A DNA stretch of 64,000 bases. It comes from Dendrobates tinctorius (taxonomy: Eukaryota). Positions 1-64,000 of this stretch are shown here, in pieces. The stretch lies in assembly GCF_039654945.1 (NCBI RefSeq), contig NW_027361869.1:8122001-8186000 (forward strand). The letters run 5' to 3'. The translations under genes were made by a program, and so were the position numbers. The notes beneath the pieces were generated by a model, which worked only from the letters and a program-made list of their open reading frames with translations, was not told the origin of the DNA and searched no databases. The stretch's first letter is position 1; every line of letters begins with the position of its first letter.

Positions 1-1456
1 TGATATTCTGGGGTCTCATTCATTTGGTATAACATGATTCGGTTTAGTTCATGATACACCATGATGACTAATAACACTTTCTAAGCCGGGATGCTTTGAG
101 ACTGAATTTTCTCCCCCATGCAGCACCAGACAGTGAGCTGACGATTTTCCTCTCTGCACTTAGTTCATGATTCTCGTGTTTTTCCTCAAATAACAGGAGA
201 CATTTGTAGTCGGTGCAGTTTTATCTAGAGATTATGCTGGAGTCTTCACTGTAAAGGGAAGCGGTGACGACATTTTAGAAGCAGCGGGAAATTCAAACCC
301 CCTAACCGTCCTGTGTTCAGCCAATCCGCAGAGGGAGGGGAGGAGCTAATGTTCCCAATGGTTGACACGTTTGCAGTTCCCGCTTTTTCTGTTCTTTGTC
401 TCCATATAACGCGCGGTCCCAGGACGGAGCGATGTCGGGGAATCTGCAGGTGTTGAGAGGTCGCTGGTCGCTTACATCCCATACAGGAGTCTGCAGCTGT
501 TCCTGGTTAGAGAATGAATCCGCGTTAGGCAGATGCTGTGATGCCCCGTGTGTCTGACCTGCAGGCGATCACATCTCCCTTTCTCGTCATAATCAGTATT
601 GTGGAGACAATATATTGGCTAGAGATGTATCCTACAAGAGACATTTCAGGGGAGACCAATTCTGCTCTTCCAAGCAGATCCCACCTGCAGCTCCAGGCAG
701 GAGGTCTGTGATGGGAAATGTGCGATCATGTAGAGAAGATTGCCGAGAGCTCAGTGCACAATACATTACACTGTGATGTGAGGATCCTCTAGGTCAGACA
801 TGTCATGACATCATCTCCCATCACATCCTCCTCACAGATGTTTTTTAAATAATTACTGCAGGATATGGGGCGATATTGGCGGCTGGGATCAGTCAGGATC
901 ACTGCTGAGCTCTGATTTTCAGCCTTTTCTGTCATTGTTAATAATTGTTTTTCCTAATTAATTGTAGCTGACAGCAGGTCCCTACTCTGCAGCAATGTGA
1001 GCTATGATGTGGTGGAAAAAAGAATCATTGCCAGGGGAAGAAGAAAACACAAATATAAGGACAATAGTGTCATAATTGCCCGAAGTAATGATGACTCCTA
1101 TCATAGCACAAATGTCCCTAATGCGGGAATATAAGACCTGAATAAAGGCAGAGAGGGCTTAGCCCTGGGGTTAATATAAATGTAATATTCTCTATGAAAA
1201 CCGGAGATCCTGTGATTACTGAGGACTGAGCCTTATATCAGGCAGTGTATCTACCGGTGTGAGATCCCCTGGGCGGCTGCCTGTAATATCTGTGGTTACA
1301 GTCTGTTCTGTCCTCCTGACATATAATGGGGCCGTGTCTGCTCCCCTCTATTTGTGCTGCCCATTTATCTATAGGCTGAATCTGGAATAATTCTCATCAC
1401 AGGGGAAGAAGTGACATTATATTACAAGCTGGAAAGAAAAGGGAAACTGAACAATG

Positions 1457-1599
1457 AGCGGGAAATTCAAACTCTCCAACAGTTCTGTGCTCAGCCAAAC
1501 AGCAGAGGAAGGGAGGAGCTCATGTGGATTCTGTAAGCCCCGCCCTGGGGCGCGTCATCTCTGCAGTTCTCTCTCTGGTCCGTCTCTCCTGTATATAAA
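1457..1599 (+). promoter_or_regulatory. H4 promoter: E2F/CHR-like module, GC box, GGTCCG (HiNF-P/site II-type element), TATA
   Basis: AGCGGGAAATTCAAA 1457-1471, CAACAG, CCCCGCCC, GGTCCG 1577-1582, TATATAAA 1592-1599. Confidence 0.75.
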
Positions 1600-1620
1600 G
1601 GAGGGGTCGTTCGGTTTTAG

Positions 1621-1959
<339 letters not shown>

Positions 1960-1989
1960 TTGTATTCTTTTCTGTGCTGATAACCCAAA

Positions 1990-2030
1990 GGCTCTTTTCA
2001 GAGCCACCCACATCTTCTACCTGAGAGGCT
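1990..2030 (+). terminator. H4 3' stem-loop and histone downstream element
   Basis: GGCTCT-TTTC-AGAGCC-ACCCA, then purine-rich GAGAGGCT. Confidence 0.95.
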
Positions 2031-2400
2031 ACGATTTCCTATTCCTGCAATCTGGTGCCTGTAAGTATACTAGTTGTCACAGCCTGGCATGTGTCTTGCA
2101 CTTTCCTCCTTCCATACTGGAGCTGGCACCGCGGACTTGGGGTGATGTGGTTTATTCTCCTTGATCTATAATATACAGCTGCCAGGTTCTGGGGGCATAC
2201 AGTATATCCGCACTGTGCAGCACAGACATCTCTGCACCACAGTACATACCTCGCTGTGATGTGGTCACTACAGAGCAGAAATCCAAGTTCTGCCGTGAGA
2301 TGAACGTGATTCTGCTACAGGTCTTCCTGATCAGATCAGTGTGTGTGTCAGGAGGCAGCGAATACTCCCGGGGATTGTCGCTGGATAGATGCGCCTCCCC

Positions 2401-2425
2401 CAAAGGCTCCTATCAGAGCCGCACA
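2401..2425 (+). other. Orphan degenerate histone stem-loop
   Basis: CAAA-GGCTCC-TATC-AGAGCC-GCACA with no adjacent histone ORF; second copy at about 59736-59760. Confidence 0.6.
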
Positions 2426-3509
2426 CATGTGTTCTACAATTCCTGATATTTGATGACTGCGGTGATGGAGTCTGGTCAGATCCTATTTCTCAGGATTGGT
2501 GTAAATCCAGTGAGGAGCGGTCACATCCTGTACCGGTAACTGCTCCCCCTTGTTAGTGGCGGCTCCCCGGTATGTCCAGCGCCTGCATCTCATCACTACC
2601 ACCCTCCTCATTTACCATCTACATGTGGCCACTGATTGTGACCTCCTGACTGCTCCTAATAACATGGACTGGAGCTACAGCCGGCAGCGGTCTCCTGTGC
2701 TCGGGCTGATGGATGAAGCCGCTCCCTCCCCGCAGCCGGACATTAGCGGCTCGTTCCCCTCATGACGGGGAGGTTTCTGGTGTCTTATCCTATTTATCAG
2801 TAGTCGGAGCCAGAAGAGAGAACAGAGTCCGCACCCCGAATGTACAGCGCCGTCATCCGAGCCTGGCGGACCATAGCGAGGACTGGAGATGAGGCGGCTC
2901 CGGAGCCTGTGTATTTCTGAGTGCGGAGAGCGCCATCCCTCCAGAGGAGAAAAAGTCTCGCATACAAGATAACTGCATAAATGTGGTTGGTGAGATAATG
3001 AGCAGCGGCCACCGTTCTGGGGATTGAGGGGTTAATACAATCTCACTTTACCACATGATCTGCAGGTATAATGGCCGCTTACTCCTGACAGTGATTGGGA
3101 AATGATGTCTCTTCCACAAGCAGAGAACAGTCACTGAAGGGTTAATGATCGAGGGCCGAGAGCACGACTGAGCGGGAGATTCAAACCATCAAACGGTTAT
3201 AAAGCTCCGCCCACAGGAACCGACCAATCGATAGACGTGCTTCCTCCTCCGTTTAACTCCTTATTGCCCTTCTACCTGCTGCTCCTCATGTACACGTGTT
3301 CTCCCGGCAGCGCTCAGCACATCGGGCTCCTCCTGGTAGAACATGTGCGGATTGTATCATCCGATCTGTGCTAGATGCGGCCTCCTGTGATCAGTGCGGA
3401 CCCCACACGGAGACGCCCAGATATAACGTTACCGGGTCTCCGTGTGGGGTCCGCTCCGATCACTGCTGGAAGTGGAGTTGAGACTGATCAGCCCTGGAGC
3501 TGCAGGCAA

Positions 3510-4230
3510 TGTATACACACCCCGTACGGTGCTGCACATCCTCCATACCACCTACTGGGTGGTATACAGCACTACAAAGCCTACGTGTGCTGTATACTCC
3601 CCATCTAGTGCTGCAGACACAAATCCGAGAGCATCTGTTCTATATAAGCCTGAATCATGGAATGTTCCAGCTCAGTGCAAGATTCATTAAATCCTCCCAG
3701 ACGGATGTCTGTCCAGCCTCTGTTTGAAGACTTCCATTGAAGGAGAACTCAACACCTCCAGTGGCAGCCTGTTCCACTTATTGATCATCCTCACTGTCAA
3801 AAAGTTCTCTTTAATATCTAATCCGTGTCTCCTCCCATTCAGAATCATCTACAGAATACCCCCATATAGTGCTGTAAACCCCAAATAGCTATTGTATGTA
3901 TAGGCTCACATAGTGCTGGATACCCTCCATATAGTGACATGAGCATAAGGTAGTGCTGATACCTACATATTGCTGAATACTCTGCACAAAGTGCTGTGGG
4001 CCCTCCATATTGTTCTATATAACATCATATGTGGCTGTATACCCCCATATAGTGCTGTAAGCTGCCAAATACTGTTGTATACGGACACATTGTGCAGTAT
4101 ACCCTTCAAGTAGTATTATATATCTCCATATAGTGCTGATAATCCAACATATAGTATTTTATAGTTGAATATCCTGTATCCATACAGTGCTGTATACTCC
4201 CCATATATTCGTGCACACCCTCATGTATTA
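3510..4230. repeat. Old degenerate ~20-bp minisatellite (CCCCATATAGTGCTGTATA-like), interrupted by a CR1 fragment
   Basis: Recurring CCATATAGTGCTG variants; copy at about 60845-61565. Confidence 0.6.
3655..3840 (-). mobile_element. CR1 LINE 3' fragment
   Basis: Minus-strand translation LDIKENFLTVRMINKWNRLPLEVLSSPSMEVFKQRLDRH matches the CR1 ORF2 C-terminus; copy at about 60990-61175. Confidence 0.8.
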
Positions 4231-4379
4231 TGGATTCACGGCAAGGCCTGCCCTGCTACCAAGTCATATGCACCCCAATAACTCCAATCCCCCCTTGGAA
4301 TAAAATATAGAGGGCCTTTTAAAAAATGTCTCATTAAAAAAAGAACCAGATCTCCTAGACTTGTAATGCCCATACACTA

Positions 4380-4980
4380 AGTGTGTTGGCTGGCAAACAT
4401 GTTGCCCTGTGGGTTACACCTCAACCTTTTCCATAACCAGTATTTTACGCCCAGCAAAACCACCCACCCTTGTTCGTGTGAGGACTCCTGGAGTGGACCC
4501 TCTGGGCCATGATTCCAACCCACCCTGGGCGAGCTGACCTGGTAAGGACCACCCAGGGATACAGGAAGCATCAGAACGCCCTGGGAAATAAAGTACCATG
4601 ACTGCTGGAACCAGGTGGCAGGCTCGAAGGAGGCACAAGAGACAGTGTTTAGCAGGATGAAGTGGTGGATGATATAGTAACTGACCCAAGCTAGCAGGAG
4701 GACATGCAAAGTGAGGACAGCAGCATAGGGGGAGGGAGGCATAGCGCCCCAACAGCCAGGAAGAAGCAGTGTGGTTGCCGCAGACAGAAGGCCGGCGACT
4801 ATTAACAGTAACACCAACATGATGGAAGTTGCCTGTCCATCTGTTAGGCCTTCTCAAGTCTAGTTGTTTTTTAATACTCTGCCCATAACCCCAAAAAAGG
4901 TCATTTGCACCACCTGCCATGCCAGCATCAGCAGGGGTAGCAAAACTACCAGCCTCACCACCACGAGCATGATCAGGACC
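4380..4980 (+). mobile_element. hAT-type DNA transposon relic (BED zinc-finger region)
   Basis: SQV*LFF...KKVICTTCHASISRGSKTTSLTTTSMIR at 4852-4977 resembles a truncated BED finger; left boundary approximate; copy at about 61715-62315. Confidence 0.55.
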
Positions 4981-5022
4981 ATGGTTGGTAGCAAAGCCGG
5001 CAGTATTAAAGGTCAGGAATTC

Positions 5023-5062
5023 GCTCTTCTTGAGGGAGGATTGGGTGGCTCTGAAAAGAGCC
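5023..5062 (-). terminator. H3 3' stem-loop and HDE
   Basis: Minus strand GGCTCTTTTCAGAGCC-ACCCA...AGAAGAGC. Confidence 0.95.
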
Positions 5063-5093
5063 TTTGTGTTGCAGTCAGGTGGGCAGGACAGAT

Positions 5094-5573
<480 letters not shown>

Positions 5574-5976
5574 CTATTCACGCTTCATGAGGACACGTCC
5601 CCTGCATTCCATTGGTTATTTTGTAGAATGTGAGCAGCGAATAGCGTTTGATGTCCGCGACCAATCACTGTACAGAGAAGGCTCAACCTGACTCACAGTT
5701 CAGCTATCACCCACTGCTCTGATACACAGGGTCACATCCAATCTCCAGGCGGCTTCTACAGCGGAAGCTCCGATTCTATATTCCCAGTACCCAGAGCGGT
5801 ACAGCAGCTCCTCTATAATCAGTCACTGACGCTCCAACTCTCACATCGGAGTTATAACCTCACACCACTCTTACTAAGATGTGGGTTACAGGTGGTGATA
5901 ATTAGGATGATGGAAGTAACGTGATTTCTGCTGCACATCGGCCCCTTCCCTCCATTACACAGAACTGTCACCTGAA

Positions 5977-6480
5977 GGCACCGATCATACAGCTCTGCGG
6001 GGAGGAGGTGGAGGCACTGATCATACAGCTCTGCGGGGACAGGGTGGTGGCACTGATCATACAGCTCTGCGGGGAGGAGGTGGAGGCACTGATCATACAG
6101 CTCTGCGGGGACAGGGTGGTGGCACTGATCATACAGCTCTGCGGGGAGGAGGTGGAGGCACTGATCATACAGCTCTGCGGGGAGGAGGTGGAGGCACTGA
6201 TCATACAGCTCTGCGGGGACAGGGTGGTGGCACTGATCATACAGCTCTACGAGGACAGGGTGGTGGCTCAGATCATACAGCTCTGCGGGGACAGGGTGGT
6301 GGCACCGATCATACAGCTCTGCGGGGACAGGGTGGTGGCACTGATCATACAGCTCTACGAGGACAGGGTGGTGGCACCGATCATACAGCTCTGCGGGGAC
6401 AGGGTGGTGGCACTGATCATACAGCTCTACGAGGACAGGGTGGTGGCACCGATCATACAGCTCTGCGGGGACAGGGTGGT
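5977..6480 (-). repeat. 14 x 36-bp tandem array directly downstream of the H1 stem-loop (HDE-bearing unit)
   Basis: GGCA at 5977 to GGCT at 6481 is 504 bp = 14 x 36; minus-strand unit TCAGTGCC ACCACC CTGTCCCCG CAGAGCTGT ATGA. Confidence 0.97.
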
Positions 6481-6496
6481 GGCTCTGAAAAGAGCC
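6481..6496 (-). terminator. H1 3' stem-loop
   Basis: Minus strand AAA-GGCTCT-TTTC-AGAGCC-ACCAC; the HDE is supplied by the first 36-bp unit. Confidence 0.95.
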
Positions 6497-6523
6497 TTTG
6501 TGTAAAAGAACTGGGTCCGCAAC

Positions 6524-7141
6524 TTATTTCTTGGCCGCGGGCTTCTTGGCTTTCTTAGCCGGACTCTTGGCAGCTTTAGGTTTGGCCGCCTTTTTAGCCG
6601 GACTCTTCGTCGCCTTCTTAGGCTTGGGAGCGGCTTTCGACTTCTTGGGGCTCTTGGCCGCTTTCTTGGCAGCTGCGGGCTTCTTGGCCTTTTTCGGGCT
6701 CTTCTTGGCCGTGGTCAGAGCCTTCTTGGGCTTCTTCGGAGATTTGGCGGCTTTCTTAGCAGCAACGGGTTTCTTGGGCTTGGCTGCTGACTTCTTGGCC
6801 ACTTTAGTCTCCTGCTTCTTGTTGAGTTTGAAGGACCCGGAGGCGCCGCTGCCCTTCACCTGGAGGAGGGTGCCCTTGGTGACCAGAGACCTGACGGCCA
6901 GCTTCAGGCGGCTGTTGTTCTTCTCTACATCGTACCCTCCGGCAGACAGCGCCTTCTTCAGGGCGGCCAGAGACACCCCACTGCGCTCCTTAGAGGCTGA
7001 CACGGCTTTCACGATCAGCTCGGAGACGCCAGGACCGGAGGATTTCTTGCTGCTCTTGGCGGCGGATTTCTTTGGCTGCTTCTTGGACTTGGCAGCCGGT
7101 TCTGCGGGAGGGGGAGCGGCGGCTGGCGCGGTCTCTGCCAT
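6524..7141 (-). CDS. H1: Histone H1 (somatic linker histone)
   Basis: 205 aa; globular domain ([24 protein letters not shown]...[11 protein letters not shown]) and Lys/Ala/Pro tail with SPKK motifs. Confidence 0.98.
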
Positions 7142-7211
7142 CCTGTGCTACGGAGCCAAAACACAAAAATCTCCCGATAGGAAAACACTAAGGCCGGAGC
7201 TGGAGGAGTCT

Positions 7212-7350
7212 GTTATATGTACAGGCTTACTGTGCACTGATTGGCTGCTGAGCTACACCGTCCTGAGCATCTATTGGCTGACACTGCATACATGCCCCGC
7301 CTCTTCCCAGCTGAGAACGAGTGAAGCTCCGCTCTCCCCTTGTGCTTCCC
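7212..7350 (-). promoter_or_regulatory. H1 promoter
   Basis: Minus strand TATA-like CATATAA at about 7213-7219, two CCAAT boxes (about 7240, 7273), GC box about 7295, H1-box-like GAAGCACA about 7341-7348. Confidence 0.65.
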
Positions 7351-10300
7351 TGCCCGGAATAAAAGCCCTTTACCGGCTGACACCGGACAGCAGAGCGCGC
7401 TTCCTCCGCCGCTTCTTCTTCGCCATCTTCTCCACCGACCGTCTGTAGCTGTCACTAGCAGAGACGCCGGGGAAGAGCGGAGAGGAGGTCCCGGGATCAT
7501 CGCCGTCGTCCTCCAGATCTGCACATCGCTGTGTATCCGGGAAGATACATCTGCTGGGGGAACTCGTTCCTCCTGTTCCCGGCTCCTGTCACCATCACAG
7601 GGATCTTTACTACAATGTCTATCGTACAGGACGCTGATTGTACGATGTGGGGACGACCTGGAGCTGCTGAGAGCCCAGAAGGGTAACACAGGCGATGGCT
7701 CCGCTGACTGCCGCCTCCCTGACCTGTGACCTCCCTGTACCCCGTATGTGCGGAGTATTGGGGGTGACAGATGCTCCACATCAGGAGATGATCCACATCG
7801 GCGGCTGATTGCAATGACCTGCTAAAATCTGGTCTCACCCATTGTGGAGCTGTGACCGCTGAGGCCTGTAATGGTGGAAGAGAACTGATAAGGGGCAGCT
7901 TCATAATGCGACTCACTCCCCAACCAGACGCATCTCCGGGGAGAAAACTGTGAGATATTCCTGGATTTATGTGACCCAACTATTGTGCAAAAGGGGAATA
8001 TTGGGAGAAAAGAGGAGACACAAAATGCAATTTCTACACACAGAGCACAGCTGTATAGGGATGAGGTGGTGGCACTGATCATAAAGCTCTGCAGGGATGA
8101 TGTGGTGGCACTGATGATACAGGTGTGCAGGGACGAGGTGGTGGCACTGATCATACAGCTCTGCAGGGACGAGGTGGTGGCACTGATCATACAGCTCTGC
8201 AGGGATGAGGTTGTGGCACTGATCATACAGCTCTGCAGGGATGAGGTTGTGGCACTGATCATACAGCTCTGCGGCGACAAGGTGGTGGTACTGATCATAC
8301 AGCTCTGCAGAGAGGAGGTGGTGGCACTGATCATACAGCTCTGAAGGGAATGTGTGGTGGCACTGATCATAAAGTTCTGCAGTGACGAGTTGGTAGCACT
8401 AATCATACTGCTTTTCAGGGAGGAGGTGGTGGCACTGATCATACAGCTCTGCAGGAATGAGGAGGTGGCACTGATCATACAGCTCTGCGGGGACAAGGTG
8501 GTGACACTGATAATACACCTCTGCGGCGACAAGGTGGTGGCACTGATCATACAGCTCTGCGGGGACAAGGTGTTGGTACTGATCATACAGCTCTGCAAGG
8601 ACCAGGTGGTGGCACTTATCATACAGCTCTGCAGAGAGGAGGTGGTGGCACTGATCATACACCTCTGCGGCGACAAGGTGTTGGTACTGATCATACAGCT
8701 CTGCAAGGACCAGGTGGTGGCACTTATCATACAGCTCTGCAGAGAGGAGGTGGTGGCACTGATCATGCAGCTCTGCTCGGACAATGTGGTGGCACTTATG
8801 TTACAGCTTTGCGGGGACAAGGTGGTGGCAGTGATAATACAGCTCTACAAGGATGAGGTGGTGGTGCTAATCATACAGCTCTGCAGGGAGGAGGTGGTGG
8901 CACTGATCATACAGCTCTACGGGGACAAGATGGTGGCACTGATCATAAAGCTCTGAGGGGATGACGTGGTGGCACTGATCAAATAGCTCTGCAGGGATTC
9001 GGTGGTGGCACTGATCGTACAGCTCTGCAAGGAGTTGGCGGTGGCACTGATCATACAACTTTGCGGCGACAAGGTGGTGGCACTGATCATACAGGTCTGC
9101 AGGTAAAAGGTGGTGGCACTGAACATACAGCTCAGCGCGGACAAGATGGTAGCACTGATCAGACAGCTCTACATGGAGGAGGTTGTGGCACTGAACATAC
9201 TGGTTTGCAGGGATGAGGTAGTGGCACTGATCATACAGCTGTGCCTGGATGAGGTGGTTGCACTGATCATACAGCTCTGCAGGGAAAAGTTGGTGACACT
9301 GATCATACACCTCTGCAGCAACAAGGTGGTGGTACTGATCATACAGCTCTGCGGGGACAAGATGGTGGCACTGATCATAAAGCTCTGCAGGGATGATGTG
9401 GTGGCACTGATCATACAGGTCTGCAGGGATGAGGTGGTAGCACTCATCATACATCTCTGCAGGGACGAGGTGGTGGCACTGGTCAAATAGCTCTGCAGGG
9501 ATTAGGTGGTGGCACTGATCTTACAGCTCTGCAAGGAGTAGGCAGTGGCACTGATCATACAGCTCTGCGGGGACTAGGTGGTGGTACTGATCATACAGCT
9601 CTGTGCTGACCAACTGATGGCACTGATCATACAGCTTTGCGGTGACAATGTGGTGGCACTGATTATACAGTTCTGCGGCGACAACGTGGTAGTACTGATC
9701 ATACAGCTCTGCATGGAAAGGTGGTGGCACTCCACAAGCAGCTCTGCAGGGAAACGGTGGTGGCACTGAACATACAGCTCAGCGCGGACAAGGTGGTGGC
9801 ACTGATCAGACAGCTCTACAGGGAGGAGGTGTTGGCACTGTACATACTTGCTTGCAGGGATGAGGTAGTGGCACTGATCATACACCTCTGCAGGGATGAG
9901 GTGATGGCACTGAAGATACAGCTCTGCAGGGATGAGGTGGTTGCACTGATCATAAGGCTCTGCAGGTACAAGGTTGTGTCACTGATCTTAAAGCTCTGCA
10001 GGGATGAGGTGGTGGCACTGATCATACAGTTCTGCGGGGATCAGGTGGTGGCACTGATCATACAGCTCTGTGTGGATAAGATGGTGGCAATGATAATACA
10101 GCTCTGCAGGGAGGAGTTGGTGGCACTGATCATACAGCTCTGCAAGGATGAGGTGTTGGAACTGATCATACAGCTTTGCGGGGACAATGTGGTTGCACTG
10201 ATTATAAATCTCTTTAGGGATAAGTTGGAGGCACTGATCATGCGGTTCTGCAAGGATGAGGTTGTGGCACTGATCATACAGCTGTGCGGGGACAAGGTGG

Positions 10301-11938
10301 TGGTACTGATCATACAGCTCTGCAGGGAGGAGGTGGTGGCGCTGAACATACAGCTCTGCAGGGAAAAGGTGGTGGCACTGAACATACAGCTCAGCTTGGA
10401 CAAGGTGGTGGTACTGATCAGACAGCTCTACAGGGAGGAGGTGGTTGCACTGATCATACACCTCTGTGGGGAGGAGGCGGTGGCACTGATCATAAGGCTC
10501 TGTAGGGACAAGGTTGTGTCACTGATCTTACAGCTCTGCAGGGATGAGGTGGTGCACTGATCATACAGTTCTGCGGGGAGGAGGTAGTGGCACTGATCAC
10601 ACAGATCTGCAGGGAGTAGGTGGTGGCACTGATCATACAGCTCTGTGTGGATAAAATGGTGGCACTGATCATACAGCTCTGCAGGGAGGAGTTGGTGGCA
10701 CTGATCATACAGCTCTGCAGGGAAGAGGTGGTGACACTGATCATAAAGCTCTGCAAGGATGATGTGTTGGCACTGATCATACAGTTTTGCGGGGACAATG
10801 TGGTTGCATTGATTATATATCTCTTTAGGGATAAGTTGGAGGCACTGATCATGCGGTTCTGCAGAGATGAGGTTGTGGCACTGATCATACAGCTCTGCAG
10901 GGATGAGGTGGTGGCACTGATCATACAGCTCTGCAGGGAGGAGGTGGTGGCACTGATCATACAGCTCAGCAGGGAGGAGTTGGTGGCACTGATCATACAG
11001 CTCTGCAGGGAAGAGGTGGTGACACTGATCATACAATTCTGCAAGGATGAGGTGTTGGCACTGATCATACAGCTTTGCGGGGACAATGTGGTTGCACTGA
11101 TTATATATCTATTTAGGGATAAGTTGGAGGCACTGATCATGCGGTTCTGCAGGCATGAGGTTGTGGCACTGATCATACAGCTCTGCGGGGATAAGGTGGT
11201 GACACTGATCATTCACCTCTGCGGCGACAAGGTGGTGGTACTGATCATACAGCTCTGCAGGGAGGAGGTGGTGGCACTGATCACACAGCTCTGAAGGGAA
11301 TAGGTGGTGGCACTGATCATACAGTTCTGCAGTGACGAGGTGGTGGCACTAATCATACATCTTTGCAGGGATGAGGTAGTGGCACAGATCATACAGCCCT
11401 GCAGGGACGAGGTAGTGGCACTGATCTTACAGCTCTGCTGGGACAAGGTGGTGACACTGATCATACACCTCTGTGGCGACAAGTTGGTGGTACTGATCAT
11501 AGAGCTCTGCAAGGGCCAGGTGGTGGCACTGATCATAAAGCTCTGCAGGGAAAAGTTGGTGGCACTAATCATACAGCTCTGTAGGGACGAGGTGTTGGCA
11601 CTTATCATACAGCCGTGCACAGACAAGGTGGTTGCACTGATCATACATCGTTACGGGGACAATGTGGTTGCACTGATTATACATCTCTTTAGGGATAAGT
11701 TGGAGGCACTGATCATCCATTTCTGCAGGGATGAGGTTGTGGCACTGATCATACAGCTCTGCAGGGATGAGGCAGTGGCAGTAATCATACAGCTCTGCAG
11801 GGGCGAGGTGGTGGCACTGATCATACTTCTTTGTGGTGACTAGGTGGTGGTACAGATCATACAGGTCTGCAGGGATGTGTTGGCAGTACTGGTCATACTG
11901 CTCTGCAGGGAATAGATGGTGGCACTGATCATACAGTT

Positions 11939-12190
11939 CTGATGATATTGGAGACTGCGGACAGACAGTCACTGGCGTTCTGTATTACAGAGGGGTAAGG
12001 TCAGGGGAAGACGTATACAGTTGTGTGTCATCAGCATAAAGATGGTACCGAAAGCCAAATTTGCTGATGGTCTGTCCAATTGGGGCTGTATAGAGAGAGA
12101 AGAGATGGGGGCCAAGGACTGAGCCCTGAGGTACCCAGACAGCAAGAGGAAGAGGAAATGAAGTGGAGCCAGAGAACAAAACACTGAAGA
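11939..12190 (-). mobile_element. L2 LINE internal fragment (RT core), copy 1
   Basis: [40 protein letters not shown]. Confidence 0.9.
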
Positions 12191-12390
12191 ACTCTGCAGG
12201 GACGAGGTGGTGGCACCGATCATACAGGTCAGCAGGGACGAGGTGGTGGCACTCATTATAGAACTCTGCAGGGATGAAGTGGTGGCACTGATCATACAGC
12301 TCTGCGGGGGAGGAGGAGGTGGCACTGATCATACAGGCCAAAAATGGGGGACGGGGTATAGCATGCAGATGGAGAGCACATTGATGCTGG

Positions 12391-12533
12391 AAAGAGCCTT
12401 TGTGTGGCAGTCAGGTGAGCAGGACAGATCTAAGCTCTCTCCCCACGGATCCAGCGGGCTAGCTGGATATCTTTGGGCATGATGGTGACCCTCTTAGCGT
12501 GGATCGCGCACAGATTTGTGTCCTCAAACAGCC
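12391..12533 (-). pseudogene. H3 3'-terminal fragment, copy 1
   Basis: Matches 5055-5197 ([26 protein letters not shown]..., 3'UTR and 5' arm of the stem-loop). Confidence 0.95.
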
Positions 12534-15500
12534 AAGATGGTGAACTGATCATACAGCTCTGTAGTGACGAGGTGGTGGCACTGATCATGCAGTTCTGCAG
12601 GGATGAGGTTGTGGCACTGATCATACAGCTCGGCAGGGATGAGGTAGTGGCACAGATCATACAGCTCTGCAGGGAGGAGAGGAGGTAGTGGCACAGATCA
12701 TACAGCCCTGCAGGGATGAGGTGGTGGCACTGATCATACACCTCTGCGGCGACAAGGTGGTGGCACGGATCCTACAGCTCTGCGAGGACCAGGTGGTGGC
12801 ACTGATCGTAAAGCTCTGCAGAGGTGGTGGTGGCACTGATTAGACAGCTTTGCAGGGAGTAGGTGGTGGCACTGATCATACAGCTCTGCGGGGACAAAGT
12901 GGTGGCACTTATGTTACAGCTTTGCGGGGAAAAGGTTGTGGCACTGATCATACAGCTCTGCAGGGAGGAGTTGGTGGCACTGATCATACAGCTCTGTGCT
13001 GACCAACTGGTGGCACTGATCATGCAACTTTGCGGTGACAAGGTGATGGCACTGATTATACAGTTCTGCGGTGACAAGGTGCTGGCACTGTTCATACAGG
13101 TCTGAAGGGAAAAGGAGGTGACACTGAACATACAGCTCAGCGCGGACAAGGTGGTGGCACTGATTATACAGTTCTGCGGTGACAAGGTGGTGGCACTGAT
13201 CAAACAGCTCTGCAGGGATTAGGTGGTGGCACTGATTATACAGCTCTGTGCTGACCAACTGGTGGCACTGATCATGCAACTTTGCGGTGACAAGGTGATG
13301 GCACTGATTATACAGTTCTGCGGTGACAAGGTGGTGGCACTGATCATACAGGTCTGCAGGGAAAAGGTGGTGGCACTGAACATACAGCTCAGCACGGACA
13401 AGGTGGTGGCACTGATCAGACAGCTCTACAGGGAGGAGGTTTTGGCACTGAACATCCTGGTTTGCAGGGATAAGGTAGTGGCTCTGATCATACAGCTCTG
13501 CAGGTATGAGGTGGTGGCACTGAAGATTCAGCTCTGCAGGGATGAGGTGGTTGCAATGATCATACAGCTCTGTGGGGACAAGGTTGTGTCACTGATCTTA
13601 CAGATCGGCAGGGAGTATGTGGTGGCATTGATCATTCAGCTCTGTGTGGATAAGATGGTGGCACTGATAATGCAGCTCTGCAGGGAAGAGGTGGTGACAC
13701 TGATCATACAGCTCTGCAAGGACGAGGTGTTGGCACTGATCATACAGCTTTGCGGGGACAATGTGGTTGCACTGATTATACATCTCTTTAGGGATAAGTT
13801 GGAGGCACTGATCATGCAGTTATGCAGGGATGAGGTTGTGGCACTGATCATACAGCTCTGCAAGGACGAGGTGTTGGCACTGATCATACAGCTTTGCGGG
13901 GACAATGTGGTTGCACTGATTATACTTCTCTTTAGGGATAAGTTGGAGGCACTGATCATGCAGTTATGCAGGGATGAGGTTGTGGCACTGATCATACAGC
14001 TCTGCAGGTATGAGTTAGTGGCACTGATCATACAGCTCTGAAGGGATGAGGTAGTGGCACAGATCACACAGCTCTGCAGGGATGAGGATGTGGCACTGAT
14101 CATACAGCTCTGCGGGGACAAGGTGGTGACACTGATAATATACCTCTGCGGCGACAAGGTGGTGGTACTGATCATACAGCTCTGCAGAGAGGAGGTGGTG
14201 GCACTGATCATACAGCTCTGAAGGGAATAGGTGGTGGCACTGATCATAAAGTTCTGCAGTGACGAGTTGGTGGCACTAATCATACTGCTTTGCAGGGAGG
14301 AGGTGGTGGCACTGATCATACAGCTTTGCGTGGACAAGGTGGTGGCACTGATCATATAGCTCTGAGGGGATGACGTGGTGGACTGATCAAATAGCTCTGC
14401 AGGGATTAGGTGGTGGCAATGATCATACAGCTCTGCAAGGAGTAGGCGGTGGCACTGATCTTACAGCTCTGTGCTGACCAACTGGTGGCACTGATCATAC
14501 AACTTTGTGGTGACAAGGTGGTGGCACTGATTATACAGTTCTGCGGCTACAAGGTGGTGGCACTGATCATACAGCTCTGAAGTGACGAGGTTGTGGCAAT
14601 GATCATGCAGTTCTGCAGGGATGATTCAGTAGCACAGATCATACAGCCCTGCAGGGATGAAAGGGTGGCACTGATCATAGAGCTCTGCAGGGAAAAGTTG
14701 GTGACACTGATCATACACCTTTGTGGCGACAAGGTGATGGTACTGATCATACAGCTCTGCAAGGACCAGGTGGTGGCACTGATCATAAAGCTCTGCAGGG
14801 ATGAGGTGGTGGCACTGATCATACAGCTCTGCAGAGAGGAGGTGGCGGCACTGATCATACACCTCTGCGGGGACAAGGTGGTGACACTGATTATACACGT
14901 CTGTGGCGACGAGGTGCTGGTACTGATCATACAGCTCTGCAGGGAGGAGGTGGTGGCACTGATCATACACCTCTGCAGCAACAAGGTGGTGGTACTGATC
15001 ATACAGCTCTGCGGGGACAAGATGGTGGCACTGATCATAAAGCTCTGCAGGGATGATGTGCTGGCACTGATCATACAGGTCTGCAGGGATGAGATAGTGG
15101 CTCAGATCATACAGCTCTACAGGGATGAGGAGGTGGCACTGATCATACACCTCTGCGGGGACAAGGTGGTGACACTGATTATACACGTCTGTGGCGACAA
15201 GGTGCTGGTACTGATCATACAGCTCTGCAGGGAGGAGGTGGTGGCACTGATCATACAGCTCTGAAGGGAATAGGTGGTGGCACTGATCATAAAGTTCTGC
15301 AGTGACGAGGTGGTGGCACTAATCATACTGCTTTGCAGGGAAGAGGTGGTGGCACAGATCATACAGCTCTGCAGAGAGGAGGTGGTGGCACTGATTATAC
15401 AGCTTTGCAGGGAGGAGATGGTGGCACTGATCATACAGCTCTGCAGGGAGTAGGTGGTGGCACTGATCATACAGCTCTCCCGGGACAATTTGATGGCACT

Positions 15501-16277
15501 GATCATACAGCTCTGCTCGGACAAAGTGTTGGCACTTATGATACAGCTTTGTGGGGACAAGGTGGTGGCACTGATCATACAGCTCTGCAGTGACGAGGTC
15601 GTGGCACTGATCATGCAGTTCTGCAGGGATGATTCAGTAGCACAGATCATACAGCCCTGCAGGGATGAAGTGGTGGCACTGATCATACAGCTCTGCAGGG
15701 AAAAGTTGGTGACACTGATCATACACCTCTGTGGCGACAAGGTGGTGGTACTGATCATACAGCTCTGCAAGGACCAGGTGGTGGCACTGATTATAAAGCT
15801 CTGCAGGGATGAGGTGGTGGCACTGATCATACAGCTCTGCAGAGAGGAGGTGGTGGCACTGATTATACAGCTTTACAGGGAGGAGATGGTGGCACTGATC
15901 ATACAGCTCTGTGTGGACAATTTGATGGCACTGATCATACAGCTCTGCTCGGACAAAGTAGTGGCACTTATGATACAGCTTTGCGGGGACAAGGTGGTGG
16001 CACTGAACATATAGCTCAGCGTGGACAAGGTGGTGGCTCTGATCTTAAAGCTCTACAAGGATTAGGTGGAGGTACTAATCATACAGCTCTGCAGGGAGGA
16101 GGTGGTGGCACTGATCATACAGCTCTGCGGGCACAAGATGGTGGCACTAATCATAAAGCTCTGCAGGGATGAGGTGGTGGCACTGATCATACAGCTTTGC
16201 GTGGACAAGGTGGTGGCACTGATCATGTAGCCCTGAGCGGAGGACGTGGTGGCACTGATCATACAGCTCTGCAAGGA

Positions 16278-16448
16278 AAAAATAACTCAAAGATGGATGG
16301 GAATGAGAAATCCCACAGGATAAAAAAGATGCTACATGAATGATAAAAATAATAACAATGATAATAATAAATGGCACAATTTTTATTTTTTTAAATAAAG
16401 ATGCCTTTATTAAAATATTGACACAACAATTAAGTGCATTAAAAAAAA

Positions 16449-16490
<42 letters not shown>

Positions 16491-16797
16491 GTATACAATC
16501 ACATTAGCCAAAACCAATCCATATCAAAAAGGCTTAATTAATGAACCAGGTACAAAAATGCATATATATAGTGACACAAGGATAATTACATAAAAAGAAA
16601 ATAAATTTATGTATAATGAATGTGCCCAAAGTGCAGAGGTGCAGCTGTGCAAAAAATTCAAATCGCACTAAGGCGTGTGCAACAAAACACAAAGTGTAAA
16701 ATACCTGTAAGCCGATTGACTCTATGTGAGTTGTATAAGAACATGCCCCGACGGGCGTTTCGGAAATAAATCTCCTTCGTCAGGTGGATAGATACGC
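16278..16797 (-). mobile_element. AT-rich Penelope-like pseudo-LTR fragment, copy 1
   Basis: Flanked by CTGCAAGGA duplication; contains (AT)n, AATAAA and a hammerhead core; family assignment inferred from the ribozyme type. Confidence 0.6.
16746..16788 (-). ncRNA. Putative minimal type I hammerhead ribozyme
   Basis: CCAC-CUGACGA-A-GGAGA(UUUA)UUUCC-GAAA-C(GCCC)G-UC-GGGG; core complete, stem I weak. Confidence 0.65.
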
Positions 16798-19700
16798 CTG
16801 CAAGGAGTAGGCGGTGGCACTGATCATACAGCTCTGCGGGGACTAGGTGGTGGCACTGATCATACAGCTTTGCGGTGGCAATGTGGTGGCACTGATTATA
16901 CAGTCTGCGGCGACAAGGTGGTGACACGGATCATACAGCTCTGCATGGAAAGGTGGTGGCACTGAACAAACAGCTCTGCAGGGAAAAGGTGGTGGCACTG
17001 ATGAGACAGCTCTACAGGGAGGAGGTGGTGGCACTGAACATACTTGATTGCCGGGATGAGGTAGTGGCACTGATTATACAGCTCTGCAGGGATGAGGTGG
17101 CGGCACTGAAGATACAGGTCTGCAGGGATGAGTTGGTTGCACTGATCATAAGGATCTGCAGGGACAAGGTTGTGTCACTGATCTTAAAGCTCTGCAGGGA
17201 TGAGGTGGCACTGTTCATACAGTTCTGCAGGGAGGAGGTGGTGGCACTGATCATACAGCTCTGTGTGGATAAGATGGTGGCAATGATCATACAGCTCTGC
17301 AGGGAGGAGGTGGTGGCACTGATCATACAGCTCTGTGTGGATAAGATGGTGGCAATGATCATACAGCTCTACAGGGAGGAGGTGGTGGCACTGAACATAC
17401 TTGTTTACAGGGATGAGGTAGTGGCACTGATCATACAGCTCTGCAGGGATGAGGTGGTGGCACTGACGATACAGCTCTGCAGGGATGAGGTGGTTGCACT
17501 GATCATAAAGCTCTTTGGGGAGGAGGCGGTGGCACTGATCATAAGGCTCTGCAGGGACAAGGTTGTGTCACTGATCTTACAGCTCTGCATGGATGAAGTG
17601 GTGGCACTGATCATACAGTTCTGCAGGGAGGAGGTGGTGGCACTGATCATACAGCTCTTCAGGGAGGAGGTGGTGGCACTGATCACACAGCTCTGCAGGG
17701 AGTAGGTTGTGGCACTGATAATACAGCTCTGTGTGGCTAAGATGGTGGCACTGATCATACAGCTCTGCAGGGAGGAGTTGGTGGCACTGATCATACAGCT
17801 CTGCAGGGAAGAGGAGGTGACACTTATCATACAGATCTGCAAGGATGAGGTGTTGGCACTGATCATACAGCTTTGCGGGGACAATGTGGTTGCACTGATC
17901 ATACACCTCTGCGGTGACAAGGTGGTGGTACTGATCATACAGCTCTGCATGGAGAAGGTGGTGGCACTGATCATACAGTTCTGCAGTGACGATTTGGTGG
18001 CACTAATGGTACAGCTCTGCAGGGATGAGGTAGTGGCACAGATCATACAGCTCTGCGGGGACAATGTGGTGACACTGATCATAGAGCCCTGCAAGGGCCA
18101 GGTGGTGGCACTGATCATAAAGATCTGCAGGGAAGAGTTGGTGGCACTGATCATACAGCTCTGCGGGGACAATGTGGTGACACTGATCATAGAGCCCTGC
18201 AAGGGCCAGGTGGTGGCACTGATCATAAAGATCTGCAGGGAAGAGTTGGTGGCACTGATCATACAGCTCTGCAGGGACGAGGTGTTGGCACTTATCATAC
18301 AGCCTTGCGCAGACAAGGTGGTGGCACTGATCATACATCTTTACGGGGACAATGTGGTTATACTGATTATACATCTCTTTAGGGATAAGTTGGAGGCACT
18401 GATCATGTGGTTCTGCAAGGATGAGGTTGTGGCACTGATCATACAGCTCTGCAGAGAGGAGGTGGTGGCACTGATCATACAGCACTGTGTGGACAATTTG
18501 ATAGCACTGATCATACATCTCTGCTCGGACAAAGTGGTGGCACTTATGATACAGCTTTGCGGGGACAAGGTGGTGGCACTGATCTTATAGCTTTGCAAGG
18601 ATGAGGTGGAGGTACTAATCATACTGCTCTGCAGTGAAGAGGTGGTGGCACTGATTATACAGCTCAGCGCGGACAAGGTGGTGGCACTGATCAGACAGCT
18701 CTACAGGAAGGAGGTGGTGGCACTGAAAATACTTGTTTGCCGGGATGAGGTAGTGGCACTGATTATACAGCTCTGCAGGGGTGAGGTGGTGGCACTGAAG
18801 ATACAGTTCTGCAAGGATGAGGTGGTTGCACTGATCATAAGTCTCTGCAGGGACAAGGTTGAGTCACTGATCTTAAAGCTCTGCAGGGATGAGGTGGTGG
18901 CACTGATCATACAGTTCTGCGGGGAGGAGGTGGTGGCATTGATCATACAGCTCTGCAGGGAGGAGGTGGTGGCACTGATCACACAGCTCTGCAGGGAGTA
19001 GGTGGTGGCACTGATCATACAGCTCTGTGTGGATAAGATGGTGGCAATGATCTTGCAGCTCTGCAGGGAGGAGTTGGTGGCACTGATCATACAGCTCTGC
19101 AAGGATGAGGTGTTGGCACTGATCATACAGCTTTGCGGGGACAATGTGGTTGCACTGATTATATATCTCTTTAGGGATAAGTTGGAGGCACTGATCATGC
19201 GGTTCTGCAGGGATGAGGTTGTGGCACTGATCATACAGCTCTACGGGGACAAGGTGGTGGTACTGATCATACAGCTCTGCAGGGAGGAGGTGGTGGCGCT
19301 GTACATACAGCACTGCAGGGAAAGGTGGTGGCACTGAACATACAGCTCAGCGTGGACAAAGTGGTGGTACTGATCAGACAGCTCTACAGGGAGGAGTTGG
19401 TGGCACTGAACATACAGCACTGCAGGGAAAGGTGGTCGCACTGAACATACAGCTCAGCACGGACATAGTGGTGGTACTGATCAGACAGCTCTACAGGGAG
19501 GAGGTGGTGGCACTGAACATACTTGTTTGCAGGGATGAGGTAGTGTCACTGATCTTACAGCTCTGCAGGGATGAGGTGGTGGCACTGAAGATACAGCTCT
19601 GCAGGGATGAGGTGGTTGCACTGATCATACAGCACTGTGGTGAGGAGGCGGTGGCACTGACCATAAGGCTCTGCAGGGACAAGGTTGTGTCACAGATCTT

Positions 19701-22700
19701 ACAGCTCTGCAGGGATGAGGTGGTGGCACTAATTATACAGTTCAGCAGGGAGGAGGTAGTGGCACTGATCATACAGCTCTTCAGGGAGGAGGTGGTGGCA
19801 CTGAAAACACAGCTCTGCAGGGAGAAGTTGGTGGCACTGATCATACAGCTCTGCAGGGAAGAGGTGGTGACACTGATCATACACCTCTGCGGCCACAAGG
19901 TGGTGGTACTGATCATACAGCTCTGCAGGGAGGAGGTGGTGGCACTGATCACACAGCTCTGAAGGGAATAGGTGGTGGCACTGATCATACAGTTCTGCAG
20001 TGACGAGGTGGTGGCACTAACCATACAGTTCTGAAGTGACGAGGTGGTGGCACTAATCATACAGCTATGCAGGGATGAGGTAGTGGCACAGATCGTACAG
20101 CTCTGCAGGGAAGAGGTGGTGACACTGATCATACAGTTTTGCAAGGATGAGGTGTGGCACTGATCATACAGCTTTGCGGGGACAATGTGGTTGCACTGAT
20201 TATATATATATATCTTTAGGGATAAGTTGGAGGCACTGATCATGCGGTTCTGCAGGGATGAGGTTGTGGCACTGATCATACAGCTCTGCGGGGACAAGGT
20301 GGTGACACTGATCATACACCTCTGCGGCGACAAGGTGGTGGTACTGATCATACAGCTCAACAGGGAGGAGGTGGTGGCACTGATCATACAGTTCTGCAGT
20401 GATGAGGTGGTGGCACTAATCATACAGTTCTGCAGTGACGAGGTGGTGGCACAGATCATACAGCCCTGCAGGGACGAGGTGGTGGCACTGATCTTATAGC
20501 TCTGCGGGGACAAGGTGGTGACACTGATCATACACCTCTGCGGCGACATGGTGGTGGTACGGATCATACAGCTCTGCAGGGAGGAAATGGTGGCACTGAT
20601 CATGCAGCTCTGCTCGGACAAAGTGGTGGCACTTATGTTACAGCTCAGCGTGAACAAGGTGGTGGCACTGATCTTAAAGCTCTACAAGGATGAGGTGATG
20701 GTTCTAATCATACAGCTTTGCAGGGAGGAGGTGGTGGCACTGATCATACAGCTCTGCGGGGACAAGATGGTGGCACTGATCATAAAGCTCTGCAGGGACG
20801 AGGTGGTGGCACTGATCATACAGCTTTGCGTGGACAAGGCGGTGGCACTGATCATATAGCTCTGAGGGGATGACGTGGTGGCACTGATCAAATAGCTCTG
20901 CAGGGATTAGGTGGTGGCAATGATCATACAGCTCTGCAAGGAGTAGGCGGTGGCACTGATCATACAGCTCTGCGGGTACTAGGTGGTGGTACTGATCATA
21001 CTGCTCTGTGCTGACCAACTGGTGGCACTGATCATACAACTTTGTGGTGACAAGGTGGTGGCACTGATTATACAATTCTGCGGCTACAAGGTGGAGGCAC
21101 TGATCACACAGGTCTGCAGGGAAAAGGTGGTGGCACTGAACATACAGCTCAGCACGGACAAGGTGGTGGCACTGATCAGACAGCTCTACAGGGAGGAGGT
21201 TGTGGCACTGAACATACTAGTTTGCAGGGATGAGGTAGTGGCACTGATCATACAGCTCTGCAGGTATGAGGTGGTGTCACTGAAGATACAGCTGTGCAGG
21301 GATGAGGTGGTTGCACTGATCATGCAGCTCTGTGGGGAGGAGTTGGTGGCACTGATCATGCAACTCTGCAAGGACGAGGTGTTGGCACTGATCATACAGC
21401 TTTGCGGGGACAATGTGGTTGCACTGATTATACATCTCTTTAGGGACAAGTTGGAGGCACTGATCATGCAGTTCTGCAGGGATGAGGTTGTGGCACTGAT
21501 CATACAGCTCTACAGGGATGAGATAGTGGCTCAGATCATACAGCTCTGCAGGGACGAGGAGGTGGCACTGATCATACACCTCTGCGGGGACAATGTGGTG
21601 ACACTGATTATACACGTCTGTGGCGACAAGGTGCTGGCACTGATCATACAGCTCTGCAGGGAGGAGGTGGTGGCACTGATCATACAGCTCTGCAGGGAGG
21701 AGGTGGTGGCACTGATCATACAGCTCTGAAGGGAATAGGTGGTGGCACTGATCATAAAGTTCTGCAGTGACGAGGTAGTGGCACTAATCATACAGCTCAG
21801 CAGGGAGGAGGTGGTGGCACTGATCATACAGCTCAGCAGGGAGGAGGTGGTGACACTGATTATACAGCTCTGCAGGGATGAGGTAGTGGCACAGATCCTA
21901 CAGACCTGCAGGGACAAGGTGGTGGCACTAATCATACAGCTTTGCGGGGACAATGTGGTTGCACTGATTATACATCTCTTTAGGTATAAGTTGGAGGCAC
22001 TGATCATGCGGTTCTGAAGGGATGAGGTTGTGGCACTGATCATACAGCTCTGCAGGGATGAGGTAGTGGCACAGATCATACAGCTCTGCAGGGATGAGGT
22101 AGTGGCACAGATCATACAGCTCTGCAGAGAGGAGATGGTGACACTGATTATACAGCTTTGCAGTGAGGATATGGTGGCACTGATCATACAGCTCTGCGGG
22201 GACAATTTGATGGCACTGATCATACAGCTCTGCTCGGACAAAGTGTTGGCACTTATGATACAGCTTTGTGGGGACAAGGTGGTGGCACTGATCATACAGC
22301 TCTGCAGTGACGAGGTCGTGGCACTGATCATGCAGTTCTGCAGGGATGATTCAGTAGCACAGATCATACAGCCCTGCAGGGATGAAGTGGTGGCACTGAT
22401 CATACAGCTCTGCAGGGAAAAGTTGGTGACACTGATCATACACCTCTGTGGCGACAAGGTGGTGGTACTGATCATACAGCTCTGCAAGGACCAGGTGGTG
22501 GCATTGATCATAAAGCTCTGCAGGGATGAGGTGGTGGCACTGATCATACAGCTCTGCAGAGAGGAGGTGGTGGCACTGATTATACAGCTTTAGAGGGAGG
22601 AGATGGTGGCACTGATCATACAGCTCTGTGGGGACAATTTGATGGCACTGATCATACAGCTCTGCTCGGACAAAGTAGTGGCACTTATGATACAGCTTTG

Positions 22701-22994
22701 CGGGGACAAGGTGGTGGCACTGAACATATAGCTCAGCGTGGACAAGGTGGTGGCTCTGATCTTAAAGCTCTATAAGGATTAGGTGGAGGTACTAATCATA
22801 CAGCTCTGCAGGGAGGAGGTGGTGGCCCTGATCATACAGCTCTGCGGGGACAAGATGGTGGCACTAATCATAAAGCTCTGCAGGGATGAGGTGGTGGCAC
22901 TGATCATACAGCTTTGCGTGGACAAGGTGGTGGCACTGATCATGTAGCCCTGAGCGGAGGACGTGGTGGCACTGATCATACAGCTCTGCAAGGA

Positions 22995-23157
22995 AAAAAT
23001 AACTCAAAGATGGATGGGAATGAGAAATCCCACAGGATAAAAAAGATGCTACATGAATGATAAAAATAATAACAATGATAATAATAAATGGCACAATTTT
23101 TATTTTTTTAAATAAAGATGCCTTTATTAAAATATTGACACAACAATTAAGTGCATT

Positions 23158-23208
<51 letters not shown>

Positions 23209-23534
23209 GTATACAATCACATTAGCCATGTGTTTATGGATAATGGAAAACCAATCCATATCAAAAATTCTTAATTAATGAACCAGGTACAAAAATGCAT
23301 ATATATAGTGACACAAGGATAATTACATAAAAAGAAAATAAATATATGTATAATGAATGTGCCCAAAGTGCAGAGGTGCAGCTGTGCAAAAAATTCAAAT
23401 CGCACTAAGGCGTGTGCAACAAAACACAAGGTGTAAAATACCTGTAAGCCGATTGACGCTACGTGAGTTGTATAAGAACATGCCCCCACGGGCGTTTCAG
23501 AAATAAATCTCCTTCGTCAGGTGGATAGATACGC
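22995..23534 (-). mobile_element. Penelope-like insert, copy 2 (hammerhead degenerate)
   Basis: Near-identical to 16278-16797; cleavage triplet GUG and broken stem II pair. Confidence 0.6.
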
Positions 23535-24470
23535 CTGCAAGGAGTAGGCGGTGGCACTGATCATACAGCTCTGCGGGGACTAGGTGGTGGTAATGATCAT
23601 ACAGCTCTGTGCTGACCAACTGGTGGCACTGATCATACAGCTTTGCGGTGACAATGTGGTGGCACTGATTATACAGTTCGGCGGCGACAGGGTGGTGACA
23701 CTGATCATACAGCTCTGCATGGAAAGGTGGTGGCACTGAACAAACAGCTCTGCAGGGAAAAGGTGGTGGCACTGAACATACAGCTCAGCGCGGACAGGGT
23801 GGTGGCACTGATCAGACAGCTCTACAGGGAGGAGGTGGTGGCACTGAACATACTTGTTTGCCGGGATGAGGTAGTGGCACTGAACATACAGCTCAGCGAG
23901 GACAAGGAGGTGGTACTGATCAGACAGCTCTACAGGGAGGAGGTGGTGGCACTGAACATACTTGTTTACAGGGATGAGGTAGTAGCACTGAACATACAGC
24001 TCTGCAGGGATGAGGTGGTTGCACTGATCATACAGCTCTTTGGGAAGGAGGCGGTGGCACTGATCATAAGGCTCTGCAGGGACCAGGTTGTGTCACTGAT
24101 CTTACAGCTCTGCATGGATGAGGTGGTGGCACTGATCATACAGTTCTGCAGGGAGGAGGTGGTGGCACTGATCATACAGCTTTGCGGGGACAATGTGGTG
24201 GCACTGATTATATATGTCTTTAGGGATAAGTTGGAGGCACTGATCATGCGGTTCTGCAGGGATGAGGTTGTGGCACTGATCATACTGCTCTGCGGGGACA
24301 AGGTGGTGACACTGATCATACACCTCTGCGGCGACAAGGTGGTGGTACTGATCATACAGCTCTGCAGGGAGGAGGTGGTGGCACTGATCACACAGCTCTG
24401 AAGGGAATAGGTGGTGGCACTGATCATACAGCTCTGCAGGGAATAGATGGTGGCACTGATCATAGAGTTC

Positions 24471-24721
24471 TGATGATATTGGAGACTGCGGACAGACTGT
24501 CACTGGCGTTCTGTATTACAGAGGGGTAAGGTCGGGGGAAGACGTATACAGTTGTGTGTCATCAGCATAAAGATGCTACCGAAAGCCAAATTTGCTGATG
24601 GTCTGTCCAATTGGGGCTGTATAGAGCAAGAAGAGATGGGGGCCAAGGACTGAGCCCTGAGGTACCCAGAAAGCAAGAGGAAGAGGAGATGAAGTGGAGC
24701 CAGCGAACAAAACACTGAAGA
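24471..24721 (-). mobile_element. L2 RT-core fragment, copy 2
   Basis: Same 250-bp segment as 11939-12190. Confidence 0.9.
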
Positions 24722-24920
24722 ACTCTGCAGAGACGAGGTGGTGGCACCGATCATACAGGTCAGCAGGGACGAGGTGGTGGCACTCATTATAGAGCTCTGC
24801 AGGGATGAAGTGGTGGCACTGATCATACAGCTCTGCGGGGAGGAGGAGGTGGCACTGATCATACAGGCCAAAATTGGGGTACTGTGTATGGCATGCGGAT
24901 GGAGAGCACATTGATGCTGG

Positions 24921-25079
<159 letters not shown>

Positions 25080-28000
25080 TCATACAGCTCTGCATTGACG
25101 AGGTGGTGGAACTGTTCATGCAGTTCTGCAGGGATGAGGTTGTGGCACTGATCATACAGCTCTGCAGGGAGGAGAGGAGGTAGTGGCACAGATCATACAG
25201 CCCTGCAGTGACGAGGTGGTGGCACTGAACATACTTGTTTGCCGGGATGAGGTAGTGGCACTGATTATACAGCTCTGCAGGGATGAGGTGGCGGCACTGA
25301 AGATACAGGTCTGCAGGGATGAGTTGGTTGCACTGATCATAAGGATCTGCAGGGACAAGGTTGTGTCACTGATCTTAAAGCTCTGCAGGGATGAGGTGGT
25401 GGCACTGTTCATACAGTTCTGCAGGGAGGAGGTGGTGGCACTGATCATACAGCTCTGTGTGGATAAGATGGTGGCAATGATCATACAGCTCTACAGGGAG
25501 GAGGTGGTGGCACTGAACATACTTGTTTACAAGGATAAGGTAGTGGCACTGATCATACAGCTCTGCAGGGATGAGGTGGTGGCACTGACGATACAGCTCT
25601 GCAGGGATGAGGTGGTTGCACTGATCATACAGCTCTTTGGGGAGGAGGCGGTGGCACTGATCATAAGGCTCTGCAGGGACAAGGTTGTGTCACTGATCTT
25701 ACAGCTCTGCATGGATGAAGTGGTGGCACTGATCATACAGTTCTGCAGGGAGGAGGTGGTGGCACTGATCATACAGCTCTTCAGGGAGGAGGTGGTGGCA
25801 CTGATCACACAGCTCTGCAGGGAGTAGGTTGTGGCACTGATAATACAGCTCTGTGTGGCTAAGATGGTGGCACTGATCATACAGCTCTGCAGGGAGGAGT
25901 TGGTGGCACTGATCATACAGCTCTGCAGGGAAGAGGAGGTGACACTTATCATACAGATCTGCAAGGATGAGGTGTTGGCACTGATCATACAGCTTTGCGG
26001 GGACAATGTGGTTGCACTGATCATACACCTCTGCGGTGACAAGGTGGTGGTACTGATCATACAGCTCTGCATGGAGAAGGTGGTGGCACTGATCACACAG
26101 CTCTGAAGGGAATAGTTGGTGGCACTGATCATACAGTTCTGCAGTGACGATTTGGTGGCACTAATGGTACAGCTCTGCAGGGATGAGGTAGTGGCACAGA
26201 TCATACAGCTCTGCGGGGACAATGTGGTGACACTGATCATAGAGCCCTGCAAGGGCCAGGTGGTGGCACTGATCATAAAGATCTGCAGGGAAGAGTTGGT
26301 GGCACTGATCATACAGCTCTGCGGGGACAATGTGGTGACACTGATCATAGAGCCCTGCAAGGGCCAGGTGGTGGCACTGATCATAAAGATCTGCAGGGAA
26401 GAGTTGGTGGCACTGATCATACAGCTCTGCAGGGACGAGGTGTTGGCACTTATCATACAGCCTTGCGCAGACAAGGTGGTGGCACTGATCATACATCTTT
26501 ACGGGGACAATGTGGTTGTACTGATTATACATCACTTTAGGGATAAGTTGGAGGCACTGATCATGTGGTTCTGCAAGGATGAGGTTGTGGCACTGATCAT
26601 ACAGCTCTGCAGAGAGGAGGTGGTGGCACTGATCATACAGCTCTGTGTGGACAATTTGATAGCACTGATCATACATCTCTGCTCGGACAAAGTGGTGGCA
26701 CTTATGATACAGCTTTGCGGGGACAAGGTGGTGGCACTGAACATATAGCTCAGCATGGACAAGGTGGTGGCTCTGATCTTATAGCTTTGCAAGGATGAGG
26801 TGGAGGTACTAATCATACTGCTCTGCAGGGAAGAGGTGGTGGCACTGATTATACAGCTCAGCGCGGACAAGGTGGTGGCACTGATCAGACAGCTCTACAG
26901 GAAGGAGGTGGTGGCACTGAAAATACTTGTTTGCCGGGATGAGGTAGTGGCACTGAATATACAGCTCTGCAGGGGTGAGGTGGTGGCACTGAAGATACAG
27001 TTCTGCAAGGATGAGGTGGTTGCACAGATCATAAGTCTCTGCAGGGACAAGGTTGAGTCACTGATCTTAAAGCTCTGCAGGGATGAGGTGGTGGCACTGA
27101 TCATACAGTTCTGCGGGGAGGAGGTGGTGGCATTGATCATACAGCTCTGCAGGGAGGAGGTGGTGGCACTGATCACACAGCTCTGCAGGGAGTAGGTGGT
27201 GGCACTGATCATACAGCTCTGTGTGGATAAGATGGTGGCAATGATCATGCAGCTCTGCAGGGAGGAGTTGGTGGCACTGATCATACAGCTCTGCAAGGAT
27301 GAGGTGTTGGCACTGATCATACAGCTTTGCGGGGACAATGTGGTTGCACTGATTACATATCTCTTTAGGGATAAGTTGGAGGCACTGATCATGCGGTTCT
27401 GCAGGGATGAGGTTGTGGCACTGATCATACATCTCTGCGGGGACAAGGTGGTGGTACTGATCATACAGCTCTGTAGGGAGGAGGTGGTGGCGCTGAACAT
27501 ACAGCACTGCTGGGAAAGGTGGTGGCACTGAACATACAGCTCAGCGTGGACAAAGTGGTGGTACTGATCAGACAGCTCTACAGGGAGGAGTTGGTGGCAC
27601 TGAACATACAGCACTGCAGGGAAAGGTGGTGGCACTGAACATACAGCTCAGCACGGACATAGTGGTGGTACTGATCAGACAGCTCTACAGGGATGAGGTG
27701 GTGGCACTGAAGATACAGCTCTGCAGGGATGAGGTGGTTGCACTGATCATACAGCACTGTGGTGAGGAGGCGGTGGCACTGACCATAAGGCTCTGCAGGG
27801 ACAAGGTTGTGTCACAGATCTTACAGCTCTGCAGGGATGAGGTGGTGGCACTAATTATACAGTTCAGCAGGGAGGAGGTGGTGGCACTGATCATACAGCT
27901 CTTCAGGGAGGAGGTGGTGGCACTGAACACACAGCTCTGCAGGGAGAAGTTGGTGGCACTGATCATACAGCTCTGCAGGGAAGAGGTGGTGACACTGATC

Positions 28001-28584
28001 ATACACCTCTGCGGCCACAAGGTGGTGGTACTGATCATACAGCTCTGCAGGGAGGAGGTGGTGGCACTGATCACACAGCTCTGAAAGGAATAGGTGGTGG
28101 CACTGATCATACAGTTCTGCAGTGACGAGGTGGTGGCACTAACCATACAGTTCTGAAGTGACTAGGTGGTGGCACTAATCATACAGCTTTGCAGGGATGA
28201 GGTAGTGGCACAGATCGTACAGCTCTGCAGGGAAGAGGTGGTGACACTGATCATACAGTTTTGCAAGGATGAGGTGTGGCACTGATCATACAGCTTTGCG
28301 GGGACAATGTGGTTGCACTGATTATATATATCTTTAGGGATAAGTTGGATGCACTGATCATGCGGTTCTGCAGGGATGAGGTTGTGGCACTGATCATACA
28401 GCTCTGCGGGGACAAGGTGGTGACACTGATCATACACCTCTGCGGCGACAAGGTGGTGGTACTGATCATACAGCTCAACAGGGAGGAGGTGGTGGCACTG
28501 ATCATACAGCTCTGAAGGGAATAGGTGGTGGCACAGATCATACAGCTCTGCAGGGAATAGATGGTGGCACTGATCATACGGTTC

Positions 28585-28835
28585 TGATGATATTGGAGAC
28601 TGCGGGCAGACAGTCACTGGCGTTCTGTATTACAGAGGGGTAAGGTCGGGGGAAGACGTATACAGTTGTGTGTCATCAGCATAAAGATGGTACCGAAAGC
28701 CAAATTTGCTGATGGTCTGTCCAATTGGGGCTGTATAGAGAGGGAAGAGATGGGGGCCAAGGACTGAGCCCTGAGGTACCCAGACAGCAAGAGGAAGAGG
28801 AGATGAAGTGGAGCCAGCGAACAAAACACTGAAGA
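28585..28835 (-). mobile_element. L2 RT-core fragment, copy 3
   Basis: QGSVLGP...YADD. Confidence 0.9.
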
Positions 28836-28998
28836 ACTCTGCAGGGACGAGGTGGTGGCACCGATCATACAGGTCAGCAGGGACGAGGTGGTGGCACTCA
28901 TTATAGAGCTCTGACGGGATGAAGTGGTGGCACTGATCATACAGGCCAAAATTGGGGTACTGGGTATGGCATGCGGATGGAGAGCACATTGATGCTGG

Positions 28999-29157
<159 letters not shown>

Positions 29158-29481
29158 TCATACAGCTCTGCATTGACGAGGTGGTGGAACTGTTCATGCA
29201 GTTCTGCAGGGATGAGGTTGTGGCACTGATCATACAGCTCTGCAGGGAGGAGAGGAGGTAGTGGCACAGATCATACAGCCCTGCAGTGACGAGGTGGTGG
29301 CACTGATCATACAGTTCTGCAGGGACAAGGTGGTGACACTGATCATACACCTCTGCAGCGACAAGGTGGTGGTACTTATCATACAGCTCTGCGAGGACCA
29401 GGTGGTGGCACTGATCATAAAGCTCTGCAGAGAGGAGGTGGTGGCACTGATTAGACAGCTTTGCAGGGAGGAGATGTTGGC

Positions 29482-30278
29482 TGTTGTGAGTTCATTTTCC
29501 CCTTCACTACTGAGGCCCGATGAACTCCCTCTTCTGGTAAAGAAAGGTAGTGAGCCTGATTATCAAACACCTGAGCCTAATGATGATGACTGGCTGAGTG
29601 GAGTTACTGACTGGATATAAGGCCGCCGACGCCCTTCTGCCCTGCGGGTGATTTCTCTGTGGGATCCTTGGAAACCAGTCTGAATTCCTGGTCTTCTAAA
29701 GCTAAGTTTTCTGCTCGGCTTTTTGCATTTGTGCTTTGACTTTGTTTTGCTTTGTTTTTCTGGATTTCTGCCATTCCCTGCTGGGGTGAGCTGAATTCCT
29801 TTAGCTCTGTCTTCTGAAAATACCTGAGTGCTGATTTAGTTTTTGAAGCCTAGCTGCTTCAGGGTCTTTTTCCATATCAGCTTGTTGGCTTATGTCTTTG
29901 ATATGGTTTTGGCAGATTGCAGACAGCAACCTTCCTTTCCTGTTCTGTTTAGTTAGCTTGGGCCCCATCGTTTGCTCAGCCTATCTTTCTATCTGTGTGA
30001 GTGTTTTTTCATCTTGCTTCACCGTCATTATATGTTGGGGGCTGCCTTTTACTTTGGGGTCTGCTCTGGGGCAGTTTAGATTTCCTTTTCTGTCTTTAGG
30101 CTATTTAGCTCTCCGGCTGTGATCGAGGGGTCTAGGGCACCGTAGGAACCCCCCACGGCTGCTGCTAGTTTTGTTGATAGGTTCATGGGTCTGCAATCTG
30201 ATAGTTGCCAACTTCTCTGGTTTTCTGGACGTAGCTTCTATTTTTGTGTCTGCCTCCTACGCTGACTCAATCATAACA
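29482..30278 (+). mobile_element. Solo LTR (797 bp) of the Gypsy element
   Basis: TGTTG...TAACA, homologous to 35488-36284, flanked by GTTGGC direct repeat. Confidence 0.95.
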
Positions 30279-32684
30279 GTTGGCACTGATCATACAGCTC
30301 TGCAGGGAGTAAGTGGTGGCACTGATCATACAGCTCTGCGGGGACAAAGTGGTGGCACTTATGTTACAGCTTTGCGGGGACAAGGTCGTGGCACTGATCA
30401 TACAGCTCTGCAGGAAGGAGTTGGTGGCACTGAACATACAGCTCAGCGTGGACAAGGTGGTGGCACTGATCTTAAAGCTCTACAAGGATGAGGTGGTGGT
30501 ACTAATCATACAGCTCTGCAGGGAGGAGGTGGTGGCATTGATCATACAGCTCTGCGGGGACAAGATGGTGGCACTGATGATAAAGCTCTGCAGGGATGAT
30601 GTGGTGGCACTGATCGTACAGGTCTGCAGGGATGAGGTGGTAGCACTCATCATATAGCTCTGCAGGGACAAGGTGGTGGCACTGATCATACAGCTTTGCG
30701 CGGACAAGGTGGTGGCACTGATCATATAGCTCTGAGGGGATGACGTGGTGGCACTGATCAAATAGCTCTGCAGGGATTAGGTGGTGGCAATGATCATACA
30801 GCTCTGCAAGGAGTAGGCGGTGGCACTGATCATACAGCTCTGCGGGTACTAGGTGGTGGTACAGATCATACTGCTCTGTGCTGACCAACTGGTGGCACTG
30901 ATCATACAACTTTGTGGTGACAAGGTGGTGGCACTGATTATACAATTCTGCGGCTACAAGGTGGTGGCACTGATCACACAGGTCTGCAGGGAAAAGGTGG
31001 TGGCACTGAACATACAGCTCAGCACGGACAAGGTGGTGGCAATGATCAGACAGCTCTACAGGGAGGAGGTTGTGGCACTGAACATACTAGTTTGCAGGGA
31101 TGAGGTAGTGGCACTGATCATACAGCTCTGCAGGTATGAGTTGGTGTCACTGAAGATACAGCTGTGCAGGGATGAGGTGGTTGCACTGATCATGCAGCTC
31201 TGTGGGGAGGAGTTGGTGGCACTGATCATGCAGCTCTGCAAGGACGAGGTGTTGGCACTGATCATACAGCTCTACAGGGATGAGATAGTGGCTCAGATCA
31301 TACAGCTCTCCAGGGACGAGGAGGTGGCACTGATCATACACCTCTGCGGGGACAATGTGGTGACACTGATTATACACGTCTGTGGCGACAAGGTGCTGGT
31401 ACTGATCATACAGCTCTGCAGGGAGGAGGTGGTGGCACTGATCATACAGCTCTGAAGGGAATAGGTGGTGGCACTGATCATAAAGTTCTGCAGTGACGAG
31501 GTGGTGGCACTAATCATACAGCTCAGCAGGGAGGAGGTGGTGGCACTGATCATACAGCTCAGCAGGGAGGAGGTGGTGACACTGATTATACAGCTCTGCA
31601 GGGATGAGGTAGTGGCACAGATCCTACAGACCTGCAGGGACAAGGTGGTGGCACTGATCATACAGCTTTGCGGGGACAATGTGGTTGCACTGATTATACA
31701 TCTCTTTAGGTATAAGTTGGAGGCACTGATCATGCGGTTCTGAAGGGATGAGGTTGTGGCACTGATCATACAGCTCTGCAGGGATGAGGTAGTGGCACAG
31801 ATCATACAGCTCTGCAGGGATGAGGTAGTGGCACAGATCATACAGCTCTGCAGAGAGGAGATGGTGACTCTGATTATACAGCTTTGCAGTGAGGATATGG
31901 TGGCACTGATCATACAGCTCTGCGGGGACGATTTGATGGCACTGATCATACAGCTCTGCTCGGACAAAGTGTTGGCACTTATGATACAGCTTTGTGGGGA
32001 CAAGGTGGTGGCACTGATCATACAGCTCTGCAGTGACGAGTTCGTGGCACTGATTATGCAGTTCTGCAGGGATGAGGTAGTGGCACCGATCATACAGCTC
32101 TGCAGGGATGATTCAGTAGCACAGATCATACAGCCCTGCAGGGATGAAGTGGTGGCACTGATCATACAGCTCTGCAGGGAAAAGTTGGTGACACTGATCA
32201 TACACCTCTGTGGCGACAAGGTGGTGGTACTGATCATACAGCTCTGCAAGGACCAGGTGGTGGCATTGATCATAAAGCTCTGCAGGGATGAGGTGGTGGC
32301 ACTGATCATACAGCTCTGCAGAGAGGAGGTGGTGGCACTGATTATACAGCTTTACAGGGAGGAGATGGTGGCACTGATCATACAGCTCTGTGGGGACAAT
32401 TTGATGGCACTGATCATACAGCTCTGCTCGGACAAAGTAGTGGCACTTATGATACAGCTTTGCGGGGACAAGGTGGTGGCACTGAACATATAGCTCAGCG
32501 TGGACAAGGTGGTGGCTCTGATCTTAAAGCTCTATAAGGATTAGGTGGAGGTACTAATCATACAGCTCTGCAGGGAGGAGGTGGTGGCCCTGATCATACA
32601 GCTCTGCGGGGACAAGGTGGTGGCACTGATCATGTAGCCCTGAGCGGAGGACGTGGTGGCACTGATCATACAGCTCTGCAAGGA

Positions 32685-32851
32685 AAAAATAACTCGAAGA
32701 TGGATGGGAATGAGAAATCCCACAGGATAAAAAAGATGCTACATGAATGATAAAAATAATAACAATGATAATAATAAATGGCACAATTTTTATTTTTTTA
32801 AATAAAGATGCCTTTATTAAAATATTGACACAACAATTAAGTGCATTAAAA

Positions 32852-32882
<31 letters not shown>

Positions 32883-33223
32883 TAGATATATATTAGAGTA
32901 TACAATCACATTAGCCATGTGTTTATGGATAATGGAAAACCAATCCATATCAAAAATTCTTAATTAATGAACCAGGTACAAAAATGCATATATATAGTGA
33001 CACAAGGATAATTACATAAAAAGAAAATAAATATATGTATAATGAATGTGCCCAAAGTGCAGAGGTGCAGCTGTGCAAAAAATTCAAATCGCACTAAGGC
33101 GTGTGCAACAAAACACAAAGTGTAAAATACCTGTAAGCCGATTGACGCTACGTGAGTTGTATAAGAACATGCCCCCACGGGCGTTTCGGAAATAAATCTC
33201 CTTCGTCAGGTGGATAGATACGC
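32685..33223 (-). mobile_element. Penelope-like insert, copy 3
   Basis: Near-identical to 16278-16797; hammerhead at about 33172-33214 with GUG triplet. Confidence 0.6.
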
Positions 33224-34554
33224 CTGCAAGGAGTAGGCGGTGGCACTGATCATACAGCTCTGCGGGGACTAGGTGGTGGTAATGATCATACAGCTCTGTG
33301 CTGACCAACTGGTGGCACTGATCATACAGCTTTGCGGTGACAATGTGGTGGCACTGATTATACAGTTCGGCGGCGACAGGGTGGTGACACTGATCATACA
33401 GCTCTGCATGGAAAGGTGGTGGCACTGAACAAACAGCTCTGCAGGGAAAAGGTGGTGGCACTGAACATACAGCTCAGCGCGGACAAGGTGGTGGCACTGA
33501 TCAGACAGCTCTACAGGGAGGAGGTGGTGGCACTGAACATACTTGTTTGCCGGGATGAGTTAGTGGCACTGATTATACAGCTCTGCAGTGAGAGGTGGTG
33601 GCACTGAAGATACAGCTCTACAGGGATGAGGTGGTTGCACTGATCATAAGGATCTGCAGGGACAAGGTTGTGTCACTGATCTTAAAGCTCTGCAGGGATG
33701 AGGTGGTGGCACTGATCATACAGTTCTGCAGGGAGGAGGTGGTGGCACTGATCATACAGCTCTGTGTGGATAAGATGGTGGCAATGATCATACAGCTCTG
33801 CAGGGAGGAGTTGGTGGCACTGATCATACAGCTCTGCAAGGATGAGGTGTTGGCACTGATCATACAGCTTTGCGGGGACAATGTGGTTGCACTGATTATA
33901 TATCTCTTTAGGGATAAGTTGGAGGCACTGATCATGCGGTTCTGCAGGGAAAAGGTGGTGGCACTGAACATACAGCTCAGCGAGGACAAGGAGGTGGTAC
34001 TGATCAGACAGCTCTACAGGGAGGAGGTGGTGGCACTGAACATACTTGTTTACAGGGATGAGGTAGTAGCACTGATCATACAGCTCTGCAGGGATGAGGT
34101 GGTTGCACTGATCATACAGCTCTTTGGGAAGGAGGCGGTGGCACTGATCATAAGGCTCTACAGGGACCAGGTTGTGTCACTGATCTTACAGCTCTGCATG
34201 GATGAGGTGGTGGCACTGATCATACAGTTCTGCAGGGAGGAGGTGGTGGCACTGATCATACAGCTTTGCGGGGACAATGTGGTTGCACTGATTATATATG
34301 TCTTTAGGGATAAGTTGGAGGCACTGATCATGCGGTTCTGCAGGGATGAGGTTGTGGCACTGATCATACTGCTCTGCGGGGACAAGGTGGTGACACTGAT
34401 CATACACCTCTGCGGCGACAAGGTGGTGGTACTGATCATACAGCTCTGCAGGGAGGAGGTGGTGGCACTGATCACACAGCTCTGAAGGGAATAGGTGGTG
34501 GCACTGATCATACAGCTCTGCAGGGAATAGATGGTGGCACTGATCATAGAGTTC

Positions 34555-34805
34555 TGATGATATTGGAGACTGCGGACAGACTGTCACTGGCGTTCTGTAT
34601 TACAGAGGGGTAAGGTCGGGGGAAGACGTATACAGTTGTGTGTCATCAGCATAAAGATGGTACCGAAAGCCAAATTTGCTGATGGTCTGTCCAATTGGGG
34701 ATGTATAGAGCAAGAAGAGATGGGGGCCAAGGACTGAGCCCTGAGGTACCCAGAAAGCAAGAGGAAGAGGAGATGAAGTGGAGCCAGCGAACAAAACACT
34801 GAAGA
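34555..34805 (-). mobile_element. L2 RT-core fragment, copy 4
   Basis: QGSVLGP...YADD. Confidence 0.9.
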
Positions 34806-35004
34806 ACTCTGCAGAGACGAGGTGGTGGCACCGATCATACAGGTCAGCAGGGACGAGGTGGTGGCACTCATTATAGAGCTCTGCAGGGATGAAGTGGTGG
34901 CACTGATCATACAGCTCTGCGGGGAGGAGGAGGTGGCACTGATCATACAGGCCAAAATTGGGGTACTGGGTATGGCATGCGGATGGAGAGCACATTGATG
35001 CTGG

Positions 35005-35163
<159 letters not shown>

Positions 35164-35487
35164 TCATACAGCTCTGCATTGACGAGGTGGTGGAACTGTT
35201 CATGCAGTTCTGCAGGGATGAGGTTGTGGCACTGATCATACAGCTCTGCAGGGAGGAGAGGAGGTAGTGGCACAGATCATACAGCCCTGCAGTGACGAGG
35301 TGGTGGCACTGATCATACAGTTCTGCAGGGACAAGGTGGTGACACTGATCATACACCTCTGCAGCGACAAGGTGGTGGTACTTATCATACAGCTCTGCGA
35401 GGACCAGGTGGTGGCACTGATCATAAAGCTCTGCAGAGAGGAGGTGGTGGCACTGATTAGACAGCTTTGCAGGGAGGAGATGTTGGC

Positions 35488-38400
35488 TGTTGTGAGTTCA
35501 TTTTCCCCTTCACTACTGAGGCCCGATGAACTCCCTCTTCTGGTAAAGAAAGGTAGTGAGCCTGATTATCAAACACCTGAGCCTAATGATGATGACTGGC
35601 TGAGTGGAGTTACTGACTGGATATAAGGCCGCCGACGCCCTTCTGCCCTGCGGGTGATTTCTCTGTGGGATCCTTGGAGACCAGTCTGAATTCCTGCTCT
35701 TCTAAAGCTAAGTTTTCTGCTCGGCTTTTTGCATTTGTGCTTTGACTTTGTTTTGCTTTGTTTTTCCGGATTTCTGCCATTCCCTGCTGGGGTGAGCTGA
35801 ATTCCTTTAGCTCTGTCCTCTGAAAATACCTTAGTGCTGATTTAGTTTTTGAAGCCTAGCTGCTTCAGGGTCTTTTTCCATATCAGCTTGTTGGCTTATG
35901 TCTTTGATATGGTTTTGGCAGATTGCAGACAGCAACCTTTCTTTCCTGTTCTGTTTAGTTAGCTTGAGCCCCATTGTTTGCTCAGCCTATCTTTCTATCT
36001 GTGTGAGTGTTTTTTCATCTTGCGTCACCGTCATTATATGTTGGGGGCTGCCTTTTACTTTGGGGTCTGCTCTGGGGCAGTTTAGATTTCCTTTTCTGTC
36101 TTTAGGCTATTTAGCTCTCCGGCTGTGATTGAGGGGTCTAGGGCACCGTAGGAACCCCCCACGGCTACTGCTAGTTGTGTTGATAGGTTCAGGGGTCTGC
36201 AGTCTGATAGTTGCCAACTTCTCTGGTTTTCTGGACGTAGCTTCTATTTTTGTGTCTGCCTCCTACGGTGACTCAATCATAACAGAATCACCCGCCATAC
36301 CGCAGATCCTAGGGTACTCAATAGCAGGAAAGAATTGTAAAAAAAAAAAAAAAAAAGTGTGTATATTTTTTCCTCTATATCTCTGAGGCCGTAGGGGGAT
36401 TTTTTTTTTTTCTCTCAATGGAGATAAAGCAATTGTCTGATCGTGTGGAGCAGCTCGCTGCGGAAGTGCGTGGAATTTCCGCCTACCTTGCTCATTCACA
36501 TGCTGCTGAACCAAAGATTCCTACACCTGATGTATTTTTTGGGGATCGGTCTAAATTTTTGAATTTCAAAAATAATTGTAAATTATTTTTTGCCTTGAAG
36601 CCTAACTCGTCAGGGAGCTCCGCGCAGCAGGTTAAAATTGTCATCTCTTTGCTGCGTGGCGATCCCCAGGATTGGGCGTTTTCTTTGAAACCAGATGATC
36701 CTTTTCTGACTAATGTGAACGCATTTTTTCAAGCCTTGGGGTTGTTGTATGACAAACCTAATGCCATTGATCAGGCTGAAAAGACCCTGCTGGCATTGAA
36801 CCAGGATCGAGATTCTGCAGAATTGTACTGTCAAAAATTCCGAAAATGGGCAGTACTTACTACCTGGAATGATAATGTCTTGGCTGCTCTCTTTCGGAAG
36901 GGGTTGTCAGAAGCCGTAAAAGATACTATGGTGGGATTTCCTGTTCCCTCTGGTCTTGACGATTCTATGTCATTAGCTATTCAGGTTGATCGGCGTTTGC
37001 GCGAACGCAAAACTGCACGAGAGGTGTTGCCACCTGTTGAACAAATGTCTGAACCTATGCAATGTGATAGAGTTTTGTCCAGAGAGCAGCGTCAGGAGTT
37101 CAGAAGGCGTAATAAGTTGTGTTTTTTTTTCTGTGGAGATGCCTCGCATGTTATTTCTGTCTGCCCTAAACGAGAGAAACGCTTTGCACACACGTTTTCT
37201 GTTGGTAGTGTTCAACCTAAGTTTCTTCTGGCTATTACTCTGATCTGCTCCCTGTCCACATTTTCCGCCAAGGCTTTTGTGGATTCGGGAGCAGCCCTAA
37301 ACCTAATGGACTTGGATTTTGCTAAACGTTGTGGATTTCCGATGACACCTCTGCAGACGCCTATCCCTTTGAGGGGGATTGATGCTACTCCTTTGGCTAA
37401 AAATAAACCTCAGTTTTGGACCCAGGTGGTAATGCGGGTCGCCCCAGACCATCAAGAAAATTGCAGATTTTTGGTGTTGCATAATCTGCATGATACTATT
37501 GTTCTGGGGTTTCCCTGGTTACAAATTCATAATCCAGTTTTGGATTGGAAATCTGTGTCTATGGTGAGTTGGGGTTGTCGGTGTGCCTTTAGTGAGGCTC
37601 CGGTGTTTTCCACCTCTCCTCAGTCGCATGATGTTCCTGATTATTTGGCGGACTTTTATGATGTATTTAGTGAGAATGAGTCTGCGTCTCTGCCTCCTCA
37701 TAGGAGTTATGACTGTGCAATTGAACTGAGCCCGGGGTGTAAATTTCCCAAGGGTCGGCTCTTCAATTTATCTGTACCCGAGCATGAGGCTATGCGATCC
37801 TATATTAAGGAGGCGTTGGAGAAGGGTCATATTAGACCATCCTCGTCACCCTTAGGTGCCGGTTTTTTTTTTGTAGCCAAAAAGGATGGATCATTAAGAC
37901 CTTGTATTGATTATCGTGCCCTCAACAAAATTACTGTTAAATATCAGTATCCGTTACCCCTGATTTCTGATCTATTCTCCAGAGTTAAAGGTGCTTGCTG
38001 GTTTACCAAGCTTGACCTCGGGGGGCGTATAATCTTATTCGCATTAAGCATGGGGATGAATGGAAGACGGCGTTTAATACTCCGGAGGGACATTTTGAGT
38101 ACCTGGTGATGCCTTTTGGGCTCACTAATGCCCCTTCTGTCTTCCAGTGCTTCATGAACGATATTTTCCGAGATTTTGTCGATAAATTTTTGATTATCTA
38201 TCTGGATGATATTTTGATCTTCTCCAAGGACTGGGATTCTCATGTGGAACATATTCGGACTGTGTTCCGTATCTTGAGGGAGAATTCCCTGTATGTCAAA
38301 GGATCTAAATGCCTTTTTGGAGTACAGAGGATTTCTTTTTTGGGATTTATTTTGTCCCCGTCAACTATTGAAATGGACCCGGCCAAGGTACAGGCCATTT

Positions 38401-41271
38401 ACGATTGGGTTCAGCCCACTTCTTTGAAGGCCCTCCAGAAGTTTTTGGGTTTTGCTAATTTTTATCGGAAATTTATAGCAAAATTTTCTAGTATTGCCAA
38501 GCCATTGACTGATTTGACTAAGAAGGGTGCTGATGTGTTAAATTGGTCTCCGGAGGCTGTTTCTTCCTTTCAGGAGCTGAAGCGAAGATTCACCTCCGCC
38601 CCGGTTTTGCGGCAACCTGATGTCTCACTTCCGTTCCAGGTAGAGGTGGATGCTTCTGAGATTGGTGCAGGAGCTGTTTTGTCCCAAAAGGATCCTGTAA
38701 CATCTAAAATTAATCCCTGTGCTTTCTTTTCCCGAAAGTTCTCTCCATCTGAACGTAACTATGATGTGGGGAATCGGGAACTGTTGGCCATGAAAGGGGC
38801 ATTTGAGGAGTGGAGACATTGGTTGGAGGGAGCTAAGCATCAAGTCGTGGTCCTCACTGACCACAAGAATTTGATTTACCTAGAGTCGGCTAAGCGCTTG
38901 AGCCCTAGACAGGCTAGGTGGGCTTTGTTTTTTTACACGTTTTGATTTTGTGGTTTCTTTTCTTCCTGGAACTAAGAATGTCAAGGCAGACGCCCTCTCT
39001 AGGAGCTTCTTTGCTGATTCTCCTGTGGTGACCAAGCCTGCTACCATCTTAGGCGAAGGGGTAGTTCTTTCTGCCATCTTGCCCGATTTGAGACGTGCTC
39101 TGGAAGAGTTCCAGGAGGACAAACCTGAGCGTTGTCCCAGTGGAAAGTTGTATGTTCCTGATCAGTGGAAGAAGAGAGTGATGTCTGAAGTTCATTGCTG
39201 TGCTTTGGCTGGTCATCCAGGTATTTTTTTTACTAGACATCTGGTGAGTCGATCTTTTTGGTGGCCCTCCTTGTCTCGTGATGTCAGGAATTTTGTGCAG
39301 TCCTGTGGGACGTGCTCCCGGTCTAAATCGTGTTCTCGCTCTAGTGGGTTGTTGATGCCTTTGCCTGTCCCCAAGAGGCCATGGACCCATATTTCAATGG
39401 ATTTCATCTCTCATATGCCTGTCTCTCAAAGGATGACTGTTATTTGGGTGATTTGTGATAGGTTCTCTAAGATGGTTCATCTTGTACCACTCCCTAAGTT
39501 GCCGTCTTCCTCTGAGTTGGTGCCCCTGTTTTTGCAACAGGTGGTTCGCTTGCAAGGGATTCCTGAGAACATTGTATCTGACAGAGGAGTTCAGTTTGTG
39601 TCTAGATTTTGGAGAACTTTCTGTTCCAAGCTGGGAATTCAGTTGTCCTTCTCCACTGCTTTTCACCATCAGACCAATGGGCAGACAGAGAGAACAAACC
39701 AGACCTTTGAGTCATATTTGAGATGTTTTATTTCTGCTGATCAGGATGATTGGGTTTCATTTTTGCCCTTGGCCAAATTTGCTTTAAATAATGGAGCTAG
39801 TTCTGCCACTTTGATGTCACCTTTTTTTGTAACTTTGGGTTTCATCCTCGATTTTCTTCAGGGCAGGTGGAGCCCTCTGCCTGCCCAGGTGTTGACACTG
39901 TGGTGGAGAGAATGCACCAGGTCTGGGACCAAGTGGTGGATAAGTTATCTCTCTCCCAGGAAAAGGCCCAGCGGTTTTCCAACCGACATAGGACCATTGG
40001 TCCCCAGTTTAAGGTTGGTGATATGGTGTGGTTATCATCAAAAAATATTGCTATGAAGGTGGCTCCTCCTAAGTTTAAGCCTAGATTTATTGGACCTTAC
40101 AAGATTTTGGAGATTATTAATCCGTTCTCTTTTCGTTTGGCTCTTCCTGTCACATTTAAAATCCATAATGTGTTCCATAAATCTTTGTTGAAGAGGTTTG
40201 TTGAACCTGTTGTTCCGGGGGTGGCACCTCCAGACCCTGTATTGGTTGAAGGTAACATGGAATATGAGGTAGAGAAAGTACTGGATTCCCGTCTGGCTAG
40301 ACGGAGACTCCAGTATTTGGTTAAGTGGAAGGGTTATGGTCAGGAGGATAATTCCTGGGTCTCTGCCTCTGATATTCATGCCAAAAGATTGGTGCGTGCC
40401 TTTCATCGGTCTCACCCGGATCGCCCTGGTGGCATGGATGAGGGTTCGGTGACCCCTCCTCAAGGGGGAGGTACTGTTGTGAGTTCATTTTCCCCTTCAC
40501 TACTGAGGCCCGATGAACTCCCTCTTCTGGTAAAGAAAGGTAGTGAGCCTGATTATCAAGCACCTGAGCCTAATGATGATGACTGGCTGAGTGGAGTTAC
40601 TGACTGGATATAAGGCCGCCGACGCCCTTCTGCCCTGCGGGTGAATTCTCTGTGGGATCCTTGGAGACCAGTCTGAATTCCTGCTCTTCTAAAGCTAAGT
40701 TTTCTGCTCGGCTTTTTGCATTTGTGCTTTAACTTTGTTTTGCTTTGTTTTTCTGGATTTCTGCCATTCCCTGCTGGGGTGAGCTGAATTCCTTTAGCTC
40801 TGTCTTCTGAAAATAACTGAGTGCTGATTTAGTTTTTGAAGCCTAGCTGCTTCAGGGTCTTTTTCCATATCAGCTTGTTGGCTTATGTCTTTGATAGGGT
40901 TTTGGCAGATTGCAGACAGCAACCTTTCTTTCCTGTTCTGTTTAGTTAGCTTGGGCCCCATCGTTTGCTCAGCCTATATTTCTATCTGTGTGAGTGTTTT
41001 TTCATCTTGCTTCAGCGTCATTATATGTTGGGGGCTGCCTTTTACTTTGGGGTCTGCTCTGGGGCAGTTTAGATTTCCTTTTCTGTCTTTAGCCTAATTA
41101 GCTCTCCGGCTGTGATCGAGGGGTCTAGGGCACCGTAGGAATCCCCCACGGCTACTGCTAGTTGTGTTGATAGGTTCAGGGGTATTCAATCTGATAGTTG
41201 CCAACTTCTCTTTTTTTCTGGACGTAGCTTCTATTTTTGTGTCTGCCTCCTACGGTGACTCAATCATACCA
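35488..41271 (+). mobile_element. Full-length Ty3/Gypsy chromovirus (sushi/Tf1-like) LTR retrotransposon
   Basis: 797-bp LTRs 35488-36284 and 40475-41271 (TG...CA), GTTGGC target duplication, PPT AAGGGGGAGG at about 40462-40471, gag-pol inside. Confidence 0.97.
36418..40613 (+). pseudogene. Gypsy gag-pol polyprotein, frameshifted
   Basis: Gag CCHC knuckle, protease FVDSGA, RT YLDD, RNase H (VDAS, TDHKNL), integrase (GHPG..CxxC, SMDF, SDRG, GQTER), chromodomain EYEVEKVLD..YLVKWKGY; frameshifts near 38020, 38935 and 39825. Confidence 0.93.
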
Positions 41272-42530
41272 GTTGGCACTGATCATACAGCTCTGCAGGG
41301 AGTAGGTGGTGGCACTGATCATACAGCTCTGCGGGGACAAAGTGGTGGCACTTATGTTACAGCTTTGCGGGGACAAGGTGGTGGCACTGATCATACAGCT
41401 CTGCAGGGAGGAGTTGGTGGCACTGAACATACAGCTCAGCGTGGACAAAGTGGTGGCACTGATCTTAAAGCTCTACAAGGATGAGGTGGTGGTACTAATC
41501 ATACAGCTCTGCAGGGAGGAGGTGGTGGCACTGATCATACAGCTCTGCGGGGACAAGATGGAGGCACTGATGATAAGGCTCTGCAGGGATGATGTGGTGG
41601 CACTGATCGTACAGGTCTGCAGGGATGAGGTGGTAGCACTCATCATACAGCTTTGCGTGGACAAGGTGGTGGCACTGATCATATAGCTCTGAGGGGATGA
41701 CGTGGTGGCACTGATCAAATAGCTCTGCAGGGATTAGGTGGTGGCACTGATCATACAGCTCTGCAAGGAGTAGGCGGTGGCACTGATTCAACAGCTGTGC
41801 GAGGAGTAGGCAGTGGTACTGATCATACAGCTCTGTGCTGACCAACTGGTGGCACTGTTCATGCGGTGACAAGGTGGTAGCACTGATTATACAGTTCTGC
41901 GGCGACAAGGTGGGGGCACTGATCATACATGTCTGCAGGGAAAAGGTGGTGGCACTGAACATACAGATCAGCGCGGACAAGGTGGTGGCACTGATCAGAC
42001 AGCTCTACAGGGAGGAGGTTGTGGCACTAAACTGGTTTGCAGGGATGAGGTAGTGGCACTGATTATACAGCTCTGCAGTGAGAGGTGGTGGCACTGAAGA
42101 TACAGCTGTGCAGGGATGAGGTGGTTGCACTGATCATACAGCTCTGCAGGGAGTAGGCGGTGGCACTGATCATACAGCTCTGCGGGGACTTGGTGGTGGT
42201 ACTGATCATACAGCTCTGTGCTGACCAACTGGTGGCACTGATCATACAACTTTGTGGTGACAAGGTGGTGGCACTGATTATACAGTTCTGCGGCTACAAG
42301 GTGGTGGCACTGATCATACAGGTCTGCAGGGATGAGTTGGTGGCACTGATCATGTAGCCCTGAGGGGATGACGTGGTGGCACTGATCAAATAGCTCTGCA
42401 GGGATTAGGTGGTGGCACTGATCTTACAGCTTTGCGGGGACAATGTGATGGCACTGATTATATATCTCTTTAGGGATAAGTTGGAGGCACTGATCATGCG
42501 GTTCTGCAGGGATGAGGTTGTGGCACTGAT

Positions 42531-45500
42531 AATGATAATAATAATAATAATAATACAAAATTTTATTTTTATAGCGCCGACATATTCCGCAGCACTTTAC
42601 ATTTCAAAGGGGATTTGTACAGACAATAGACATTACAGCATAACAGTAATCACATACAGTAGATTATAACAAATACCAAGAGGAAAGAGGGCCCTGCTCG
42701 CAAGTTTACAGTCTATGAGGAAAGAGGTAGACACGAAAGGTGGGTGGTAACAGTTGCCCTGATTGTAGGAACCAGCCATACTGTTAGGTATGTGACAGTA
42801 CGGACACAGAGGGCTAATGGATGCATAAAACATGTGAGAACATGATGCGGGAAAACTGCTTATGGTAAAACTTTTGGCTGTGCCACACGGGGATAGATTA
42901 GGTTAATGTGTTGAGGCGATAGACCAGTCTGAATAAATGCGTTTTCAGGGCACGCTTAAAATTGTGGGGATTGGGGACTAATCGTATTGACCTGGGAAGT
43001 GCATTCCAAAGAATTGGCGCTGCACGTGTAAAGTCATGGAGACGGGAGTGGGAGGTTCTGACTATTGAGGATGCTAACCTCAGGTCATCAGCAGAACGGA
43101 GGGCGCGGGTAGGGTGGTATACTGAAACAAGGGAGGAGATGTAGGGTGGTGCTGAGCCATGGAAGGCTTTGTGGGTGAGGGTAAAAGGTTTATACTGAAT
43201 TCTGGAGTGGATGGGTAGCCAGTGTAATGACTGGCACAAGGTAGAGGCATCGGTGTAACGATTGGTGAGGAATATAATCCTGGCTGCAGCATTCAAGACA
43301 GATTGGAGGGGGGAGAGTTTGGTAAGAGGGAGACTGATTAGAAGAGAGTTACAATAGTCGAGAGGAGAATGAATAAGGGAAACAGTAAGAGCTTTTGCAG
43401 AGTCAAAAGTAAGAAAAGGTCGAATTCTAGAAATGTTTTTGAGGTGCAGATGACAAGAGCGAGCCAGTGATCGAATGTAGGGGGCAAAGGAAAGCTCGGA
43501 ATCAAGTATGACCCCAAGACAGCGGGCCTTTTACTGGGGAGTAATAGTGGAACCACACACAGAAATAGCAATGTTGGGTATAGGTACATTAGTAGAGGGA
43601 GGAAACATCAGGAGTTCAGTCTTTGACAGGTTCAGTTTCAGATATAGTGAGGACATGATATTAGACACAGTGTTTAGACAATCGCCGGTGTTTTCTAGAA
43701 AGGCTGGCGTGATGTCAGGAGAAGAAGCGTATAATTGGGTGTCATCAGCATAGAGATGGTACTGGAAACCAAATCTACTGATTGTTTGACCAATAGGGGC
43801 AGTGTACAAGGAGAAGAGGAGAGGGCCTAGAACCGATCCTTGGGGGACCCCAACAGTAAGGGGAAGGTGAGAGGAGGAGGAACCGGCAAAAGATACAGTA
43901 AAGGAGCAGTCAGAGAGATAGGAGGAGAACCAGGAGAGAACGGTGTCCTTGAGGCCAATGGAACGGAGCATAGTGAGGAGGAGCTGATGATCCACAGTGT
44001 CGAATGCTGCAGAGAGATCCAAGAGAATTAGCATGGAGTAATGACCATTTGATTTAGCTGTTAGCAGATCATTATAGACTTTAGTGAGGGCAGTTTCAGT
44101 GGAGTGTACAGAACGGAAATCGGATTGGAGAGGGTCGAGAACAGAGTTTTCTGAGAGATAGCGGATAAGACGGGAGTGGATCAGGCGTTCCAGGAGTTTA
44201 GAGATGAAGGGAAGATTAGAGACAGGTCTATAGTTAGCGGCACAGTTTTGGTCGAGGGATGGTGTTTTAAGTAGTGGATGTTTGATGGCAAACTTAAATG
44301 TGGAGGGAAAAATACCTGAAGAGAGAGGTTAAATAGTTTAGTTAGGTGAGGGGTGACAGCAGGGGAAAGGGACTGGAGGAGATGTGACGGAAATGGGTCA
44401 CTGGTGCAAGTAGTTGGGCGAGAAGATGCAAGGAGCCTGCTTACTTCTTCTTCTGTGACTGGTTCAAAATCAGAGAGTGAGCTAGATGCAGTGGGGGAGG
44501 GAGGACAGTGCATGGTATGAGGTGATTGGGAGATAATTTCCTGTCGGATCTGGTCAATTTTTTCTTTGAAGTAATTGGCCAGATCGTCAGCTCGGAGCTC
44601 CGAGGTTGGGGCCTGTACTCTTGGGTTGAGAAGAGAATGAAAAGTGTCAAAGAGACGTTTCGAGTTATTGGACAGTGAGGTGATGAGGGTGTTGAAATAG
44701 GTTTGTTTGGAGAGGTGAAGGGCAGTGTTGTATGTTCAAAGCATAAACTTATAATGGATGAAATCTTCGTGTAGATTGGATTTTCTCCACAGACGTTCGG
44801 CGCACCTGGAGCACCGCTGCAGGAAACGTGTTTGGGAAACGTGTTTGCACCGTGTGCCAGGGTTGTCGCCGTCTGTGTTGTGGTGTTCTAGTTATAAGGG
44901 GTGCAAATTCATCCAGGGCACTTTGAAGTGTTTCATTGTAATGCTTCAATGCAGAATCAGGGCATGAGAGGGAGGAGATAGGGGCCAATGAAGACTGCAA
45001 GTTCTTCGTAAGTTTCTGGGTGTTAATGGCCTGTATGTTTCTATAAGTCTGGACAGTGGGGGTGACCTGAGCAGCCTGGCAGTTCTTGATAGAGAATGAA
45101 AGAAGATTGTGGTCAGAGAGCGGGAGAGGGGAGTTTGCAAAATCATCCACTGCACAAAGCCGAGAGAAGACCAAGTCGAGGGAGTTTCCGACTTCATGCG
45201 TTGGAGAATTAGTAAGCTGCGAAAGGCCAAATGAGGAGGTTAGAGATAAAAGGTGAGCAGCAGATGGTGAGAGGGGAAGAGCAATGGGAATGTTGAAATC
45301 TCCCATGATGAGGGTAGGGATGTCACAGGAGAGAAAATGTGGAAGCCAAGTGGCAAAATGATCCAGGAACTGATGGGAGGGGCCGGGAGGACGATACACC
45401 ACCGCCACTCGCATGGAGAAGGGGGTGTAGGGTCTGACGGCATGGACCTCAAAAGAAGGGAAGACAAGTGAGGGTACTTGAGGGATAACCTGAAAGGTAC

Positions 45501-46233
45501 ATTTTGGTGATAGGAGCAGACCAACGCCTCCACCTGCTCTACTGTCTGATCTTGGGGTATGAGAGAAGTGTAGCCCCCCGTATGAAAGAGCAGCAGCAGC
45601 GGTAGTGTCTGACTGCTGGATCCAGGTTTCAGTAAGAGCCAGAAGGTTAAGAGAATTAGAAAGGAAGAAGTCATGGATGAAGGAGAGTTTGTTACAAACT
45701 AAGCGAGAATTCCAAAGTGCACAATTAAGAGAGACAGATGGCATGCAGGGAATATTAATAAGATTAGAGGGGTTTCTAAGTGTAGCAGTTGGGGGGTTTG
45801 ACTTTCTATAACATGGGGGACCAAGGTTGGGAGCAATGTCTCCTGCGACTAGGAGAAGGAGGATAGAAAGAGTGAGCAGATTGTTAAGTGATTTGTGAGA
45901 GCGTCTCTGATGTTGAATGGTGGGACTGACTGGATCTGTGCAATTTAACAATGTGAAAAGAGCGTGAGTGCTATACATAGGAGAGGAAAGGAGCGAGGGG
46001 CCGATATGGATGGAGTGTAGAGAGTTAATGCAAGGGCGGTGGATGTGTGTGAATGCAGCGGCCAGGATATAAATTATACAAATGCTTATGGTATATATTT
46101 GATGTGCTCCAAATGTACAGGGAGTAGATGTATATAAATGTCTTACCTGTCTCCTGCCCTGTCTAACTGCCATGCTATAACTGACAGTAGTACTTTGATT
46201 CATGTACTTCGATTACATGTGCATAAATGCCAC
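42531..46233 (-). mobile_element. L2-clade LINE with near-complete, degraded ORF2
   Basis: APE endonuclease motifs (LALTETW, YRPP, MGDFN, LDLVF, SDH), RT motifs ([25 protein letters not shown]), 3' tail GTGCTGCGGAATATGTCGGCGCTAT + (ATT)n; CACTGAT repeated at both junctions. Confidence 0.92.
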
Positions 46234-49200
46234 CACTGATCATACAACTCTGCGGGGACAGGGTGGTGGTACTGATAATACAGCTCTGCAGGGAGGAGGT
46301 GGTGGTGCTGAACATACAGCTCTGCAGGGAAAAGGTGGTGGCACTGAACATACAGCTCAGCGTGGACAAGGTGGTGGTACTAATCAGACAGCTCTACAGG
46401 GAGGAGGTGGTGGCACTGAACATACTTGTTTGCAGTGATGAGGTAGTGGCACTGATCATACAGCTCTGCAGGGATGAGGTGGTGGCACTGAAGATACAGC
46501 TCTGCAGTGATGAGGTGGTTGCACTGATCATACAGCTCTGTGGGGAGGAGGCGGTGGCACTGATCATAAGGCTCTGCAGGGACAAGGTTGTGTCACTGAT
46601 CTTACAGCTCTGTAGGGATGAGGTGGTGGCACTGATCATACAGTTCTGCGGGGAGGAAGTGGTGGCACTGATCATACAGCTCTTCAGGGAGGAGGTGGTG
46701 GCACTGATCATACAGCTCTTCAGGAATGAGGTAGTGGCACAGATCATACAGCTCTGCAGAGAGGAGGTGGTGGCACTGATTATACAGCTTTGCAGGGATG
46801 AGGTAGTGGCACAGATCCTACAGACCTGCAGGGACAAGGTGGTGGCACTGATCATACAGCTCTGCAGTGACAAGGTGGTGACACTGATCATACACCTCTG
46901 CGGCGATAAGGTGGTGGTACTGATCATACAGCTCTGCAAGGACCAGGTGGTGGCACTGATCATACAGCTTTGCGGGGACAATGTGTTTGCACTGATTATA
47001 CATCTCTTAAGGTATAAGTTGGAGGCACTGATCATGCGGTTCTTCAGGGATGAGGTTGTGGCACTGATCATACAGCTCTGCAGGGATGAGGTAGTGGCAC
47101 AGATCATACAGCTCTTCAGGAATGAGGTAGTGGCACAGATCATACAGCTCTGCAGAGAGGAGGTGGTGGCACTGATTAAACAGCTTTGCAGGGATGAGGT
47201 AGTGGCACAGATCCTACAGACCTGCAGGGACAAGGTGGTGGCACTGATCATACAGCTCTGCAGGGACAAGGTGGTGACACTGATCATACACCTCTGCGGC
47301 GATAAGGTGGTGGTACTGATCATACAGCTCTGCAAGGACCAGGTGGTGGCACTAATCAAACAGCTCTGCAGAGACGAGGTGGTGGCACTGATTATACAGC
47401 TCTGCAGGGAGGAGATGGTGGCACTGATCATACAGCTCTGCAGGAAGTAGGAGGTGGCACTGATTATACAGCTCTGTGTGGATAAGATGGTGGCACTGAT
47501 CATACAGCTCTGCAGGGAGGAGTTGGTGGCACAGATCACACAGCTCTGCAGGGACGAGGAGGTGGCACTGATCATGCAGCTCTATAGGTAAGAGGTGATG
47601 TCACTGATCATACTGCTCTGCAGGGAAGAGGTGGTGACACTGATCAAACAGCTCTGCAAGGACGAGGTGTTGGCACTGATCATACAGCTTTTCGGGGACA
47701 AAGTGGTTGCACTGATTATACATCTCTTAAGGTATAAGTTGGAGGCACTGATCATGCGGTTCTTCAGGGATGAGGTTGTGGCACTGATCATACAGCTCTT
47801 TAGGGATGAGGTAGTGGCACAGATCATACAGCTCTGCAGAGAGGAGGTGGTGGCACTGATTATACAGCTTTGCAGGTAGGAGATGGTGGCACTGATCATA
47901 AAGCTCTGCAGGGAGTAGGTGGTGGCACTGATCATACAGCTCTGCGGGGAGAATTTGATTGCACTGATCATACAGCTCTGCGGGGAGAATTTGATTGCAC
48001 TGATCGTACAGCTCTGCTCGGACAAAGTGGTGGCACTTATTATACAGCTTTGTGGGGACAAGGTGGTGGCACTGATCATACAGCTCTGCAGTGGCTAGGT
48101 TGTGGCACTGATCATGCAGTTCTGCAGGGATGAGGTAGTGGCACAGATCATATAGCTCTGTAGGGATGAGGTAGTGGCACAGATCATACAGCTTTGCAGG
48201 GAGGAGATCGTGGTACTGATCATAAAACTTTGCAGGGAGTAGGTGGTGGCACTGATCATACAGCTCTGCGGGGACAATTTGATGGCACTGATCATACAGC
48301 TCTGCTCGGACAAAGTGGTGGCACTTATGATACAGCTTTGTGGGGACAAGGTGGTGGCACTGATCATACAGCTCTGCAGTGACTAGGTTGTGGCACTGAT
48401 CATGCAGTTCTGCAGGGATGAGGTGGTGGCACTGATCATACAGCTCTGCAGGGAAAATTTGGTGACACTGATCATACACCTCTGCGTCGACAAGGTGGTG
48501 GTACTGATCATACAGCTGTGCAAGGACCAGGTGGTGGCACTGATCATAAAGCTCTGCAGAGAGGAGGTGGTGGCACTGATTATACAGCTTTGCAGAGAGG
48601 AGATGGTGGCACTGATCTGTGGGGACAATTTGATGGCACTGATCAAACAGCTCTGCTCAGACAAAGTGGTGGCACTTATGATACAGCTTTGCGGGGACAA
48701 GGTGGTGGCACTGAACATATAGCTCAGCGTGGACAAGGTGGTGGCTCTGATCTTAAAGCTCCACAAGGATGAGGTGTAGGTACTAATCATACTGCTCTGC
48801 AGGGAGGAGGTGGTGGCACTGATCATACAGCTCTGCGGGGACAAGATGGTGGCACTGAACATGAAGATCTGCAGGGATGATGTGGTGGCACTGATGATAC
48901 AGTTCTGCAGAGATGAGGTGGTAGCACTCCTCATACAGCTTTGCAGGGACGAGGTGGTGGCACTGATCATACAGCTTTTCATGGACAAGGTGGTGGCACT
49001 GATCAAACAGCTCTGCAAGGACGAGGTGTTGGCACTGATCATACAGCTTTGCGGGGACAATGTGGTTGCACTGTTTCTACATCTCTTTAGGTATAAGTTG
49101 GATGCACTGATCAGGGATGATGTTGTGGCACTTATCATACAGCTCTGCAGGGATGAGGTAGTGGCACAGATCATACAGCTCTGCAGAGAGGAGGTGGTGG

Positions 49201-52200
49201 CACTGATTACACAACTTTGCAGGGAGGAGATGGTGGCACTGATCATACAGCTCTGCTCGGACAAAGTGGTGGCACTTATGATACAGCTTTGTGGGGACAA
49301 GGTGGTGGCACTGATCATACAGCTCTGTAGTGACGAGGTTGTGGCACTGATCATGCAGTTCTGCAGGGATGAGGTAGTGGCAGCGATCATACAGCTCTGC
49401 AGGGATGATTCAGTAGCACAGATCATACAGCCCCGCAGGGATGAGGTGGTGGCACTGATCATACAGCTCTGCAGTGAAAAGTTGGTGACACTGATCATAC
49501 ACCTCTGCGGCGACAAGGTGTTGGTACTGATCATACAGCTCTGCAAGGACCAGGTGGTGGCACTGATCATAAAGCTCTGCAGAGAGGAGGTGGTGGCACT
49601 GATTATTCAGCTTTGCAGGGAGCAGATGGTGGCACTGATCATACAGCTCTGTGGGGACAATTTGATGGCACTGATCATACAGCTATGCTCGGACAAAGTG
49701 GTGGCACTTATGATACAGCTTTGCGGGGACAAGGTGGTGGCACTGAACATATAGCTCAGCGTGGACAAGGTGGTGGCTCTGATCTTAAAGCTCTACAAGG
49801 ATGAGGTGGAGGTACTAATCGTACAGCTCTGCAGGGAGGAGGTTGTGGCACTGAGCAAACAGCTCTGCATGGAAAGGTGGTGGCACTGAACATACAGCTC
49901 AGCGTGTACAAGGTGGTGGCACTGATCAGACAGCTCTACAGGGAGGAGGTTGTGGCACTGAACATACTGGTTTGCAGGAATGAGGTAGTGGCACTGATCA
50001 TACAGCTCTACAGGTATGAGGTGATGGCACTGAAGATACAGCTCTGCAGGGATGAGGTGGTTGAACTGATCTTGCAGCTCTGCAGGGAGTAGGTGGTGGC
50101 ACTGATCATAAAGCTCTGCGGGGACAATTTTATGGCACTGATCATACAGCTCTGCTCGCACAAAGTGGTGGCACTTATCATACAGCTTTGTGGGGACAAG
50201 GTGGTGGCACTGATCATGCACTTCTGCAGGGATGAGGTAGCGGCACCGATCATACAGCTCTGCAGGGATGATTCAGTAGCACAGATCATACAGCCTGCAG
50301 GGATGAGGTGGTGGCGTGTCACTGATCATACAGCTCTGCAGGGAAAAGTTGGTGACACTGATCATACACCTCTGCGGCGACAAGGTGGTGGTACTGATCA
50401 TACAGCTCTGAAGGGAATAGGTGGTGGCACAGATCCTACAGACCTGCAGGGACAAGGTGGTGACACTGATCATACGTCTCTGCGGCGACAAGGTGGTGGT
50501 AATGATCATACAGCTCTGCAAGGACCAGGTGGTGGCACTAATCATACAGCACTGCAGAGACGAGGTGGTGGCACTGATTATACAGCTCTGCAGGGATTAG
50601 ATGGTGGCACTGATCATACAGCTCTGCAGGCAGTAGGAGGTGGCACTGATTATACAGCTCTGTGTGGATAAGGTGGTGGCACTGATCATACAGCTCTGCA
50701 GGGAGTAGTTGGTGGCACTGATCATGCAGCTCTGCAGGTAAGAGGTGGTGTCACTGATCATACAGCTCTGCAGGGACAATGTGGTTGCACTGATTATACA
50801 TCTCTTTAGGTATAAGTTGGAGGCACTGATCATGTGGTTCTGCAGGGATGAGGTTGTGGCACTGATCATACAGCTCTGCTCGGACAAAGTGGTGGCACTG
50901 ATCATACAACTTTGCGGTGACAAGGTGGTGGCACTGATTTACAGTTCTGTGGCGACACGGTGGTGGCACTGATCATACAGGTCTGCAGGGAGGAGGTTGT
51001 CGCACTGAACATACTGGTTTTCAGGGATGAGGTGGTGGCACAGATCATACAGCTCTGCAGAGAGGAGGTGGTGGCACTGATTATACAGCTTTGCAGGGAG
51101 GAGATGGTGGCACTGATCATACAGCTCTGCGGGGACAATTTGATGGCACTGATCATACAGCTCTGCTCGGACAAAGTGGTGGCACTTATGATACAGCTTT
51201 GTGGGGACAAGATGGTGGCACTGATCATACAGCTCTGCAGTGACGAGGTTGTGGCACTGATCATGCAGTTCTGCTGGGATGAGGTAGTGGCACAGATCAT
51301 ACAGCTCTGCAGGGATGTTTCAGTAGCACACATCATACAGCCCTGCAGGGATGAGGTGGTGGCACTGATCATACACCTCTGCGGCGACAAGGTGGTGGTA
51401 CTGATCATACAGCTCTGCAAGGACCAGGTGGTGGCACTGATCTTAAAGCTCTGCAGGGATGAGGTGGTGGCACTGATCATACAGCTCTGCAGAGAGGAGG
51501 TGGTGGCACTGATTATACAGCTTTGCAGGGAGGATATGGTAGCATTGATCATTCAGCTCTGTGTGGATAAGATGGTGGCACTGATCATACAGCTCTGCAA
51601 GGACGAGGTGTTGGCACTGATCATACAGCTTTGCGGGGACAATGTGGTTGCACTGATTATACATCTCTTTAGGGATAAGTTGGAGCCACTGATCATGCAG
51701 CTCTGCAGGGATGAGGTTGTGGCACTGATCATACAGCTCTGCAGGGATGAGTTAGTGGCTCAGATCATACAGCTCTGCAGGGATGAGGTAGTGGCACAGA
51801 TCACACAGCTCTGCAGGGACGAGGAGGTGGCACTGATCATACAGCTCTGTGGTGAGGAGGCGGTGGCACTGATCATAAGGCTCTGCAGGGACAAGGTTGT
51901 GTCACTGATCTTACAACTCTGCAGGGAGTAGGTGGTGGCATTGATCATTCAGCTCTGTGTGGATAAGATGGTGGCACTAATCATGCAGCTCTGCAGGTAT
52001 GAGGTGGTGTCACTGATTATACAGCTCTGCAGGGAAGAGGTGGTGACACTGATCATACAGCTCTGCAAAGACGAGGTGTTGGCACTGATCATACAGCTTT
52101 GTGGGGACAATGTAGTTGCACTGATTATACATCTCTTTAGGGATAAGTTGGAGCCACTGATCATACAGCTCTGCAGGGACGAGGAGGTGGCACTGATCAT

Positions 52201-55200
52201 ACAGCTCTGTGGAGACAAGGTGGTGGCACTGATAATACACCTCTGCGGCGACAACGTGGTGGTACTGATCATACAGCTCTGCAGAGAGGAGGTGGTGACA
52301 CTGATCATACAGCTCTGAAGGGAATAGGTGGTGGCACTGATGATACAGCTCTGTAGGGATGAGGTGGTTGCACTGATCATACAGCTCTATGGGGAGGAGG
52401 CGGTGGCACTGATCATAAGGCTCTGTAGGGACAAGGTTGTGTCACTGATCTTACAGCTCTGCAGGGAGTAGGTGGTGGCATTGATCATTCAGCTCTGTAG
52501 GGAAGAGGTGGTGACACTGATCATAAAGCTCTGCAGGGATGAGGTAGTGGCACAGATCACACAGTGCTGCAAGGACCAGGTGGTGGCACTGATCATACAG
52601 CTATGCAGGGACGAGGAGGTGGCACTGATCATACAGCTCTGCGGGGACAAGGTGGTGACACTGATAATACACCTCTGAGGCGACAAGGCACTGATCATAC
52701 AGCTCTGCAGGGACAAGGTGGTGGTACTGATCATACAGCTCTGCAGAGAGGAGGTGGTGGCACTGATCATACAGCTCTGAAGGGAATATGTGGTGGCACT
52801 GATCATAAAGTTCTGCAGTGACGAGGTGGTGGCACTAATCATACTGCTTTGCAGGGAGGAGGTGGTGGCACTGATCATACAGCTCAGCAGGGAGGACGTG
52901 GTGGCACTGATTATACAGCTCAGCAGGGACAAGGTGGTGGCACTGATCATACAGCTTTGCGGGGATAATGTGGTTGCACTGATTATACATCTCTTTAGGG
53001 ATAAGTTGGAGGCACTGATCATGCAGTTCTGCAGGGATGAGATAGTGGCTCAGATCATACAGCTCTGCAGGGACGAGGAGGTGGCACTGATCATACACCT
53101 CTGCGGCCACAAGGTGGTGGTACTAATCATACAGCTCTGCAGTGACGAGGTCGTGGCACTGATTATGCAGTTCTGCAGGGATGATGTAGTGGCACCGATC
53201 ATACAGCTCTGCAGGGATGATTCAGTAGAACAGATCATACAGCCCTGTAGGGATGAGGTGATGGCACTGATCATACAGCTCTGCAGGGAAAAGTTGGTGA
53301 CACTGATCATACAGCTCTGCTCGCACAAAGTGGTGGCACTTATGATACAGCTTTGTGGGGACAAGGTGGTGGCACTGATCATGCAGTTCTGCAGGGATGA
53401 GGTAGTGACACCGATCATACAGCTCTGCAGGTATGATTCAGTAGCACAGATCATACAGCCTGCAGGGATGAGGTGGTGGCACTGATCATACACCTCTGCG
53501 GCGACAAGGTGGTGTTACTGATCATACAGCTCTGCAAGGACCAGGTGGTGGCACTAATCATACAGCTCTGCAGAGACAAGGTGGTGGCACTGATTATACA
53601 GCTCTGCAGGGAGGAGGTTGTCGCACTGAACATACTGGTTTGCAGGGATGTGGTGGTGGCACAGATCATACAGCTCTGCAGAGAGGAGGTGGTGGCACTG
53701 ATTATACAGATTTGCAGGGAGGAGATGGTGGCACTGATCATACAGCTCTGCAGGGAGTAGGTGGTGGCACTGATAATAGAGCTCTCCCGGGATAATTTGA
53801 TGGCACTGATCATACAGCTCTGCTCGGACAAAGTGGTGGCACTTATGATACAGCTTTGTGGGGACAAGATGTTGGCACTGATCATACAGCTCTGCAGTGA
53901 TGAGGTTGTGGCACTGATCATGCAGTTCTGCAGGGATGAGGTAGTGGCACCGATCATACAGCTCTGCAGGGATGTTTCAGTAGCACAGATCATACAGCCC
54001 TGCAGGGATGAGGTGGTGGCACTGATCATACAGCTCTTCAGGGAAAAGTTGGTGACGCTGATCATACACCTCTGCGGCGACAAGGTGGTGGCACTGATTA
54101 TACAGTTCTGCGGCGACAAGGTGGTGGCACTGATCACACAGGTCTGCAGGGAAAAGGTGGTGTTATTGAACATACAGCTCAGCGCGGACAAGGTGGTGGC
54201 ACTGATCAGACAGCTCTACAGGGAGGAGGTTGTGGCACTAAACATACTGGTTTGCAGGGATGAGGTTGTGGCACTGATCATACAGCTCTGCAGGGAGGAG
54301 GTGGTGGCACTGATCATACAGCTCTGCAGGGAATAGGTGGTGGCACTGATCGTACAGCTCTGCTGGGACAAGATGGTGGTACTGATCATAAAGCTCTGCA
54401 GGGATGATGTAGTGGCACTGATCATACAGGTCTGCAGAGACGAGGTGGTGGCACTGATCATACAACTTTTCGTGGACAAGGTGGTGGCACTGATCAGACA
54501 GCTTTGCGTGTACAAGGTGGTGGCACTAATCAGGTAGCCCTGAGGGGATGACGTGGTGGCACTGATCAAAAAGCTCTGCAGGGATTAGGTGGTGGCACTG
54601 ATCATACAGCTCTGCAAGGAGTAGGTGGTGGCACTGATCATACAGCTTGCGTTGACAATGTGGTGGCACTGATTATACAGTTCTGCGGCGAAAAGGTGGT
54701 GGCACTGATCATACAGCTCTGCATGTAAAGGTGGTGGCACTGAACATACAGCTCTGCAGGGAAAAGGTGGTGGCACTGAACATACAGGTCAGCAGGGACG
54801 AGGTGGTGGCACTCATTATAGAACTCTGCAGGGGTGAAGTGGTGGCACTGATCATACAGGCCAAAAATGGGGGACGGGGTATGGAGTATGGCATGCGGAT
54901 GGAGAGCACATTGATGCTGGAACCAGCGCGTCGCCTATCACGCTCCCCCATCAGTACATAGGTTTTCATCTGTGCTTTTTTTTTTTTTTAGTAATTACAG
55001 AAAAGCAGGAGGATTTGTGGTTTATTGGCTTAATTAATTTTCTTCTGTTACATAATATTTGTTCAGTGAACCTGCGGATAATTACACTACACTAATGTGG
55101 GGTTAACCCTCTGTGTAGCTCTAGGACTTTTCACCAATGATGGCAATTAGCTCGATCTGCACGTGCCGCAATCTCCTCAGTCACTTACAGTATTATCGGG

Positions 55201-55384
55201 ACTCCCAGCTGTTTCTGCACTGATTACAGGGGGCTATAAGCAGCAGATGTTCTCGAGGAGCCCGATGTGAGATGAAGGTGGCGCATCTATGAACACTGGT
55301 AAATAAGAGGGGATCAGCAGGAACAAGGCAAGTAAGAGGTTAAACAGAGGAGGAAAGGCGTCTATGTACATCGCTGAAGGCTGA

Positions 55385-55457
55385 GGGCGGCGCTTAACCG
55401 AGGATTCCCGCTCATTGTCTGATCGCAGGATCCGTTTGGGGATTTGAACTTCCCGCT
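55385..55457 (-). promoter_or_regulatory. Gene-less E2F/CHR/Myb-like module facing the satellite
   Basis: Minus strand AGCGGGAAGTTCAAA-TCCCC-AAACGG, second GAGCGGGAA, GC box. Confidence 0.45.
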
Positions 55458-55885
55458 CTTCTTCCGCCGAGGATTATTAGCGGACATCACAATCCGGTCA
55501 CACAGAGAACCGCGCAGAGTCCGGCCCTCCAGAGCCGCCATCACGGGATCGCCCTCCGGGAGGAGCAGCAGTCACTGATGTGGACAATCACCGGCCGCCA
55601 TCCCCCGATACTCCGGGACGTGATAACCGCATGTAATCTCCACAGCAGAGTCAGGGGCCCGAGTATCAAGACATTCACTAATGAGGGACATTTCCTGTGA
55701 CTATTCGAGGACTCCTCTCCCCACACAGGTCTGAGGCTTCATGTGATAACCCAGACATGGGCATCCTCAGTGTTTTGTGTTGAACCCCGGAATCAAGTGT
55801 GTATGGGCACCAACCTACAAACTGGTGGCGGCAGCCCGTGGTGCCTAACGTCAGTCCCATGTGAGCACGCAGAGATCAGCGGCGT

Positions 55886-55926
55886 CAGCTCTTGTGGCGA
55901 CGGTGTGGGTGGCTCTTAGAAGAGCC
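55886..55926 (-). terminator. H2A 3' stem-loop and HDE
   Basis: Minus strand GGCTCT-TCTA-AGAGCC-ACCCA...AAGAGCTG. Confidence 0.95.
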
Positions 55927-55959
55927 TTTGGTGTTGTGGACAGAGATCGGCGGCAGCGC

Positions 55960-57041
<1,082 letters not shown>

Positions 57042-57075
57042 TCTGCTCAGTCTGCTGCTCCGCCATCACCCCAAA

Positions 57076-57116
57076 GGCTCTTCTAAGAGCCACCACCCCA
57101 TCTCCATCAGAGCTGT
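57076..57116 (+). terminator. H2B 3' stem-loop and HDE
   Basis: GGCTCT-TCTA-AGAGCC-ACCACC-CCATCTCCAT-CAGAGCTGT. Confidence 0.95.
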
Positions 57117-58955
57117 GGCTGCTCCTGTCCTTTCCCGTCTCCCCGAGTTGTCTGCTCCACCGCCTGGGTCTCTGCGTCTAGTGACGGGAAGTGACAGGTG
57201 AAGGAAGTAGGGATGATGAATGCTACCAAGGAGATTGTGAGAACCGAGGACCTTCTAAATAATAACCTGGTCACTTCTCCATAAGTTGCTCTGTGTTCAG
57301 GGACTACTCTTTAACCCCTTGCTCCACAGATCTTGATATTCTGGGGTCTCATTCATTTGGTATAACATGATTCGGTTTAGTTCATGATACACCATGATGA
57401 CTAATAACACTTTCTAAGCCGGGATGCTTTGAGACTGAATTTTCTCCCCCATGCAGCACCAGACAGTGAGCTGACGATTTTCCTCTCTGCACTTAGTTCA
57501 TGATTCTCGTGTTTTTCCTCAAATAACAGGAGACATTTGTAGTCGGTGCAGTTTTATCTAGAGATTATGCTGGAGTCTTCACTGTAAAGGGAAGCGGTGA
57601 CGACATTTTAGAAGCAGCGGGAAATTCAAACCCCCTAACCGTCCTGTGTTCAGCCAATCCGCAGAGGGAGGGGAGGAGCTAATGTTCCCAATGGTTGACA
57701 CGTTTGCAGTTCCCGCTTTTTCTGTTCTTTGTCTCCATATAACGCGCGGTCCCAGGACGGAGCGATGTCGGGGAATCTGCAGGTGTTGAGAGGTCGCTGG
57801 TCGCTTACATCCCATACAGGAGTCTGCAGCTGTTCCTGGTTAGAGAATGAATCCGCGTTAGGCAGATGCTGTGATGCCCCGTGTGTCTGACCTGCAGGCG
57901 ATCACATCTCCCTTTCTCGTCATAATCAGTATTGTGGAGACAATATATTGGCTAGAGATGTATCCTACAAGAGACATTTCAGGGGAGACCAATTCTGCTC
58001 TTCCAAGCAGATCCCACCTGCAGCTCCAGGCAGGAGGTCTGTGATGGGAAATGTGCGATCATGTAGAGAAGATTGCCGAGAGCTCAGTGCACAATACATT
58101 ACACTGTGATGTGAGGATCCTCTAGGTCAGACATGTCATGACATCATCTCCCATCACATCCTCCTCACAGATGTTTTTTAAATAATTACTGCAGGATATG
58201 GGGCGATATTGGCGGCTGGGATCAGTCAGGATCACTGCTGAGCTCTGATTTTCAGCCTTTTCTGTCATTATGTTAATAATTGTTTTTCCTAATTAATTGT
58301 AGCTGACAGCAGGTCCCTACTCTGCAGCAATGTGAGCTATGATGTGGTGGAAAAAAGAATCATTGCCAGGGGAAGAAGAAAACACAAATATAAGGACAAT
58401 AGTGTCATAATTGCCCGAAGTAATGATGACTCCTATCATAGCACAAATGTCCCTAATGCGGGAATATAAGACCTGAATAAAGGCAGAGAGGGCTTAGCCC
58501 TGGGGTTAATATAAATGTAATATTCTCTATGAAAACCGGAGATCCTGTGATTACTGAGGACTGAGCCTTATATCAGGCAGTGTATCTACCGGTGTGAGAT
58601 CCCCTGGGCGGCTGCCTGTAATATCTGTGGTTACAGTCTGTTCTGTCCTCCTGACATATACTGGGGCCGTGTCTGCTCCCCTCTATTTGTGCTGCCCATT
58701 TATCTATAGGCTGAATCTGGAATAATTCTCATCACAGGGGAAGAAGTGACATTATATTACAAGCTGGAAAGAAAAGGGAAACTGAACAATGAGCGGGAAA
58801 TTCAAACTCTCCAACAGTTCTGTGCTCAGCCAAACAGCAGAGGAAGGGAGGAGCTCATGTGGATTCTGTAAGCCCCGCCCTGGGGCGCGTCATCTCTGCA
58901 GTTCTCTCTCTGGTCCGTCTCTCCTGTATATAAAGGAGGGGTCGTTCGGTTTTAG

Positions 58956-59294
<339 letters not shown>

Positions 59295-62200
59295 TTGTAT
59301 TCTTTTCTGTGCTGATAACCCAAAGGCTCTTTTCAGAGCCACCCACATCTTCTACCTGAGAGGCTACGATTTCCTATTCCTGCAATCTGGTGCCTGTAAG
59401 TATACTAGTTGTCACAGCCTGGCATGTGTCTTGCACTTTCCTCCTTCCATACTGGAGCTGGCACCGCGGACTTGGGGTGATGTGGTTTATTCTCCTTGAT
59501 CTATAATATACAGCTGCCAGGTTCTGGGGGCATACAGTATATCCGCACTGTGCAGCACAGACATCTCTGCACCACAGTACATACCTCGCTGTGATGTGGT
59601 CACTACAGAGCAGAAATCCAAGTTCTGCCGTGAGATGAACGTGATTCTGCTACAGGTCTTCCTGATCAGATCAGTGTGTGTGTCAGGAGGCAGCGAATAC
59701 TCCCGGGGATTGTCGCTGGATAGATGCGCCTCCCCCAAAGGCTCCTATCAGAGCCGCACACATGTGTTCTACAATTCCTGATATTTGATGACTGCGGTGA
59801 TGGAGTCTGGTCAGATCCTATTTCTCAGGATTGGTGTAAATCCAGTGAGGAGCGGTCACATCCTGTACCGGTAACTGCTCCCCCTTGTTAGTGGCGGCTC
59901 CCCGGTATGTCCAGCGCCTGCATCTCATCACTACCACCCTCCTCATTTACCATCTACATGTGGCCACTGATTGTGACCTCCTGACTGCTCCTAATAACAT
60001 GGACTGGAGCTACAGCCGGCAGCGGTCTCCTGTGCTCGGGCTGATGGATGAAGCCGCTCCCTCCCCGCAGCCGGACATTAGCGGCTCGTTCCCCTCATGA
60101 CGGGGAGGTTTCTGGTGTCTTATCCTATTTATCAGTAGTCGGAGCCAGAAGAGAGAACAGAGTCCGCACCCCGAATGTACAGCGCCGTCATCCGAGCCTG
60201 GCGGACCATAGCGAGGACTGGAGATGAGGCGGCTCCGGAGCCTGTGTATTTCTGAGTGCGGAGAGCGCCATCCCTCCAGAGGAGAAAAAGTCTCGCATAC
60301 AAGATAACTGCATAAATGTGGTTGGTGAGATAATGAGCAGCGGCCACCGTTCTGGGGATTGAGGGGTTAATACAATCTCACTTTACCACATGATCTGCAG
60401 GTATAATGGCCGCTTACTCCTGACAGTGATTGGGAAATGATGTCTCTTCCACAAGCAGAGAACAGTCACTGAAGGGTTAATGATCGAGGGCCGAGAGCAC
60501 GACTGAGCGGGAGATTCAAACCATCAAACGGTTATAAAGCTCCGCCCACAGGAACCGACCAATCGATAGACGTGCTTCCTCCTCCGTTTAACTCCTTATT
60601 GCCCTTCTACCTGCTGCTCCTCATGTACACGTGTTCTCCCGGCAGCGCTCAGCACATCGGGCTCCTCCTGGTAGAACATGTGCGGATTGTATCATCCGAT
60701 CTGTGCTAGATGCGGCCTCCTGTGATCAGTGCGGACCCCACACGGAGACGCCCAGATATAACGTTACCGGGTCTCCGTGTGGGGTCCGCTCCGATCACTG
60801 CTGGAAGTGGAGTTGAGACTGATCAGCCCTGGAGCTGCAGGCAATGTATACACACCCCGTACGGTGCTGCACATCCTCCATACCACCTACTGGGTGGTAT
60901 ACAGCACTACAAAGCCTACGTGTGCTGTATACTCCCCATCTAGTGCTGCAGACACAAATCCGAGAGCATCTGTTCTATATAAGCCTGAATCATGGAATGT
61001 TCCAGCTCAGTGCAAGATTCATTAAATCCTCCCAGACGGATGTCTGTCCAGCCTCTGTTTGAAGACTTCCATTGAAGGAGAACTCAACACCTCCAGTGGC
61101 AGCCTGTTCCACTTATTGATCATCCTCACTGTCAAAAAGTTCTCTTTAATATCTAATCCGTGTCTCCTCCCATTCAGAATCATCTACAGAATACCCCCAT
61201 ATAGTGCTGTAAACCCCAAATAGCTATTGTATGTATAGGCTCACATAGTGCTGGATACCCTCCATATAGTGACATGAGCATAAGGTAGTGCTGATACCTA
61301 CATATTGCTGAATACTCTGCACAAAGTGCTGTGGGCCCTCCATATTGTTCTATATAACATCATATGTGGCTGTATACCCCCATATAGTGCTGTAAGCTGC
61401 CAAATACTGTTGTATACGGACACATTGTGCAGTATACCCTTCAAGTAGTATTATATATCTCCATATAGTGCTGATAATCCAACATATAGTATTTTATAGT
61501 TGAATATCCTGTATCCATACAGTGCTGTATACTCCCCATATATTCGTGCACACCCTCATGTATTATGGATTCACGGCAAGGCCTGCCCTGCTACCAAGTC
61601 ATATGCACCCCAATAACTCCAATCCCCCCTTGGAATAAAATATAGAGGGCCTTTTAAAAAATGTCTCATTAAAAAAAGAACCAGATCTCCTAGACTTGTA
61701 ATGCCCATACACTAAGTGTGTTGGCTGGCAAACATGTTGCCCTGTGGGTTACACCTCAACCTTTTCCATAACCAGTATTTTACGCCCAGCAAAACCACCC
61801 ACCCTTGTTCGTGTGAGGACTCCTGGAGTGGACCCTCTGGGCCATGATTCCAACCCACCCTGGGCGAGCTGACCTGGTAAGGACCACCCAGGGATACAGG
61901 AAGCATCAGAACGCCCTGGGAAATAAAGTACCATGACTGCTGGAACCAGGTGGCAGGCTCGAAGGAGGCACAAGAGACAGTGTTTAGCAGGATGAAGTGG
62001 TGGATGATATAGTAACTGACCCAAGCTAGCAGGAGGACATGCAAAGTGAGGACAGCAGCATAGGGGGAGGGAGGCATAGCGCCCCAACAGCCAGGAAGAA
62101 GCAGTGTGGTTGCCGCAGACAGAAGGCCGGCGACTATTAACAGTAACACCAACATGATGGAAGTTGCCTGTCCATCTGTTAGGCCTTCTCAAGTCTAGTT

Positions 62201-62428
62201 GTTTTTTAATACTCTGCCCATAACCCCAAAAAAGGTCATTTGCACCACCTGCCATGCCAGCATCAGCAGGGGTAGCAAAACTACCAGCCTCACCACCACG
62301 AGCATGATCAGGACCATGGTTGGTAGCAAAGCCGGCAGTATTAAAGGTCAGGAATTCGCTCTTCTTGAGGGAGGATTGGGTGGCTCTGAAAAGAGCCTTT
62401 GTGTTGCAGTCAGGTGGGCAGGACAGAT

Positions 62429-62908
<480 letters not shown>

Positions 62909-63311
62909 CTATTCACGCTTCATGAGGACACGTCCCCTGCATTCCATTGGTTATTTTGTAGAATGTGAGCAGCGAATAGCGTTTGATGTCCGCGACCAAT
63001 CACTGTACAGAGAAGGCTCAACCTGACTCACAGTTCAGCTATCACCCACTGCTCTGATACACAGGGTCACATCCAATCTCCAGGCGGCTTCTACAGCGGA
63101 AGCTCCGATTCTATATTCCCAGTACCCAGAGCGGTACAGCAGCTCCTCTATAATCAGTCACTGACGCTCCAACTCTCACATCGGAGTTATAACCTCACAC
63201 CACTCTTACTAAGATGTGGGTTACAGGTGGTGATAATTAGGATGATGGAAGTAACGTGATTTCTGCTGCACATCGGCCCCTTCCCTCCATTACACAGAAC
63301 TGTCACCTGAA

Positions 63312-63815
63312 GGCACCGATCATACAGCTCTGCGGGGAGGAGGTGGAGGCACTGATCATACAGCTCTGCGGGGACAGGGTGGTGGCACTGATCATACAGC
63401 TCTGCGGGGAGGAGGTGGAGGCACTGATCATACAGCTCTGCGGGGACAGGGTGGTGGCACTGATCATACAGCTCTGCGGGGAGGAGGTGGAGGCACTGAT
63501 CATACAGCTCTGCGGGGAGGAGGTGGAGGCACTGATCATACAGCTCTGCGGGGACAGGGTGGTGGCACTGATCATACAGCTCTACGAGGACAGGGTGGTG
63601 GCTCAGATCATACAGCTCTGCGGGGACAGGGTGGTGGCACCGATCATACAGCTCTGCGGGGACAGGGTGGTGGCACTGATCATACAGCTCTACGAGGACA
63701 GGGTGGTGGCACCGATCATACAGCTCTGCGGGGACAGGGTGGTGGCACTGATCATACAGCTCTACGAGGACAGGGTGGTGGCACCGATCATACAGCTCTG
63801 CGGGGACAGGGTGGT
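63312..63815 (-). repeat. 14 x 36-bp H1-linked array, copy 2
   Basis: Same as 5977-6480; H1 stem-loop at 63816-63831. Confidence 0.97.
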
Positions 63816-63858
63816 GGCTCTGAAAAGAGCCTTTGTGTAAAATAACTGGGTCCGCAAC

Positions 63859-64000
63859 TTATTTCTTGGCCGCGGGCTTCTTGGCTTTCTTAGCCGGACT
63901 CTTGGCAGCTTTAGGTTTGGCCGCCTTTTTAGCCGGACTCTTCGTCGCCTTCTTAGGCTTGGGAGCGGCTTTCGACTTCTTGGGGCTCTTGGCCGCTTTC
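63859..64000 (-). CDS. H1: Histone H1, copy 2 (3' part only, cut by window edge)
   Basis: Matches 6524-6665. Confidence 0.95.
   Translation of the reverse strand, partial: KAAKSPKKSKAAPKPKKATKSPAKKAAKPKAAKSPAKKAKKPAAKK

What the first reader, a model, noticed from the sequence alone, without database searches (positions are those of the whole stretch)
8047..54860. A 47-kb satellite built from the histone pre-mRNA 3'-processing signal (roughly 900 U7 snRNA binding sites)
Seen: on the minus strand the unit reads TCAGTGCC-ACCACC-TCATCCCTG-CAGAGCTGT-ATGA. This aligns with the real histone 3' ends in this window: H1 TCAGAGCC-ACCACC-CTGTCCCCG-CAGAGCTGT and H2B AAGAGCC-ACCACC-CCATCTCCAT-CAGAGCTGT. 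Established: replication-dependent histone mRNAs are cut about 5 nt after the stem-loop by U7 snRNP, whose 5' end (vertebrate ...GUUACAGCUCUUU...) pairs with the HDE. AGAGCTGTA in a consensus unit is a perfect 9-nt complement of UACAGCUCU. Each unit therefore holds the 3' stem arm, the cleavage region and a correctly spaced HDE, but lacks the 5' arm, so it has no SLBP site. Inference: a minus-strand transcript would be a highly multivalent U7 snRNP ligand located inside the histone locus. It could act as a sponge, a histone-locus-body nucleator, or a substrate cut into ~36-nt-phased pieces. I do not recall a satellite described as derived from the HDE.
Basis: partly seen in the sequence, partly recalled or inferred. 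Interest (0 to 1): 0.95.

Follow-up and report, generated by a model that had tools for sequence, protein, structure and literature searches.

The report
Satellite grown from histone H1's 3'-end signal
A 36-base repeat that fills the 47-kb gap between two histone gene clusters was copied from the RNA-cutting signal at the end of the histone H1 gene. Many copies still carry a docking motif for U7 snRNA, but they decay like ordinary junk repeats and nothing here shows that they do anything.

Summary
Window 8047-54860 holds a one-orientation 36-bp satellite of 911 recognisable units (32.8 kb), interrupted by 13.8 kb of transposons and gene-cluster relics.

On the minus strand the consensus matches the H1 3' signal at 32 of 36 positions. 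It covers the 3' stem arm, the ACCACC cleavage region and the HDE. A 14-unit array (5977-6488) starts in exact register at the real H1 stem-loop, so the origin from the H1 3' signal is well supported.

AGAGCUGUA is a perfect 9-nt complement of the human and mouse U7 5' end. "About 900 U7 sites" is overstated, though. Only 37% of units keep that 9-mer, the share expected from independent column decay, and 48% keep an H1-grade predicted duplex.

The array is uniformly old, has no higher-order repeat and tolerates transposon insertions.

The RNA evidence is contigs only, carries no strand and is ambiguous. The best reading is a neutral satellite seeded by the H1 3' signal. A U7-related role remains possible but unsupported.

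This scan found and followed up the same satellite on other DNA of this genome, with the same conclusion. I found no published description of a satellite derived from the HDE.

The parts
8047..54860 (-). Span of the 36-bp satellite: 911 units, 32.8 kb of satellite, HDE-sense on the minus strand. Interrupted by the insertions listed below.
   Evidence: TRF; 8-mer density in one orientation only; wrap-around alignment and column profile
6453..6501 (-). Genuine H1 3' processing signal: stem-loop GGCTCTTTTCAGAGCC, then ACCACC, then the HDE CAGAGCTGTATGA. Its last 36 nt (6488-6453) are unit 0 of the repeat.
   Evidence: Rfam Histone3, 35.9 bits; sequence; register table
5977..6488 (-). 14-unit array running on in exact register from the H1 3' signal. 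All 14 units keep columns 25-36 (HDE plus ATGA).
6524..7141 (-). Histone H1 coding sequence (205 aa), 0.9 kb downstream of the big array on the minus strand.
63312..63823 (-). The same 14-unit H1-3' array in the next copy of the macro-repeat.
55960..56358 (-). Histone H2A gene. It is transcribed towards the array, so read-through would give HDE-sense satellite RNA. Its stem-loop lies at about 55911-55926.
55021..55026 (-). The only AATAAA on the minus strand between the H2A 3' end and the array. It is a possible polyadenylation stop for read-through.
57076..57116 (+). H2B 3' signal (stem-loop, ACCACC, CCATCTCCAT, CAGAGCTGT) with no satellite beside it. It shows that the ACCACC...CAGAGCTGT layout is the normal histone signal of this genome.
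35493..41282 (+). Ty3/gypsy-type LTR retrotransposon inserted in the array (gag, protease, RT, RNase H, integrase, chromodomain). Its frames are broken and its 799-bp LTRs are 97.1% identical.
29487..30253 (+). Solo LTR of the same element, inside a 1.4-kb block that duplicates 34844-36285 at 97.8% identity.
42530..46239 (-). Degenerate LINE (endonuclease and reverse transcriptase) inserted in the array.
24859..25079 (-). Cluster relic: 147 bp of the H3 C-terminal coding sequence and 3' UTR (95.9% identical to 62386-62532), fused to the array's own right-hand flank (54876-54922). Further copies lie at 12329-12548, 28937-29157 and 34943-35163.
24460..24750 (-). LINE reverse-transcriptase fragment that travels with the relic. 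Copies lie at 11966-12219, 28574-28864 and 34544-34834.
16298..16790 (-). AT-rich inserted element of about 500 bp with an (AT)n run and a sub-threshold hammerhead-like motif. Copies lie at 23015-23527 and 32705-33216. It is not part of the 36-bp unit.

Best explanation
The 36-bp satellite was born by tandem duplication of the last 36 nt of the histone H1 3' processing signal: the 3' arm of the stem, the ACCACC cleavage region and the U7-binding HDE. It then spread by unequal exchange and segmental duplication through the spacer between tandemly repeated histone quintets. It now makes up most of a 57.3-kb macro-repeat.

Shown: the origin, the orientation, the copy number and the pattern of decay.

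Inferred: the array evolves essentially neutrally. It is an old, unhomogenised spacer filler that accumulates transposons and swallowed remnants of gene clusters.

About 40-50% of units still carry an H1-grade HDE by inheritance. A minus-strand RNA, for example H2A read-through, could therefore pair with U7 snRNP. Such pairing would be a by-product and not a maintained function.
For: 1. Register. The real H1 stem-loop (Rfam Histone3) runs without a break into 14 units, and H1's own unit matches the big-array consensus at 32/36.
2. The H2B gene has the same ACCACC-N10-CAGAGCTGT layout with no satellite beside it, so the layout is the ancestral histone signal and not a satellite feature.
3. The big and small arrays have the same orientation. 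Four internal relics join satellite, an H3 3' fragment and the array flank, showing that arrays merged when gene clusters collapsed.
4. Neutral decay. HDE columns are 89.5% conserved against 90.6% for the rest (Mann-Whitney p=0.73 for HDE higher). Intact AGAGCTGTA occurs in 37.0% of units against 36.3% expected from independent columns. The least conserved columns are 16/17 and 22, with variants typical of CpG decay (C/T at 16 and 22, G/A at 17).
5. Units are uniformly 86-88% identical to the consensus in every segment, and there is no higher-order repeat.
6. An LTR element with LTRs 2.9% diverged, a solo LTR and a LINE sit inside the array.
7. The flanking gene blocks are 99.94% identical between macro-repeat copies. 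Homogenisation or selection acts on the genes, not on the units within the array.
Against: - In the 14-unit array next to H1, columns 25-36 are invariant while 8 of the other 24 columns vary. My hypergeometric estimate is p about 0.024. The variants are few and shared, so this is only a weak hint of constraint close to the gene.
- RNA-labelled runs of a related species (X1) hold satellite words at depths above those of the H1 gene body, which could mean transcription.
- Column conservation within one concerted-evolution array is a blunt test of selection. A function that needs only many approximate sites would not show up in it.
Confidence: 0.7

Rival explanations
1. U7 scaffold or sponge. HDE-sense read-through transcripts of the array act as a multivalent ligand that concentrates or titrates U7 snRNP at the histone locus, for example by helping to tether the U7-containing spheres (histone locus bodies) of amphibian oocytes.
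For: - The unit has a perfect 9-bp complement to the vertebrate U7 5' end. Its predicted duplex is -14.0 kcal/mol, equal to the real H1 HDE. 48% of units are at or below -12, against a shuffled mean of -6.7.
- The HDE-sense RNA folds less stably than most shuffles (z=+1.5), so the sites would be accessible.
- H2A points into the array in the right sense.
- Amphibian oocyte spheres contain U7 snRNP and sit at histone loci (PMC12046345).
- The related-species RNA-labelled run X1 holds satellite words.
Against: - HDE columns show no excess conservation, and intact sites occur at the rate of independent decay.
- An AATAAA lies between H2A and the array.
- An RNA run of the best-holding species shows no satellite (X22), and a run of another species shows it at under 1% of H1 depth (X14).
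- X1 also covers the H1 promoter and spacer, as DNA carry-over would.
- In human cells, lincRNAs rich in HDE-like motifs did not change U7 level or histone processing when overexpressed (PMC11417402).
Confidence: 0.12
2. Fail-safe cleavage and termination zone. Polymerases that escape 3' processing at H2A (big array) or at H1 (14-unit array) meet repeated HDEs. U7 snRNP cuts at one of them without SLBP, and transcription stops before it reaches the next promoter.
For: - Layout on the minus strand: H2A, then the array, then 0.9 kb, then the H1 promoter; and H1, then 14 units, then H3.
- The 14 units next to H1 all keep an intact HDE.
- From established knowledge (my memory, not tested here): U7 snRNP measures the cut site from the HDE duplex, and substrates with strong HDEs are less dependent on SLBP.
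Against: - A few units would be enough. 900 decaying units with transposons inside them are not what a maintained terminator looks like.
- No conservation signal in the big array.
- No evidence of phased ends; read laying listed no places where many molecules begin or end (section 6).
Confidence: 0.08
3. Resemblance without descent. An unrelated satellite invaded the H1 3' flank, and the H1 HDE is really satellite sequence.
For: The direction of copying cannot be read from one genome alone.
Against: - H2B, which has no satellite beside it, has the same ACCACC-N10-CAGAGCTGT signal.
- The unit boundary falls inside the H1 stem-loop, whose 5' arm is unique sequence.
- The HDE core is fixed by U7 complementarity across vertebrates.
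Confidence: 0.03
4. The array encodes a repetitive protein. The unit is 12 codons long and there are open frames of up to 407 aa.
For: Long ORFs on both strands. There is a nominal Pfam MgtE_N score on one of them.
Against: - The Pfam score has no significant matched stretch, which is a repeat-bias artefact.
- Column variability shows no 3-base periodicity.
- Both strands are open simply because the consensus lacks stop codons.
Confidence: 0.01

Closest known systems
Newt (Notophthalmus viridescens) histone clusters separated by long tracts of satellite DNA. Stephenson, Erba & Gall 1981 and Diaz et al. 1981 are recalled from memory. Gall et al. 1981 is cited in PMC2114352 and PMC7151628.
   Same: Compact histone gene clusters alternate with tens of kb of a one-family satellite in an amphibian. 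In the newt the satellite is transcribed on lampbrush loops by read-through from histone genes, and the locus carries U7-containing spheres.
   Different: The newt satellite has a unit of about 220 bp with no reported relation to the histone 3' signal. Here the unit is 36 bp and is a copy of the H1 stem arm plus HDE. Transcription is not shown here.
HDE-like motifs in human LTR12 repeats and LTR12-derived lincRNAs (Plewka et al. 2024, PMC11417402)
   Same: Thousands of repeated genomic copies of a motif complementary to the U7 snRNA 5' end, lying outside histone pre-mRNAs.
   Different: The LTR12 motif is 15 nt, is not derived from a histone gene, is dispersed in a retroviral LTR and is more conserved than the rest of the LTR. 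There U7 represses transcription and a sponge role was tested and rejected. Here the motif is 9 nt, histone-derived, tandem, inside the histone locus and not preferentially conserved.
Satellites and spacer repeats derived from parts of tandem gene families. Examples are the 5S rDNA-derived PcP190 satellite of frogs and the promoter-derived 60/81-bp spacer repeats of Xenopus rDNA (recalled from memory, not checked here).
   Same: A short functional segment of a tandemly repeated gene is amplified into an array in or beside the gene family's spacer.
   Different: The source here is an RNA 3'-processing signal of a Pol II gene. I found no published example of that.
Genuine histone pre-mRNA 3' processing signal (Rfam RF00032 plus the HDE)
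   Same: Cleavage-region sequence, HDE core and the spacing between them are those of the H1 gene.
   Different: The 5' arm and the loop are missing, so there is no SLBP site and no Rfam match.

Membership tests
Satellite DNA | Long head-to-tail arrays of one unit in a single orientation | tested here: met
   911 units, 96% of them exactly 36 bp, all in one orientation
Histone 3' UTR stem-loop (RF00032, SLBP site) | 6-bp stem with a 4-nt loop and its flanks | tested here: not met
   Only the real H4, H1 and H3 ends reach the gathering score. There is no Histone3 hit in 8.6 kb (240 units) at E<=10.
Histone downstream element (U7 snRNA binding site) | Purine-rich core complementary to the U7 5' end | tested here: met
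   AGAGCUGUA pairs with UACAGCUCU of human and mouse U7. The duplex is -14.0 kcal/mol, the same as the real H1 HDE. Only 37% of units are intact. The species' own U7 was not available, so mammalian U7 served as a proxy.
Histone downstream element (U7 snRNA binding site) | Fixed spacing downstream of the cleavage region | tested here: met
   CCACC-to-AGAGCTGT spacing is 10 or 13 nt (the two overlapping CCACC of ACCACC) in 401 of 418 cases, as in H1
Histone downstream element (U7 snRNA binding site) | Binds U7 snRNP and directs cleavage in RNA | not testable with these tools
   Needs CLIP or in vitro processing. The RNA contigs carried no strand and no phased ends.
Newt-type histone-cluster/satellite macro-repeat | Gene quintets separated by tens of kb of satellite, repeated in tandem | tested here: met
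   Gene order is H4, H3, H1, then 46.8 kb of array, then H2A, H2B, H4, H3, H1. The period is 57.3 kb and the gene blocks are 99.94% identical.
Newt-type histone-cluster/satellite macro-repeat | Satellite transcribed by read-through from histone genes | tested here: inconclusive
   X1 (RNA-labelled, related species) holds satellite but also promoter and spacer. X22 holds none and X14 under 1% of H1 depth. The contigs carry no strand.

The most novel reading that the evidence does not exclude
In oocytes or early embryos, H2A read-through produces long HDE-sense satellite RNA. Its hundreds of accessible U7 sites per array, over many arrays in a locus of 1 Mb or more, would tether or concentrate U7 snRNP. 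This would help to build the histone locus body (sphere) at this locus, or serve as a U7-dependent fail-safe cleavage zone. It would be the first satellite whose unit is an RNA-processing signal with a role in nuclear-body formation.
Probability: 0.12. Interest if true: 0.85.

Novelty: new variant of a known kind. Interest (0 to 1): 0.5.

Why it matters
The register with the H1 gene shows exactly which 36 nt seeded a satellite that now dominates a histone locus. This is a rare case where a satellite's birth can be read base by base, and the source is an RNA-processing signal, not a gene body or a promoter.

It also gives a concrete, testable handle on an old observation: amphibian histone loci carry U7-containing spheres and, in newts, transcribe their spacer satellites. 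If the satellite RNA exists in the HDE sense, it is a ready-made multivalent U7 ligand at the right place. If it does not, the array is a clean example of a functional motif amplified and then left to decay.

Tried and rejected
- A fuzzy-regex unit search timed out. I replaced it with wrap-around dynamic programming.
- Higher-order repeat search: mean unit identity stays between 0.78 and 0.80 at every lag from 1 to 60, with no periodic peak.
- Coding hypothesis: rejected (no codon periodicity).
- Stem-loop mimic in units: rejected. HDE-sense RNA folds worse than most shuffles.
- The hammerhead motif noted by another reader scores 19.2 bits against a gathering score of 34, has broken helix-I pairs, and lies in an inserted 500-bp element, not in the unit.
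- The bacterial promoter/terminator scan is irrelevant to an animal locus and I ignored it. It merely re-found the H2A stem-loop.
- Literature searches for an HDE- or histone-3'-end-derived satellite, and for bufonid satellite or histone work, found nothing.
- The species' own U7 could not be obtained. None lies in the window and no eukaryotic genome collection is searchable.
Full report
**What is there**

The window is one and a bit copies of a 57.3-kb histone macro-repeat. The gene order is:
- H4 (+, 1648-1959)
- H3 (-, 5094-5504)
- H1 (-, 6524-7141)
- a 46.8-kb satellite span (8047-54860)
- H2A (-, 55960-56358)
- H2B (+, partly N-masked and left alone)
- then H4, H3 and the H1 3' region again

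The two copies of the gene block are 99.94% identical over 6,665 bp.

TRF reports 36-bp arrays across the span, plus two 14-unit arrays at 5977-6488 and 63312-63823. Every satellite 8-mer lies in the same orientation.

A wrap-around alignment to the cyclic consensus gives 911 units with at least 24/36 identity, and 875 of them are exactly 36 bp. These units cover 32.8 kb. The remaining 13.8 kb of the span is inserted material.

**Origin**

On the minus strand the H1 mRNA ends in a canonical stem-loop (Rfam Histone3, 35.9 bits, 6455-6501). After it come ACCACC, CTGTCCCCG and CAGAGCTGTATGA.

The 36 nt that start in the loop and 3' arm (TCAGAGCC..., 6488-6453) are followed, without a single base of offset, by 13 more units. 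This gene-proximal unit matches the big-array consensus TCAGTGCCACCACCTCGTCCCTGCAGAGCTGTATGA at 32 of 36 positions.

H2B has no satellite next to it, yet it has the same ACCACC, 10 nt, CAGAGCTGT layout. That layout is therefore the normal histone 3' signal of this genome, and the satellite is its derivative, not the reverse.

Inside the big array there are four copies of a relic. Each is 147 bp of the H3 C-terminal coding sequence and 3' UTR (95.9% identical to the live gene). The match breaks off at the stem-loop and is fused to the 47-62 bp that flank the array on its H2A side. Satellite lies on both sides of each relic. This relic is what remains when a gene cluster between an H1-side array and the next big array is deleted. 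It shows that arrays have merged by cluster collapse and then grown by multi-kb segmental duplication.

**U7 complementarity**

Human and mouse U7 begin ...GUGUUACAGCUCUUUUAG (PMC7026596), and the unit's AGAGCUGUA is a perfect 9-nt complement of that 5' end.

RNAduplex against that 5' end gives these energies:
- consensus unit: -14.0 kcal/mol
- real H1 signal: -14.0 kcal/mol
- the other four real histone signals: -10.6 to -18.2 kcal/mol
- shuffled units: mean -6.7 kcal/mol

The species' own U7 was not available, so this is a proxy.

No unit has an SLBP-type stem-loop. Four near-consensus units fold less stably than 189 of 200 shuffles, so the sites would be accessible in an RNA.

**Is the HDE maintained?**

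- The nine HDE columns average 89.5% conservation. The other non-CpG columns average 90.6% (Mann-Whitney p=0.73 for HDE higher).
- Base by base, the G and T positions of the HDE are if anything less conserved than G and T elsewhere.
- Intact AGAGCTGTA occurs in 337 of 911 units (37.0%). The product of the column frequencies predicts 36.3%, so there is no co-conservation.
- The least conserved columns are 16/17 and 22. Their variants (C/T at 16 and 22, G/A at 17) look like CpG decay.
- 48% of units keep a duplex of -12 kcal/mol or better.

"About 900 U7 sites" should therefore read roughly 340-440.

**Age and dynamics**

- Units are 86-88% identical to the consensus in every segment of the array.
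- Mean pairwise identity stays between 0.78 and 0.80 at all lags from 1 to 60, with no periodic peak, so there is no higher-order repeat and no local homogenisation.
- The array holds a Ty3/gypsy-type LTR element with broken frames and LTRs 97.1% identical. It also holds a solo LTR of the same family, a degenerate LINE, LINE fragments, and three copies of a 500-bp AT-rich element.

This is the picture of an old, tolerated spacer satellite.

One small counter-hint comes from the 14-unit array beside H1. There, columns 25-36 are invariant while 8 of the other 24 columns vary. My hypergeometric estimate is p about 0.024. The variants are few and shared between units, so I treat this as weak.

**Transcription**

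On the minus strand H2A points into the array, so read-through would be HDE-sense. A single AATAAA lies in between, at 55026.

Only assembled contigs without strand were available:
- X1, an RNA-labelled run of a related species, has an H1 about 94% identical. It holds satellite words at depths up to about 5,700, against about 800-1,100 for most of the H1 gene body. It also holds the H1 promoter and spacer (7008-7761, depth 144) and sequence beyond the small array, which is what DNA carry-over from a multi-copy locus would look like.
- X14, from a third species, holds H1 at thousands of depth and satellite at under 1% of that.
- X22, an RNA run of the species that holds the window best, has one H1 contig and no satellite.
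- No phased ends were listed.

The result is inconclusive and does not support abundant satellite RNA in those samples.

**Comparison with what is known**

The arrangement of gene quintets separated by tens of kb of satellite in an amphibian is the classical newt histone locus. Gall and colleagues showed read-through transcription of that satellite on lampbrush loops, and the locus carries U7-containing spheres, now called histone locus bodies. The papers are recalled from memory. The citations and the U7 and sphere statements appear in PMC2114352, PMC7151628 and PMC12046345. The newt unit is about 220 bp and has no reported relation to the HDE.

Repeated U7-complementary motifs outside histone genes are known in human LTR12 elements. 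There U7 represses transcription, and a sponge role was tested and not found (PMC11417402).

I found no paper describing a satellite derived from a histone 3' signal.

**Earlier scan notes**

The same satellite was noted and followed up on other pieces of this genome (s1-362205, s1-362200, s1-362219). Those follow-ups reached the same conclusion, and one names the species as a cane toad, which I did not verify.

Notes on this window about the H1 mini-array (s1-376883), the H3-relic and border copies (s1-377360) and the 57-kb macro-repeat (s1-377361) agree with my own tests. The hammerhead note (s1-377177) is only a sub-threshold match in an inserted element.

**Verdict**

The origin from the H1 3' signal is well supported (about 0.9). 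Neutral spacer satellite is the best reading (0.7 overall). U7 scaffold, sponge or fail-safe roles are possible (about 0.2 together) but unsupported.

Noticed in passing
window 12329-12548, 24859-25079, 28937-29157, 34943-35163: Four copies of a relic inside the array. Each is an H3 C-terminal coding sequence plus 3' UTR (147 bp, 95.9% identical to the live H3) that breaks off at the stem-loop and is fused to the array's own H2A-side flank. It is a footprint of a collapsed gene cluster, later copied by segmental duplication.
   Followed up: yes
window 16298-16790, 23015-23527, 32705-33216: An AT-rich element of about 500 bp with an (AT)n run is inserted three times. Its minus strand starts with a hammerhead type I-like motif (CUGACGA...GAAAC). 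The one copy scanned (16200-16900) scores only 19.2 bits against a gathering score of 34, with unpaired helix-I positions. It may be a decayed retrozyme-like element.
   Followed up: partly
window 35493-41282 and 29487-30253: A Ty3/gypsy-type LTR retrotransposon with broken reading frames and 799-bp LTRs 97.1% identical, plus a solo LTR of the same family inside a 1.4-kb duplicated block (97.8% identical). These give a minimum age for this part of the array.
   Followed up: partly
window 1-6665 vs 57334-64000: The gene blocks of neighbouring macro-repeat copies differ by 2 substitutions and 1 gap in 6.7 kb, while satellite units are only about 79% identical to each other. This means either very recent duplication of whole 57-kb units or strong homogenisation of the gene part.
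   Followed up: partly
window 5984-6488: In the 14-unit array beside H1, the HDE plus ATGA columns (25-36) are invariant in all 14 units, while 8 of the other 24 columns vary. The units fall into a few recurring variant types differing mainly at columns 2-5, 9, 15-17, 21 and 24, two of which alternate in the distal part of the array.
   Followed up: partly
window 54976-55026 (minus strand): AATAAA is followed about 30 nt later by an encoded A14 run between H2A and the array. It looks like the tail of a retroposed element and could polyadenylate H2A read-through.
   Followed up: no
window 55911-55926 and 57076-57091: The H2A and H2B stem-loops have the loop TCTA (GGCTCTTCTAAGAGCC) and fall below Rfam's gathering score, unlike H4, H3 and H1, whose loop is TTTC.
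   Followed up: no
window 52621-52718: A short stretch where the unit has a 30-bp period (TRF). An earlier scan note reports a 30-bp variant array elsewhere in the locus.
   Followed up: no
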